Origin: Macrostomum hystrix
Taxonomy: Eukaryota > Animalia > Platyhelminthes
DNA length: 64,000 nt
Assembly: GCA_950097015.1 (NCBI GenBank)
Contig: CATNEN010000001.1
Location: 26,474,001-26,538,000, forward strand
Reading direction: 5' to 3'
In this document: positions 1-64,000 of the stretch, one piece after another
How the letters are laid out: the number at the start of each line of letters is the position of its first letter
Position numbering within the stretch: position 1 is the stretch's first letter
Position numbers and translations under genes: made by a program
The notes under the pieces: generated by a model
Seen by the model: only the letters and a program-made list of their open reading frames with translations
Told to the model about the DNA's origin: nothing
Databases searched by the model: none

Positions 1-192
1 TTGTTTTCCGAGGACAGCCACCCCAACTCCCCTCCGCCACTCTGCGGGCCAAATTTTATTACAGCCACCCCCTCCCTTCCCCGGGCGCCGAAGCCCCAGA
101 CTGTACATTGTATTTCAAGCCGTGAATGTACACAGCCCAAACCCCTAGACTGTCTACTGGCCCCCAAGCAGCACTGAGACTGAGTGCGGTGA

Positions 193-888
193 GTGCGGTG
201 GCGTCCCAGTGCGCAGGGCTCTCCGGTCGATATTTCTCTCCAGCCAGCCTATTTCTCTCGATATGCTGACGTTGACTGGCTGTCAGAGAGGGCAATTCTG
301 TGTCCTAGAAATGATGCCACCAACGAAATTAACTACCAACTGCTTCAGGAGTTGCCAGGTGCAGTTTTCACCTACAAGTCAATTGATACAACGTTGACTG
401 ATGACACCGCTGTGGAGTATCCTGTTGAGTTTCTGAACTCTCTAGATCCTCCTGGAACTCCATCGCACAACTTGCAGCTGAAAGTTGGGGCACCAATTAT
501 GCTCCTCCGCAACCTGAATGCGCCAAGGCTGTGTAACGGCACCAGACTGATAGTCAGGCGGCTCTTCCCACACGTGATTGAGGCCACGATAATGACTGGA
601 TCTGGCAGAGGAGAGTCTGTGTTCGTTCCCCGGATTCCAATTATCCCCACGGACCTGCCATTTCAGTTCAAGCGACTGCAGTTCCCTGTGAGAGTGTGCT
701 TTGCGATGACTATTAACAAGGCTCAGGGACAGTCGCTGAAGGTGGCTGGCATCAACCTGGAGACTCCTTGCTTCTCGCATGGGCAGCTTTATGTCGCCTG
801 CTCCCGTGTTGGAACTCCAGCTGGCCTATTCATTTTCGCACCAAGGGGAAGAACGAAGAATGTGGTGTATCCCCAGGACTTGAGGTGA
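193..888 (+). pseudogene. PIF1-type helicase C-terminal fragment of Helitron RepHel
   Basis: Motifs RAILCPRN, LKVGAPIMLLRNL..LCNGTRL, RLQFPVRVCFAMTINKAQGQSL and FSHGQLYVACSRV are present. There is no Rep domain or Walker A; homology starts at about 260. Confidence 0.9.
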
Positions 889-1040
889 CTCGCAAGCAAT
901 TAATAGAAAAGTAGTCACGAATTGACCTTGACCTGTCTAACTCTGAACTCTGAAACAGTTTAATTTTGTTTCTTTGACATTGTTATTGTTATGCCATGGC
1001 TATTTTCCTTATGTATACGCGTGTACATGCATACTGTATA

Positions 1041-1314
1041 CAGAGGCAGATTTAGGGGGGGGGCGGGGGGGCAGTCGCCCCCCTAAATTTTAATCATGGG
1101 AATAAGATGCCCCCACCAGGGGCGCCAGTCGCAGCACTGGCGCTCCTTTTCGGCCGCTGGCGCCCCTTTTTCAGCCGCTGGCTCCCGTTTTTCAGCCACT
1201 GGCGCCCTTTCTTGGCTCCTGGCGCCCTTTTTCGGCCGCTGGCACCCCCTCTGTGATTCTCATGGCGCTCCCCTGACAGACCGCCCCAAAACAAAATTCC
1301 TGGATCTGCCACTG
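1041..1314. mobile_element. hAT-type MITE nested in Helitron A
   Basis: Imperfect 16-bp TIRs (CAGAGGCAGATTTAGG / CAGTGGCAGATCCAGG), exact 8-bp TSD ACTGTATA (1033-1040, 1315-1322), and internal ~20-bp GC-rich repeats. Confidence 0.85.
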
Positions 1315-3401
1315 ACTGTATAGAGGAGTGGCTAAGAGACATGTTTCTAAAGAAGTAATCAAGAGGGGGCTGTTTGGACAAACTTTTCACTTATTTTTTA
1401 CTTAAAACGCCCTTAAACAAACTCTTCACTTTTCATTAATGCAGTAAATAAATAAATGGTGACCTTCACTATAAAGTTAATACAGAGACGTGAATTGCTT
1501 ACTGCTTTGCTTTAAATTTCTGCCCCAAAAACAACGGGCAAAAAAAGCTAGTACTATATACAAACAACTTTGATATTTATAATTGAAACATAATGTTATG
1601 TAGGCCCTAGATTACAAATTAGAATAATCAGTTTTGTTGTTATCTAAATGTTTTTGCATGCCACACCAAAGTGCAGTGGCATGCAATTAAAAAATCTGAC
1701 TAGACCTAACATTTGTTTGCAAATCCAATTAAAAAGTTTCACACGATAAATTTCTGGTATGTACCCCAACATGATCTAGACAATGCCAATAATGGCTTTC
1801 ATTCATGGAATTAGAAACATGTTTACTGCTTTAAAATTATTGATTTTACTTCTGAATCTAAAAAATTACAATAATGTCACATCAACTTGAATCAATCACA
1901 CTACAAAAAAAACAGTCTAAAAATGTTGTGGACAGCAGAATTAGCACATATCAATAATTATCAAATACAAACTTTTTTGAATTAAAAAGAATTGAAAAAA
2001 AATAATAATTAGTTTTTAAAAGCTAAGTATGAAACTAGGACTACTGATGAGGATGACAGAAATGCTAGCTAAAAACTTAATGCAAAATAATATATTATGC
2101 CTGATATCAACATTTTAACAACAAAGTAACTTGAAAAAAAGATTTTAGGCAGTTGTTATTTGTAAGATGGCCGCAAGTTCCCCGTATAAATAACCCTTTA
2201 GCTATTTGTACGGTCACCGGATGAAGTCGTTTTGCCATTTGTACAGTCACGATCGGGTCACCGACAGTTAGAAAAACAACTGCCATAAGTTTAAGGAAAA
2301 GTCTAGCCAAAACGAACAGTAGTAAGGGCCAAGGTATTGTCTAGCTCGGCTTGACGATTAGGATTGATAGACATGTGGGAAGGCTATCTGTTATACATCA
2401 TGTCATCAGAATGCAAATTCGCGAACGACACTCGCTTCTTGTGGTCAAGTTGTGGTCCTCACAATTTCACGAATCAAAAAATTATGCAGTTAAAATTTGC
2501 AATAAAAATAATGATAAAGAGGGAAACTATGTGAATAAAGTAAAACTTAATATTCATAAATTTAGATTCGCCGTATATTTTGATTGAACTGAAGAAGCAT
2601 ATTCTTAAAGAAAGTATGTTTTGTTTTAACACTATAGCTGTTAAAAAAAGATTAAAACGAGTAATATTTACTAATACAACTATACTAAAACACAAGTTAT
2701 TGCACGAAAGCAGTTTTTTAATATTATCAATAGTATAATACCTGTTTTAAATTTATAAATATTAATATTTGACGTAAGATTAAGCTTTAGACTCAGTCAT
2801 AAACTAGAAATTTTATTATTTTCTTATAGTATAGCGGACTTAAGCACCGCTAGGAGGTCCTTGTGGACTCTAAACGAGGAAGTTGGGAAGTTGGGGCGCC
2901 CGCGCCGCAGCTTTTTTTGCCGCGCCAGCCGGGCTTGTCCAAATAAGCTATTGCAGCTCGCAGCTGGCAAGCCACATCATCGACTCTAGCTGCTCGTATG
3001 GCTCCTGCGCAGGAGCCATGCGATCTGCACACGCTGCAGGCCCTCACTGAACTCTAGACTAGCGCGCCTGCTAACTAAACGCTGGCGCCCTGGACTCTGC
3101 CGGGATCTTGAGAAATTATTTTATAGTTATTTTACGGTTATAATTATTTTAACTGTATATTTTACTAGCTTTTTTTGCCCGTTGTTTTTGGGGCAGAAAT
3201 TTAAAGCAAAGCAGTAAGCAATTCACGTCTCTGTATTAACTTTATAGTGAAGGTCACCATTTATTTATTTACTGCATTAATGAAAAGTGAAGAGTTTGTT
3301 TAAGGGCGTTTTAAGTAAAAAATAAGTGAAAAGTTTGTCCAAACAGCCCCCTCTTGATTACTTCTTTAGAAACATGTCTCTTAGCCACTCCTCTATACAG
3401 T

Positions 3402-3674
3402 CAGTGGCAGATCCAGGAATTTTGTTTTGGGGCGGTCTGTCAGGGGAGCGCCATGAGAATCACAGAGGGGGTGCCAGCGGCCGAAAAAGGGCGCCAGGAG
3501 CCAAGAAAGGGCGCCAGTGGCTGAAAAACGGGAGCCAGCGGCTGAAAAAGGGGCGCCAGCGGCCGAAAAGGAGCGCCAGTGCTGCGACTGGCGCCCCTGG
3601 TGGGGGCATCTTATTCCCATGATTAAAATTTAGGGGGGCGACTGCCCCCCCGCCCCCCCCTAAATCTGCCTCTG
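3402..3674. mobile_element. hAT-type MITE copy inside Helitron A copy 2
   Basis: Same TIRs, with TATACAGT TSD on both sides. Confidence 0.85.
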
Positions 3675-3826
3675 TATACAGTATGCATGTACACGCGTAT
3701 ACATAAGGAAAATAGCCATGGCATGACAATAACAATGTCAAAGAAACAAAATTAAACTGTTTCAGAGTTCAGAGTTAGACAGGTCAAGGTCAATTCGTGA
3801 CTACTTTTCTATTAATTGCTTGCGAG

Positions 3827-4522
3827 TCACCTCAAGTCCTGGGGATACACCACATTCTTCGTTCTTCCCCTTGGTGCGAAAATGAATAGGCCAGCTGGAG
3901 TTCCAACACGGGAGCAGGCGACATAAAGCTGCCCATGCGAGAAGCAAGGAGTCTCCAGGTTGATGCCAGCCACCTTCAGCGACTGTCCCTGAGCCTTGTT
4001 AATAGTCATCGCAAAGCACACTCTCACAGGGAACTGCAGTCGCTTGAACTGAAATGGCAGGTCCGTGGGGATAATTGGAATCCGGGGAACGAACACAGAC
4101 TCTCCTCTGCCAGATCCAGTCATTATCGTGGCCTCAATCACGTGTGGGAAGAGCCGCCTGACTATCAGTCTGGTGCCGTTACACAGCTTTGGCGCATTCA
4201 GGTTGCGGAGGAGCATAATTGGTGCCCCAACTTTCAGCTGCAAGTTGTGCGATGGAGTTCCAGGAGGATCTAGAGAGTTCAGAAACTCAACAGGATACTC
4301 CACAGCGGTGTCATCAGTCAACGTTGTATCAATTGACTTGTAGGTGAAAACTGCACCTGGCAACTCCTGAAGCAGTTGGTAGTTAATTTCGTTGGCGGCA
4401 TCATTTCTAGGACACAGAATTGCCCTCTCTGACAGCCAGTCAACGTCAGCATATCGAGAGAAATAGGCTGGCTGGAGAGAAATATCGACCGGAGAGCCCT
4501 GCGCACTGGGACGCCACCGCAC
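3827..4522 (-). pseudogene. PIF1-type helicase fragment (Helitron A copy 2)
   Basis: Differs from the 193-888 translation at 2 amino acids. Confidence 0.9.
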
Positions 4523-5323
4523 TCACCGCACTCAGTCTCAGTGCTGCTTGGGGGCCAGTAGACAGTCTAGGGGTTTGGGCTGTGTACATTCACGGCTTGA
4601 AATACAATGTACAGTCTGGGGCTTCGGCGCCCGGGGAAGGGAGGGGGTGGCTGTAATAAAATTTGGCCCGCAGAGTGGCGGAGGGGAGTTGGGGTGGCTG
4701 TCCTCGGAAAACAAAAAGTGACTCACTTTGAGATGATGCAGCTTTGCTCTGGATTGAGTAGAGATGTTCAAAATTGACAGCATTGTTGGAAAACATGTAA
4801 AGTGTAAGTGGATCAAATTTGGAGAAAATCTGACAAAGTGGGGCGACGATATGTCGAATTGAGTGATTTTTTGACGATTTTTGAGCAGTTTTTTGCACTT
4901 TTGAGCAGGAAGGAAATGATTTTTCGGGAATTTGAGTAGCCTATTGCACTCAGCGTAGGTGGTTTTAGGTATGTGCAAAGTTTGGTGCGATTTGGTTGAG
5001 CGGTTTCGGCGTCTATAAAGACAAAAGGTTGCACACACACACACACACACACAGACAGACAGAGTTTTCACTTTTATATATATAGACTAGCTTTTTTTGC
5101 CCGTTGTTTTTGGGGGAGAAATTTAAAGCAAAGCAGTAAGCAATTCACGTCTTTGTATTAACTTTATAGTGAAGGTCACCATTTATTTATTTACTGCATT
5201 AATGAAAAGTGAAGAGTTTGTTTAAGGGCGTTTTAAGTAAAAAATAAGTGAAAAGTTTGTCCAAACAACCCCCTCTTGATTACTTCTTTAGAAACATGTC
5301 TCTTAGCCACTCCTCTATACAGT

Positions 5324-5596
5324 CAGTGGCAGATCCAGGAATTTTGTTTTGGGGCGGTCTGTCAGGGGAGCGCCATGAGAATCACAGAGGGGGTGCCAGC
5401 GGCCGAAAAAGGGCGCCAGGAGCCAAGAAAGGGCGCCAGCGGCTGAAAAACGGGAGCCAGCGGCTGAAAAAGGGGCGCCAGCGGCCGAAAAGGGGCGCCA
5501 GTGCTGCGACTGGCGCCCCTGGTGGGGGCATCTTATTCCCATGATTAAAATTTAGGGGGGCGACTGCCCCCCCGCCCCCCCCTAAATCTGCCTCTG
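5324..5596. mobile_element. hAT-type MITE copy inside Helitron A copy 3
   Basis: Same TIRs and TSD as the other two copies. Confidence 0.85.
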
Positions 5597-5748
5597 TATA
5601 CAGTATGCATGTACACGCGTATACATAAGGAAAATAGCCATGGCATAACAATAACAATGTCAAAGAAACAAAATTAAACTGTTTCAGAGTTCAGAGTTAG
5701 ACAGGTCAAGGTCAATTCGTGACTACTTTTCTATTAATTGCTTGCGAG

Positions 5749-6720
5749 TCACCTCAAGGCCTGGGGATACACCACATTCTTCGTTCTTCCCCTTGGTGCG
5801 AAAATGAATAGGCCAGCTGGAGTTCCAACACGGGAGCAGGCGACATAAAGCTGCCCATGCGAGAAGCAAGGAGTCTCCAGGTTGATGCCAGCCACCTTCA
5901 GCGACTGTCCCTGAGCCTTGTTAATAGTCATCGCAAAGCACACTCTCACAGGGAACTGCAGTCGCTTGAACTGAAATGGCAGGTCCGTGGGGATAATTGG
6001 AATCCGGGGAACGAACACAGACTCTCCTCTGCCAGATCCAGTCATTATCGTGGCCTCAATCACGTGTGGGAAGAGCCGCCTGACTATCAGTCTGGTGCCG
6101 TTACACAGCTTTGGCGCATTCAGGTTGCGGAGGAGCATAATTGGTGCCCCAACTTTCAGCTGCAAGTTGTGCGATGGAGTTCCAGGAGGATCTAGAGAGT
6201 TCAGAAACTCAACAGGATACTCCACAGCGGTGTCATCAGTCAACGTTGTATCAATTGACTTGTAGGTGAAAACTGCACCTGGCAACTCCTGAAGCAGTTG
6301 GTAGTTAATTTCGTTGGCGGCATCATTTCTAGGACACAGAATTGCCCTCTCTGACAGCCAGTCAACGTCAGCATATCGAACCATCAGGTTCGGGTAAACT
6401 TTTGCCTTGAGCTCCTGCACTGACTGCACAATGGTTCCGATTGTAGCGATCGATGACTGCCCATCCTCGGTGCTAATCTCCAGCAGACCATTGCCGATTC
6501 GCAATAGATTGGCAGAGAACTCATGAGTTGTTTCGTCTCCTTGAATTGTAGCTCTCATGTTTGTTCGTAGGTGCAACTTCACAACCGATGGCCACAGGTG
6601 AGATGATTATAGGCAAGCATTAATCTCATCAGCAGGAGTGCCACGCGGAATCACAGGCAGCGTCTGTCTAAAGTCTCCAGACAGCAGCAGAGTGACACCA
6701 CCCATCAGTTGATCGCCAGC
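5749..6720 (-). pseudogene. Longer PIF1-type helicase fragment with an in-frame stop
   Basis: Reads GGVTLLLSGDFRQTLPVIPRG...INACL*SSHLW..KLHLRTNMR and then the C-terminal helicase motifs. Confidence 0.9.
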
Positions 6721-7307
6721 CTCTCTCTTTCTTCTATCCCAGGCTGGCTGGAGAGAAATATCGACCGGAGAGCCCTGCACACTGGGACGCCACCGCACTC
6801 ACCACACTCAGTCTCAGTGCTGCTTGGGGGCCAGTAGACAGTCTAGGGGTTTGGGCTGTGTACATTCACGGCTTGAAATACAATGTACAGTCTGGGGCTT
6901 CGGCGCCCGGGGAAGGGAGGGGGTGGCTGTAATAAAATTTGGCCCGCAGAGTGGCGGAGGGGAGTTGGGGTGGCTGTCCTCGGAAAACAAAAAGTGACTC
7001 ACTTTGAGATGATGCAGCTTTGCTCTGGATTGAGTAGAGATGTTCAAAATTGACAGCATTGTTGGAAAACATGTAAAGTGTAAGTGGATCAAATTTGGAG
7101 AAAATCTGACAAAGTGGGGCGACGATATGTCGAATTGAGTGATTTTTTGACGATTTTTGAGCAGTTTTTTTGCACTTTTGAGCAGGAAGGAAATGATTTT
7201 TCTGGAATTTGAGTAGCCTATTGCACTCAGCGTAGGTGGTTTTAGGTATGTGCAAAGTTTGGTGCGATTTGGTTGAGCGGTTTCGGCGTCTATAAAGACA
7301 AAAGGTT

Positions 7308-7344
<37 letters not shown>

Positions 7345-7477
7345 GACAGACAGAGTTTTCACTTTTATATATATAGATAGTTACTAGCAAGTTTTGCCCC
7401 CCTTCGGGGAGCAGAAATACTTTTAATTCGTCTAGTATATACTTTTTAGCAGCTGAATTTACAGCTTTTTAAAGCTA

Positions 7478-9255
7478 CAATGAACCCCCAGTTGACAATG
7501 ATCCCCCAGTTGACAATGATCCCCCAGTTGACAATGAACCCCCAGTTGACAATGAACCCCCAGTTGACAACGATCCCACAGTTGACAATGATCCCCCATT
7601 TGACAATGATCCCCCAGTTGACAATGATCCCACAGTTGACAATGATCCCCCAGTTGACAAAGATCCCCCAGTTCACAATGATCACCCAGTTGATGATGAT
7701 CCCCCAGTTGATGATGATCCCCCAGTTGAAAATGATCCCCCAGTTGACAATGATCCCCCAGTTGACAATGATCCCCCAGTTGACAATGATCCCCCAGTTA
7801 ACAAAGATCCCCCCAGTTCACAATGATCCCCCAGTTGATGAAGTCTCCCCATTGATGATGATCCCCAGTTAACAATGTTCCTCCATTTGACAATGATCCC
7901 CCAGTTGACAATGATCCCACAGTTGACAATGATCCCCCAGTTGACAAAGATCCCCCAGTTCACAATGATCACCCAGTTGATGATGATCCCCCAGTTGATG
8001 ATGATCCCCCAGTTGAAAATGATCCCCCAGTTGACAATGATCCCCCAGTTGACAATGATCCCCCAGTTGACAATGATCCCCCAGTTAACAAAGATCCCCC
8101 AGTTCACAATGATCCCCCAGTTGATGAAGTCTCCCCATTGATGATGATCCCCAGTTAACAATGTTCCTCCATTTGACAATGTTCCCCCAGTTGACAATGA
8201 TCCCCCAGTTGATGATGATCACCCAGTTGACAATGATCCCCCAGTTGATGATGATCCCCCAGTTGACAATGAACCCCCAGTTGACAATGAACCCCCAGTT
8301 GACAATGAACCCCCAGTTGACAACGATCCCACAGTTGACAATGATCCCCCATTTGACAATGATCCCCCAGTTGACAATGATCGCACAGTTGACAATGATC
8401 CCCCAGTTGACAAAGATCCCCCAGTTCACAATGATCCCCCAGTTGATGATGATCCCCCAGTTGAAAATGATCCCCCAGTTGACAATGATCCCCCAGTTGA
8501 CAATGATCCCCCAGTTGACAATGATCCCCCAGTTGACAATGATCCCCCAGTTAACAAAGATCCCCCAGTTCACAATGATCCCCCAGTTGATGAAGTCTCC
8601 CCATTGATGATGATCCCCAGTTAACAATGTTCCTCCATTTGACAATGTTCCCCCAGTTGACAATGATCCCCCAGTTGATGATGATCACCCAGTTGACAAT
8701 GATCCCCCAGTTGACAATGATCCCCCAGTTGACAATGAACCCCCAGTTGACAACGATCCCCCAGTTGACAATGATCCCCCAGTTGACAATGATCCCCCAG
8801 TTGACAATGATCCCACAGTATACAATGATCCCCCAGTTGACAAAGATCCCCCAGTTCACAATGATCCCCCAGTTGACAAAGATCCCCCAGTTCTCAATGA
8901 TCCCCCAGTTGATGATGATCCCCAGTTGATGATGATTCCCCAGTTGACAATTAGTCCCCAGTTGACCATTACCCCCCACTTGACAATGATCTCTCAGTTC
9001 ACAATGATCCCCCAGTTGACAATGATCCCCCAGTTGACAATGAACCCCCAGTTGACAATGAACCCCCAGTTGACAAAGATCCCCCAGTTGACAATGATCC
9101 CCCATTTGACAATGATCCCCCAGTTGACAATGATCCCCCAGTTGACAATGATCCCCCAGTTGACATTGATCCCCCAGTCGACAATTATCCCCCAGTTTAT
9201 TATGATCCCCCAGTTCACCATGATCCCCATTTTGATGATGACTCCCCAGTTGACG
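7478..9255. repeat. 18-bp tandem array (CCCAGTTGACAATGATCC)n, about 98 units
   Basis: Directly visible. A variant block recurs at 7841, 8127 and 8593, indicating higher-order duplication. Confidence 0.97.
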
Positions 9256-9269
9256 TTGATTTTTCAAAC

Positions 9270-10940
9270 GCTGGGTTAGCCAAGATTCAAACTCAGGTTT
9301 CGCCATGTTTTAAACCCTGGTGGGCTCTGATTCAAACTCTCGTTTTGCCATGATTCAGACTCTGGTTTAGCCAAGATTCAAACTCTGGTTGGCTATGATT
9401 CAGACGCTGGTTTAGCCATGATTCAGACGCTGGTTTAGCCATGATTCAGACGCTGGTTTAGCCATGATTCAGACTCTGGTTTAGCCATGATTGAAACTCT
9501 GGTTTAGCCATGATTCAAACTCTGGTTTAGCCATGATTCAGACGCTGGTTTAGCCATGATTCAGACGCTGGTTTAGCCATGATTGAAACTCTGGTTTTGC
9601 CATGATTCAGACGCTGGTTTAGCCATGATTCAGACTCTAGTTTAGCCATGATTCAGACTCTGGTTTAGCCATGATTCAGACTCTGGTTTAGCCATGATTC
9701 AGACTCTGGTTAAGCCATGATTCAGACTCTGGTTTAGCCATGATTTAAATTCTGGTTAAGCCATGATTCAGACTCTGGTTTAGCCATGATTCAAACTCTG
9801 GTTAAGCCATGATTCAGACTCTGGTTTAGCCATGATTCAAACTCTGGTTAAGCCATGATTGAAACTCTGGTTTAGCCATGATTCAAACTCTGGTTTAGCC
9901 ATGATTCAAACTCTGGTGTAGCCGTGATTCAGACGCTGGTTTAGCCATGATTCAGACTCTGGTTTAGCCATGATTCAGACTCTGGTTTAGCCATGATTCA
10001 GACTCTGGTTAAGCCATGATTCAGACTCTGGTTAAGCCATGATTCAGACTCTGGTTTAGCCATGATTCAAACTCTGGTTAAGCCATGATTCAGACTCTGG
10101 TTTAGCCATGATTTAAATTCTGGTTAAGCCATGATTCAGACTCTGGTTTAGCCATGATTCAAACTCTGGTTAAGCCATGATTCAAACTCTGGTTTAGCCA
10201 TGATTCAAACTCTGGTTAAGCCATGATTCAAACTCTGGTTTAGCCATGATTCAAACTCTGGTTTAGCCATGATTCAGACGCTGGTTTAGCCATGATTCAG
10301 ACTCTGGTTTAGCCATGATTCAGACTCTGGTTTAGCCATGATTCAAACTCTGGTTAAGCCATGATTCAGACGCTGGTTTAGCCATGATTCAGACTCTGGT
10401 TTAGCCATGATTCAGACGCTGGTTTAGCCATGATTCAGACTCTGGTTTAGCCATGATTCAGACTCTGGTTTAGCCATGATTCAAACTCTGGTTAAGCCAT
10501 GATTCAGACTCTGGTTTAGCCATGATTTAAATTCTGGTTAAGCCATGATTCAGACTCTGGTTTAGCCATGATTCAAACTCTGGTTAAGCCATGATTCAAA
10601 CTCTGGTTTAGCCATGATTCAAACTCTGGTTTAGCCATGATTCAGACGCTGGTTTAGCCATGATTCAAACTCTGGTTTAGCCATGATTCAGACTCTGGTT
10701 TAGCCATGATTCAAACTCTGGTTAAGCCATGATTCAGACTCTGGTTTAGCCATGATTCAGACTCTGGTTTAGCCATGATTCAGACGCTGGTTTAGCCATG
10801 ATTCAGACTCTGGTTTAGCCATGATTCAGACTCCAGTTTAGCCATGATTCAAGCTCTGGTTTAGCCATGATTCAGACGCTGGTTTAGCCATGATTCAAGC
10901 TCTATTTTTGCCATGATTGAAATTCAGGTTTGCTATGATT
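9270..10940. repeat. 23-bp tandem array (TGGTTTAGCCATGATTCAGACTC)n, about 72 units
   Basis: Directly visible; homogeneous centre with degenerate edges and no spacers. Confidence 0.97.
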
Positions 10941-11544
10941 TATGATATTTTATTTACGAAATGAAAAAATAAATTAAAATAATCTTCAATCACTACTGGC
11001 TGAAAATTAGTCTAAATGATTTGACGCAGTGCAGAATCGAACCCTAGCCTAGCCTAACCTATTCCTAGTGCCTACACATCGGCTATTCCGACTGTTGGTT
11101 AGTGGGTGCAAAAATCTGCCTTATAAAATGAATTCTCAAAGTTCTGGCTTTGTACAATGAAGTAAGAAAATAGAGTACACTCAGTCTCGCGGTTGGTTGT
11201 GTACATTTATTTCCAATTTGTCTCCAGAGTGCAGGCTTTAAATTCAATCAGCTAGGGGTTGTTGCGCAATTTGACGACGCAATTCTAATTCAGTGGCTGT
11301 CAGTGAAATTCTCAATAGGCCAAGATGGTTTGACCTTTGAAAAAATCATGTTTTTCGAATATTTAATCCCTTTAGCAATAAAGTTAAGCTTAATAAAAAT
11401 ACGTGTATAATTGTCCCCATATTTAGCATCTTTTGGTGAAGAAATGGTGAAAATCGGTTGAGCCGTTCGGAAGAAAATCAATTACAAGCAAGCAAGCAAG
11501 CAAGCAAGCATTTCATTTTTAGTATAGTGGATAAAAATGACACT

Positions 11545-12410
11545 TTATTCGATGAAACAAGTTTCACAATCATACAACTTGCAGGTTGCAGGTTGCAGGT
11601 TGTCGACATCAATTATAAAATAAAGATATTTTATATTGGTAATTGATATTATAGAAAAACTCATACATTAGACACTTTGATTCATTAATAACACTGACTC
11701 CTGTGTGGGTTTTTAAGCGTCACACTTGCCTTGTACAAACAAAATTGCTCATGTGTTCATCAAGACCTGCAATTCCTTGAATGTTGGCTTCGAATTCGAC
11801 ATGTTGTCTAATATCGTTTTATCATTGGATGACGTTACAAGTTTCAAGTTAGTTCTATTGCGTTAATTTTCAAGGATTTTTTACGATATACAGACTTTTT
11901 GGCCAACTTAAAGAGATCCTTGTCAAAATTATTAGTTACCTTAGGGCTGAATTGCATATTCTTTTCTTTGTAAGGTTGCATCCAGGCCTCCAATGAAAAG
12001 GCAAGCGCTCTGTGGACTTTTGTATCTATGCAACCCCTTTGAGATAAAATATTTAAGCAACTTATAATAGACCTTGTGACGCATCTTAGGAAGTATATCC
12101 TTAATTTTTTACTTTTTCCTTGTCAGTGGCCGATTGCCATGCGCTACCGTCATACCGTCTTCTATGAACTTTGGCAATAAATATTCTCTGGGATTCGGGC
12201 AAAATCTGAAAAGTAATCGTAGTGGTAATCGGAGTGGTAATCGTAGAAGTTTTTACAATTAAAGTGTACTTTCTGTGCATGGAGGTAATCGTCACCTGAA
12301 ATGTTACTCTTCGACAACTAAGAGAAGAGCTTGTCTTTTGAAGGCAGTCCTTGTGAAACTAGTACTTCGTAATTGGTGACGTATTCATATGGATAGATTC
12401 ATACGGTTTA
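11545..12410 (-). pseudogene. Polinton/Maverick (adintovirus-like) protein-primed DNA polymerase B fossil
   Basis: Manual translation across stops and frameshifts gives IYPYEYV..GLPSKDKLFS*LSKSNISGDDYLHAQKV..FNCKNFYDYH; KVHRALAF.LEAWMQPY..NNFDKDLFKLAKKSVY; ESKCLMYEFFYN. These match conserved pPolB blocks. Confidence 0.8.
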
Positions 12411-12551
12411 TGGTAGTTGGAACCCTGTCCGGAACGAATTAAACCGACTATGGACAGTACACATTTTTTCTGTTAAATATACTGGTAATTGTTTTGCTCT
12501 CAATATTGAGTTTGCCCTGTAGATGTCAGTTTGACGAAACGCGTTTGCAAC

Positions 12552-13155
12552 TTACTTTTACTTAATTGCAGGGGGGCCTGGGGCACATGACGCACAAGCG
12601 CAGGAACGGCATGCCCCCAGGCCGGCGAACTAGGCTGGAGTCGCCCATCGCGCCATCTGGACCGCGCCAAAGGTAGGACACTGGATGCACAGGCACCTCA
12701 CACACAGCCGCAAGCCAAGCGGGGAATTAGGGGCGGCAGCCTGAGTGCCTCTCACCACAGGCCCGCACACGCACAGAGCAGAGCAAAAACCAGGGGAGGG
12801 CTTAGATGCCTGAAGGGTAGGGTCGAGAGGACCAAGCCACGCGCGCAGACGGCTGGTGAAACCTCGCCGCTCAGAGCACGCATGGCTGGTGCACACCCGC
12901 CCCACCGCCATACAACGCCTCACACCCGGCCCAACGCACAAACACAAACAAAAACAAGCAGGCATGCAGAAGGCAGGGGTTAGGCTATTCTAAATTAGCT
13001 TTGGTTGCACAGAATAAGGTGCATATCCGCAAGTCACTATACTTCGCAAACCTCCAAATAAGCCCCGAAATAATCGTGACTTGGATGGAGGAATGAACCA
13101 GCGACCATTGGAAAGTGAGGCAGCGACATTAGAAACTGACCCACTCACCCCCTCC
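12552..13155 (-). mobile_element. tRNA-derived SINE (family 1)
   Basis: 11-bp TSD GCGTTTGCAAC, tRNA-like head with degenerate A/B boxes at 13075-13155, and an (AGTAAAA)-type tail. Homologous copies lie at 29491-30054 and 39941-40152. Confidence 0.8.
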
Positions 13156-13487
13156 GCGTTTGCAACACAATCTATATGTTTTTGTTGGCGTTTATCTTCC
13201 TACCATTTAGAAATATTTTGGATACATTTCGATAGATTTATACAACTCTTATTATTATTATTATTATTAAGACGCTGAAGAGTCAGAGACCCTTAGCGCT
13301 CACACGCTCGCGAAAAAGCTCAGAGGGGCAGGAAGTAGCCTCAAGCGGAGTGAGGTTGATGGCCTGTAGGTCATTAGTGAAGGTCTTTAAGAGAGTTTCA
13401 GTGCGCGCATGTCCGCGTACAACTCTTATACACAATTAGAAAACTGTTAAACATATTAAAAAACAGTTAGACACATTTAGAAAACTT

Positions 13488-14171
13488 TGTAATAGATTGT
13501 TTCCAAATTCGCATTTCCTAGAAAGCATTTGTTAATTTCGTTATTTTGTCTCTTGTTTAAATGAACAAATATTTGTTATACCGTATAAAAATTATTTCAA
13601 ATGTGTCCGCCATTTTTTAAAATAAGTACAGCTGACTTTAGCAGAAGAAATTGACTTGCGGTTTCATACCTAATTCGTATACAATACTCGGAAGTGTTCT
13701 TTCATTCTTTTTAAGAAATACGGAGAGGAATACTAAGAGGGATTCAAGAGAGATAGAGAAGTAGAAAGTATTGCTGTACACTTGAGATCATTGGTAACGC
13801 TCTTCGGAAAGTCTATAATAGGAAATACGTACATACGATGAAATAATCGGCCATAATAATTAAATACGCTACCAAGAAATTATTTGAAATATATAAAATA
13901 CATTCTCAGAGACTAATTCTAAGAAAATTGTTTAGACATTATTTTAACATACCTCTATAAACAACTTTTGTAGGATAGAAAAGAAAAATTAGAAATGCAA
14001 AAACTTTGGTGGCATTGTAAAAATAAAGTTAGAATTGTAATTAACCCAATTTTGGTGAAATCATATCCTTAGAGTGATAATTAAAGAGAGATGCTCTTGG
14101 ACAGCTTTGGTGGCATTATGGGGATTATGGCAGTATGGGGATAAAGACTTACAGCAACTAGGCATACAACA
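13488..14171. mobile_element. Putative solo LTR (684 bp)
   Basis: TGT...ACA termini with a 4-bp TSD ACTT; it interrupts the ACACATTTAGAAAACT repeat tract. Confidence 0.65.
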
Positions 14172-14189
14172 ACTTTTAGACTGTTGAAT

Positions 14190-14420
14190 ACGTTTAGAAA
14201 ACTGTGCACACATTTAGAAAACTTTTGGACACATTTAGAGAACTATCAGACACATTTAGAAAACTTTTGGACACATTTAGAGAACTATCAGACACATTTA
14301 GAAAACTTTTGGACACATTTAGAAAACTGTGGACACATTTAGAAAACTGTGGACACATTTAGAAAACTGTGGACACATTTATTAAAGTCTTAGATACATT
14401 TAGAAAACTGTTAGACGCTT
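14190..14420. repeat. 20-21-bp tandem repeat (GGACACATTTAGAAAACTGT)n
   Basis: Directly visible; further units at 13430-13487 on the other side of the solo LTR. Confidence 0.9.
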
Positions 14421-14720
14421 TTCTTGATAGAAACTAAGACAAGGTTTAGTGATTTCTACATTGTGGCGGCCGCTCTCTCCAGCACCCTGCGTGGTTTAGG
14501 GCGGATGGTGCTAGGGCGGACACACCAACTTTGTCTAGCACTTGCGCTGGGCCGGGGCAGTGTGCATAGGGCTTAAGCTCATGTACACGCGCCGGCCTAT
14601 AAGTCACTATCTTTTGGAACGCGCTGCACTTTACCTGTTCTCCGCCAAATAAAATTTAACATTACGTGGCCCTGCAATCGGCACAACAGAAAGTAGATTG
14701 AAAGTAGTATATGTCTAGCT

Positions 14721-15377
14721 CAGGGGTAGGCAAACTTATTTGCTGGCGGGCCAAAGAGAGAGCCTAAAAGACGACAGCGGGCCGCATTGACTGTATAAAT
14801 ATGAGATAGAGGAGAGATGAGACACGGGAGAGATGAGACACGGGAGAGATAAGATAGGGAAGTGAGGTGTGAGCCGTGAATGAATCGTGAACTGTGTTAA
14901 GCAAGTGAACTGTGGTAGATCTGCAGGCCTGCGCGCCAACCGCACTCTGACCCAATGTACGCAGCCTGAATATTGATTATTGATGTACTCAACACCTGTT
15001 GACTTTTAAGCCTTGTTGACTCGTCTACTTATATATATATGCAAGTGTATCGTGAAACATCGTGACTAATAAACTAAATTCGCTACTAACCCAAACCAAG
15101 CCTACGGGCAGTCTTGCCTTATATTCCTGAGCACGGCTTGACAGGAAGAGATTAGACACGGGAGAGATTAGACACAAGAGAGATTAGACACGGGAGAGAT
15201 TAGATACGAGAGCGATGAGACACGGGAGAGATTAGACACGAGAGAGATTAGACACGGGAGAGATTAGACACGAGAGAGATGAAACAGGACACTGTAGATG
15301 TCAGAAGGGGCAACGGGCCGGATTTGGGAGCTTCGAGGGCCGCATCTGGCCCGCGGGCCGGAGTTTGCCGACCCCTG
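14721..15377. mobile_element. hAT (Charlie/Buster-like) MITE
   Basis: TIRs CAGGGGT(A/C)GGCAAACT, 8-bp TSD (G/T)TCTAGCT with central TA, and internal 16-bp GAGATTAGACACGGGA repeats. Confidence 0.85.
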
Positions 15378-15830
15378 TTCTAGCTAGTATTGAGCAATTG
15401 TATCGAAGTCTGCAATAACCATTTTACATATTCAAATCAAACACACGCAAGCGCGAGAAAAGCTGTGATGTTGTAGGAACGCATGTATAGTTTTCTAGAA
15501 ATTTCTACTTAAACAAAAAATTTAAATTCCCGCGATAATCTTCAAGAATGACTTTTCTTGAATGTTTCGGATTCTGGAATGTTCAGTATACACTACTATA
15601 AATATAATATGCCCACCACGCTGAATCTTCAACCGTTTCGTCGATCTTGGCAACTAACACTCTCAAGCGACAAAATAAACAAACCACCGCTTTAGTCTCG
15701 ATAATTTAATACTGCTACAATGTAATCTATTTAGAAATTCGCACTGACTATCTCGCCACTGGCGTTGACACAGCCGAGCCAACTAACACAGCTAACCGAC
15801 ACATTTGGTTGAGAAATTTCTTATCAGTAC

Positions 15831-16137
15831 AATAATTAATAATTGATTACACCTGCCCCAATTGGGCGAGATGTGCAGCCGACAGCACAGCCGCAGCTAT
15901 TGCGCGGCGCATCTGAAGGCTGCGTACGGCTGTTCAGTCCATGGACTGGGGGACGCCACACCCACCTTCCATTATCCCAGCTGATGCTGGTACCCATTTA
16001 ACAGCTGGGTGAACTGAAGCAATTCAGAGTTAAGTGTCTTGCTAAAGGACACAAATTGTTCCAGTGGAGTCGGGAATCGAACCCCCGACCTTCAAGTCGT
16101 GAGTCCGACGCCCTAACCACTAGGCTACAACCTCTAG
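15831..16137 (-). mobile_element. tRNA-derived SINE with a CORE/V-like central domain (family 2)
   Basis: A box TAGCCTAGTGG and B box GGTTCGATTCC, then GTGTCCTTTAGCAAGACACTTAAC...CCCAGCTGTTAAATGGGTACC; 10-bp TSD TTATCAGTAC. Confidence 0.85.
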
Positions 16138-16294
16138 TTATCAGTACGCTTGCCTATAACAAAACGGCCTCCGATGCAACCATTAAAACTGGAAGTGTTA
16201 GGCACATTGACAAAACTGTCTTTGATTGAGCGCATTAAGTATCCTATTTAAAATCGTTTTTTGAATATTTAATTCCCTTAACAAAGAAGTTAGC

Positions 16295-16445
16295 TGTGAC
16301 ATTCTGTCTATGACAGATGTAAGTTATCTGAGGCTACTGAGAGCCAGAGTGCAGAAATCTGCCCGCGCGCGGTGCGCACATTGTCTATTTATAGCCATTA
16401 GCCAAAACGGGGTGGTACAAATATATTACGTAGGAAAGCCTCACA
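16295..16445 (-). repeat. 3' LTR
   Basis: Identical to 20126-20276 and adjacent to the PPT at 16446-16454. Confidence 0.95.
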
Positions 16446-16596
16446 CCCTCCACCAAAAGTTCGAAAATCACTCCAAATCAAACGGCATGAAAACACACAG
16501 ACCAAAATTTAACTGTACGCTAGAAAAAACACTTCAAACAATTAACCAACATGAGCGAATTGAAAGTCATTGTCACTGTTTGTCATTCAAGATCAA

Positions 16597-19500
16597 TCAC
16601 TTGGTCGGACTCCAAAGCCGACTCAGGCCATCCGTGGCGCCGTTGCTCTCGCCCGGCTGGTACTGGATCGCATAGTCGAAGCCCGACAGGTAGTGGGCCC
16701 ATCGCTGCAGCCGCGGGTTGGCGTGGTCCAGTTGCAGGTACTGCAGCGGCTTGTGGTCCGACCGGATGATGAAGTGGCGCCCAAGCAGATAGTGCCGCAG
16801 TTTCTCGACCGCCCAGCGCACGGCGAGGCACTCCTTCTCGATGGTCGCGTAACCTTGCTCCGCCGCCGTCAGCCGCCGAGACACGAAGAGCACCGGGTGA
16901 ATGCCGTCCTCGAACTCCTGCGTCAGCACCGCTCCGAGGCCAGTCTCCGAGCTGTCCGTCTCCAGGATGAAAGGCCGGCCGTAGTCCGGGGCGCGCAGCA
17001 CCGGCTCGCTTGTCATCAGTGCCTTGGCCACTTCGAATGCTCGCGTGTGCTTCTCGCCCCAGGCCGCCGTCAGGTCCTCGGGCGTCGTTCTCCTGGTGAG
17101 CTCCGTCAGTGCCGCCACCTGGTCCGCGTAGTTCGGGATGAACCGGCGATAGTGGTTGAGCACGCCGAGCACCGATCGCAGCTGAGTCTTGGTTCGGGGT
17201 TGCTCACGCGCCTTGATTGCCCGTACTCGGTCCTCGCTGGTGCTGATCTCGTCGCTTCCCAGCTTAAATCCGAGGTAGTCCGTCGAGGTGCCGCCTAGAA
17301 AGCATTTGCGTGGCTGGACAGTTAGCCCAGCTGCTTTCAGCCGATTGAAAACTCGCCGTAGATCTTGCAGGTGCTGCTCGAACGTCTCGCTAAACACGGC
17401 GATGTCGTCGATGTAGGACTCCGCACTGTCGATTCCGAGAAGCACCTTGTCCATCAGCCTCTGGTAGGTGGCGCTACTGCAGTTCAGGTCATACCAGTGC
17501 TTCCACCGCTTTCTTTCCAGCTCCTCGTTACTTCTTGACGCCTCCAGCCCTGCCTGCAGCCGGTCTCGTTGGGCCAGGACAAAGGTGATGATGTCCTTCT
17601 TCTCCGCGGTCAGCTTCTCGTCCCACGTCTGTCGCAGCAGATCCAGGGGTCCTCGGACAGTCCGGCCGTAGAGCAGTTCGAATGGTGAAAACCCAGTAGT
17701 CTCATTCGGAACCTCCCTGATAGCAAATAGCAGGTATGGCAGGTAGAGGTCCCACTTCTTTTTTTCGCGGGCTGGTAGCCTTCGGAGCATAGTCTTGAGT
17801 GTGCCGTGAAATCGTTCCACGAGCGCCTGGCTTTGCGGGTGGTACGGCGTTGACTGAATGCCTTCAACTCCAGTGCATTGGTACAAGGCCTGCAGCAACG
17901 CTGACGAGAAGTTCGTGCCCTTGTCGCTTTGGATCTCCTTTGGGAAGCCAGTTCTTGAGAAGCAGTCGATCAGCGCCTTGGCCACCGTTTCGGCGTCGAT
18001 ATTCCGCAGCGGAAAGCCCTCCGGGAACCGGGTCGCTGCATCGATCACGGATAAAATGTACTTGTGGCCGCTTGAGGACTTCGGATACGGTCCGCTGATG
18101 TCAATGATCACCTTGCTGAAGGCTTCTTCTACTCCTGGTACTTGCACGAGAGGTACTTTTTGAGTGCAACCGATCCGAGCAGTCTTCTGACATTTGTCGC
18201 AAGTAGTCACGAAGTCCTTGACGTCTTTGGCCACGGTAGGCCACCAGAATCGTTGCAGCAACCCCTGGCTCGTCTTCTTGACACCCAAATGTCCTGCGAA
18301 GGCACTCTCGTGAGCCTGAGTCAGCGCCGTCAGCCTGAGAGACTTTGGTAGCACTAGTTGGTCTTCGCCTGCTGCTTGGGTCCGGTAAAGCCGACCGTTA
18401 ACCTTTAGGATGGCATCGTTGTCGCGCAACTTCTCCAGCATTTCTCCGTCCTCTTGGAGTGCCGCCTCGTAGTCCCAAGCCATTTGGCCGATATTGGGTT
18501 CCAGTTTCTCTCTGTACTCTTGCCGTTGTTTACGCGCTTGGGCTCTGGTCAGTCTAGGCCTTTGTGTACTGGGGGGCTCCGGATCGATCTGGACTAGGCC
18601 GCTAGCCATAATGCCTTCGTACGCGAGCGCTCTGTCCCCCTCGGACTGGGGTATGGGGCAGACAGGAGCGCCCACCACCCCTTTCTCCTGATTGGCCGGA
18701 GGGTGCGGGTCTGCAGCCTGGGTCTCGTATGCAGTCTGGGCAGCGCCCGCAGCGGCAGTGGGGTTTTCGACCCCTGAGGCTAGCCGGCCAATCAAGTCTA
18801 ATCCAATTAACGCGCTCACCGGTAGAGAGTCAGACACGCAGACATCGGCAATTCCCTCAAAGCCGTTTAGGTGCAAATCCACTTTAGCAATAGGTAGCCG
18901 GTGTAGATCGCCTCCAAAGCATCGCAATAGTCCATGCCGCCCTGTCCAATTGATGTCTTCGGGGAGACAATTACGTCGAATTGTCGTTCGATCCGCTCCA
19001 GTGTCTAGGAGGAATTCCAGATCCTTGCCACTTGCCTTCCCCTTAATCATTCTGGTCCCTGTAGTGCTGGTGCCGACTTTCATGTCTTCCGAGGCCAGAT
19101 GGATGCTGTTGTTCGGCTTATTCGGGCATTGGAACTTCTTGTGGGGGCCTCCGCAGTTAAAGCAGCTGATCTTCGTCTTCAACATTGGGGTTCTCTGAAT
19201 TTCCCGGTGCCGGTCGGCATTGCTAGCCCTAACATGACTCACATCCTGTGTTTCCTGACTCCGTTGATCGTGAGTTCCGCCGTTTCTGTCGTTGCTGCGG
19301 GCCATATAATAGTCGTCCGCTAATTGAGCGGCCTCCTTGATGTTTTTCGGCTTCCTCTCTCGCATCCACACCTGGAGTCCTCTCCCCAGCGAGTCCGAGA
19401 ACTGCTCCAGCAGCACCTTCCGTCTGATGATGGTGTCGCCTCCTCGCAGCTCCTCACGCTCATCCTCGTCCACTCCAGCGGTCATCCATCGATCGAATAG

Positions 19501-20133
19501 GTCCTCCAGTTTCGCGGCGAACACTTGGTACGACTCCTCCGATGCCCTCCGCAAGGATCTGAATCGCTGCCGGTACGTCTCCTCGCCAATGTTATACCGC
19601 GCCAGGATTGCCGCCTTTGCCATCTCATAGTCCGCATTCGCTGCTGTCGTCAAGCTGTGGAATGCACTTTGCGCCTTGCCCGTCAGCAGTGGTCCAAGTC
19701 GAATCGTCCAATCTTGCTTCTGCCATCCGCATGATGTTGCCGATCTCTCGAATGTCGCCAGAAATGACTCTATGTCGTCCGCGTCAGTCAGCTTGAACAG
19801 CTTCGGCTCCACGGTCTGCGGTCTCGGCTTGGACTCGGCCATGAGTCTGGCGAATTCCGCCTGCTGTCGTGCTAGCTGCTCCAGATAGAATGCCGACTGT
19901 CTCTCCTGAGCCTGTGCCATGTCCTGAAGTTGCCGACTCTGGTGCGTCAAGATCAGCTTCATCGTCTCCATGAGGTTGGCACTATCTATTCCGCTCAGTT
20001 CCTCGCTTTCAGTGGCACCAGTCTCCATCTCTGCCGAGCTCGTCCTGTTGGAGGCTGCAGATTCGCCTGTTGTATCTCTGGATCGCAGGTTGTATGGCTT
20101 AGTTGAGCCTGCACCGCTGCCACCATGTGACAT
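16597..20133 (-). CDS. Gag-PR-IN-(truncated RT)-RNase H polyprotein, 1178 aa
   Basis: SCAN-like capsid (ETYRQRFR..LEQF..WMRERKPK..AAQLADDY), knuckle CFNCGGPHKKFQC, protease LDTGA, integrase HHCC plus DDE, then YIDD and RNase H (TDSS, EKECLA, DHKPL, DGLSR). The N-terminal half of RT is absent. Confidence 0.92.
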   Translation of the reverse strand: MSHGGSGAGSTKPYNLRSRDTTGESAASNRTSSAEMETGATESEELSGIDSANLMETMKLILTHQSRQLQDMAQAQERQSAFYLEQLARQQAEFARLMAESKPRPQTVEPKLFKLTDADDIESFLATFERSATSCGWQKQDWTIRLGPLLTGKAQSAFHSLTTAANADYEMAKAAILARYNIGEETYRQRFRSLRRASEESYQVFAAKLEDLFDRWMTAGVDEDEREELRGGDTIIRRKVLLEQFSDSLGRGLQVWMRERKPKNIKEAAQLADDYYMARSNDRNGGTHDQRSQETQDVSHVRASNADRHREIQRTPMLKTKISCFNCGGPHKKFQCPNKPNNSIHLASEDMKVGTSTTGTRMIKGKASGKDLEFLLDTGADRTTIRRNCLPEDINWTGRHGLLRCFGGDLHRLPIAKVDLHLNGFEGIADVCVSDSLPVSALIGLDLIGRLASGVENPTAAAGAAQTAYETQAADPHPPANQEKGVVGAPVCPIPQSEGDRALAYEGIMASGLVQIDPEPPSTQRPRLTRAQARKQRQEYREKLEPNIGQMAWDYEAALQEDGEMLEKLRDNDAILKVNGRLYRTQAAGEDQLVLPKSLRLTALTQAHESAFAGHLGVKKTSQGLLQRFWWPTVAKDVKDFVTTCDKCQKTARIGCTQKVPLVQVPGVEEAFSKVIIDISGPYPKSSSGHKYILSVIDAATRFPEGFPLRNIDAETVAKALIDCFSRTGFPKEIQSDKGTNFSSALLQALYQCTGVEGIQSTPYHPQSQALVERFHGTLKTMLRRLPAREKKKWDLYLPYLLFAIREVPNETTGFSPFELLYGRTVRGPLDLLRQTWDEKLTAEKKDIITFVLAQRDRLQAGLEASRSNEELERKRWKHWYDLNCSSATYQRLMDKVLLGIDSAESYIDDIAVFSETFEQHLQDLRRVFNRLKAAGLTVQPRKCFLGGTSTDYLGFKLGSDEISTSEDRVRAIKAREQPRTKTQLRSVLGVLNHYRRFIPNYADQVAALTELTRRTTPEDLTAAWGEKHTRAFEVAKALMTSEPVLRAPDYGRPFILETDSSETGLGAVLTQEFEDGIHPVLFVSRRLTAAEQGYATIEKECLAVRWAVEKLRHYLLGRHFIIRSDHKPLQYLQLDHANPRLQRWAHYLSGFDYAIQYQPGESNGATDGLSRLWSPTK
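20112..20125 (-). promoter_or_regulatory. Primer-binding site for tRNA-Leu
   Basis: TGGTGGCAGCGGTG directly follows the 5' LTR and is complementary to the 3' end of metazoan tRNA-Leu (..CACCGCTGCCA-CCA). Confidence 0.85.
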
Positions 20134-20276
20134 TCTGTCTATGACAGATGTAAGTTATCTGAGGCTACTGAGAGCCAGAGTGCAGAAATCTGCCCGCGCG
20201 CGGTGCGCACATTGTCTATTTATAGCCATTAGCCAAAACGGGGTGGTACAAATATATTACGTAGGAAAGCCTCACA
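20126..20276 (-). repeat. 5' LTR
   Basis: Identical to 16295-16445; contains TATAAATA on the minus strand. Confidence 0.95.
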
Positions 20277-20430
20277 TTAGCTTATTAAAAATACGTGTAC
20301 CTTTTCATTCCATTCATAATATTTTGGGGAAGAAATGGTGAAAATCGGTTGAGCCGTTCGGGAGAAAATCAATTACAGGCAAGCAAGCAAGCAAGCAAGC
20401 AAGCAAGATTCGCATTTCTAGTATAGTAGA

Positions 20431-20699
20431 CTAGCTCCCTTACGCCACCCTCTGTGTGGCCTCTCTCAAGTTCTTATCAGTGCGTTAGCTTATCATTGGC
20501 AAGTAGAAAAACAATTTTTCGAATATTTAATCCCCTTAGAAATATAGTTAAGCTAAATAAAAATACATGTTTCGATTCGGCAATTTGACATCTTTTGGCG
20601 AAGAAACGAAAAAAATCGGTTTCGGGGTTTTGGAGATAGCATTTATACGCTCGTACAAACAAACAACCAAACAATGATTAGGCATATAGTATAGGTAGA
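20431..20699 (-). mobile_element. Mini-Helitron (269 bp), related to family B
   Basis: 3' CTAG with hairpin GCCAC-n7-GTGGC; 5' A|TCTACCTATACT; shares the TTTTCGAATATTTAATCCC and AAAATCGG blocks. Confidence 0.75.
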
Positions 20700-21154
20700 T
20701 ATTTACAATGCAATAAATAGCAACTGAACCGCAGTTCGCTTCGCTAAAATGTTTTTCTTTTCACTGAGAGAAATGCTTTACTTTAACATCGCCTTTCGGT
20801 TCGTTCGTCGCTTCTTTCACTGCGAATTGCCACACTGGCGCATGATAAACTGCTGGAATTTAAGATCCACAACCACAACAGCCAAATGCGTTTTGTCAAG
20901 TGATTATTGATTGATTTTTATACCTCGTTTTTGAAAAGCAAACGACAGAAAAATGTTTTGAGTAAGTTTTTCTGTAGAGTCAGAGAAACTGGCAAAATGT
21001 GGCAAGTGGTGTTCTTTTTTGTTGAAAAACTTGCCTGCGAAAGAATTTTATTTTCGACGAGTCGCATTTAATGCAATTGGTACTTAAAGAAGTGAAAAAC
21101 TTCAGAGCTGGGAATCAAAATAGAAAGAAAGCACTGCAGAGGTGATTTAAGAAA

Positions 21155-22915
21155 ATGAATTTCCTGCAGCTTGTTTTTCGGTTGCTTCTTTTGCTTCCGT
21201 TGTTACACGACAATGTTGCTTCTGGCATCCGGATCTGCAAATCCTTACATATAACCAGCTACGGCTATGAGACCCACAGAAATGTTAGTCGCTTGCAGGC
21301 GGACTTAACGGCTTTAGTAGCTGGCTGCCAGTATGTTTTCGGCAACGTGAAATTGAGCAATATAGGTATTGACGAATTAACATACGAACCGCTGGACGAT
21401 GAAATTCGAGACATGCAAACTGACTTTCTTGACTCCATTGTGGAGATTAGAGGAAAAATTGTGATCCGGTTCGTCAACCTTGAGCGCGTCACCTTCCGCA
21501 ACTTGCGCACCATCCGAGGTTCCGCTATTGAAAAATTTTCTGGCTACACATTTGGAATATTCAATTCGCCGAACTTGAGCAAGCTGGAATTGCCCAAGTT
21601 GACAGCTATCACAAAGCGAAATGTTTATACGATTGGGCTAGAAATTAAGTCTAGCTTGTACTGCTACCTGTCCTACAGTATCAACTGGAGAAGCCTGTTT
21701 CATGAACCACACCAGCGCTATTTTGATAAAGTGTTATCTGTTACTACTGGAGATGGCCAAAATGTTATGAAAAGCTCGAACTCGAGTGTGATTGATAGGC
21801 ATACCTGCAGTCGTCAGATTTCCTGTCACGCTAATTGTACTCGTAATCCAATTTATAACCAAACTTGCTGGTCCGACGGTGTTGATGGCTGCCAAAGTAA
21901 TCATCTGTGTCGTAAGCGCAAGTGTAAATTTACGAACCTATGCTTCCATAACCCGAGCACTGGCCAAGAAGACTGCTGCCACGACGACTGCCTTGGCGGA
22001 TGCTCAAACCGGCCCAACGAGTGCTTCGCCTGTCGGAGAGGAGTATTGTTCAATGGTGTCTGTAGAGAATCCTGTCCGTCGAATACTAGTACCGCTAGTG
22101 GTAATGGCACTGGCGTGACTGTTTGGCGACAGATCGGCAACATCTGCGTAGAGAAGTGCTCACTGCCCTTTGTTGTTAGCTCTGACGGCAGGCGCTGTTT
22201 AATCGAGTGTCCATCAGCAGAAGTCCCTATCAAAGGAGTTTGCACAAAGTGTATTGACAAAATTAGCTCTAAGCCCTGCAAATCGTGCAATGTCTTCTTT
22301 AGAATATCTAAAAAATTAGCATACTCATTGAGGACTGAGCAGTGTTCGATTTGGAGGGCCGATTCTTCTCTATACGTGTATGCTAGTGATCTAAGTAGCT
22401 TAGAATACCTTAGAGCATTCGAGAATTTAGAGTACTTTTACGGAAGTCTAATAATTGAGACATCTGCATACTTACCAGACAATCTCCGATTCCTACGTAA
22501 TATCAAATACGTCACTGATTCATTTGAGATTTTCTCGCTCAATACGAGATACCTCGGACTAGCTAGCTAACGGTCAATAGCTAGCTTGGAATATACTCGT
22601 GACCTTCAGCTTAGGAATATTAGTGATCTTTGCAGAGCCTGGTATCCAAGCAATCGAATCCGAGAAATCCAGGAAGTCACTAAAGAATTTCAAATTACAA
22701 TAGAAAACCTGAGCTTTGATGACAGCAGCGAGATTTGCCGGAACGCTACCTGCGATGCTCAGTGCCAGGACGAATGCTGGGGACCCGGTCCAGACATGTG
22801 CGTGGCGTGTCGGAACTTCAAAGTGAACGGCCGCTGCTATGCCACCTGTGCGGAGTCGGGCAGGATTGAAGTAAATGGGAATTGTGAACTGCCTGTGCCA
22901 CAGCTAATCGGCTAA
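21155..22915 (+). pseudogene. Secreted EGFR-ectodomain-like gene, copy 1 (premature stop at 22568-22570)
   Basis: Same architecture as copies 2 and 3. An 18-bp in-frame insertion introduces TAA in L2, giving a 471-aa product; the frame resumes at 22586. Confidence 0.88.
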
Positions 22916-25900
22916 TGCGATGAAGGCTGCAACGGTCCAGGGCGTGATCAGTGTGTGAACTGAGAAGTTTCGTTACGAACAAATCAGTGCTTCATTGTAA
23001 TGAGACTAAATTTGAGCTACTAATAGTAAACCAATATCCCTATGAAAATTCTAAGATGAAATTTGGAACAATTTGTTTGTCTTCAATTAGTCGATTAGCA
23101 CATGCAGTGGCACACCATCAAGGCAAGCCGTTGTGGCCATATTTGGTCACCTGAGTTTGACGTCGCCATTTGTTGAAGCCAGTCAGGAAAAGACCTTCAG
23201 CACTTGAGTGTTTTTAGTTTTCGATACCTAAATAAAAATAGACTCGTACTTCAAAATCAAATACTACTACTCACAGTAGTATTTGTCGTGCATGCACGAC
23301 ATGCACGCATGCACGTCCTTCATAAGCTTGTGCATTGCTGTAGCTGAGTAAATCATTTGCCTATCAAGTATTTAATCAACAAGGTGCTTTGTGGCTCGCA
23401 CTTTTACTCAGCAGCAGAGCTGCACAATGTCTACTCGATGTACTCGAATTAGGCGTTGAGTTGAAAAGTCAGGGTTTTGTGAAGAGTCTTACACGGGTAT
23501 AACTCCCTTGCTGCTTTTATTATATCCAGTTTAGTGTTGCTATCGGCATGCGTTTACTGGTGTTATTTTACGGAGCGTCACTTCTAGGCACTACAGACTC
23601 AAGGATGCTACTTTCTTTAGATTGTTCGCTCAAGCTAGTTTACAATATTAGATCTCGCTTCTCTGCGACTACTGGTCTGAGTACAGAGACAATTCAACTC
23701 AGGAACGAAATCTCAACTCGCGATAGCTCGAGCAAAGCTGTGAGCCATTTCTCTCGACTTAACTAAGGTATTTAACGGTTGAAAGGAGAGAAATGTGTCA
23801 AGCCAAACACGCGCGCACACACAATAGCTAAGGGCTACTGCGTGCATCCAATGATTGGATAGAGGTGCTGCACATATAAAATCCGATTTCGTCGTTAATG
23901 GACGTTTAATGGGCGCATTCTGAGCCACGAATCTATCGTCTATGGTTGGAAAATGCGAAGTCTTGAACCAGTGTGCCATATTATGGTCCCGAAAACGGGG
24001 CCCATTAAACCGTATAATGGGCGCCAAATAATGGGCCGCAAATCATTTATTGACGCGAAACGTTTCAAACATGTTTAAACAAGTAGAATAAGCGACAACT
24101 AAGTAGTTAATAGTCAGTGGCAGTAACGGTCAATACCCAGCGTGAGGTAAACATCGTTAGTCGAATTTGATCACGATCCTGCCACCCTCGATGACAAGAG
24201 ACTTGACCCCGTGGCCAGCAGTGGACTTACCGGAGTCCGCTTGATGGACCACTGACGTTCGTCAGACGACTGGAGTCCTGCAAAGCGTCAGAGGCAATCC
24301 TCGTAACCTTGGCCGATGGGCCTATTCTCATTCGAAATATTATGATCTCAAAATAAAAATTAATAATAATGATTGCTTCTCGATATTCGAGACACTTTTC
24401 TTAAGCTCTGAAAATAAAACAACGCTAGCAGCTACGCCTGCTCAATCAGTCCTCTTTTAGAATTTAATCGTAGATCGTATAACGCTTGAAGAAATGCTCG
24501 AAAAGAAGTTAAAAATTAAAACAAATGACGCATTTAGCTCGTAGCTATGCTCAACATTTTTTTTCTAGTTCTGATTCGGATAACGCTTGCAGTTATGTTG
24601 GATAATTTTTGTTAGCTTGGAATACAAAAAAATGCTAACAGCAACGTAAGCTCAGTCTTCACTTCTTTTTTAATCCTATTGAATATTGCTTGCATGAATG
24701 CTTAAAAACGCTGAAAGTTAAAAGGAACAATCGCATTGCTCAAAGTATTTTCTAATATTTCTGAATCAATAAACCATGGCAGATATGCTCGAAAATTCTT
24801 TCCTCAGTTTTGTAGCGAATAAAACTTGCTGCACTCAAATTTTTTGGGGGGGCGCCCACCCCCAGCCCGCTCCTTATCTGCCTGTCTGGCTTGGAGATCG
24901 GGCCACCTTCCGCCACTCCCCCTCTCCGCCGCTACCCACCTTCCCTCGCTCTCACCACTTCCGCCGCTCCACTCCTTAGCGTAGGGATTTTGCCTACGCT
25001 AGTTTGCCGGCATTTCTTTGTGTCCTGAACCCATTGTGCCACACCACCTAGCCTTCTAGTCTCAGTAGTGCACCGCCATACGATGACGCCACGCCCTAGC
25101 CACCGGCAACTCAGTCTCTATCATACTTACTTCATAATTGTTGCCCGCCGCGGTGCAAGAAGGGATTCAACCCTACGTGAAGACCCTGTTTTATTGTTAC
25201 TATTGTTGCTATATGTCGCTAATACCGAGCGAGTCTGTATGTACACCTATATCCTCTACGTCGCCAATAATAATACTCGTCATCATCTACTACAACCGTC
25301 ATTGCCCGAGTGCTACTGCTAGACAAATATTCGCCGTGTTTGTCGTTATTTATTCCACCTGGGTCCTCACCGAGAGCGTCACATTATTTCTTCGATAATT
25401 CGCTTTTACCATTTCGATAAATAATGTTACCCCCTCCATTATTTTTGCCAGCCACTTGATAAATTATTCTACCCCATTGATTATTTATACTCCACCTTGA
25501 TAATTTATGCTTTCCTCATGATAAATTTTGTTTACCTCTCGATAATTCATTCTCTCCCTCGATAATTCATGCTTCCCTGTTAATCTATCTACTGATTAGC
25601 TACTATCATATCTTTTCTATGGATAATTATGCTTTCTTCTTGATAGTAAATGTTTCCTCTTGGATAAATTATGCTTCCACATCGATTATTAATGCTATCT
25701 TTTGGAAATCTCATGCTTTCCCCCAGAAATATCATGCTTATCTTGCTAAACAACTCGTAAAAACGATACAATTGAAAAAGCTAAACGCTAATATTGCTGT
25801 GGTTTAAATGTTGCCTTATATTTCTAAATCTAATTACGCTTGCAGCAACGTGCGAAAAATCTGTCCTTAGTTTTATACTGAATAACGCCTTTTTACCGAA

Positions 25901-27379
25901 AGACTATATTTTTTCACTATATTATTACTCGTACCCAAAAGAGCTGAATAAAAATGTAAATAGAAAACAGTTACTGATAATTATGCATAACAATAATTAG
26001 CTACCCCTTGATAGATCATACTACCCCTCAATAATTCCTGCTAGTGTTGTAGTGCTGCTTTTTAATAGCACTTCCCTAGTAATTTAACTTCCTCTATTAG
26101 TAATGCATAATGCAAGTGGTTGGCTTAACCTCCTTATTTATTGTTTTCAGTCACTTAAAGTGACCTGTACAATCATTATACCGCACCCCTGTTGGGTGGA
26201 TTGATTCAAACTACTGAGATTTTGGGTAGCGTGGCTTTCAACACGATAGATCTGGCCTTCTGCCAGTAATGTTCTAGATACTAAATCTAGGTAATTCTGG
26301 AGACACTGCGGCTCTCAGGTGTTTCAGACAATTTAGTCAGATATTTCGGGCTCTCTGGCCAGTCTGTACTCGGGCTTCTCCCGGATCGGTTTTTAACGGT
26401 TTCCACTCACTTAGAAATAAGTAAGGCTTTTGAGTATGCTCACAAAGAGACAGAACTGTTTAAGCTCCAATTTAATGGCAGACCAAACGGTTAGCTTCCT
26501 GTATGAAAACCCCTCTGTATTTATACCAAAAATCCTATCGAATATTCCCAGTATATTTCAGTGGAGTAAAACAAAGTTTATGTATAGATATTTGTAGCAT
26601 ATAAAAAATATGCTACATATTTAGATGTTTTAACATGTTTTAACATGTTCTAACATGTTAAATGTTTAACATTTAACATGTTAGATGTTAAATTTATTTC
26701 GCGCGCTAGTTTAATTTGGCCAATGAGAGCCCTTTACACTATCCCTAAATAAATTATTCTATCCTTTTGAAAAAAGTGCTATACCCTGAAAGTATTATGT
26801 TATCCTAGAAATCTCATGCAATGTACATTAAGTTAGCACATTAAGTTAGCCATATATTAACGCACGTAGGGTGCTACAAGTAGTGACGCAATCCTATTCA
26901 ATTGAGAGCATCCGCCCTGTTCTGTGCTACTAACGCACGCACGGGCGAGAAAAAGCACAGATGCAATCTAATAAAGCTGACAGTGTCCGGCCCTATTCTA
27001 TACAGAAAAAACTGGGTCTATTGTATTCTGGATCTATTCTAACAGAAAATGACTGCTTTTTCGAATATTAAATGCCTTTAAAATTAGCAAATAATTCGAA
27101 AAACGTGTACCATCTCGTTAAGAAGGCAAATATTTTAGAGAAAGAATCGCGAAAATCGGACAACGTTTTTGCTAGAACAACGACAAGACCACATTTTACA
27201 TTGAGTGAATGGACACACACACTTTTAGCATAATAGAAGATAGAGAGTACAACATCCCTCCCAATAGCTCGTATTGGTTAACGACTGAGGAATAGAGAAT
27301 GATTAAAATAAGCATTTTGTTTCCACGCATGCGAAGCTCACAAAAGGTAACGTAGTTTGGCACGGGACACAAACTTAAA

Positions 27380-27912
27380 TGCAGTAGGTAAGTCAGATTG
27401 TCACAGTCAAGTCCTTGTTAGCGGTTCGCTTTACTTTGACACCGGATGCTGCCATCGACTGGCGTTCCGAACATCAGATCGGCGGCGGAGATTCCCGTGA
27501 CGGTGTGTGGCGTGTTGCTGTACACGGCGAGCCACTCTCGCAGCGCAGCTCGCCAATCAGTTTCTTGGGCTTCAGAAATGCAGAGCAGCTTGCTGAGGGA
27601 CCGATTTAGTTGCTCTGTAATGCCATTTAATTTGCAGTGGTATCGTCTGATGCGTAGATGGCTAATCCTGAGACTTTTGACAAAGCTGTTCAACACCTTT
27701 GATGCAAACAGTGGGCTGTTGTCGGATACAACCTGTCCTGCGGTTCCGAACGTTCCGAAGATCTGCTGCAGTTTTTTGATAGTGGCTTCTGCTGTCAGCG
27801 ATTTCCTGGCACAACGAATGGGTAGCGTTAGAAATGTTCGACAACTACCATGAAGTGCCGGCCGTTAATTGGCACGAGGAAGTCAAACCCGACGGTCTCT
27901 GGCGCTGAGTCT
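27380..27912 (-). pseudogene. LTR-retrotransposon integrase remnant
   Basis: TAEATIKKLQQIFGTFG...VVSDNSPLFAS...YHCKLNGITEQLNRSL is a degenerate rve core with frameshifts. Confidence 0.75.
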
Positions 27913-28255
27913 CTGGCCTTGACAGAAAAGCATGAGAAATGATACGCGGGAAAGGATGGAAGGAGAGCGTCGCGATGTTACAGATTTCGCGACACTCAGG
28001 AAATCCTACTCAGAAGTGCGGATATCCCTTTCGAATTTCCTTGTTCTCCATTGCCTACCCTAATAAGTCGTTGCGTTGCTTTAAGGCGAGGGACTCAGCC
28101 TTTTCACAATATTCAGCATCAGACCTTTGGTGCAGTGCTAGGGCTACCGCTGCATGGTCTCTATTAAAACTACTTAGTGGCTTTTAAAGGCCGATTGTAG
28201 GCACAATCGCGCTGCTATGCCGAGTGTTTTGAATGTCGTCCGTACTGCATTTCAG

Positions 28256-28528
28256 ACAACAAGACCTTCACAAAGACTGACAGGCCAACCAAGACAGTCA
28301 CCGCCACTGTTGCAACTAACTGGACTGTGTCCATTAGGAACGACCTCTTCTGTCTGGAGAAGTGCGCCAGCAGCCCCAGCTGCCAGGCTGTGATTTTCAA
28401 CGAACGGCAGCTGCTGTGCCACCTGCTCAGGTTTTTTTGAGTGCCACTCAAGCTCAAGAATTCTCCGAACAACTTACAACGCGGATCACAAAAATATCTG
28501 GAGAACTAAGGCAGGGACCACTGAGTAA
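28256..28528 (+). pseudogene. Orphan PAN/apple-domain exon
   Basis: Acceptor CTGCATTTCAG, phase 1; translates ..FCLEKCASSPSCQAVIFNERQLLCHLLRF, paralogous to 60354-60592. No upstream exon is visible. Confidence 0.7.
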
Positions 28529-29239
28529 ATCGCCAGGGGAAAAAGCATCCGAAATCTCACATTTTCTCGCAACCATTGCCGATCCAAACATTTCCTTCAC
28601 CTGCTACATATAGGTTAATATAAACGAAATGTCAAGATACGAGCGTAGGCCAAAGTTGAGTTACGAGTTACATAATTGACTGCTCATATATAGAAGTTAG
28701 CACATTAAAACGTATTTAAAACTAGTCTATTTAACTGCATATTATTTATACGCGGTTTTGAGGTCCTTAATGAAACAAAAAACTATTCTGTTATACTGCC
28801 AAACATGGAAAAACGAAGGTTAAGGGTCTCAAAATGTCCTGTTTGTTTCTAGATCAGAAATACTTGGCAGAATGTGATTTGTACAAAGTTAAAATCTGTT
28901 TCTTTACACGAAAACGTTACAAAACCAGAGTGATGCAGAACCGAGATTGAAACGCGAAATATTTCATATTTCCGTTTAACAATTCTTCTAGCTTGCTTAT
29001 ATGGTTTTTCGATTTCAATTTTTTCAGTTTTACTTCACTAGCTTCTGCGCCATAAAATTTATTATTCTACCAATATGACTCATGTAAACGAAAAAGTACT
29101 GTTGGGAACTGAACTGAATATTGCTTGTACTCTCTTGCTAGCAATTAGACTTTTCTTTTCTGCGTGGCCTTTAAGTGACAACCAGGCATCTATTGGATAA
29201 TTATCTGCATTGGATAATATTGGAAAATTACCTATTGCA

Positions 29240-30600
29240 GCTGCCGAAGACCGCGTACAACGTTCCAGCCCCCAGAACCTGCCGTCTATTGCCAGCACGA
29301 TCGCCATAGTCCCGAGGAGAGGTCCCCGCGGCGGGTGCCGATCGCCATTATCCTGAAGAAAGGCAAGAAATCCGATGAGATTGGCTTCTTCTGGTCGATT
29401 GCCCTGAACTCAAGGCTGGCTAAGCTAGCCGAGCGTTTGGTCCAAGCGTGGCTCTACGGGTGGGCCGAGTTCCAGCAACTGCGGCACACCTTTTACTTTT
29501 TACTTAATTGCAGGGGGCCTGGGGCACTTGACGCACAAGCGCAGGAACGACTAGGCGGGAGTCGCCCATCGCGCCATCTGCACCCCTGGACACAGGAACC
29601 TCACACAGCCGCAAGCCAAGTGGGGAAGGGGGCGGCAGCCGGAGTGCCACTATCTCACCACAGGCCCGCACACGCACAGAGCAGACCAAACCAGGGGAGG
29701 ACTTCGATGCCTGAAGGGTAGGGTCGAGAGGACCAAGCCACGCGCGCAGACGGCTGGTGAAACCTCGCCGCTCAGAGCACGCATGGCTGGTGCACACCCG
29801 CCCCACCCCCATACAACGCCTCACACCCGGCCCAACGCACAAACACAAACACAAACAAGCAGGCATGCAGAAGGCAGGGGTTAGGCTATTCTAAATTAGC
29901 TTTGGTTGCACAGAATAAGGTGCATCTCCGCAAGTCACTACTTCGCAAATCTCCAGCTAAGCCCCGAAATAATCGTGACTTGGAGGGAGGAACGAACCAG
30001 CGACCATTGGAAAGTGAGGCAGCGACATTAGCCGCTGACCCACTCACCCCCTCCTGCTGCACCCCACTCAGGCCGGTCGATGCGCAGCAGCAGATTGCCC
30101 GGCTTACTCAGCTCATCAGTGACGGCCACCAGAAGCCAGACGGATGGTTGCCGTCTTGTTTGAGTTCCGTAGACTGTCTAGAATCAGGGTCTGTTGCACA
30201 TGCTGCACGCCGCCTGGATCTGGCCGCGGGCGTTCGCTGGCAAACAAGCCTCTTGGCTGACCGACGAGCTGCTGTCAAGGCGCATGGCGCGCTGAGCAGC
30301 CCGGATCTTTCGCTAGGCCCTGCCGCAGTCGCGTTCTCGCCCCACTCCTCTTAGCGCTGAACATCAACGACCTACCCGGCTGCTGTCAGAGTACGTGTAT
30401 TCTGGATGAACTTTGCTTGACGCAGATGATCTCGCCGTCGCGGTGCAAGGCTTGACTCCGGAGGAGGCCGAGGCGAAAGCGCAGCGGGCAATTGACGCGG
30501 TCACCGCCTGAGAGAAGACTGGTTTATCTTTGGCTAAACGATATAACTTTCGCCTTGGACCGCCAGCAGCGCTTCCTCGGCATCATCCTGGATCACTGAA
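29240..30600 (+). pseudogene. Non-LTR retrotransposon RT remnant interrupted by a SINE
   Basis: ILKKGK..SIALNSRLAKLAERLVQAWL..LHPTQAG..QQIARLTQLISDG..ADDLAVAV, with stops and frameshifts. Confidence 0.75.
29491..30054 (-). mobile_element. tRNA-derived SINE (family 1)
   Basis: Homologous to 12552-13155; head has TGGGTCAGCGG and GGTTCGTTCC boxes; degenerate ~11-bp TSD TGCTGCAC(A/C)CC. Confidence 0.8.
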
Positions 30601-31333
30601 ATCGGGGTTTCCAGGCCTCTATCGGCGTCAATATTGCACCTGCCTGCGTTTTTTATACGAGATTGAGGAGAAGGCCGCTTACCTGTTTATTAACTAGCCT
30701 AGCTTACGAGCCCTGTCTCTTCACCTCCACAAAGAAGTGGGCTAACGTTACAGCCTGAGCAGATCTCGGATATCTCCTGCTGTTTCCTGTTGCGAACAGA
30801 GCGGTTGGGCGCTGGCCAGACATCCGTTCTGAGGAGAGAACGCTTGGGCGAAGCGCTCGCAGGCAGCTCGCTCAGCTGCGCAGCAGGCTGTCTCCCCTCC
30901 TAGCCGCCTGCATGGCCCGCACACACACACATACACACACACACAAACATTTTCAAACTCCTTCAGGAAGCAAAAATGATTCACTTAAATTTAGTCTTTC
31001 ACGCTTCTTTTACTGAGAATTGCCCGAGTTGGAGCACAGTTAACTCCTGGAATTTAAGAGACAAAAATAAAACAGGCCAAAGTCATTTGACTTGTGATTA
31101 TTGATTGATTTTTATACCTCGTTTTGAGAAAAATGTTTTGAGTAAGTTTTTCTGCAGAGTCAGAGAAACGGGCAAAATGTGGCAAGTGGTGTTCTTTTTT
31201 GCTGAATAATTTGCCTGCGAAAGAATTTTGTTTTCGACGAGTCGCATTTAATTCAATTGGTATTTAAAGAAGTGAAACCTTCAGAGCTGGGAATCAAAAT
31301 CGAAAGAAAGCACTACAGAGGTGATTTAAGAAA

Positions 31334-33082
31334 ATGAATTTCCTGCAGCTTGTTTTTCGGTTGCTTCTTTTGCTTCCGTTGTTACACGACAATGTTGCTT
31401 CTGGCATCCGGATCTGCAAATCCTTACATATAACCAGCAAGGGCTATGAGACCCACAGAAATGTTAGTCGCTTGCAGGCGGACTTAACGGCTTTAGTAGC
31501 TGGCTGCCAGTATGTTCACGGCGACGTGACATTGGACAGAATAGGCTTTAGCGAATTCACAAACAAACAGCTTGGCGATGAAATTCGAGGCATGCAAACT
31601 GACTTTCTTGACTCCATTGTGGAGATCAGAGGAAAACTAGTGATCGAGCAAGTCAACCTTAAGCGCGTCACCTTCCGTAACTTGCGCACCATCCGAGGTT
31701 ATGCTTTTAATGAATCTACTGACTTCCCATTATATTCATTTGTATTATTCTTTTCGCGGTACATGAGGAAGCTGGAATTGCCCAAGCTGACTGCAATCAC
31801 AAAGAAAAATGTATATCTATTGGGGCCAATGCAGTCTAGCTTGTACTGCTACCTGTCCTACAGCATCAACTGGAGAAGCCTGTTTCAAGAACCAGGCCAG
31901 CGTTATTTTGATAACATATTTTCTGTTATTACAGAAGAAGGCCCAGATCTTTTGAGACGCTGGAGCTCACATGTGATAAGGCATACCTGCAATCGTCTGC
32001 TTTCCTGTCACGCCAATTGTACTCAAACTCCAATTTATAACCAAACTTGCTGGTCCGACGGTGTCGATGGCTGCCAAAGTAATCATCTGTGTCGTAAGCG
32101 CAAGTGTAAATTTACGAACCTATGCTTCCATAACCCGAACACTGGCCAAGAAGACTGCTGCCACGACGACTGCCTTGGCGGTTGCTCAAACCGGCCCAAC
32201 GAGTGCTTCGCCTGTCGGAGAGGAGTATTGTTCAATGGTGTCTGTAGAGAATCCTGTCCGTCGAATACTAGTACCGCTAGTGGCAATGGCACTGGCGTGA
32301 CTGTTTGGCGACAGATCGGCAACATCTGCGTAGAGGAGTGCTCACTGCCCTTTGTTGTTAGCTCTGACGGCAGGCGCTGTTTAATCGAGTGTCCGTCAGC
32401 AGAAGTCCCTATCAAAGGAGTTTGCACAAAGTGTATTGACAAAATTAGCTCTAAGCCCTGCAAATCGTGCAATGTCTTGTCTAGAATGACTGACGATTTA
32501 GTATACTCCTTGAGGACTGAGCAGTGTTCGATTTGGAGGGCCGATTTTTCTGTTCTAGTCGTGTATGCTGATTGGTTGAGTAGCTTAGAAAACCTGAAAG
32601 TATTGGAGAATTTAGAGTACTTTTACGGCAATTTAATATTTCAGAAATCTCAACGCTTGACAGATAATCTTCGATTCCTACGTAATATCAAACATGTCAC
32701 TTCTTCCTTTGAGATTACATTTCTCAAGACGAGATACCTCGGACTAGCTAGCTTGGAATATACTCCTAACCTTGAGCTTAAGGATATTAGAGATCTTTGC
32801 AGAGCCTGGTATCCTAGCAATCGAATCCGAGAAATCCAGGAAGTCACTAAAGAATTTCAAATTACAATCGAAAACCTGAGCTTTGATGACAGCAGCGAAA
32901 TTTGCCGGAACGCTACCTGCGATGCTCAGTGCCAGGGCGAATGCTGGGGACCCGGCCCAGACATGTGCGTGGCGTGTCGGAACTTCACAGTGAACGGCCG
33001 CTGCTATGCCACCTGTGCGGAGTCGGGCAGGATTGAAGTAAATGGGAATTGTGAACTGCCTGTGCCACAGCTAATCGGCTAA
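31334..33082 (+). CDS. Secreted EGFR-ectodomain-like protein, copy 2 (582 aa, intronless)
   Basis: Signal peptide; L1 (GCQYVHGDV, FLDSIVEIRG, NLRTIRG, CYLSYSINW); furin-like Cys-rich region (CCHDDCLGGC..CFACR..GVCRESCP); L2; domain IV (CWGPGPDMCVACRN). No TM helix; AATAAA about 315 bp downstream. Confidence 0.92.
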   Translation: MNFLQLVFRLLLLLPLLHDNVASGIRICKSLHITSKGYETHRNVSRLQADLTALVAGCQYVHGDVTLDRIGFSEFTNKQLGDEIRGMQTDFLDSIVEIRGKLVIEQVNLKRVTFRNLRTIRGYAFNESTDFPLYSFVLFFSRYMRKLELPKLTAITKKNVYLLGPMQSSLYCYLSYSINWRSLFQEPGQRYFDNIFSVITEEGPDLLRRWSSHVIRHTCNRLLSCHANCTQTPIYNQTCWSDGVDGCQSNHLCRKRKCKFTNLCFHNPNTGQEDCCHDDCLGGCSNRPNECFACRRGVLFNGVCRESCPSNTSTASGNGTGVTVWRQIGNICVEECSLPFVVSSDGRRCLIECPSAEVPIKGVCTKCIDKISSKPCKSCNVLSRMTDDLVYSLRTEQCSIWRADFSVLVVYADWLSSLENLKVLENLEYFYGNLIFQKSQRLTDNLRFLRNIKHVTSSFEITFLKTRYLGLASLEYTPNLELKDIRDLCRAWYPSNRIREIQEVTKEFQITIENLSFDDSSEICRNATCDAQCQGECWGPGPDMCVACRNFTVNGRCYATCAESGRIEVNGNCELPVPQLIG

Positions 33083-33803
33083 TGCGATGAAGGCTGCAAC
33101 GGTCCAGGGCGTGATCAGTGTGTGAACTGAGAAGTTTCGTTAAGAACAAATCAGTGCTTTATTGTAATGAGACTAAATTTGAGCTACTAAAGTAAACCAA
33201 GATCCCTATGAAAATTCTAAGATGAAATTTTGGAACAAGTTTTTGTCTTCAAATAGTCGATTAGCACATGCAGTGGCACACCATCAAGGCAAGCCGTTGT
33301 GGCCATATTTGGTCCCCTGAGTTTGACGTCGCCATTTGTTGAAGCCAGTCAGGAAAATTACTTCAGCACTTAAGTGCTTTTAGTTTTTGTATACCTAAAT
33401 AAAAATAGAAAATTGACTCAAACTCTAAAATCAAATACTACTACTCACAGTAGTATTTGTCGTGCATGCACAACATGCACGCATGCATGTCTTTCATAGG
33501 CTTGTTCAGTGCTCTAGCTGAGTAAATCATTTGCCTATTAAGCATTTAATCAACAAGGTGCTTTGTGACTCGCACTTGTACACAGCAGCAGAGCTGTACG
33601 ATGTCTACTCGATGTACTCAAAATAGGCGTTGAGTTGAAAAGTCAACGTTTTGTGAAGAGCCTACACAAGTACCCTTGCTGCTCTTATTATATCCGGTTT
33701 AGTATATATCGGCATGCGTTACTGGGGTTATTTTACGGAGCGTCACTTCTTGGCACTACAGACTCAAGGATGCTACTTTCTATAGATTGTTCGCTCAAGC
33801 TAG

Positions 33804-34613
33804 TGTGACAGTGTATATACGTTTTATCATTGCTCTTATTATAAAAAAGTAAAAATATAAAAAAATCAAAAACGCGCCAAAAATAAATATTTTGTTTATA
33901 TTCGTACCGTAATAAAAGTAATACTGTGTGTAAATAATTTTGTTTTAATTTGCATATTGTAAATAATATTATGTAAAATGTTTCCGTTCAAACAAAAGTT
34001 AATTTCTCTCACTATAAATAGCCGCGATTTTTACTAGGAAAAATATATCCGTTTTCGTTTCCATTTTCGTTTCGGTTCGTTGCGTGTCTAAAGTGCTCTG
34101 AAGTGTTTTCAAGAGTTTGTTGAAGTTTTCGAAGTGTTTCAAGAGTGTTTAAAGAGTGAAGTTGAAGTTAAAGGAGTTTTTAGTGTGTTTAGAAGTAGAG
34201 TTTCTAAGTGTGTTAAAAAGCAAATTCCGAACTTTAAAGTGTTGCATTGTGTTATTCATTTTAAGAAAAGATAGCAGTGAGAAATATAGTCAGAATTATA
34301 CTCAGAAATTATACTAAGAATATTACAGAAGGGAAACTGCTAAACTCTAATCTCGGGGACGCCTAATCGGCTGGAAACGTGTACAGTTGCCTAATTACCG
34401 CTCGTGCATATATAAACGCTACCATTTGAGAAGCTAAAACGGCCCTTTTGAGGACAGCCAGTTAAAATATCTATTAATTTGAGTCAACTGCAGTGGAATT
34501 AATAAATAGCCCTACGACAACTTTGGTGACAACGGTGAGATAGTTAATTTCCACCTGTACAACTTTGGTGGCATTCAATAAGAGTTAAGTATTGAGAAGT
34601 AAGCCCTAGAACA
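33804..34613. mobile_element. Solo LTR (810 bp)
   Basis: TGT..ACA termini with TSD CTAG. The empty site CAAGCTAGTTTAC is present in the paralogous unit at about 23631. Confidence 0.85.
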
Positions 34614-37600
34614 CTAGTTTACAATATTAGATCTCGCTTCTCTGCGACTACTGGTTTGAGTACAGAAAAATTCAACTCAGGAACGAAATCTCAACTCGCG
34701 ATAGCTCGAGCAAAGCTGTGAGCCATTTCTCTCGACTTAACTAAGGTATTTAACGGTTAAAAGCTGAGAATTGTGTCAAGCCAAACACGCGCGCACACAC
34801 AATAGCTAAGGGCTACTGCATGCATCCAATGATTGGATAGAGGTGCTGCAGATAATTACTTTGCTTCTTGCAAATATACGAAATACCATACTGCGATGTA
34901 AAAGTATCTCAGCAAATGCCCGTTCTAGGTCTAGCTTGATTACATCAGCCTGTGTTCGATGCACTTTGTTTTAATTCGAACAACAATTACACAAAAAACA
35001 AATGCTGCAGTGACTCGCACTTCGCACTCGACAATACTTCCTTGAGATGCGCCCGATAAAAAAGGCACAAAAATGCCTGACACTTTCGATACGACACAAT
35101 TGAAAAAATCGGTACGTAGATTAAATTATTAATGCTCCCCACTCGACAACTTAGGCAACCATTTTGATGTACAGTATGGTGTACATTCATGCTACATTTG
35201 ATGTACATTTACGCTACCGTCTCGATAAGTCATGTTTTCCTATCGATAACTCATGCTTTCCCCCTCAATAATTCGTGCTTCCCTCTCGACAGTTCATGCT
35301 TCTGACAATAAGTCATGCTACCCCTCCGATAAATCATGCTAGCCTCTTTAATTAATCATTCTGTAGTCTGAGAAACATTAACCCTGAAAGAATTATGCTA
35401 TTACCTGAAAATCTCATCCAATCTCATCAAGAAATCAAGACATTCCCTAGATATCTAATGCCTTTCTGCACAAATTCAATGCAATGCGCAAGATATATCA
35501 TGCTGCTATCCATTTATATCTAGCGCTGTGTGACGTTGTCACTTAGCGTGCGCATTCCCCCGTTCAATGTTCCACTGCACTTCCGTGTATAGTTGTATAT
35601 TTTGCTAGTTTTTCACTCTAAAGTTCTAATAATTAAAGTTTTTCTCTTTCTACTGTAAGTAAACGCCAACGAAGATCGCGCTGTCCCCAACTTGGTTTTG
35701 CTAGTGTCTCGATATTATTTACCCCAGCCAATGAGCGTGCGAGCTCTGTCGGGCTAGAATTATCGATCGCCCTGTTTTTTAGACTGTCTAGCTTATTTCT
35801 TGGAGATCGGGGCCACCTTCCGTCACTCCCCCCTTCCGCCGCTACCCACCTTCCCTCGCTCTCACCACTTCCGCCGCTCCACTCCTTAGCGTAGGGAGTT
35901 TGCCTACGCTAGTTTGCCGGCATTTCTTTGTGTCCTGAACCCATTGTGCCACGCCACCTAGCCTTCTAGTCTCAGTAGTGCACCGCCATACGATGACGCC
36001 ACGCCCTAGCCACCGGCAACTCAGTCTCTATCATACTTACTTCATAATTGTTGCCCGCCGCGGTGCAAGAAGGGATTCAACCCTACGTGAAGACCCTGTT
36101 CTATTGTTGCCATTGTTGCTATATGTCGCTAATACCGAGCGAGCCTGTATGTACACCTATATCCTCTACGTCGCCAATAATAATACTCGTCATCATCTAC
36201 TACAACCGTCATTGCCCGAGTGCTACTGCTAGACAAATATTCGCCGTGTTTGTCGTTATTTATTCCACCTGGGTCCACACCGAGAGCGTCACATTATTTC
36301 TTCGATAATTAGCTTTTACCATTTCGATAAATAATGTTACCCCCTCCATTATTTTTGCCAGCCACTTGATAAATTATTCTACCCCATTGATTATTTATAC
36401 TCCACCTTGATAATTTATGCTTTCCTCATGATAAATTTTGTTTACCTCTCGATAATTCATTCTCTCCCTCGATAATTCATGCTTCCCTGTTAATCTATCT
36501 ACTGATTAGCTACTATCATATCCTTTCTATGGATAATTAATGCTTCCTTCTTGATAGTAAATGTTTCCTCCTGGATAAATTATGCTTCCACATCGATTAT
36601 TAATGCTATCTTTTGGAAATCTCATGCTTTCCCCGAGAAATGTCATGCTTATCTTGCTAAACTAAAAACGATACAATTGAAAAAGCTAAACGCTAATATT
36701 GCTGTGGTTTAAATGTTGTCTTATATTTCTAAATCTAATTACGCTTGCAGCAACGTGCGAAAAATCTGTCCTTAGTTTTATACTGAATAACGCCTTTTTA
36801 CCGAAAGACTATTTTTTCACTATTTTAATACTCGTACCCAAAAGAGCTGAATAAAAATGTAAATAGAAAACAGTTACTGATAATTATGCATAACAATAAT
36901 TAGCTACCCCTTGATAGATCATACTACCCCTCAATAATTCCTGCTAGTGTTGTAGTGCTGCTTTTTAATAGCACTTCCCTAGTAATTTAACTTCCTCTAT
37001 TAGTAATGCATAATGCAAGTGGTTGGCTTAACTGTTGTAGTGCTGCTTTTTAATAGCACTTCCCTAGTAATTTAACTTCCTCTATTAGTAATGCATAATG
37101 CAAGTGGTTGGCTTAACCTCCTTATTTATTGTTTTCAGTCACTTAAAGTGACCTGTACAATCATTATGCCGCACCCCTGTTGGGTGGATTGATTCAAACT
37201 ACTGAGATTTTGGGTAGCGTGGCTTTCAACACGATAGATCTGGCCTTCTGCCAGTAATGTTCTAGATACTAAATCTAGGTAATTTTGGAGACACTGCTCT
37301 CAGGTGTTTCAGACAATTTAGTCAGATATTTCGGGCTCTCTGGCCAGTCTGTACTCGGGCTTCTCCCGGATCGGTTTTAACGGTTTCCACTCACTTAGAA
37401 ATAAGTAAGGCTTTTGAGTATGCTCACAAAGAGACTGAACTATTTAAGCTTCAATTTAATGGCAGACCAACGGTTAGCTTCCTGTATGAAAACCCCTCTG
37501 TATTTATACCAAAAATAAATCCTATCGAATATTCCCAGTATATTTCAGTGGAGTAAAACAAAGTTTATGTATAGATATTTCGTATAGTATTATGTTATCC

Positions 37601-38179
37601 TAGAAATCTCATGCAATGTACATTAAGTTAGCACATTAAGTTAGCCATATATTAACGCACGTAGGGTGCTACAAGTAGTGACGCAATCCTATTCAATTGA
37701 GAGCATCCGCCCTGTTCTGTGCTACTAACGCACGCACGGGCGAGAAAAAGCACAGATGCAATCTAATAAAGCTGACAGTGTCCGGCCCTATTCTACAGAA
37801 AAAACAGGGTCTATTGTATTCTGGATCTATTCTAACAGAAAATGACTGCTTTTTCGAACATTAAATGCCTTTAAAATTAGCAAATAATTCGAAAAACGTG
37901 TACCATCTCGTTAAGAAGGCAAATATTTTAGAGAAAGAATCGCGAAAATCGGACAACGCTTTTGCTAGAACAACGACAAGACCACATTTTACATTGAGTG
38001 AATGGACACACACACTTTTAGCATAATAGAAGATAGAGAGTACAACATCCCTCCCAATAGCTCGTATTGGTTAACGACTGAGGAATAGAGAATGATTAAA
38101 ATAAGCATTTTGTTTCCATGCATGCGAAGCTCACAAAAGGTAACGTAGTTTGGCACGGGACACAAACTTAAATGCAGTA

Positions 38180-38900
38180 GGTAAGTCAGATTGTCACAGT
38201 CAAGTCCTTGTTAGCGGTTCGCTTTACTTTGACACCGCGGATGCTGCCATCGACTGGCGTTCCGAACATCAGATCGGCGGCGGAGGTTCCAGTGACGGTG
38301 TGTGGCGTGTTGCTGTACACGGCGAGTCACTCTCGCAGCGCAGCTCGCCAATCAGTTTCTTGGGCTTCAGAAATGCAGAGCAGCTTGCTGAGGGGCCGAT
38401 TTAGTTGCTCTGTAATGCCATTTAATTTGCCGTGGTATCGTCTGATGCGTAGATGGCTAATCCTGAGACTTTTGACAAAGCTGTTCAACACCTTTGATGC
38501 AAACAGTGGGCTGTTGTCGGATACAACCTGTCTAGCGGTTCCGAACGTTCCGAAGATCTGCTGCAGTTTTTTGATAGTGGCTTCTGCTGTCATTGATTTC
38601 CTGGCACAAAGAATGGGTAGCGTTAGAAATGTTCGACAACTACCATGAAGTGCCGGCTGTTAGTTGGCGCGAGGAAGTCAAACCCGACGGTCTCTGGCGC
38701 TGAGTCTGGCGCAGGAGCTTTTTCATGACTTGCAGACTTTGCCTTCAGCCGCATCGAAGTTTCTGTGCCCAATTCACCGCATCGATAGCATGGCATCGGT
38801 CTGTCATGCTGCTCGCTCCCTGCTCGAAGCAGATGATTGATGAAATCCTTGCGGCTTGTTCCGCATGGCTGTTGACTGATAGCTGGCAGCTTCAAAGGCT
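38180..38900 (-). pseudogene. LTR-retrotransposon integrase remnant (duplicate of 27380-27912, longer)
   Basis: Same degenerate rve core, plus upstream sequence containing CYRC. Confidence 0.72.
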
Positions 38901-39704
38901 CGGGTCAGCTGAAGGGCTTGCTGGAGGCCGATGCAATTTTCTTTAGTGCTATTGTTTTATGCAACGTAAGGCAGGGACCACTGAGGAAATCGCCAGGGGA
39001 AAAAGCGTCCGAAATCTCACATTTTCTCGCACCCATTGCCGATCAAAATATTTCCTTCACCTGCTACAGATAGGTTAATATCAACGAAATGTCAAGATAC
39101 GAGCGAAGGACAAAGTTGAGTTACGAGTTACATAATTGACTGCTCATATATAGAAGTTAGCACATTAAAACGTATTTAGAACTAATCTACAAGTATTTAA
39201 CTGCATATTATTTATACACGGTTTTGAGGTCCTTAATAAAACAAAAAACTATTCTGTTATACTGCCAAACATGGAAAAACGAAGGTTAAGCGTCTAAAAA
39301 TGTCCTGTTTGTTTCTAGATCAGAGATACTTGGCAGAATGTGATTTGTACAAAGTTAAAATCTGTTTCTTTACACGAAAACGTTACAAAACCAGAGTGAT
39401 GCAGAACCGAGATTGAAACGCGAAATATTTCATATTTCCGTTTAACAATTCTTCTAGCTTGCTTATATGGTTTTTCGATTTCAATTTTTTCAGTTTTACT
39501 TCACTAGCTTCTGCGCCATAAAATTTATTATTCTACCAGTATGACTCATGTAAACGAAAAAGTATTGTTAAGAACTGAACTGAATATTGCTTGTACTCTC
39601 TTGCTAGCAATTAGACTTTTCTTTTCTGCGTGGCCACTAAGTGACAACCAGGCATCTATTGGATAATTATCTGCATTGGATAATATTGGAAAATTACCTA
39701 TTGC

Positions 39705-40490
39705 AGCTGCCGAAGACCGCGTACAACGTTCCAGCCCCCAGAACCTGCCGTCTATTGCCAGCACGATCGCCATAGTCCCGAGGAGAGGTCCCCGCGGCGT
39801 GTGCCGATCGCCATTATCCTGAATAAAGGCAAGACATCCGATGAGATTGGCTTCTTCTGGTCGATTGCCCTGAACTCAAGGCTGGTTTGGTCCAAGCGTG
39901 GCTCTATGGGTGGACCGAGTTCCAGCAACTGCTGCACACCTTTTACTTTTTACTTAATTGCAGGGGGCCTGGGGCACTTGACGCACAAGCGCAGGAACGA
40001 CTAGGCGGGAGTCGCCCATCGCGCCATCTGGACCCCTGGACACATGCACCTCACACACAACCGCAAGCCAAGCGGGGAAGGGGGCGGCAGCCGGAGTGCC
40101 TCTATCTCACCCAAGGCCCGCACACGCACAGAGCAGATCAAACCAGGGAGGACAAACAAACGGTGGCCGTCTTGTTTGAGTTCCGTAGACTGTATAGAAT
40201 CAGGGCCTGTTGCACATCCTGCACGCCGCCTGGATCCGGCCGCGGGCGTTCGCTGGCAAACAAGCCTCTTGGCTGACCGACGAGCTGCTGTCAAGGCGCA
40301 TGGCGCGCTGAGCAGCTGCCGGATCTTTCGCGACGTCCTGCCGCAGTCGCGTTCTCGCCCCACTCCCCTTTGCGCTGAACATCAACGACCTTCCCGGCTG
40401 CTGTCAGAGTACGTGTATTCTAAATGAACGTTGCTTGACGCAGACGATCTCGCCGTCGCGGCGCTTCCTCGGCATCATCCTGGATCACTG
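39705..40490 (+). pseudogene. Non-LTR RT remnant with truncated SINE (39941-40152), duplicate
   Basis: Collinear with 29240-30600 but with additional deletions. Confidence 0.7.
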
Positions 40491-40801
40491 AAATCGGGGT
40501 TTCCAGGCCTCTATCGGCGTCAATATTGCACCTGCCTGCGGTTTTTTATACGAGATTGAGGAGAAGGCCGCTTACCTGTTTAATAACTAGCCTAGCTTAC
40601 TAGCCCTGTCTCTTCACCTCCACAAAGAAGTGGGCTAACGTTACAACCTGAGCAGATCTCGGATATCTCCTGCTTTTTCCTGTGGCGAACAGAGCGGTTG
40701 GGCGCTGGCCAGACATCCGTTCTGAGCAGAGAAAGCTTGGGCGAAGCGCTCAGCTGCGCAGCGGGCTGTCTCCCCTCCTAGCCGGCTGCATGGCCCGCAC
40801 G

Positions 40802-40853
<52 letters not shown>

Positions 40854-41314
40854 CACAAACATTTTCAAACTCCTTCAGGAAGACCACGATGTCTTTAAAT
40901 GCTTCTAATGCTATTCATAGAACGGTGAGCCTACATTTTCTTATTAGAAAAACAAAAAAGCTTCACTTTAATTTAGTCTTTCACGCTTCTTTTACTGGGA
41001 ATTGCCCGAGTTGGAGCACAGTTAATTCCTGGAATTTAAGAGACAAAAATAAAACAAGCCAAAGTCATTTGACTTGTGATTATTGATTGATTTTTATACC
41101 TCGTTTTGAGAAAAATGTTTTGAGTAAGTTTTTCTGCAGAGTCAGAGAAACGGGCAAAATGTGGCAAGTGGTGTTTTTTTTGTTGAAAAAATTGCCTGCG
41201 AAAGAATTTTGTTTTCGACGAGTCGTATTTAATTCAATTGGTATTTAAAGAAGTGAAACCTTCAGAGCTGGGAATCAAAATCGAAAGAAAGCACTACAGA
41301 GGTGATTTAAGAAA

Positions 41315-43075
41315 ATGAATTTCCTGCAGCTTGTTTTTCGGTTGCTTCTTTTGCTTCCGTTGTTACACGACAATGTTGCTTCTGGCATCCGGATCTGCAA
41401 ATCCTTACATATAACCAGCAAGGGCTATGAGACCCACAGAAATGTTAGTCGCTTGCAGGCGGACTTAACGGCTTTAGTAGCTGGCTGCCAGTATGTTCAC
41501 GGCGACGTGACATTGGACAGAATAGGCTTTAGCGAATTCACAAACAAACAGCTTGGCGATGAAATTCGAGGCATGCAAACTGACTTTCTTGACTCCATTG
41601 TGGAGATCAGAGGAAAACTAGTGATCGAGCAAGTCAACCTTAAGCGCGTCACCTTCCGTAACTTGCGCACCATCCGAGGTTATGCTTTTAATGAATCTAC
41701 TGACTTCCCATTATATTCATTTGTATTATTCTTTTCGCGGTACATGAGGAAGCTGGAATTGCCCAAGCTGACTGCAATCACAAAGAAAAATGTATATCTA
41801 TTGGGGCCAATGCAGTCTAGCTTGTACTGCTACCTGTCCTACAGCATCAACTGGAGAAGCCTGTTTCAAGAACCAGGCCAGCGTTATTTTGATAACATAT
41901 TTTCTGTTATTACAGAAGAAGGCCCAGATCTTTTGAGACGCTGGAGCTCACATGTGATAAGGCATACCTGCAATCGTCTGCTTTCCTGTCACGCCAATTG
42001 TACTCAAACTCCAATTTATAACCAAACTTGCTGGTCCGACGGTGTCGATGGCTGCCAAAGTAATCATCTGTGTCGTAAGCGCAAGTGTAAATTTACGAAC
42101 CTATGCTTCCATAACCCGAACACTGGCCAAGAAGACTGCTGCCACGACGACTGCCTTGGCGGTTGCTCAAACCGGCCCAACGAGTGCTTCGCCTGTCGGA
42201 GAGGAGTATTGTTCAATGGTGTCTGTAGAGAATCCTGTCCGTCGAATACTAGTACCGCTAGTGGCAATGGCACTGGCGTGACTGTTTGGCGACAGATCGG
42301 CAACATCTGCGTAGAGGAGTGCTCACTGCCCTTTGTTGTTAGCTCTGACGGCAGGCGCTGTTTAATCGAGTGTCCATCAGCAGAAGTCCCTATCAAAGGA
42401 GTTTGCACAAAGTGTATTGACAAAATTAGCTCTAAGCCCTGCAAATCGTGCAATGTCTTCTTTAGAATAACAAAAAAATTAGCATACTCATTGAGGACTG
42501 AGCAGTGTTCGATTTGGAGGGCCGATTCTTCTGATCTAGTCGTGTATGTTGATTGGTTAAGTAGCTTAGATAACCTGAAAGTATTGGAGAATTTAGAGTA
42601 CTTTTACGGCAATTTAATAATTCGGACATATGATATATACGAGCCGTACTTACTAGACAATCTCCGATTCCTACGTAATATCAAACTCGTCACGGACTCC
42701 TTTAAGATTTTCTCGCTCAAGACGAGATACCTCGGACTAGCTAGCTTGGAATATACTGCTGACCTTCTGCTTAGGAATATTAGTGATCTTTGCAGAGCCT
42801 GGTATCCTAGCAATCGAATCCGAGAAATCCAGGAAGTCACTAAAGAATTTCAAATTACAGTAGAAAACCTGAGCTTTGATGACAGCAGCGAGATTTGCCG
42901 GAACGCTACCTGCGATGCTCAGTGCCAGGACGAATGCTGGGGACCCGGCCCAGACATGTGCGTGGCGTGTCGGAACTTCAAAGTGAACGACCGCTGCTAT
43001 GCCACCTGTGCGGAGTCGGGCAGGATTGAAGTAAATGGGAATTGTGAACTGCCTGTGCCACAGCTAATCGGCTAA
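41315..43075 (+). CDS. Secreted EGFR-ectodomain-like protein, copy 3 (586 aa, intronless)
   Basis: Same architecture as copy 2. The first ~380 aa are identical to copy 2 and L2 is a patchwork of copy 1-like and copy 2-like segments. Confidence 0.92.
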   Translation: MNFLQLVFRLLLLLPLLHDNVASGIRICKSLHITSKGYETHRNVSRLQADLTALVAGCQYVHGDVTLDRIGFSEFTNKQLGDEIRGMQTDFLDSIVEIRGKLVIEQVNLKRVTFRNLRTIRGYAFNESTDFPLYSFVLFFSRYMRKLELPKLTAITKKNVYLLGPMQSSLYCYLSYSINWRSLFQEPGQRYFDNIFSVITEEGPDLLRRWSSHVIRHTCNRLLSCHANCTQTPIYNQTCWSDGVDGCQSNHLCRKRKCKFTNLCFHNPNTGQEDCCHDDCLGGCSNRPNECFACRRGVLFNGVCRESCPSNTSTASGNGTGVTVWRQIGNICVEECSLPFVVSSDGRRCLIECPSAEVPIKGVCTKCIDKISSKPCKSCNVFFRITKKLAYSLRTEQCSIWRADSSDLVVYVDWLSSLDNLKVLENLEYFYGNLIIRTYDIYEPYLLDNLRFLRNIKLVTDSFKIFSLKTRYLGLASLEYTADLLLRNISDLCRAWYPSNRIREIQEVTKEFQITVENLSFDDSSEICRNATCDAQCQDECWGPGPDMCVACRNFKVNDRCYATCAESGRIEVNGNCELPVPQLIG

Positions 43076-43604
43076 TGCGATGAAGGCTGCAACGGTCCAG
43101 GGCGTGATCAGTGTGTGAACTGAGAAGTTTCGTTACGAACAAATCAGTGCTTCATTGTAATGAGACTCAATTTGAGCTACTAATAGTAAACCAAGATCCC
43201 TATGAAAATTCTAAGATGAAATTTTGGAACAAGTTTTTGTCTTCAAATAGTCGATTAGCACATGCAGTGGCACACCATCAAGGCAAGCCGTTGTGGCCAT
43301 ATTTGGTCACCTGAGTTTGACGTCGCCATTTGTTGAAGCCAGTCAGGAAAAGACCTTCAGCACTTGAGTGTTTTTAGTTTTCGATACCTAAATAAAAATA
43401 GACTCGTACTTCAAAATCAAATACTACTACTCACAGTAGTATTTTTCGTGCATGCACGAGATGCACGCATGCACGTCCTTCATAAGCTTGTGCATTGCTG
43501 TAGCTGAGTAAATCATTTGCCTATCAAGTATTTAATCAACAAGGTGCTCAGTGACCCGCACTTGTACACAGCAGCAGAGCTGTACGATGTCTACTCGATG
43601 TACT

Positions 43605-43823
43605 TGTAGAGTCTTTGATTTGTGGTCGAAAATATGCTCAACTGAGCGCTGCTCCGCGGGCGACAATATATATATATATATTTTTAATGGATCGATAATT
43701 GGGGTGGGGGTACGACAGGTGAGAGTTGAAAGTGCTGAGTGCGCGCACAAGACGTAAGAGGTATTGATTGGCTGGAGCAAGCTGACGCAATGCGGGGCGA
43801 AGTACAAGTACGCAAGTCTTACA
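43605..43823. mobile_element. Solo LTR (219 bp)
   Basis: TGT..ACA termini with 5-bp TSD GTACT. Empty sites (GATGTACTC) are present in units 1 (~23437) and 2 (~33611). Confidence 0.85.
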
Positions 43824-44399
43824 GTACTCAAATTAAAGTAGGCGTTGAGTTGAAAAGTCAACGTTTTGTGAAGAGCCTACACAAGTACCCTTGCTGCTCT
43901 TATTATATCCAGTTTAGTGTTGCTATCGGCATGCGTTACTGGGGTTATTTTACGGAGCGTCACTTCTAGGCACTACAGACTCAAGGATAGGTCTGGCTTG
44001 ATTACACCAGCCTGTGTTCAAAGCACTTTGAATTCAACGACGCCGTAACAACAGTTTTACAGCTGCAGCTTTCGCCATCCTGCACACTCAACAGTATTGA
44101 GAACACTTCCTTGAGATATGCCCGACAAAAAAGTGCACAAAAATGCCAGACACAATAGAATAGAAAATATAAATAAAATACAATAGAAAAAGAAACGATA
44201 CGTAGATAACATTCAGAAATCATGTGGTTCCCTGAATTGCCTTTATTTACAGAAATGATGCACGCACAAAGTTTTAATTATTGATTATGCCCACAGATAC
44301 TACTCGTATATTAACATTTATCACGGTTAATATAGTATCTGTGATTATGCCATGCAAACAGCAAATGAAGTAATTGCTCCAATTTTTAGTTTCTTCCGA

Positions 44400-45340
44400 A
44401 TCTAAGAACTTGTCGCTGGGTTGTCTTGCCGGTCAGTATCGCATGCTCCATCATTTCCGTCGCTCTTCCTGCATGGGTGTCCGTCTGGTACAGCGTTCGT
44501 AGAAGTGCTTCAGCTCAGCTGAGCAGTCTTCGGGAACTGCGGGCGCCCCCTTCTTATCTAGCACTGTCGCCGAACCCAGAAAGTTGTTAAAACTTGCGTG
44601 AGGCAAAGCACCGAGTCCATCTGGAAGACTGAGCAACCGAACGCCCAGATGTCCGACTCTCTGCTGTAGTGTGGGTAGCTGTCATCGTCTGGTGCCAGCA
44701 GCTCTGGTGCCAATATGTGCAATGTGCCCTTTGGTGACATTGTGAGGCCGTGAGGAGGCTGACTGACTGCTCCAGCTTGATTGAAAGGCCTACGTCAATA
44801 AGTTTGACTCGCCTGTTGTCACTTAGCACAATGATGCTGCTGCATGCATTTGACGTCTCTGTGGATCACGGGCGGCTGTCGGCTGTGCAGGTAGCGCAGT
44901 GCTCTGCAGATCAAGAAGCTTTTCGGAACTATTTCTTCGAAGTTGTTGCTCGCTGGAAGAAACTTGCAAGGAAATAGTTTACAAGAGGCTTCTCACCTGT
45001 AGACAGAAAAAACGAATTGTCTCCTATTGCATTCTCTGTGAATTGATTACCTTCTCCAGGTGCGACCGTCCAGGAGATCCATGACGGACACAGTTAACGG
45101 TTCCCATTGTACGTGGAAGTAAAAGAATCTGACGATGTTATCGTGCTGAAGTCAGCAAAGATTCCACTCGCCTGCGATCTGTCGATGTCATCTGTCACGG
45201 ATCTCTGCTGATCGGTACGATGCTGTTGAACGGGTAATCTAAGGTTCTTCACGGCGCACCTAATTTCCGCGTCCGTATTAGCTTCGTGAACTTCACCGTA
45301 TCCACCTCTGCCAATCAGGCGGCTTTGTGTCCAGCGGCTT
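44400..45340 (-). pseudogene. Ser/Thr protein kinase pseudogene (STE/MAP3K-like)
   Basis: IGRGGYGEV, AVK, VIHRDVK, VKLIDVG, GTLHILAPE and SDIWAFGCSV are spread over several frames. Confidence 0.85.
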
Positions 45341-48049
45341 ACGAACGGAAAACTAAAAGTGTTTATCAACTGCAGGCTGGTAAAGTGATTGTAAGTGATT
45401 GGTAACATCAATAATTTTTTAAGTGCCTATTGAATCAAGGACAACCCGGAGTAGAAGGACGGATGTAGTGTCAGCTTGTTTGTCCTTCTTATATCTCCCC
45501 TTCTATTTTTTGCGCATTTTTAACTTAGTAAATTTTTATGGTAATTTTACGCAAGAAAAATTATGTACAATATTTATTATATTTGTACAATATTTATGTA
45601 CTTTGTATTTATGTACAATACGTAAAATATTTACACTACAATTACAAAATTACATTTCTATTAAAGCTAGAAATAAATAGCGAATACTAATTTATATATT
45701 CGTTAATTAGTACTTAATTGCAAGAGGAACACAGGATGGTCAAGCTAATTTTACTAGTCTGTTGTATATTAAATTTAAGTCCTACGACATGTTATTTAGT
45801 TAAGAAAACCGTATGAAAATCAAAATTTTATGTACAAAACTTAATAAAATTCGGTAGAGCAGCATGTTAGGCAAGTTATATCTAAAGAACAGCTTTCTAT
45901 ATGCTTCCAATCAAAAGCTGTCACCATTTTAATCTGAAAAATTTCCTATCTCCGTAGTGTTTTGGTTTCACGAAAACCAGCCTTTCATTTTTTCTAAAGA
46001 ATGTAGTTTCTCGTCCTTCAACTGCTCAAGGACCACTGGAGTACGTCGTCGTTATAGTCGTTCTAGTCTAGTAGTCCTTGCAACTGCTATTGATCCTTGA
46101 AGACAGCGTAGGTGTCTTTTTATTTAGGTTTTTTTTCATAAGGCTGCATCCCTCAGGCAAGCCATTTTTTATTATTTTAGATTTTATTTTAAGAACGTTA
46201 GCCGTTAGAGTTTCTATTCGTCTTAATATCAGTGAAAGCAATGGTTATAATGTGTTACGAATTCTAAAACGTCGCACTAAAGGAAGGCTGAATTTAGCAA
46301 TCGGCCCATTCTTTTAGGCATCATTGAGCCGTTTATGAATATCAAGCATGGTTTATTTGAAGTCCCGAGTTTCTTGAAACTACTCTTTTTGCAACTAATT
46401 AGCGTCGATCGGCTTATATTTCGTTATTTTAAACAACGCAATTAAATTTAAATATCTATTAAAATTCTATATTTCGTATAACTTTAGCTTAACAATATAT
46501 TATTTATTTACTTAAAGATGTGCCATAAGTCTATGCAAATAGGCGATCAAAAGCAAAATTTATTACCTACTTATTAACCGAAAAGAATAACTTGTTATCT
46601 TATTTTGTCCGAAATTGTACCCTAATTACCGCGTCATTCGATTTCTACTTTGAATCAGCTCGCAGGTTCAAGTTTTAATTCTTCTCTGTTAGCGGCTGTG
46701 CTAAGCTTATAAAAGAGGTTGCTTCTCTCCTATGATTATAATTTTGTGAAAATATGGCCATTCATAACAAGCCTCCACTTTGTATTACTTAATGGTCAAA
46801 GTGGATTTAACAGAATAAAGAAAGCACAAAATTTACTTTTAAGATTGTAAACTATTATAATTTAGGTAAAAATCGTAGGAATTAATGCCACACATTCTAT
46901 TATTATTATTCCGCATGGCTAAAAGCATTTTGATGGAAGGTCAGATGCAGAGCTCTGTCTTGACACAAAACGAAAAATGTTACTTCGCAGTTCACTTTTT
47001 GCGATTTAAAATTTTTCCATTTTCCTATTGAAAAGAACATTATTTAAAATGAATGCTATTCATATCTAGGAATAAAATTGAATAAATGGACATTTTACTC
47101 TTCTAGATACTATAAAAAAGAACTATATTTTATTTCCTGCTGGCTATCATAATTTCATGTTAATCATGCATATGTAACAGGGCTTGTCTCTCTACTTTTC
47201 TTTCTAATGGTAGCATATCACTCGGCACGAGCGGTTTAACCTTCTAAGGCACTGGCTTACTATTCTCCAGTCTTTGCTGGGCGTTTTCTGTGGATCAGAG
47301 GGTCACAGCCTCAAATAACCAACTCAACACTTTTCTTCTTCAGTAATAGCTTATTTGCTTTTCGCCACACAGGCACATTGATTTGTCTCAACTGAATTAC
47401 ACTCGTTTATATTCACAAAAGAAAATGTTTGTTAAAGTAAACGAATTTGACAAAATATTTAAAATATTTTACATATAAAAAATATTTAGCACATTCAAAC
47501 AAAAAGCATAGGCACGAATTTGACTTTAAAGAAATAATAAAAGCATCCCTACTACACATATAAGAGTTAAATAAAGCTGGAGTTATGAAAAGTTGTCCCA
47601 AAAACAACAAAAATTTTTTTTTGAAAAAAATGTTTGAAAATCGAAAGAGCTCTGTTTAATTTTGCTTCTTTAAAGTACAAGAGAATTACCACTGACAAAA
47701 CCGACAAAAGAAATGTAGAGAAACGCATTTTTAATGTGCTTTGATACTAAGGCATAGTTTAGTTTTCACACTTATCTCGCAGTAAAATTTTAAGAGAAGT
47801 GTCTATTGTCTCTTTTATAGAATGCAAGAGAAGTCTCACCAGTTCGCATTACTGAAGACAGATTAGTCTAAAGTCCAGGAAATAAAACTGAGAAAGCACA
47901 GTTATAAATAAGAATTAAACCACAAAACTTTTTCCCGACTTGCTATTTCAGTTTGGTGTCCCGAAACAACATGCTTGCGAGCTGATATGCTGCTGTAGGC
48001 AGTCAGTCAAAATTGAACGCTTCGGCATCAGTTTCAGTAAATTCCGAGA

Positions 48050-51000
48050 ATGAATTTCCAGAAGCATAATTCCCAACATGCTGGTCTCACTGATTGCTAT
48101 AATCTACTTATGAGTGGCGTCATGACAGACCTCCCTGAACTCAACTCTGTGCGCGTTTTTGTTAGCTCAACTTTCTCAGGCGAGTAAAAGCAATGTCTAG
48201 GCCTAGGGATCACATTCATTTGTTCTGATAGCCATGAAGAGAAGGCTCTGGAGCATTTTAGTGTAGAATAATTTCTGCTCTAAAGGAGTGGGCAGAATAG
48301 GCAGAATTGGCTTATGGTTCACTGTCACGAAAGTCACACCACACCAAAGCAACTGGAAGCAGGATATTTTGCAGTATAAAATCTGCAAATCTATCATATA
48401 CTCGTAGAACCCGCCAGTATCCACTCACATAAAAAGCAATCCATTTAAAAATAGGACATTTATTATTTGCAGATTTTTATAGGGAAAGAAATGTGTTAAT
48501 GCAAACCGTGTATCCGAAGCTGAAGCACTTCTGCAGAGAGAAACACGGACTGATCCTTCAGGTAAATTCACTCGATTATATTTTTGTTGAGTTAACTCAT
48601 AAAATCTGTCCACTTACTCGTATCTATGATAAACTGAAGACATTAGACATTATACAACCTGAATGAATATCATATCAAAGACTGTCGAGTCGACATGCGC
48701 TGGGGCATTCAAGAGAGCGCAACGTGGATAATGTGGATAACACCCATTACACAACAGGCCCTTACAAGAGCCCGCCGTGTAATGGAGACATTAACCCCGC
48801 CACCCGAGCAAAAGAAGGCGAAGCAGAAAAGCGTCGGTGGCACAAAGCAGCGCTAGGAGGGGAAAGCGACCCCAAACCCCGAAAGAAAAAAGGGGGGAGA
48901 AAACCACAAAAGGCAAAAGTCAAACAGCACAGAGAAATCAGACAGTTAGCTTCACAATGCGAGACAGTTGACAAGCTGCCTGGACGCTGGACTCGACTTC
49001 TGCGTGCAAACGAGGCGTCGTCTGAGAAGTATCGGAAGACGCAGTCCGATTGCCAATCGCCGAGGCAGCGAATGTCGGCCAAGGAGAGGCCGCACGCGAA
49101 GGCAGCGCTGGCTCCGCCTCGGCGAAGACTGTGGCCTGAGAAGCCGCTCGCATTGAAGCCGCAAAATGACAGACCTCGCTTCAGAAGTCGAATGAAGGTC
49201 GAGACGGGCATGGGCACGTGGCCGTGGGCTCCCAGAATTGAGAACAAAGGCAGATGCGGCTTGAAAATCTCGTTCACGCACAGATGGTTGGCCAGGGCCG
49301 TGGCTGGGCAGATCTGCTGGCTGTTCGCGGCTTGCGGTAGGAAAACTTGTAGCTGGTGTCCCTTGAATTGGTTGGTTTTAGACTTGCTGAGTGTCAGCCG
49401 GAAGCCTCCAGGGCGCGTTGACAAAGAACTCCTGCGCAGTGAGTCTGCTGTGGCGGGAGGCAGCAGCTCCCGCCACAGATGGACGCCCCACCAGGAGACC
49501 AGCAACGCCGCCCTGAAGGCAGCAAGGAGACGCGGTGATGGTGACTGATGGAACATGGGGCAGCTGCGAAGGTGGTGGGGTTGCAGTGGTGTCGCTCGTC
49601 TCGGCTGCTGAGCCAGGAGGCGCCGCGCCCCTCAGCAGGGGAGTGCCAGCCTGGCGCTGTTTTTTGGTCGGATCTGGTGACGCTGAAGCCCTGTGTAGGA
49701 ATGAGACCGCGCTGAGGCTTGATTGCACGCTGGAGTACGAGGCAGTTCCGCGCTGCAGGAGGAAGACGACGAAGTGGCACACGTCGGACTCGGAAGCGGC
49801 GACCGCAGGAACTCGACGCTGTCGGCAGAATTCGCTCCAGACTCGCAGGCGGCTGGCATAGGACTTCCTGGTGCTGTGTGCCAGCGACAGCCGGCACAGA
49901 GCGGACACTGACACGACGGGGCGGTGCGGAGCGCGGCTGCGACCTGTGAAAGAAGAGCGGTGCGGGACACGGCAGAGACAATGTGCGAGACAAGTTCAAT
50001 CGGGCAGATGCGCAGGGTGCCATAGAGGCGACAGCAAAAATTGACCAGCTCGTGCTTAGAGCTCTCCATTATGGAAGCAGGGTCTCTCAGCAGCTGCATA
50101 CGACCAGGGAGGTGAAAAGCTTGCAGCTGAATCCCGGAGGCCAGGCACAGAAGGGCCACAGTCTGGTAGATGCGGATCAGCGAGGGATGCCTGCAGGACA
50201 GCTTGTTGATCATGCCGACGGCGGCGGTGCTGTCAGAGTAGACCACCCGGCTGTTGCTCAGCTGCTCACGGAAATGCAGGATGGTCAGCAGTGGCACCAG
50301 GGCCTCCTTGTGGTTGATGTGGAGGTCGCGGAAGTCAGCCTCGAAGTCGTGCTCCCAGCTGAAGTAGATCCAGTCGCTGAAGCTGCTGCCGCAGACGATG
50401 CCTGCCGCGCCTTCAGAACTGCTGTCAGACTCGATGGCCACCAGCTGTCGAAAACGAGGATGCATGGGCGTCGGAGGCAGCGCATCGATGGACAACAGCC
50501 ACCAGTGCAGTAGATCGCGAACATCTTGAGACAGTCGAAGGTCAGTCCCGACATTGATGATGTCGAAGAGCGGGCGCAGAAACGGACGAAGCAGCTGGTT
50601 GATCTGACTGACCCAGCAGAGCTTCCCAACCAGCTTCTCCAACTGCTTCGGCTTGACGACGTCACGAGCCAAGCACTCACTCAGCAGATTCTGGATGTCC
50701 GTCTTCTTGTCGGCAGGCAGAGAGAGCGTCCCGTCAACGGTGTTGATGTGCACGCCCAGGAACACGACATGCTGGGCTGGGGCGCTTGACTTGCTCCAAT
50801 TGATGCTAAAGCCTAAGTTCTGCAGCAGGTGCACCAGGTAGTCGAAGGCTCGCTGAGCAGCATCTTGGGACTCGCCGGCCACCGCCCAGTCGTCCAAGTA
50901 GTTGACGGTAGCGCGAAAGCCTTGCTGGAGCATGTGCCGCTTGATTCTGGCTGACAGACGGTGAAAAATCTCGCACGATGCTCGCGCTCCAAATGGCAGC

Positions 51001-54000
51001 CGGGTGTCGACGAGCACCGAGTCTTCGGTGTCAGCCTCAAAGCGCCAGCTTAGACCTGTGAGCCTATGGTTGTCCGGATGAATACCGACTGAACGATAGG
51101 CCTGCTTCAGGTCGATTCCGATGAAGGAGCCGGGCCGAAGGTGCCTGGCCAGGTCTCGGAGCCTCGGACTGAGGCGAATCGCAGACTCTTCTCCTGCTCA
51201 TAGCTGTCATTGACGGAGGATCCCGGAGGGCTCGAAAGGTCGTGGATGATCCTGACGCTACCATCAGACTTTGGAATAGCACCGATCGCATTCAACATGA
51301 CGGGACCGCTGGCGAGCAAAAGGCGACCGAGGCGGAGCTCCTCAGCGAGCTGCTGGTCCACCTGCTTAGCTTGGGTGATGGTCGAGCTGTAGTTTTTGGA
51401 GCGCGTTAAAACAGGCGGCGGCTTGTTGATCAGCCGAAAGCCGTGATGAAGGCCATTGAGCAGAAAAGTTTCATCCGGGTCGCCGCGCAGCAGTGGCTCC
51501 CAGGCAGCGAGGTTCATGTCGGATGACAGAGTGCGACGCGGCGGAGGTGGCGGGGCAGAAGAGCGGGTGGGGGCGGGGGGAGGCAAGAAAGGGGGAGGGG
51601 CAGGCAGGGGATAAAAGCAGGTTGGTTGTAAAATAAATCTAGTTTTTTATCCCCTCCGCCGCATCGATGCCGTCGTTGGCCGGTCGGTGCTGGTGGGCGG
51701 GGTGCGGCTTGCCGCAGCCTCGCAGCTTGCAGGCGTGGCGGTACCTGCAGTTGGACCGTTAGCAGCCGGCAGGAGCGTTGAAGCTGAGGCAGATCGGCGC
51801 TTGCGACTGAGCAGCTGCTGGCTTGTTCACGGTGAAATTCAGGTTCCGCGGGTCGTTCAGGTAGCGGTGGTACAGCTGAGGCGGCTCACAGCCCCACTGG
51901 TGCGAATCAGACTCTGCCATCATCTTTCGCTAATCATCATCGAACTCCCACACGACGCCAGGGTTATAGCCGGCATCGAGCAGCTCGCCGATCTTCCGTG
52001 AGTACTGTAGGTAGCCTTTCAGCTGATTGACGTTGATGGAACCGTCATCAGGTGGACCAATGAGCCATCGTCGATGAGGCGCAGCATGATCTGGGAGTTT
52101 CCGGAGATCCACTGACCAACTGAAATTCTGCTCAAGCTGGGAGGCTGCTTCTTGAACACTAGATTTCCGTTCTCCATGCAGGCGGTGAGGCTCTCGTTCG
52201 ACTGACTGGCGCTCGGTTTGACGGAGTCGCGGATCAGGTAGGCTCGGCTGCGCTTGAGCTCCTGCTGACTGGTGCCGAGCTCTGCAACTTCCCTGCCCAA
52301 CAGCAAGGACTCATGCAATCTAACAGCAATTTCGCTCTGCTCACCTTGTGGTGTAAGACTAGGGGTCCGCTGGTGCTGAGGCAGTTTGAGCTCACTTTGC
52401 AGCTGGGCACGGCGTCGAGTCAATGCCTCAATTTCTAGGTCCTCGACTTCCTTCCGCAGCGCCGCCAGGTCGCCGGCCGCGCCTCGCGATGCACCGCCTC
52501 CGCCCGCTGGCTGGCCGCCGATGGTATCCGATGTAGGGCTGGCGCTGCTGAGGTCGGCTGTCTCTGCCACGGCGCGCAGGTGATTGCAAAGTCGCTCGTA
52601 GAGCTGCTGTTTACGCCCGGTTTGAGACAGGCCGTAGTTGGCTAGCTCTTGTTTGAGCTGCTTAGTTGTCAGTTTGCGTGCACTGTCGATTAAAAAAATT
52701 TACACGCGAGCCAAAAAAATTCAGCCAATGCGACACGCGAGCCAAAGCACGGCACGCGGGTATATAACACCCCACCCCCCATAAGGGGTGGGTGAGTAAG
52801 CAGCGAGAAAAAAGGGGGTGGGTGGATAACACCCATTGCACAACAGGCCCTTACAAGAGCCCGCCGTGTAATGGAGACACTTACTCGTATCTATGATAAA
52901 CTTAAGACTAAAGACATTATACAACCTGAAAGACTGTCGACATGCGCTGGGGCATTCAAGAGAGCGCAACGTGGATAATGTGGATAATACCCATTGCACT
53001 CATAACGCAACGAGAGCTCAATTGGCTGCAGAAATCTGTTATTCGGAACTTCAGCACTGTCAGCGAATGGTAAGAACATGAAGAAAACCTTAACCATAAT
53101 ACACTTATAGCAGACTTTTTCCTGGCTGCAAGGCATTTACTAATTTTTACTGGCAAGACAATGTAATAAAATCGTAACAGAACAAAAATATTTCAGGGCA
53201 TCCTGGGCCACCGATACGGAAGTTGTCAGTTGCCATTCAGGGTTCGGCAGTCTGACCTGGTGGCACTGGAGAGGGCCATGATGGCTCAGGGCAAGCACGC
53301 TGCTGCAGACCTCCTGCACAAGCTCTATCGACTGGATGAGAACCAGCTGCCACCTGTGTTCACTCTGCAGTCTGTTGCCAGCATGGACGAGGAGTCGCAG
53401 CTGTTGGAAGCGGCAGAATCCGCTGCAACTGCCGCGTTGGAAGCAGGCGAGCTGACAGACGGGACTGCTCTGGAGTTCACAGCGTCAGTCACGCACCTGG
53501 AGTTTGTCCACGGAATCGTGAATTGCAGACAAGAGCGACGTCGAGACGCGCTGCTGTTTTGTCGTGAGATCAGCGACCTGAGGGAGCGTGACAGCAACGT
53601 TTCGAACGCCAGGTTCGCCGAGACGAGCGCCAGCGGAGGCCTTGATGAGGCCATGCTTGAGAAGCTGGAGCAGCTCAAGAGACACGAACTGCCTCGTCTG
53701 TTACCGGCTGACAACTCGGTTGAGTACCGACTGACGTGGCAGTCTCTGGTTGACTCCGATCCATCATACGAGAACCGGCTTGCCAGCGACTTCGAGAAGC
53801 ACTTGCGTCGTCTGATTGAGCGAGCAGTGAGAGATGTGTCAGCTCTTGAGTCCGACAGCCTGTACACAGAGGTGCTTCAGCACTCCCACCAATGTGTGAA
53901 CTACGTGAGCCAGTTCCAGGGTCGCGAGGACACGATGGCCACTGTTCAAGGCTATATCATGGGGTCATCGCGACGTCCTCTTGTGATTCACGGTTGCTCC

Positions 54001-57000
54001 GGGTGCGGCAAGACGTCGGTGCTTGCTCGAGCGGGGAACCTGGCTCGACAGTGGCTTCCGGAGACTGAGCGAGACGGCGCACTGGTTTTGGTTCGGTTTC
54101 TCGGAACAAGTCCCGCCACATCAAGCATCCGACAGACTCTGCGGTCACTGTGTGAGCAGCTGGCTGTGTTTCTACATCACTCAAATGTCGAGTCTTTTCA
54201 GCATGCAGACGTCTTTCGCGATCTGGTAGACACTTTTTACTCGATCTGTAAAGCTGCCGCACTGCAAAATCGAAAGTACGTGTTATCATTGATGCTATCT
54301 TATAAAAAACGATAAATGGTATTAGCATAGAGAATTGGGATTTTGTAATCGTCGATATGAAACATTACATCTCTTGAATGGCATAAGGCTTTCTTTTCCC
54401 ACGACGAAAGTCCTCTTGAAAAAAACGATGCCTTCTCCAAACAGAGTTAGCTAGTCACCAAGGCGTCAATTCGAACAAAACCTTAGGCAAAACTAACTCG
54501 TTGATCCACCACACTCTGCTATTTAAAGGATCCTGATATTTCTGGACTCGGTGGACCAGCTGGACTCTTCTGACGGAGCCTACACAATGAGCTGGATGCA
54601 CAGTGAGCTGCCTGAGAATGTGAAACTCGTGCTCAGTACTCTGCCCGACCTGTTCGGCATCCTGGACAGGTGTCGGCTGCTGCTGGACAATGATCCAGCG
54701 TGCTTCGTTGAGGTCCGAGCTCTGGAGCCGTCGCTGTGCAGCGACATTGTCCGAGCTCTACTCGCATCTCGCAGCCGATGCCTGACCGATTCGCAGTGGT
54801 CGATTGTTCGAGACGCATTCGAGGTCTGTAGCTTGCCAATCTACATGAACCTGTTGTTCAAGCAGGCTCTGAGCTGGAGATCGTACACGCCTGTCGACTC
54901 AAAGTCGATCGAGACCTCGGTGCGCGGAGCCATCTTCCAGTTGTTCCGCCAGCTGGAGCGGCAGTTCGGGAAGCTGCTGGTGTCCCACTCGCTGTCCTAC
55001 ATCACAGCATCTCGGAGTGGACTGAGCGAGCCGGAGCTGGAGGACTTGCTGTCACTGGATGAGGATGTGCTGGGCGAGATCTTTGAGCACCACCTTCCGC
55101 CGTTCATTCGCGTGCCTCCGTTGTCATGGACTCGAGTTCGACACGCGATCGGAGGCTACCTGGTAGAGCGAGAGGCTGACGGCACCCGAGTGCTGTTCTG
55201 GTACCACCGGCAGTTCTGGGAGGTGGCCAACGACTACTTTTTCGCTGACGTCGAGCATGCGAGGGCGACGCACTCGCGGCTGTCGGACTACTTCCTCGGC
55301 GTGTGGGCGGGCAGATCGAAGCCATTTCGGTGTCCTGAGAAGTTGGCCAAGAAGCTGACTCGCAAGGTAAGCAAATCTGCTTGTGAACTATGCAGTCTGT
55401 TGTTTTATTAGAGCGGTACCAATGCTAAAGTCGCGTGTCGTAAACTCGATTTCAGGGCACGACGCCTCCAGCTGAAGCGGACAGACAGGTGGCTCCTCAG
55501 CCGAACGCATTTCAACAGCAGGCAGACAGGACTCGCCGATTCAACCTTCGCAAGCTCAGCGAGCTTCCTTTTCACCTGATTTGCAGTGGGAGAATAGCTG
55601 AATTCCACGACCAGGTGACTTTCAACGCCGACTTTCTTGAATCTCGACTGACCTCGACGTCTCGATATCAGGTGATGCGCGACCTTCAGTTGTTCTTTGA
55701 CCTTGACGAGTCCGAGAGAGGAGATGGAGCAGACGCTGCGGATGCCGAGAGAGTATTCAACTGTATTCGAATCGCTGCACTGAGCCTGAGTCACAGCTGC
55801 TTGGCTCTGGGAGTGGATCTCTGTGGCCGGTTGCAGTCATTCGCTGATAGTTCAACACGCATTCGAAGTCTCCTCGATGGTTCCAGACAGAATGCATTCA
55901 TGACGCGCATTGTTCCGCTGACTGGCTGTTTCGACAGTGGAAGCAGCCTGACGCAGTGCAAAATTCAGGTTCAGTTGGGATTGGCTAAGCTATGTCAAAC
56001 GGGACAGTTTTATGTCGCGTCTGCGCTGGATGGCAGCGCCACTTGGTTTGATCTTTCAGGTAATGCATTAAAGACAGTCAAATGCGATCGCTCCGCCTTT
56101 TTTCATATCCGAAGCGTTAGAACTTTGCCATCTAGCGGTTGTTGCGTCTCTATTGCAAAGGAGGAAGTGAGTGGAAGGGACTCATGGAAGATCTACATGC
56201 TGAATATGTTTACTGGTCGATGGCGCAAAATTTTAGATGATTTACCTTTTAATCTGCCAGCAGATTTCTGCATGACTGAGGATAACGTTTTTAGCTGTTC
56301 TGAGAACCACGTAATTCTGAAGCTCTTTTGCAATCAAGGTGTGCTGTTTCGAGTCCTTAAGGTCAAGCCGTTGATTCATCTGCAGCTGGAAACAGTGATA
56401 AACCAGCGCAAGTCTCGCTTTGCCGACCCAGTGCTCAGCGACGATAAGTATTTGTTCTTTGTTGGAAGGCTCATTGGCCAGGATGATGACGCAGATTCGA
56501 AGGTGGCGCAGTTTAAGCCTCGAGTTCTCATTCTGGATACTATGGCGGATAAAGAGATCCTCTGCCCAGAGTTACAAATCAACAGTCGTAACTTGGATGA
56601 CCAGATTCTGGCCACACACGTTCTAGGCGAGAAGCTTCTTCTCATCACTCGCTCAAAACGGATTTCGAATGTCGATGAGTCTGTCGTTTTCACTGTTCGG
56701 CTACTCACAATCGATGGAAGCGACATTGTTGAGCAAGTTTGCTGGAAAAATTCGGGAAGAAATTGTGAAAAGGACACTTCATTTAGCGCAGTTTTATCAG
56801 GTGACTGCAGCACCTGCGCTCTTCTCTTCCACACTGCTCAGAAGTCGAGCATGGGATATCTGTGCAAGCTAAAGGACGGTGCATTTATCAGCCTCGCCTA
56901 CAATCCAGTTTTAGAGGGGTCGCACAAAGACAAGATGCTGCGAAGCGACAGTGTGGTTGCGTATCCACAGCAGGCAGCGTTTCTCAGCTGCAATGGTGAT

Positions 57001-59795
57001 TTTCTTGTGTCGAAGGGCCAGTCTCCTTTCATGTTGAACGTTTGGTCTGGCCGCGATGGCAGTTTTCTGCGGGCCATCGTTGGTAGTTCGAGCTTCTCTG
57101 CCGTTGGACAGCCGTTGGACACAGACTTTCTCATTTTGAATTCGATTCCTGAGGGTCTCGAGAGCGAATCCTTTGTCATAATCAAGGTGCTGAACCTTTC
57201 TGCTTTGGCCGAATTAGACATAGAATTCGAGAGTGGAGTTGTCTCAGTGCAAGAGAAATCCAATGGCCAATTTTTCTATCGGCCGCAGACGAATTGCTTC
57301 TATGCGTTGCATTTCGACAAGAATAGCAGAGACAGACGATTGACAGAGTTTGAAATTTCTAATGGCAAACGGACTGTGATTTGCGAAGACAAGATGCATG
57401 ACCATTCAAAGGGCTCGACGCAAAGTTTGAGCGACTTCAACGACGATTCTAAAGCCGATAAAAGACGTTCGGCTGAGCAGACAACTAAAGCGGCTACTTT
57501 AAAATCGTCAGAATTTTTTAGAAAAGTCGATGCTTGTCTCAAAAATGTCTTGCTACATTGGGATCTTAAACATGTCAACCTAGTTCTTCTCTGCAGCCCG
57601 AAAGATTCGCTGCTGCGGTTGCTCGACTTGAATGAGGCTGCTTTACTGACGGAGCTGTCCTCAACGCAGCCAGCTGAGCTGGTAAAATTCCAGGTTGAGC
57701 TGAAGGATGCCATCGAATTTGATGCTGATGGGAAGATTGTTGAGACGGACGATGTCGTGCAGTATATCAAGACAGCCCTACAGCACAGCAGAATGCGATT
57801 TCTGATTTCAAACCACCCAGCAACTTGCGCCCTGCCCACTGACCCACTGACCATCCTGGTGAACATGAAAGGCTACGGTAGGCCCGCAAGGTATTGCGCG
57901 ACTCTTTCTGAAGACAACTGCCGACTTCACGTGTTAATGAACGCTTCAATAATTCTAAGCTCCTATGAAACTGCTGTTCTGAAAATGCCGGATTTCGCAG
58001 CAATGTTTTGCATGGATCTCACGGCACGAAAAGTGAATAAATTCCTGCCTCTACCGAAGCTCCAAGTCGGAGAAGAAATGGCTAGATCAGCTAGCAAGGC
58101 CGTTGCCATGGAGATGTTGAAGCTAGTGGATTCAAAGTGCAGGCGAGCGGAAGTTCGGCTGAATCCTGGCGATGAAGATTTTGAAATCAGTCGGCTCGCG
58201 TTTCAGCTGGCCAAAGATTTTGTCGGGCGCAAGCTTCTAGAATTCAGAACTGGGACAAGCTGGGATTTCTCCAACACCAGCTCTATTCACGATGATTTTT
58301 TGGAAAATCTCAAGTTTGAAAATGATGCAAAACGTTCGTGTCAAATAGCCAAATATTTGCAAAGTCGAAAATTCAACCTGCGATACTCGCCACAACTGGC
58401 TGCTGATGCTCCTTGCCGCCCTGTGGCAATTCAGGTGCGGCCACAGCACCCAGACCAGGTTGTCTTGCACTACCTGTGTACTCAGATCACGAGCTATGAG
58501 GAAGCCTATCACATGGATGTCATGTGCTGGCCAGGTCAGCTGGTTGTGTGCGACACTCAGCACTACAGAGTGCTGTCAGTCAGCAACACCTTTGATGCAG
58601 GTGTGCTTTATCTGCTGAATGACGGCCTACACTGCATCACCTACCGCCTGAAGGTGTTCAACATCGAGACTGGTGAGTTGGTGCGAGATCTCGATCCATC
58701 GAACAGTGTCATCCTGAAGGACATGCTGGCCACTCCGGACAGACGGCTGGTGCTGGGCAAGAAGTTTCAGCCCTACAGACCGGCGACAATTCACGATGAC
58801 GAGATGGACAATGCTTCCGGTCGCGGAGAGGACTTCAAAGATCCTCCCAGAGTGGTTCAGGTCGGCTTCATTTCTGTTAACTATGAATTGTATTAGAGCT
58901 TTGCTTGTAATATTTAGGCAGGTAGATAGAAAGACACCTAGCTCAGTTGCGTCACAGCCAGCGGCACAGTCGCAGCTACTGTGTAGCGCTTCTAAAGGCT
59001 GTGTACAGCTGTTCAGTCCGTAGACAGGAGTTGCTCTCGAATTTCAAATAGATGCCTATTTGTAATGCTGATGCTCATTAGACAGTTCGGTGAACAGAAG
59101 CACTATAGTGAATTGGATGTCTTGGTCTCAGAAAAAAACGACTTTCATTGAGCTGAGCTTCAGTCTAAGCTCGAACCTCAATCTTTGGGCTAGGAGCTTG
59201 TTGAACTCGAGCGTGCGACATGAGAACATGAGTCCTGATGTTTTTTAATGTCGTTCTGTTCCTAATTTTTATGAATTTCTAAGTCGGTTGATTTGCCCAT
59301 CAGATTTTGTAACTTGTCGTGTAAAAAATGCCAACCCGCAGGCATTTCAAGTTTCTGATGGCGCTCTCGTCTTTGACTACATCTTCGAGGATGAGCCCTT
59401 CCTCATGCTGGCGCCAACAAATGATCGCCTGGTGGTCTTGCTGGCCAACCACCCTGTCCAGCTGTACGAGATCCGGCCTGAAGTTCGCCAATGCGTGCCA
59501 GAAGTACAACAGCAATTTCGGTCGGGTGCTCAGGAGCTTTCCTTGTCAGAGTATCTTGAGGCGGATTACCTTCGTTGTGTTCGTAAGTTTGTTGATTCAG
59601 TCAATGCTTGCTAATTGCTGAAGTGCTATACGATCGTAAAACTTCTGTCTCGCAGGTTTGGCCCTGGGCCCGGCGATGGCTCGGGTGGCTGATGTCCGGC
59701 CGTCGGATCCGATTGACTTCCTGGCTCAGTGGCTGCTCGCCATTGCAAAGCGACAAGGCCCGCAGTCCCGCGGACTAGATAGACAGGAGAATTGA
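48050..59795 (+). CDS. NWD1/NWD2-like DUF4062-NACHT protein with a divergent propeller-like region and a C-terminal Dpy-30 motif; exon 3 disrupted
   Basis: Inferred exons: 48050-48179 ([10 protein letters not shown]), 48473-48561 ([14 protein letters not shown]), disrupted exon 3 ([18 protein letters not shown]), 53198-54275 (ILGHRYG; Walker A GCSGCGKT), 54529-55366 (Walker B LIFLDSVD; FWYHRQF), 55456-58860, 59342-59582, 59656-59795. Splice phases are consistent except around 53070-53197, which is unresolved. Confidence 0.82.
48990..49914 (-). pseudogene. Tyrosine recombinase (frameshifted)
   Basis: N-terminal [17 protein letters not shown]; catalytic part [32 protein letters not shown]. Confidence 0.88.
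50040..51520 (-). pseudogene. RT/RNase H of the Ngaro-like element (frameshifted)
   Basis: [44 protein letters not shown]; RNase H SDSS..HINHKE..SDST. Confidence 0.88.
51650..52690 (-). pseudogene. ORF1 (gag-like) with an N-terminal SAP-like motif and a C-terminal Cys/His finger
   Basis: [29 protein letters not shown] at 52590-52680; [28 protein letters not shown] at about 51685-51800. Confidence 0.7.
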
Positions 59796-60353
59796 GTGAT
59801 GGCTGTCCTTTATTTAAACAGGCCTGGTTCTAAGAATTAAAAGAATCAAATTGAAATTTATTTTCCTGTTGTTTTTATTGTTTTTACGAGCTACACAAAA
59901 ATGCTCCCTTGTCACTGCAAGTATGGACCATTTCATACTATTGTTTCAATGCTATTGTGATATGCGCAGCTTTGTATGTTTCGCAAATTTACTTTTTAAC
60001 TCAATTCTGTCTTCAGGTGCCCAGCTGTGAGAAAGTGAAAAAATTATTTTTAGAGTTTTAATGATGAAGAAGCAGCAAAATTTTCTGTGTCTGCAACTCT
60101 TGTTTTTTACTCAGTTACCTTGATTCCTAAAGTGTTCTTGCCGTAACACTAAATCCTAAAATACGAATGGTAAGAGTAGCGAACAGAAATTTAAAAAAAT
60201 GTAAGATTTCAAAGAATCATTGCTGATTAAACCTTCGCGCGTTGTCCATGAATCGATAAGCATGCTGCATATCTGGGCCAATGCCCCAATCGCCCTAAAC
60301 TTGTCTCAGTGTGTCAGTCAGAGACATGAGCTCAGACAATGTCGCATGCAGTT

Positions 60354-61479
60354 TCAGCGACGAATGTAGTAGTCTCCAGCAGAGCTGCTCAGGTTGGCAG
60401 GCGGGTAGGCGAACCTGAGCAGGTGGCACAGCTGCTGCTGGCCTGAGAAGATCACAGCCTGACAGTCGGCAGCCTTGGCCTCGCACTGAGCCAGGCACTG
60501 AGCTCTATAAGCGGCTGGAACTGTCCAGAAACATTGCTGAGACGTCTGCACCGTCTTAGTTGACATCGCTGAGTTGCTGAAGAAATTCTTCTCTGAAGTA
60601 TCAACGGAGTATTTATCATAGACTTATTAATAAAGACTGAATGTTTCATGGTATCAGGGGTGAGTGGCAGAACGGTTAACGCGTTTTGTCTCTCGCACCA
60701 AGGTCCCTGAGCTCAATTCTGCGGCGAGGCCACTTTAATTTGGCGCGGAGAGAAGGCTTGGGGGCTTGTCATGCAATTTACACTCTAGAGGGTCAACCTC
60801 CAAGGCACAGTGAAGTGTATACTGCAAGACAATGAGAAAGTCAGGACAGATGTACACACCTGTGTGAGCGGGTGCCTACGTACAGTATTTGTGTGCGTGT
60901 GTGCTCAGGAGTCAGCGAAATGGGCAGATTTTGCCTACTGCGAGTCTATTGTCACCAAATGACAGTGGTGAGTGCCGGTGGCTCCTGCGAGTCTATTGTC
61001 ACCAAATGACAGTGGTGAGTGCCAGTGGCCGCAGCCCTCCGGCAATTATTATTATTATTATATTGATGACATCAGAGGAAATTCACCAGTATAGGTCAGT
61101 TCGAACACCGAGTTGCGCCACAGGCCTCCGCAAACCTGCTTCGAGTCTCCAGCGCATATAAAGTTGCAGCTGCTTGCGCTCGCGATACCGTAGGACCCGA
61201 ACGCGTCGCCGCACATGCAGTTCTGGCCGAACTGCAGCCCGAAGTACTTGAAGCCGCCCAGGGAGCAGATGGCGCCGCAAAGCTCCCGAGTCATGCTGCT
61301 CGATTGCACACCGCCGCTGCCGATTGTGAATTCGCCTAGCATTAAAATTGTTTGGAGCCCGCTTAGGTCTCTATCTGAATTGTCAACATAGCAACCCAGG
61401 TAGGAGAACTGAACAATCCTGGCTGCCACACAGGTGCATGCGAAAACTGCACTAGCTGGATTGCGCTGGCTTTAAGCAT
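60354..61479 (-). CDS. Secreted WSC + PAN/apple protein (2 exons; apparent 1-bp frameshift in the signal peptide)
   Basis: Exon 1 (61479-61087): YLGCYVD..MTRELC..C..YFGLQFGQNCMCG..CNFICAGDSKQVCGG. Phase-1 GT-AG intron. Exon 2 (60592-60354): CLAQC..DCQAVIF..LCHLL. Confidence 0.8.
60655..61063 (+). mobile_element. Probable SINE in the WSC-PAN intron
   Basis: tRNA-like head GGGGTGAGTGGCAGAACGGTTAACGCG..., an internal ~47-bp duplication, and an (ATT)n tail; no TSD found. Confidence 0.5.
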
Positions 61480-64000
61480 TCTTCTTTAAGAGCTTGTTTG
61501 AATTTATGATTTTCTCCAGACCCACGAAACGAGGGCTTTCCTTAAAAAATTCTGCTTAAATACCAGAGAATTGGGCCGTTTCTTTGTGTTTTAAGGACTA
61601 CAATTGGCTGCCTAATTTCCATCTCGGGTTAATTTCAGTCACTGTTCTGCTCCTCCGCCCAACAATGTGCGCTTTATGGCTATAGAGAAGCCATGAAAAG
61701 TGGAAAGTTAAGAGCCGGGATGAAGCTAGAAAACGAGATGAGTGTGTGCATTATAGAGTGAGAATATTTTAGTAGTTTTGGGAGACAAGGGTTCCATGCG
61801 TACTTGGATTTTTCTGTAGATGATTCTCGCTTCACGCATTACGCTATAAGTCGCAGCTGCCCAATTACATACTGCAGAGAGGCAGAGAGCTATATGTAAA
61901 ACCTTTCCTCGCGGAACATAGAGCATAAACTATTATTGAGTGGGATTAAGGATTTATCTGGTCACATAGACATAGTCGAATCTCTTGTTTTTAACGAGCT
62001 GCAGATTATGTGAGAGCTGAAAAATCACATTTGTAAAGATCAATAAATAAAACTGTTACCTAAAATCCTAATAAAGTGATAAAAAGGCTGAATTGAAGAA
62101 CCACTAGAATAAAACTACTTCTTCTCAGAAGTATAATTATATGCGCTCGATTACTGTCCAATGAACTAACTGATTAATAAACGACTCCAAAATTCTTGCC
62201 ATGCTCTCGTTAAAATGTAAAGAATGCTTAAAAATATGAAATGATTTTTTATGATTCATATTATTAATATTAGGCTATATCAAGCTAAAAGCAACATCAA
62301 GCTACAACTAGCTTTATTGTAGCCATGTTTGTTATAATTCATATATACCGGGAAGTTTGGCCTCCGCAATATCTCGGAAATAAAGGAGACATTTCAGATA
62401 TTGTTGTTGCTCACCATGTTTCATTGACATAATCACTTTAGTGCCTGCGGGAATCAATTACGGTTACAGCTCTAGCTAATTGATATCCTCTGTTCGTGTA
62501 CTGAGCCCTACTGTTTGATTTTAGTTGCTCAAGACTGGCTGTCTTTTTGCCAGATAAATAATTTTCCACACTCATTGTTTGTTTTGGGATTAGCTAATCA
62601 TTATCGTTAGCGCATAGAATCCTTATATGATTATCCGACTATTTATACGGCTATAATCGATTCGTCTATGGCTATGGCTAGGCCTATGTTTAAATTTTGT
62701 TATACAACATCATCAACATAGCCATAGGTAGCTATGCTAGGCAGTAGTTACATGGACGAAAAGCTTAATATGAAATATTATAAATAGGGCCTAGCTAGCA
62801 AAAAATAGCTAGAATCTCATTAGGGCCTATCATCATAGTCATAATAACTAGGTCCAAGTACTTGAATATGTAAAGTCTAACATTGGTGTTGACATTTAGA
62901 TTGGGTTATCTAGGTTTGATTTGAGAACTCTTAAAATTAAAACATATAACATAGTCATAGGCTAGGCCCTAGTCATACTCATGGAGCCTAGTCTAGGACA
63001 AAGGGCTAAATCTGCTAAGCTTAAACTTTAAAAAGATAAAGCTCGAATTCTAAAAAAGGATTAGGATATAGAAAGTTTAATTGCCTTTTAAAACTTGATT
63101 AATTCTAAGCACATGTCTATAAACATTTTCATAGAAAAATTTTACTCCAACTTATGATTATGAATTTTACCTATGGCTAGGCATTAGGCCTAGTCATTAT
63201 TATACCTATGGCTATTGATCAGCTGTACTGTAGGTATACCTGCCTCACTAATTTGCAAGTTGTATTGGTACTTCTTATGTAAAACAGAAATTATTCATAT
63301 TCAGCACTGTTATTGATAGAGATTGGCTCTAGGCCCTATAGTTGCTTATATATACTTGTAATATAGGCCTAGCTAAAAATAGTGTTTTGCTATGACTTGT
63401 TACATATGGCTAGCTATATCATGAAAACTTAAATAGATTTAAATTTTAAATAGGGTCTATTTTCTCTAAGAGTCAATATAAATGAAACCAATTATCAGTT
63501 AGGTCTAAATATATTAAAAGTAAGATTTCAATAAATCTTATTAATATAAATAAGCTAGTGTTTTTTAGTAAATTCAACTTCTAAAAGCTTCTAAATAAAC
63601 TTTTTTAGACAATAACTACCAAAATAAATTATTTAACATGGTTGCCGATAACAATATACAATTAAAGTTAAAGTTTATTGTCTATTTATTTATATCTATT
63701 TCAGAATGAACAGCCAGTGCTGTAAGATTTTACACAACAACCAAATTCTATCTAGCTTGGCTAGCTAGATTAGCCACTGAGAAAATTTTGTCCATTTAAA
63801 CCAAACCATGTCAGTGACAATTATAGTGACATGCCAGTTATAAACTAACCTCAACTATAGGCATCTGTTTAAAGAAAATTACAAATTTGTTAGTCAAGCA
63901 TGGCCATGCTACCAGAAGGCTGTCTAGCAGATTATTTTGCTGTTGCTGGTCTCAATGGCGACAATGAATTGAAACCACTAGAGGTGAATCTGGATGAGGA

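What the first reader, a model, noticed from the sequence alone, without database searches (positions are those of the whole stretch)
21155..43075. Tandem array of intronless, secreted EGFR-ectodomain proteins: candidate diversifying decoy or recognition system
Seen: three ~1.75-kb single-exon ORFs about 10 kb apart encode signal peptide, L1, furin-like, L2 and partial domain IV, then stop. No TM helix or tyrosine kinase occurs anywhere in the repeat unit, and AATAAA lies about 315 bp after each stop. Known: EGFR genes are normally multi-exon membrane kinases; soluble or kinase-less L-domain proteins exist (Drosophila SDR, nematode irld genes) and some act as ligand sinks. Inference: this is a dedicated, amplified family of soluble L-domain binders, possibly of retrogene origin, acting as growth-factor traps or repurposed as variable recognition molecules.
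Basis: partly seen in the sequence, partly recalled or inferred. Interest (0 to 1): 0.85.

Follow-up and report, generated by a model that had tools for sequence, protein, structure and literature searches.

The report
Secreted EGF-receptor ectodomain gene family
A free-living flatworm (Macrostomum hystrix by assembly size) carries about 21 copies of a gene for a secreted, kinase-less EGF-receptor ectodomain whose predicted ligand-binding faces are hypervariable, suggesting a repertoire of soluble binders rather than signalling receptors.

Summary
The window carries 2.3 head-to-tail ~10-kb duplication units. Each has an intronless gene encoding signal peptide, L1, furin-like CR1, L2 and the first modules of domain IV, then TAA, with AATAAA 316 nt later. 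Copies 2 and 3 are intact. Copy 1 has an in-frame TAA from an 18-bp insertion and a mutated TATA box.

The genome fits Macrostomum hystrix. It holds about 21 such genes, 17 intact, all sharing the same stop. In-frame fossil domain-IV codons follow the stop, so a nonsense mutation created the soluble form. Its nearest relatives are intronless full-length EGFR-type kinases. Canonical EGFRs here are also single-ORF, and duplication is DNA-level, so a retrogene origin is not supported.

No TM or kinase exon lies in the 64 kb. Contigs from public runs (probably RNA) cover only ORF plus 3'UTR and run unspliced through the stop.

The cysteine-rich scaffold is under purifying selection (dN/dS 0.3-0.4). 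About 60 L1/L2 codons are hypervariable (dN/dS ~2.3) and coincide with EGF-contact positions of human EGFR (p=2.4e-4). Patches are shuffled between copies by gene conversion.

Function is inferred: a diversified set of soluble binders. First-stage readers of this scan noted the same family in two other windows of this genome.

The parts
20809..30950 (+). Tandem duplication unit 1 (~10.1 kb)
   Evidence: Self-BLAST: 20809-23639 matches 31002-33804 at 89% and 40984-43604 at 91%. 24890-30949 matches 35799-40827 at 92-98%.
30968..40949 (+). Tandem duplication unit 2
   Evidence: 30968-33618 matches 40950-43604 at 95.9%.
40950..43988 (+). Partial unit 3 (the array ends here)
   Evidence: Self-BLAST; no further homology after 43988.
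21155..22915 (+). Copy 1: gene disabled by an in-frame TAA at 22568-22570, inside an 18-bp insertion at about 22560-22581. The TATA-like box is mutated (TACTTAAA). The rest of the frame is intact.
31334..33082 (+). Copy 2: intact 582-aa secreted EGFR-ectodomain gene
41315..43075 (+). Copy 3: intact 586-aa gene. Residues by domain: SP 1-23, L1 24-228, CR1 229-384, L2 385-530, partial CR2 531-586.
41384..41998 (+). L1 domain of copy 3, with hypervariable rung positions (e.g. residues 66-77, 103-106, 126-140, 159-165, 205-214)
42467..42904 (+). L2 domain of copy 3. It is a mosaic of copy-1-like and copy-2-like patches. Hypervariable residues: 404-414, 435-438, 458-467, 482-488, 517.
43076..43183 (+). 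Fossil of domain IV after the stop, in the same frame: CDEGCNGPGRDQCVN-TGA-EVSLRTNQCF... The equivalent stretches start at 22916 and 33083.
   Evidence: Aligns with ...SECDGGCSGPSASECERC... of the full-length paralogue. Shared by all 17 intact copies, with frame-breaking indels in two.
43391..43396 (+). AATAAA poly(A) signal, 316 nt after the stop (also at 23231 and 33398)
   Evidence: Laid contigs end at about 43360-43490.
41242..41249 (+). TATTTAAA box 73 nt upstream of the ATG (also at 31261-31268). Conserved upstream of most family members.

Best explanation
These genes belong to a lineage-specific family of about 21 genes in a Macrostomum flatworm. Each encodes a secreted fragment of an EGFR-type receptor: signal peptide, L1, CR1, L2 and the first one to two modules of domain IV.

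Shown:
- The family descends from intronless full-length EGFR-type kinase genes.
- A Glu-to-stop (GAA to TAA) change in domain IV cut off the rest of domain IV, the TM helix and the kinase. The downstream codons survive as an in-frame fossil.
- The family then expanded by DNA-level tandem duplication.

Inferred:
- The protein folds as an extended L1-CR1-L2 clamp.
- It lacks the distal domain-IV loop that tethers and auto-inhibits vertebrate EGFR. It should therefore be a constitutively open, soluble binding module.
- It binds its partners through the same L1 and L2 faces that EGFR uses for EGF.

Those faces, and little else, are diversified. Nonsynonymous change exceeds synonymous change at about 60 codons, and short gene-conversion tracts shuffle the patches between copies.

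Most likely role (inferred): a repertoire of soluble binders with different specificities, engaged with fast-evolving partners. Candidate partners are diversifying ligands, non-self molecules, or mating-partner molecules. A single growth-factor sink is less likely.
For: - Architecture and fold: Pfam. PDB sequence matches to LET-23 and Drosophila EGFR. AF2 model with pLDDT 84.5 and pTM 0.76. Foldseek top hits are Drosophila EGFR ectodomains, and extended HER2-like forms fit better (TM 0.52-0.61) than tethered EGFR (TM 0.36-0.39).
- No TM or kinase.
- Family census and shared stop.
- Fossil domain IV.
- Parentage: the soluble clade has 100/100 support. It is sister (94/91) to M. lignano PAA79361 plus the contig-9 kinases. 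The AU test rejects a post-speciation origin (p=0.0019).
- Constraint: dN/dS is 0.42 in CR1 and 0.31 in CR2, and 38 of 39 Cys columns are invariant.
- Diversification: 60 hypervariable codons have dN 0.72 and dS 0.32. Adjacent codons have dS 0.25 and dN/dS 0.57.
- Location of variation: 8 of 12 mapped EGF-contact positions (contact list from PMC8838133) fall in the top 15% of L-domain variability, permutation p=2.4e-4.
- Mosaicism: copies 2 and 3 differ at 0/612 nt in L1 but 48/426 nt in L2. The PHI-like test gave 0 of 2000 permutations as low as observed.
- Expression: contigs of four public runs cover only 41340-43490 and run colinear through the stop. No joint to other exons was seen.
Against: - No binding partner, tissue or phenotype is known.
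- The runs are only guessed to be RNA, and their contigs cannot be assigned to individual copies.
- The hypervariable codons were chosen by amino-acid variability, so their dN/dS is inflated by construction.
- dS is also heterogeneous (0.03 to 0.43). Part of the pattern therefore reflects gene conversion homogenising the scaffold rather than selection alone.
- The N-terminal EGF-contact segment (EGFR 14-18) does not map to variable sites.
- The signal peptide was judged by eye, not by SignalP.
Confidence: 0.6

Rival explanations
1. The proteins are plain decoys or modulators of the worm's own EGF signalling. They would sequester endogenous EGF-like ligands, as nematode HPA-1/HPA-2, Drosophila SDR (for insulin-like peptides) and vertebrate soluble ErbB isoforms do. 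Copy number would serve dosage.
For: The ectodomain is complete through L2, as in ligand-binding soluble EGFR fragments. The ligand-contact faces are where change happens. Kinase-less L-domain modulators are known: IRLD, HPA-1 and HPA-2 (PMC9262388).
Against: A sink for conserved endogenous ligands should keep its binding residues. Here the contact-equivalent positions are the most variable in the protein, with up to 9 different residues at the Q384 equivalent and dN above dS. No EGF-motif ORF lies in the window.
Confidence: 0.22
2. The proteins are dominant-negative partners. They would heterodimerise with the full-length kinase paralogues through the invariant CR1 arm region and silence them. 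L-domain variation would then be a by-product of relaxed constraint.
For: CR1, including the loop that aligns with the EGFR dimerisation arm (residues 309-332), is almost invariant across the 17 copies.
Against: Relaxed constraint predicts dN/dS of about 1 spread over the L domains. It does not predict dN/dS of about 2.3 on periodic contact-face positions flanked by codons at 0.57. The arm-like loop differs from that of the contig-9 kinases.
Confidence: 0.1
3. The array is decaying: non-functional relics of a truncated receptor, kept similar by gene conversion.
For: Copy 1 and about 4 other members are broken. Overall dN/dS is 0.82.
Against: 17 of about 22 copies keep 572-586-codon ORFs at a mean dS of about 0.14. 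38 of 39 Cys columns are invariant. CR1 and CR2 have dN/dS of 0.3-0.4. The TATA box and AATAAA are conserved. Transcript-like contigs are deep.
Confidence: 0.05

Closest known systems
EGFR/ErbB receptor tyrosine kinases (C. elegans LET-23, Drosophila EGFR, human EGFR/HER2-4)
   Same: The domain order L1-CR1-L2-CR2 is the same. The best sequence matches in the PDB are LET-23 (E 3e-22) and Drosophila EGFR. The best fold matches are Drosophila EGFR 3LTF and 3I2T. The variable sites sit at EGF-contact positions.
   Different: There is no distal domain IV, TM helix, kinase or tail. The protein ends at about the equivalent of human EGFR residue 540, before the 561-585 tether loop (numbering via P0035 and 1MOX). 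There are about 21 paralogues with hypervariable binding faces.
Macrostomum intronless EGFR-type kinases (M. lignano PAA79361/A0A267G008; M. hystrix contig-9 cluster, L021-L024, L031)
   Same: They are 47-49% identical over the whole ectodomain, intronless and tandemly clustered. They are the sister clade in the tree.
   Different: They are full-length (1067-1090 aa), with a complete domain IV, a TM helix and a Tyr-kinase domain.
C. elegans IRLD family (insulin/EGF-receptor L-domain proteins, including HPA-1 and HPA-2)
   Same: It is an expanded, clustered family of kinase-less L-domain proteins. Some members lie in hyper-divergent regions, and HPA-1 and HPA-2 modify EGF signalling (PMC9262388).
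   Different: The origin is independent: the flatworm family branches inside Macrostomum EGFR paralogues. From my own knowledge, IRLDs show only weak homology to the receptors and are mostly membrane-anchored. The flatworm proteins retain a complete EGFR-type L1-CR1-L2 and are predicted to be secreted.
Engineered or natural soluble EGFR ectodomains (sEGFR501, soluble ErbB isoforms); Drosophila SDR
   Same: The protein is truncated after L2 and the first domain-IV module(s). From my own knowledge of the EGFR literature, such fragments bind ligand without the domain II-IV tether. sEGFR501 is cited as a reagent in PMC11400634.
   Different: Those are single products, made by alternative processing or in the laboratory. 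This is a germline-encoded multigene family with diversified binding faces.
Diversified recognition families built on solenoid or repeat scaffolds (lamprey VLRs, plant NLR LRRs) and gene-conversion-shuffled families
   Same: A conserved scaffold carries hypervariable residues at the same position on successive beta-solenoid rungs. Patches are exchanged between tandem copies.
   Different: No somatic assembly is implied and no immune role is shown. The scaffold is an EGFR L domain, which is not known in that role.

Membership tests
EGFR/ErbB family (ectodomain homology) | L1, furin-like CR1, L2 and CR2 in that order | tested here: met
   Pfam. Colinear LET-23 alignment, query 45-578 to LET-23 27-542. 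Foldseek to 3LTF and 3I2T at E 1e-21. CR2 is present only for its first ~55 residues.
EGFR/ErbB family (receptor tyrosine kinase) | Single-pass TM helix and cytoplasmic Tyr-kinase domain | tested here: not met
   The ORF stops in domain IV. There is no KD19 window above 1.0, no kinase or TM match in 64 kb, and contigs run unspliced through the stop.
Kinase-less L-domain modulators (IRLD/HPA, SDR, soluble ErbB) | Receptor L domain(s) without a kinase | tested here: met
Kinase-less L-domain modulators (IRLD/HPA, SDR, soluble ErbB) | Common descent with IRLD or SDR | tested here: not met
   The family is nested among Macrostomum EGFR paralogues, so its origin is independent.
Kinase-less L-domain modulators (IRLD/HPA, SDR, soluble ErbB) | Sequesters the receptor's ligand | not testable with these tools
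   Needs binding assays.
Retrogene (processed copy) | Intronless copy of an intron-bearing parent | tested here: not met
   The parent-like kinases (L021-24, L030-32) and the canonical EGFRs (L035-37) are themselves single ORFs of 1050-1573 aa.
Retrogene (processed copy) | Homology limited to the mRNA, with a poly(A) remnant | tested here: not met
   Copies share the promoter, more than 300 nt of 5' flank, sequence beyond AATAAA and the whole 10-kb unit. No A-tract follows the 3' end.
Diversifying-selection recognition family | Variation concentrated on the binding surface of a conserved scaffold | tested here: met
   Mean entropy at EGF-contact equivalents is 1.56 against 0.69 for the L domains, p=2.4e-4. 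CR1 and CR2 are nearly invariant.
Diversifying-selection recognition family | dN above dS at the variable sites | tested here: inconclusive
   dN/dS is 2.27 at 60 sites against 0.57 at adjacent codons, and 20-codon windows reach 3.6. However, sites were picked by variability, recombination is rife, and no likelihood site model was run.
Diversifying-selection recognition family | Demonstrated binding of varied targets | not testable with these tools
   Needs experiments.

The most novel reading that the evidence does not exclude
A flatworm has turned the EGF-receptor ligand-binding clamp into a germline-diversified repertoire of secreted recognition proteins. The binding faces are hypervariable and shuffled by patchwise gene conversion, and the proteins act in immunity or in sexual conflict (M. 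hystrix inseminates hypodermically). This would be a new scaffold for variable recognition molecules, alongside LRR-based VLRs, FREPs and Dscam.
Probability: 0.3. Interest if true: 0.85.

Novelty: new variant of a known kind. Interest (0 to 1): 0.68.

Why it matters
Kinase-less L-domain proteins are known as ligand sinks. This family differs in several ways taken together:
- It is a large, tandemly amplified family.
- The complete EGFR binding clamp is kept.
- The EGF-contact positions themselves are hypervariable and are exchanged between copies.

That combination is the signature of an arms race, not of housekeeping signalling.

The family also offers an unusually clean record of how a soluble receptor is born. 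There is one nonsense codon, and the old reading frame is still legible behind it.

Macrostomum is a tractable model with RNAi, in situ hybridisation and positional RNA-seq. The question of what these proteins bind is therefore directly testable. No protein more than 50% identical was found among 1.84 billion cluster representatives, so the family appears undescribed.

Tried and rejected
- The search for homologous proteins with copy 3 gave nothing at E<=1e-5. Its length window excludes the 1090-aa relatives, so this says little.
- Pfam does not call L2. An L2-only profile gave only weak PDB hits, and HMMER aligned it to L1 of ErbB4 one rung out of register. I relied instead on whole-protein alignments and on the fold.
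- I looked for TM or kinase exons in the window by tblastn and found none.
- I looked for an EGF-motif ORF in the window as a possible linked ligand and found none.
- ORFs in the intergenic part of the repeat unit have no Pfam match.
- Retrogene origin was rejected (see membership test).
- The TAA being read through or recoded was rejected. A TGA follows 15 codons later, more stops follow that, and two copies carry frame-breaking indels in the fossil.
- The supplementary expression tables of PMC10468722 are held. They could not be linked to these genes without the annotation's gene IDs, so I did not read them.
- My first contact-site mapping used a wrong offset. It was corrected.
- My first PHI-like script overflowed. 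It was rerun.
The intron status and neighbourhood of the M. lignano relatives could therefore not be checked.
- The AF2 model's coordinates are not exposed, so solvent exposure of the variable sites could not be computed.
Full report
**1. The observation**

The ORF listing finds ORFs at 21155-22570 (471 aa), 31334-33082 (582 aa) and 41315-43075 (586 aa), all on the + strand and all beginning MNFLQLVFRLLLLLPLLHDNVASG.

Pfam places three domains:
- Recep_L_domain at residues 57-183.
- Furin-like at 227-376.
- The first 38 positions of GF_recep_IV at 528-568, at 27.7-28.4 bits, just under the 29.5 cut-off.

Self-BLAST shows 2.3 head-to-tail units of about 10 kb: 20809-30950, 30968-40949 and 40950-43988, at 89-98% identity.

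A three-way alignment explains the short first ORF. An 18-bp insertion at about 22560-22581 carries an in-frame TAA at 22568-22570. After it the frame runs on intact to the family's normal stop at 22913-22915. Copy 1 also has TACTTAAA where copies 2 and 3 have TATTTAAA, 73 nt before the ATG. Copy 1 is therefore probably a recent pseudogene.

AATAAA lies 316 nt after each stop. No 19-residue window after the signal peptide exceeds a Kyte-Doolittle mean of 1.0. The TM helices of paralogues score 2.7-3.1 on the same scale. tblastn with a full-length paralogue finds only the three ectodomains in the 64 kb, with no TM or kinase sequence.

**2. Whose genome**

The assembly has 220,453,370 bases in 42 contigs. 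That matches the published Macrostomum hystrix assembly (~220 Mb, 42 contigs; PMC10468722). The nearest proteins among 1.84 billion cluster representatives are two M. lignano 'receptor protein-tyrosine kinases'. They are PAA79361 (48% identity) and PAA65671 (35%). Nothing else scores below 1e-30. The species assignment is an inference from these two facts.

**3. The family and its relatives**

A six-frame search of the whole genome, ORF extraction and a search with the 3' end plus UTR give about 21 members:
- 17 have intact ORFs of 572-586 codons, 78-95% identical to copy 3. They lie in clusters on contig 1 (24.55-27.38 Mb), contig 15 and contig 39.
- The window's copy 1 is broken as described above.
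- About four more are broken.

Sixteen of the 17 intact ORFs end ...CEL(P/H)(V/A)PQ(L/I)IG-TAA; L017 ends ...CELRHS at a TAA eight bases earlier. The family TAA and the fossil behind it are present in all 17.

At 36-49% identity the genome also holds other relatives:
- Intronless full-length receptors with a Tyr-kinase domain, on contig 9 (a tandem cluster) and contig 41. Their ORFs are 1050-1112 aa.
- Three 692-749-aa genes on contig 3 that keep all of domain IV and a TM helix but have no kinase.

The canonical EGFRs of this genome (1347-1573 aa) are also single ORFs. Being intronless is therefore the norm for this gene family in this animal.

**4. How the soluble form arose**

Directly after the TAA, in the same frame, the DNA reads CDEGCNGPGRDQCVN-TGA-EVSLRTNQCF... 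The full-length paralogue reads ...SECDGGCSGPSASECERCRKLKEDDKCV... at that point.
- The TAA sits where the kinase gene has Glu (GAA).
- The TGA sits where it has Cys.
- Nucleotide identity to the kinase gene is 62% in the fossil and 67% in the coding part of domain IV (small numbers).
- The fossil is present in all 17 intact copies, but two of them carry frame-breaking indels in it. It is therefore not translated sequence.

Copies share their promoter region, their flanks and the entire 10-kb unit, and no A-tract follows the 3' end. Amplification was by DNA-level duplication. The 'retrogene' idea is not supported.

In the maximum-likelihood tree the soluble genes form one clade (100/100) on a long stem of 0.73. 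That clade is sister (94/91) to a clade made of M. lignano PAA79361, the contig-9 kinases and the contig-3 genes. An AU test rejects grouping the soluble genes with the M. hystrix kinases to the exclusion of the M. lignano protein (p=0.0019).

The lineage is therefore older than the split of the two species, while the crown is young (mean dS about 0.14). The still-legible fossil suggests that the truncation came late on the stem; this step is inference.

The contig-3 TM-only genes nest inside the contig-9 kinases (100/96). That is a second, independent loss of the kinase.

**5. Expression and the 3' end**

One run search returned eight public runs from two studies. None is on record as RNA; the tool guesses RNA for four of them.

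Contigs of four runs were laid on 39500-45000:
- They cover only 41340-43490, that is the ORF and 3'UTR, at word depths of tens to hundreds.
- They leave 40052-41339 and 43548-45000 empty, apart from traces.
- Several contigs (42778-43165, 42787-43205, 42809-43087) run colinear through the stop and the fossil.
- The only joint (41689 to 41804, ends AA..TG) is not intron-like and matches a paralogue indel.

This pattern is what transcripts would give and what genomic DNA would not. It shows no splicing from domain IV to other exons. It is not proof of transcription. Contigs also cannot be assigned to single copies.

**6. Fold**

An AlphaFold2 model of copy 3, built with a 38-row alignment, has mean pLDDT 84.5 and pTM 0.76. 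Foldseek's best PDB matches are the Drosophila EGFR ectodomain, with and without Spitz (3LTF and 3I2T, E about 1e-21, TM 0.61-0.68). Extended forms (HER2, liganded EGFR) fit at TM 0.52-0.61, while tethered EGFR, HER3 and HER4 fit at 0.33-0.39.

I placed the C-terminus on human numbering by alignment to a vertebrate EGFR homologue (P0035). Its numbering was checked against the 1MOX alignment. By this route the protein ends near the equivalent of human EGFR residue 540. From my own knowledge of the EGFR literature, the domain-IV residues that form the auto-inhibitory tether lie at about 561-585. If so, the tether cannot form. That conclusion is inference.

**7. Where the copies differ**

In the 17-copy alignment, variation is patchy and periodic in L1 and L2 and nearly absent in CR1 and CR2. 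38 of 39 Cys columns are invariant.

Pooled Nei-Gojobori dN/dS by region:

| Region | dN/dS |
|---|---|
| Signal peptide | 0.62 |
| L1 | 0.91 |
| CR1 | 0.42 |
| L2 | 1.07 |
| CR2 | 0.31 |

Twenty-codon windows reach 3.6 and 3.3 in L2.

The 60 L-domain codons with entropy of at least 1.5 bits have dN 0.72 and dS 0.32 (dN/dS 2.27). The codons immediately next to them have a similar dS (0.25) but dN/dS of 0.57. The site choice is circular for dN, but the local dS control shows that the excess is not just mutation or age.

I took the EGF-contact residues of human EGFR from PMC8838133 and mapped them through the alignment:

| Human EGFR | Copy 3 |
|---|---|
| Y45 | R69 |
| L69 | Q106 |
| E90 | E127 |
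| L98 | F139 |
| V350 | D413 |
| L382 | I435 |
| Q384 | R437 |
| I438 | L485 |

All eight fall in the top 15% of L-domain variability. Mean entropy at the 12 mappable contact sites is 1.56 bits, against 0.69 for the L domains (permutation p=2.4e-4). L69, E90 and L98 are confirmed by HMMER's own alignment to 1MOX. The EGFR 14-18 segment does not map to variable sites.

**8. How the variation is moved around**

Copies 2 and 3 differ at 0 of 612 nt in L1 and 3 of 468 in CR1, but at 48 of 426 in L2. There, copy 3 alternates between copy-1-like and copy-2-like stretches of 40-150 bp.

Across the family:
- 35% of informative site pairs fail the four-gamete test.
- Neighbouring sites are less incompatible than shuffled ones (0.309 against 0.347; 0 of 2000 permutations as low).
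- Of the 17 copies, 13 have a different nearest relative in L1 and in L2.
- Synonymous divergence ranges from 0.03 (CR2 and the fossil) to 0.43 (L1 patches).

Short-tract gene conversion both homogenises the scaffold and reshuffles the variable patches.

**9. Reading**

Shown:
- A real, amplified family that is constrained in its scaffold.
- The products are predicted secreted, kinase-less EGFR ectodomains.
- The family was born by a nonsense mutation.
- Variation is concentrated at positions homologous to EGF contacts.
- Patches are exchanged between copies.

Inferred:
- The proteins are secreted binders that use the EGFR binding mode.
- The repertoire tracks fast-evolving partners.

A plain sink for conserved endogenous ligands fits less well, because the contact positions are the least conserved. 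A role as a dominant-negative dimer partner, or decay, fits worse still (see rivals). Which partners are bound (endogenous diversifying ligands, microbes, or molecules received at hypodermic insemination) cannot be decided here.

**10. Comparison and novelty**

The closest analogues in kind are the C. elegans IRLD family (68 genes; HPA-1 and HPA-2 modify EGF signalling; PMC9262388), Drosophila SDR and soluble ErbB isoforms.

The flatworm family arose independently, from Macrostomum EGFR paralogues. It keeps the complete L1-CR1-L2 clamp, and it combines tandem amplification with hypervariable contact faces. No protein more than 50% identical exists among 1.84 billion representatives. I rate it a new variant of a known kind.

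First-stage readers of this scan noted the same family in two other windows of this genome, and noted the fossil, the mosaic copy 3 and the hypervariable faces in this window. I tested those three claims here and they hold.

**Limits**

- No SignalP or TM predictor was available.
- The runs' organisms are coded.

The LTR element next to the array was only described.

Noticed in passing
window 16295-20276 (-): An LTR retroelement with 151-bp terminal repeats that are 100% identical (16295-16445 and 20126-20276) and one 1178-aa ORF. Pfam order along the ORF is SCAN-like gag, aspartyl protease, integrase (H2C2 + rve), then only the C-terminal part of RT, then RNase H. That order is unusual for a Gypsy-type element and suggests a rearranged copy. 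Described only.
   Followed up: partly
window 53230-58896 (+): Three consecutive GC-rich ORFs (361, 286 and 1135 aa) with weak P-loop STAND NTPase hits (AAA_22, AAA_16, nSTAND1) and an NWD1-like winged-helix domain (E 3e-13). This is probably one NLR/NWD1-like STAND gene about 10 kb downstream of the array. The 1135-aa part has no Pfam match.
   Followed up: partly
window 1-7338: A large inverted duplication (1-1562 against 3154-4714, and 3164-5061 against 5086-7338, 99% identical) carrying Pif1-helicase 2B-domain fragments. This is Helitron-like debris.
   Followed up: partly
window 7477-9260 and 9263-10940: Two adjacent satellite arrays (periods of about 18 bp and about 23 or 46 bp by the self-match offsets). 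The 251-aa ORF with a 'hexapeptide repeat' Pfam hit at 8551-9306 is an artefact of translating the 18-bp repeat.
   Followed up: partly
G000 contig 3, 4.45-4.81 Mb (L025-L027): Three intronless 692-749-aa paralogues keep the whole ectodomain, including domain IV, and a TM helix, but have only a ~10-residue tail and no kinase. In the tree they nest inside the contig-9 kinase genes, so this is a second, independent kinase loss. It gives membrane-anchored decoy-like receptors.
   Followed up: partly
G000 contig 9, 1.03-1.09 Mb (L021-L024, L030, L031): A tandem cluster of at least five intronless full-length EGFR-type kinase genes (1050-1087 aa), plus two 837-aa open frames. The canonical EGFRs on contigs 1, 25 and 38 are also single ORFs of 1347-1573 aa.
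   Followed up: partly
window 49635-51017 (-): A reverse-transcriptase fragment (RVT_1, C-terminal part only) in a GC-rich block (48-52 kb, GC 0.52-0.59), between the array and the STAND gene.
   Followed up: no
window 12681-13155 and 29586-30054: A 475-bp repeat (93% identical) shared between the region upstream of the array and the intergenic part of unit 1. It is probably a dispersed repeat.
   Followed up: no

What the first reader, a model, noticed from the sequence alone, without database searches (positions are those of the whole stretch)
21255..32010. Hypervariability confined to the predicted ligand-binding faces of L1 and L2
Seen: the signal peptide and both Cys-rich regions are nearly identical between copies, while L-domain strands differ radically. 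Examples in L1 (copy 1 vs 2): FGNVKLSNI / HGDVTLDRI, GKIVIRFV / GKLVIEQV, SAIEKFSGYTFGIFNSPN / YAFNESTDFPLYSFVLFFSRY, NVYTIGLEIK / NVYLLGPMQ. In L2: GSLIIETSAY / GNLIFQKSQR / GNLIIRTYDIYEPY, and DSFEIFSLN / SSFEITFLK / DSFKIFSLK. Alternating buried hydrophobics are largely retained while neighbours change, and loop indels keep the frame. Known: the equivalent EGFR strands (GNLEITY, GYVLIALN, YALAVLSN) form the flat beta-helix face that binds ligand. Inference: diversifying selection on a binding surface, reminiscent of LRR immune receptors.
Basis: partly seen in the sequence, partly recalled or inferred. Interest (0 to 1): 0.82.

Follow-up and report, generated by a model that had tools for sequence, protein, structure and literature searches.

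The report
Diversifying secreted EGF-receptor ectodomain genes
A flatworm (Macrostomum hystrix) carries about twenty compact genes that encode only the secreted, ligand-binding outer part of an EGF receptor. Selection has repeatedly changed the outward-facing residues of the two binding domains while the scaffold is kept constant, so the genes look like a repertoire of soluble binders whose targets are unknown.

Summary
The window holds three tandem, intronless genes about 10 kb apart: copy 1 at 21155-22915 (broken by an in-frame TAA), copy 2 at 31334-33082 and copy 3 at 41315-43075. Each encodes signal peptide, L1, Cys-rich CR1, L2 and a stub of CR2, with no membrane span or kinase. The genome holds at least 17 intact paralogs that share the same stop codon.

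In an 18-gene codon alignment the Cys-rich parts are under purifying selection (dN/dS 0.35-0.44). Site models find 17% of L1 codons at omega about 4 and 11% of L2 codons at omega about 6. The likelihood-ratio statistics (128 and 167) are five to ten times larger than any value from neutral simulations with heavy recombination.

Selected sites recur at the same outward positions (+3, +5, +6) on six successive strands in each L domain. These strands align with the EGF-contact strands of EGFR.

Two caveats apply. Synonymous divergence is also 2-4 times higher in the L domains, because gene conversion homogenises the framework and shuffles L1 and L2 modules; copies 2 and 3 have identical L1. "Confined" is also too strong, since about a quarter of the selected sites lie elsewhere.

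Targets and expression are untested. The scan had already noted this family on other DNA of this genome (s1-849774, s1-262284).

The parts
21155..22915 (+). Copy 1 of the secreted EGFR-ectodomain gene. It is broken by an 18-bp in-frame insertion (22568-22585) that starts with TAA at 22568-22570. The upstream ORF is 471 aa, and the rest (22586-22915) continues in frame.
   Evidence: Pfam Recep_L_domain, Furin-like and GF_recep_IV
31334..33082 (+). Copy 2, an intact 582-aa ORF. Signal peptide is aa 1-24 (31334-31405), L1 aa 25-225 (31406-32008), CR1 aa 226-379 (32009-32470), L2 aa 380-523 (32471-32902) and the CR2 stub aa 524-582 (32903-33079). The stop TAA is at 33080-33082.
41315..43075 (+). 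Copy 3, an intact 586-aa ORF. Its first 1140 nt differ from copy 2 at 1 position, whereas L2 differs at 51 of 423 nt and carries a 4-codon insertion. It is a recombination mosaic.
31418..31927 (+). Six L1 strand 'rungs' of copy 2: aa 29-36, 63-70, 100-107, 134-141, 158-165 and 191-198. Their outward positions (+3, +5, +6) are hypervariable and positively selected, while +2 and +4 are conserved hydrophobics.
   Evidence: alignment to EGFR
32471..32878 (+). Six L2 strand rungs of copy 2: aa 380-387, 403-410, 432-439, 457-464, 478-485 and 508-515. They show the same +3/+5/+6 pattern.
32255..32329 (+). Loop of CR1 (aa 308-332, CPSNTSTASGNGTGVTVWRQIGNIC) that aligns with the ErbB dimerisation arm. 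It is the most conserved part of the family (dN/dS 0.03-0.09; one substitution, T319A in L011, among the 18 genes).
33083..33130 (+). Fifteen in-frame 'fossil' CR2 codons (CDEGCNGPGRDQCVN) after the TAA, then TGA. The same sequence follows copy 1 (22916-22963) and copy 3. It matches the continuation of full-length paralogs, and no membrane span or kinase remnant lies further downstream.
31261..31268 (+). Conserved TATA-like TATTTAAA at -73 from the ATG. The same element lies at 21081-21088 and 41242-41249.
33398..33403 (+). Conserved AATAAA 316 nt after the stop. The same element lies at 23231-23236 and 43391-43396.

Best explanation
The three genes belong to a multigene family found so far only in Macrostomum hystrix. 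The family has at least 17 intact genes and about 5 broken ones, in tandem arrays on contigs C1, C15 and C39. Each gene encodes a secreted, kinase-less EGF-receptor ectodomain: signal peptide, L1, CR1, L2 and the first part of CR2.

The family began when a stop codon arose inside CR2 of an EGFR paralog. Every member shares that TAA and the in-frame fossil codons behind it. The truncated gene then amplified.

Each protein most likely clamps a partner between the flat sheets of L1 and L2, as EGFR clamps EGF. Because the tether region of domain IV is missing, the protein should be permanently open. The outward residues of six stacked strands in each L domain are under strong diversifying selection, which gives each paralog a different binding surface.

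The scaffold, meaning the signal peptide, CR1 with its dimerisation-arm loop, and the CR2 stub, is kept by purifying selection and homogenised by gene conversion. Recombination also swaps whole L1 and L2 modules between paralogs.

Shown here: the domain architecture, the family size, omega > 1 at periodic outward strand positions, the conversion mosaic, and the homology of those strands to EGFR contact strands. Inferred: secretion, binding, and the nature of the targets (endogenous EGF-like ligands, partner-derived molecules or foreign molecules).
For: Architecture:
- Pfam finds Recep_L_domain, Furin-like and GF_recep_IV.
- A family profile matches ErbB3, ErbB4 and EGFR ectodomains with E down to 1e-102.
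- The AF2 model (pLDDT 67) has as its top Foldseek matches the Drosophila EGFR ectodomains 3I2T and 3LTF and extended HER2.
- The only hydrophobic segment is N-terminal, and no membrane span or kinase lies downstream.

Family:
- There are 48 genomic matches, 17 of them intact ORFs of 575-586 aa that end at the same TAA.
- A TATA-like element and an AATAAA are conserved.

Selection:
- M2a over M1a gives 2dlnL = 128 for L1 and 167 for L2. M8 over M7 gives 134 and 161. The selected class has omega 4.0-6.3.
- Seven separately treed blocks are all significant.
- Sixteen neutral simulations with recombination gave at most 27, with omega2 at most 2.4.
- CR1 and CR2 have omega 0.35-0.44.

Geometry:
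- Selected sites sit at phase +3 in 9 of 12 rungs, +5 in 8 of 12 and +6 in 4 of 12, and at +1 or +2 in none.
- Outward codons have omega 2.6 (p = 1.6e-5) and inward codons 0.77, at equal dS.
- 13 of 23 L1 selected sites fall in the 39 codons aligned to EGFR site-1 strands (odds ratio 7.7, p = 2e-5).
- The alignment to 1MOX puts Q106 on EGFR L69. As paralogous-domain positions, V103, E105, F131 and Y161 fall on L382, Q384, F412 and I438. These are EGF contact residues according to PMC8838133.

Conversion and shuffling:
- Divergence at 4-fold sites of invariant residues is 0.18 in L1, 0.13 in L2, 0.08 in CR1, 0.06 in CR2 and 0.01 in the signal peptide, against 0.4-0.5 in the outer flanks.
- The L1 and L2 trees disagree.
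- Copies 2 and 3 differ at 1 of 1140 nt and then at 51 of 423 nt.
Against: - There is no expression, secretion or binding evidence.
- Averaged over a whole L domain, dN/dS is only about 1, and dS is itself elevated.
- My site models used fixed iqtree branch lengths with one scale factor, not full PAML or HyPhy optimisation. Recombination inflates such tests, as my own nulls reaching 27 show.
- The strand anchors for the phase analysis were placed after I had seen the alignment.
- The AF2 model is of moderate quality and I had no coordinates, so 'same face' rests on sequence alignment and periodicity.
- The rung-by-rung alignment of the family's L2 to EGFR domain III is ambiguous. Pfam does not detect L2, and the profile alignment has a gap of about 30 residues.
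- Ten L-domain selected sites lie off the strands.
- Copy 1 and several other members are broken, so some turnover or decay is going on.
Confidence: 0.75

Rival explanations
1. Conversion mosaic only. The variable L-domain tracts are old, neutrally diverged segments that escaped the gene conversion homogenising the rest of the gene, and there is no positive selection.
For: - dS is 0.21 in L1 and 0.15 in L2, against 0.09 in CR1 and 0.045 in CR2. The same gradient holds at 4-fold sites of invariant residues.
- Domain-wide dN/dS is about 1.
- Copies 2 and 3 are an obvious recombination mosaic.
- The full-length EGFR paralogs on C9 show exactly this pattern with omega 0.3-0.4.
Against: - Within the same strands, outward codons have dN 0.45 against dS 0.17, while inward codons have dN 0.11 against dS 0.14.
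- M2a and M8 find a class with omega 4-6, and the statistics are 5-10 times above those of neutral recombinant simulations.
- The signal persists in 50-codon blocks that each have their own tree.
Confidence: 0.1
2. Decaying pseudogene family. A receptor gene killed by a nonsense mutation was copied around, perhaps with neighbouring repeats, and is drifting; the apparent hypervariability is relaxed constraint.
For: - The family originates from a premature stop with fossil codons behind it.
- Copy 1 and about 5 other loci are broken.
- No expression data are available.
Against: - 17 of 18 full-length copies keep an ORF of about 580 codons at up to 22% protein divergence.
- CR1 and CR2 have omega 0.35-0.44, and the arm loop 0.03.
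- Buried strand positions and the cysteines are conserved.
- M2a beats the nearly neutral M1a by a wide margin.
- The TATA-like element and the poly(A) signal are conserved.
Confidence: 0.05
3. Alignment artefact. The indel-rich loops are misaligned, which creates false non-synonymous differences.
For: Some selected sites adjoin gaps: P132, L133, the column-172 insertion, V409 and Y411.
Against: Most selected sites lie in ungapped strands flanked by invariant residues: T66, D68, R69, V103, E105, Y161-L163, Q437, E460-F463, E481, D484 and E513.
Confidence: 0.03

Closest known systems
EGFR/ErbB receptor ectodomains (human EGFR 1IVO and 1MOX, ErbB3 7MN5, Drosophila EGFR 3I2T and 3LTF)
   Same: The domain order is the same: L1, furin-like CR1, L2, then the start of domain IV. 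The profile E-value is 1e-102 to ErbB3 and 1e-76 to EGFR, and these are the best fold matches. The variable strands align with the EGF-contact strands.
   Different: There is no membrane span or kinase, and domain IV is cut before the tether region. L2 is about 15 residues shorter and Pfam does not recognise it. The protein is encoded by about 20 diversifying paralogs rather than one to a few conserved genes.
Macrostomum lignano receptor tyrosine kinase PAA79361 (BOX15_Mlig012838), and the full-length M. hystrix paralogs on C9 (loci L021-L024)
   Same: These are the closest sequences, at 47-49% identity over the ectodomain. They are likewise intronless, and the framework is likewise homogenised by conversion.
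   Different: They are 1090-1104 aa with a membrane span and a kinase. Their L domains are under purifying selection (omega 0.3-0.4). The soluble family forms a separate clade on a long stem.
Soluble ErbB ectodomain isoforms and the engineered sEGFR501 (1MOX). The natural isoforms (sEGFR, p85-sErbB3, herstatin) are cited from general knowledge.
   Same: Both are secreted ligand-binding ectodomains that lack the kinase. Truncation within domain IV leaves an untethered L1-CR1-L2 clamp, and 1MOX is exactly such a construct bound to TGF-alpha.
   Different: The natural isoforms are splice or proteolytic products of the receptor gene and are conserved. Here the proteins come from dedicated genes, amplified and diversifying.
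Drosophila 'secreted decoy of InR' (SDR), named in PMC5985746
   Same: It is a stand-alone gene for a secreted homologue of a receptor ectodomain, from an L-domain receptor tyrosine kinase family, that acts as a ligand trap.
   Different: SDR is a single conserved gene from the insulin-receptor branch. No hypervariable binding face has been reported for it.
Solenoid recognition families under diversifying selection (plant LRR resistance proteins, lamprey VLRs), cited from general knowledge
   Same: Hypervariable outward residues sit on stacked parallel strands with conserved buried hydrophobics. The genes lie in tandem arrays, and gene conversion or module exchange occurs.
   Different: The scaffold here is the receptor L domain, not a canonical LRR. 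There is no somatic assembly and no evidence of an immune role.

Membership tests
EGFR/ErbB-type ectodomain | N-terminal receptor L domain (L1) | tested here: met
   Pfam PF01030, E 2e-14 to 2e-17, scores 54-64 against a cut-off of 21.8
EGFR/ErbB-type ectodomain | Furin-like Cys-rich domain (CR1) with a dimerisation-arm loop | tested here: met
   Pfam PF00757, scores 39-54 against a cut-off of 26.8. The arm-equivalent loop aligns to the ErbB3 arm. Whether it mediates dimerisation is untested.
EGFR/ErbB-type ectodomain | Second L domain (L2, domain III) | tested here: inconclusive
   Pfam does not call it. The profile alignment to ErbB3 and EGFR runs through domain III with a gap of about 30 residues. 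The Foldseek alignment covers about 600 columns of whole ectodomains. The rung pattern is the same as in L1.
EGFR/ErbB-type ectodomain | Domain IV (GF_recep_IV) | tested here: inconclusive
   Only profile positions 1-38 of 132 are present. Scores are 27.7 and 28.4 (below the 29.5 cut-off) for copies 2 and 3, and 34.2 for the copy-1 piece. The domain is truncated by the shared TAA.
Receptor tyrosine kinase (EGFR family proper) | Transmembrane helix and cytoplasmic tyrosine kinase | tested here: not met
   The ORF ends at aa 582. tblastn with the full-length paralog finds nothing in the window beyond residue 590. There is no hydrophobic segment apart from the N-terminus.
Secreted decoy or soluble receptor | Signal peptide, no membrane anchor | tested here: met
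   The N-terminus MNFLQLVFRLLLLLPLLHDNVASG is hydrophobic (Kyte-Doolittle 19-residue mean 1.49 at residues 3-21). There is no other hydrophobic window and the C-terminus is hydrophilic. No dedicated signal-peptide predictor was available.
Secreted decoy or soluble receptor | Binds the ligand of the parent receptor | not testable with these tools
   This needs binding assays. The contact positions are exactly the ones that vary, so a common EGF-like ligand is not implied.
Diversifying solenoid recognition family (LRR-like logic) | omega > 1 concentrated on solvent-exposed strand positions, with buried positions conserved | tested here: met
Diversifying solenoid recognition family (LRR-like logic) | Multigene tandem arrays with sequence exchange | tested here: met
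Diversifying solenoid recognition family (LRR-like logic) | Role in recognising non-self or a partner | not testable with these tools

The most novel reading that the evidence does not exclude
Macrostomum hystrix uses the receptor L-domain clamp of EGFR as the scaffold of a germline-encoded repertoire of soluble recognition proteins. The repertoire is diversified by point selection on two binding faces and by combinatorial exchange of L1 and L2 modules. It would serve either defence against microbes or parasites, or conflict between mating partners in this hypodermically inseminating hermaphrodite. This would be a recognition system built on a fold not previously known to play that role.
Probability: 0.35. 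Interest if true: 0.88.

Novelty: new variant of a known kind. Interest (0 to 1): 0.72.

Why it matters
EGF receptors are among the most conserved signalling receptors in animals, and their ligand-binding faces are normally under purifying selection. Here a truncated copy has become a stand-alone secreted gene, multiplied to about twenty members, and has both binding faces under some of the strongest diversifying selection one sees (omega 4-6).

I found no description of such a family. The closest protein among 1.84 billion cluster representatives is a 48%-identical full-length kinase, and the EGFR survey of flatworms does not mention it.

If the proteins are binders, they are a natural experiment in re-targeting the EGFR clamp. 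They would also be a candidate recognition repertoire in a phylum whose immune and sexual-conflict molecules are poorly known. M. hystrix has an inbred line, a genome, positional RNA-seq and RNAi, so the question is directly testable.

Tried and rejected
- Word-indexed protein search with copy 2. It returned only three carp ErbB proteins at 24-28% identity, which is uninformative because full-length relatives exceed the length window.
- The look-up of encoding contigs for transcript or contig evidence.
- My first site-model run timed out. I re-ran it region by region.
- CR1 also gave M2a > M1a (2dlnL = 21), but this lies inside the range of my neutral recombinant simulations (up to 27). I do not claim selection there.
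- I considered that the paralogs on other contigs might be haplotigs, that is alleles. I rejected this as the main explanation because the assembly comes from line SR1 with F about 0.998 and low BUSCO duplication. The C39 locus is nevertheless collinear at 95% with the window's intergenic DNA, so it is a recent segmental duplicate.
- I considered readthrough or an alternative genetic code at the TAA. I rejected it because a TGA follows after 15 codons and no homology continues beyond that.
- A residue-level structural superposition on the EGFR-EGF complex was not possible, because the tools return no model coordinates. I used sequence alignment and strand periodicity instead.
- In my scripts copy 1 was read through with NNN (X) at its internal stop. 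It is not a toxin or effector gene.
- The contig is not human. The genes are intronless, so no spliced model was needed.
Full report
**What is in the window.**
ORF listing and repeat finding show three direct repeats about 10 kb apart, each carrying one intronless gene on the + strand. Copy 1 is at 21155-22915, copy 2 at 31334-33082 (582 aa) and copy 3 at 41315-43075 (586 aa). Copy 1 has an 18-bp in-frame insertion beginning with TAA at 22568, so its first ORF stops at 471 aa.

Pfam finds a receptor L domain, a furin-like Cys-rich region and the first 38 positions of growth-factor-receptor domain IV. A profile of the family matches ErbB3, ErbB4 and EGFR ectodomains in the PDB (E 1e-102 to 1e-76). 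An AlphaFold2 model (mean pLDDT 67) has as its best Foldseek matches the Drosophila EGFR ectodomain (3I2T, 3LTF) and extended HER2.

The N-terminus is a hydrophobic signal-like segment, and there is no other hydrophobic stretch. Each ORF ends ...PVPQLIG-TAA. Fifteen further in-frame codons (CDEGCNGPGRDQCVN) continue the CR2 pattern of full-length paralogs and are then closed by TGA. No transmembrane or kinase remnant lies downstream in the window. A TATA-like TATTTAAA at -73 and an AATAAA at +316 are conserved among paralogs.

**The organism and the family.**
The window is G000:C1:26474001-26538000 of a 220,453,370-bp assembly in 42 contigs. This matches the Macrostomum hystrix assembly of Wiberg et al. 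2023, made from the inbred line SR1 (PMC10468722). The nearest public protein is a Macrostomum lignano receptor tyrosine kinase (PAA79361, 1090 aa, 48% identity).

A six-frame search of the genome finds 48 matches. Seventeen are intact ORFs of 575-586 aa at 78-95% identity to copy 2, and sixteen of them end at the same TAA; L017 has a 4-nt deletion near the end and stops five codons earlier. They lie on C1 (five clusters between 24.5 and 27.4 Mb), C15 and C39. There are about five broken copies as well.

More distant paralogs (47-49% identity) are full receptors with membrane span and kinase in a single 1104-aa ORF (C9), or membrane-anchored forms without a kinase (C3). In a protein tree the soluble family is monophyletic on a long stem. 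It is sister to the clade of M. hystrix full-length genes plus the M. lignano gene.

A full HMMER scan of 1.84 billion cluster representatives found no protein of about 580 aa above 50% identity. The soluble family is therefore absent from public protein sets, including the M. lignano proteome. A survey of flatworm EGFRs (PMC4914847) lists 8 EGFRs in M. lignano and no such secreted family.

**Checking the observation.**
All the quoted strings are present. Between the window copies the nucleotide differences are as follows.

| Region | Differences |
|---|---|
| Signal peptide | 0 of 72 |
| CR1 | 12-13 of 492 |
| CR2 stub | 2-4 of 183 |
| L1, copy 1 vs copy 2 | 93 of 567 |
| L2 | 40-58 of about 420 |

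Copies 2 and 3 differ at 1 of the first 1140 nt and then at 51 of 423 nt in L2. No uniform clock can give this, so it is a recombination or conversion mosaic. In the 18-gene alignment, entropy is near zero in CR1 and CR2 and peaks periodically in L1 and L2.

**Is it selection or only escape from conversion?**
Nei-Gojobori averages over all pairs are shown below.

| Region | dS | dN/dS |
|---|---|---|
| L1 | 0.21 | 0.92 |
| L2 | 0.15 | 1.02 |
| CR1 | 0.09 | 0.44 |
| CR2 | 0.045 | 0.35 |

At 4-fold sites of invariant residues the divergence is 0.18 in L1, 0.13 in L2, 0.083 in CR1, 0.057 in CR2 and 0.014 in the signal peptide. The outer non-coding flanks reach 0.4-0.5. The L1 and L2 trees are discordant.

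I then wrote GY94/F3x4 site models, with iqtree topology and branch lengths and one scale factor.

| Region | M1a vs M2a (2dlnL) | Selected class (M2a) | M7 vs M8 | M8a vs M8 |
|---|---|---|---|---|
| L1 | 128 | 17% of codons, omega 4.1 | 134 | 124 |
| L2 | 167 | 11% of codons, omega 6.1 | 161 | 160 |
| CR1 | 21 | not claimed (see below) | - | - |

Splitting L1 and L2 into seven blocks of about 50 codons, each with its own tree, left all seven significant (2dlnL 22-54, omega2 3.2-6.2).

I also simulated data under the fitted neutral M1a, with each 25-codon block evolved on a tree with 8-12 shuffled tips, which represents heavy recombination. Sixteen replicates gave 2dlnL of 0-27 and omega2 at most 2.4. 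Four replicates without recombination gave 0-3.6. Recombination therefore does inflate the test, and it explains the CR1 value, but not the values for L1 and L2.

**Where the selected sites are.**
Forty-three sites have posterior above 0.95: 23 in the L1 block, 7 in CR1 and 13 in L2.

I anchored each beta-solenoid rung on its conserved Gly/Asn and the two buried hydrophobics. Twelve rungs, six per L domain, then show selected sites at phase +3 in 9 rungs, +5 in 8, +6 in 4, +4 in 2, +7 in 2, 0 in 1, and none at +1 or +2. That accounts for 26 of the 36 L-domain selected sites.

In eight phylogenetically independent pairs, the 36 outward codons have dS 0.17, dN 0.45 and omega 2.6 (binomial p = 1.6e-5). 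The 48 inward or anchor codons of the same strands have dS 0.14, dN 0.11 and omega 0.77. Equal dS with a four-fold difference in dN inside the same tracts is the direct answer to the 'old tracts' objection.

A set defined only by alignment to the EGFR site-1 strands, with buried residues included, holds 13 of 23 L1 selected sites in 39 of 202 codons (odds ratio 7.7, p = 2e-5). Its omega is 1.3, against 0.68 for the rest of L1.

**Homology to the EGF-binding face.**
The phmmer alignment to EGFR 1-501 (1MOX) is ungapped over EGFR 48-92, so copy 2 residue number = EGFR residue number + 37. This puts G100 on G63, V103 on L66, E105 on A68 and Q106 on L69.

The same call aligns the family's L1 to EGFR domain III. 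There V103, E105, F131 and Y161 fall on L382, Q384, F412 and I438, and I70 falls on V350. L69, V350, L382, Q384, F412 and I438 are EGF contact residues (PMC8838133).

The ErbB3 alignment puts G63-I70 on the GNLEI... strand and K29-K36 on the first strand. By motif equivalence, which is my knowledge of the EGFR sequence, these carry Y45 and L14-G18.

The rung-by-rung equivalence of the family's own L2 with EGFR domain III is ambiguous. The family's L2 is about 15 residues shorter, and two alignments are defensible. Only the phase within each rung is secure.

Ten L-domain selected sites lie elsewhere: L54, F72 and F75, a cluster at the L1/CR1 junction (D205, W210, H213), and S383, R384 and W414. 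The model is unreliable at that junction (pLDDT below 50 for residues 224-262). I have no explanation for the junction cluster.

**The conserved parts.**
The loop that aligns with the ErbB dimerisation arm (aa 308-332) has a single substitution among the 18 genes (T319A in L011), with dN/dS 0.03-0.09 and two N-glycosylation sequons. This suggests a conserved interaction, either self-association or a common partner. That is an inference.

The truncation removes the part of domain IV that tethers EGFR shut, which is general knowledge. It is consistent with the model matching extended structures (TM 0.5-0.58) better than tethered ones (TM 0.33-0.38).

**Contrast with the signalling receptors.**
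Between the full-length paralogs L021 and L024, dS is 0.57-0.65 in L1 and L2 but 0.15 in CR1 and 0.00 in CR2, with omega 0.3-0.4. The conversion mosaic is therefore general to this EGFR clade, but positive selection is not. The kinase-less membrane forms (L025-27) have an L2 omega of 1.0-1.7, from only three sequences.

**Conclusion.**
The most likely reading is a family of secreted L1-CR1-L2 clamps whose two binding faces diversify under selection, while conversion keeps the scaffold uniform and shuffles modules. What they bind and where they are expressed is unknown. Immune-type recognition, sexual conflict and trapping of EGF-like ligands all remain open.

Earlier notes of this scan on other members of the family (s1-849774, s1-262284) reached a similar reading. 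I used them only as leads and re-derived everything above. 

Noticed in passing
window 53230-58896 (+): ORFs of a STAND-type NTPase with weak Pfam matches (AAA_22, AAA_16, nSTAND1, NPHP3_N), followed by a 1135-aa ORF with no Pfam match. This NLR-like gene lies about 10 kb from the array.
   Followed up: no
G000 C9:1.03-1.09 Mb (L021-L024) and C3:4.45-4.81 Mb (L025-L027): Tandem full-length intronless EGFR genes show dS 0.57-0.65 in L1 and L2 but 0.15 in CR1 and 0.00 in CR2, with omega 0.3-0.4. This is a conversion mosaic without positive selection. A third class, membrane-anchored but kinase-less (704-784 aa), has an L2 omega of 1.0-1.7.
   Followed up: partly
window 32255-32329 (copy 2 aa 308-332): The loop equivalent to the ErbB dimerisation arm is the most conserved segment of the family (one substitution, T319A in L011, among 18 genes; dN/dS 0.03-0.09) and carries two N-glycosylation sequons. 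It differs from the arm of the full-length paralogs.
   Followed up: partly
window 31946-31999 (copy 2 aa 205-222, L1/CR1 junction): A second hypervariable patch with several selected sites (D205, W210, H213, H217, L222). It lies outside the strand rungs, in a part of the model with low confidence. Its structural position is unexplained.
   Followed up: no
L032 = G000:C39:10517901-10527900: The DNA downstream of paralog L003 on another contig is collinear at 95-96% with the window's intergenic DNA (21833-30949, and parts of 35799-40851). This indicates a recent segmental duplication of an array unit.
   Followed up: partly
window 1-7400: Helitron-type PIF1-helicase ORF fragments lie in perfect inverted repeats (arms 1-1070 and 3645-4714 are 100% complementary), with further copies at 5567-6990.
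   Followed up: no
window 7378-10800: An 18-nt tandem repeat (7378-9306, open in several frames as WGIIVN-type repeats) abuts a 23-nt satellite of at least 66 copies that starts at 9254.
   Followed up: no
window 16597-20133 (-) and 48700-52600: A Ty3/Gypsy-like gag-pol ORF of 1178 aa appears to have integrase placed before a partial RT/RNase H. A DIRS-like element with RT and a tyrosine-recombinase-like ORF lies at 48.7-52.6 kb. The GC content of both is 53-59%, against about 42% for the surrounding DNA.
   Followed up: no
L017 (G000:C15:1668167-1669897): This paralog has a 4-nt deletion near the end. The deletion shifts the frame onto an earlier TAA (protein ends ...CELRHS), so the exact C-terminus is not essential.
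   Followed up: no
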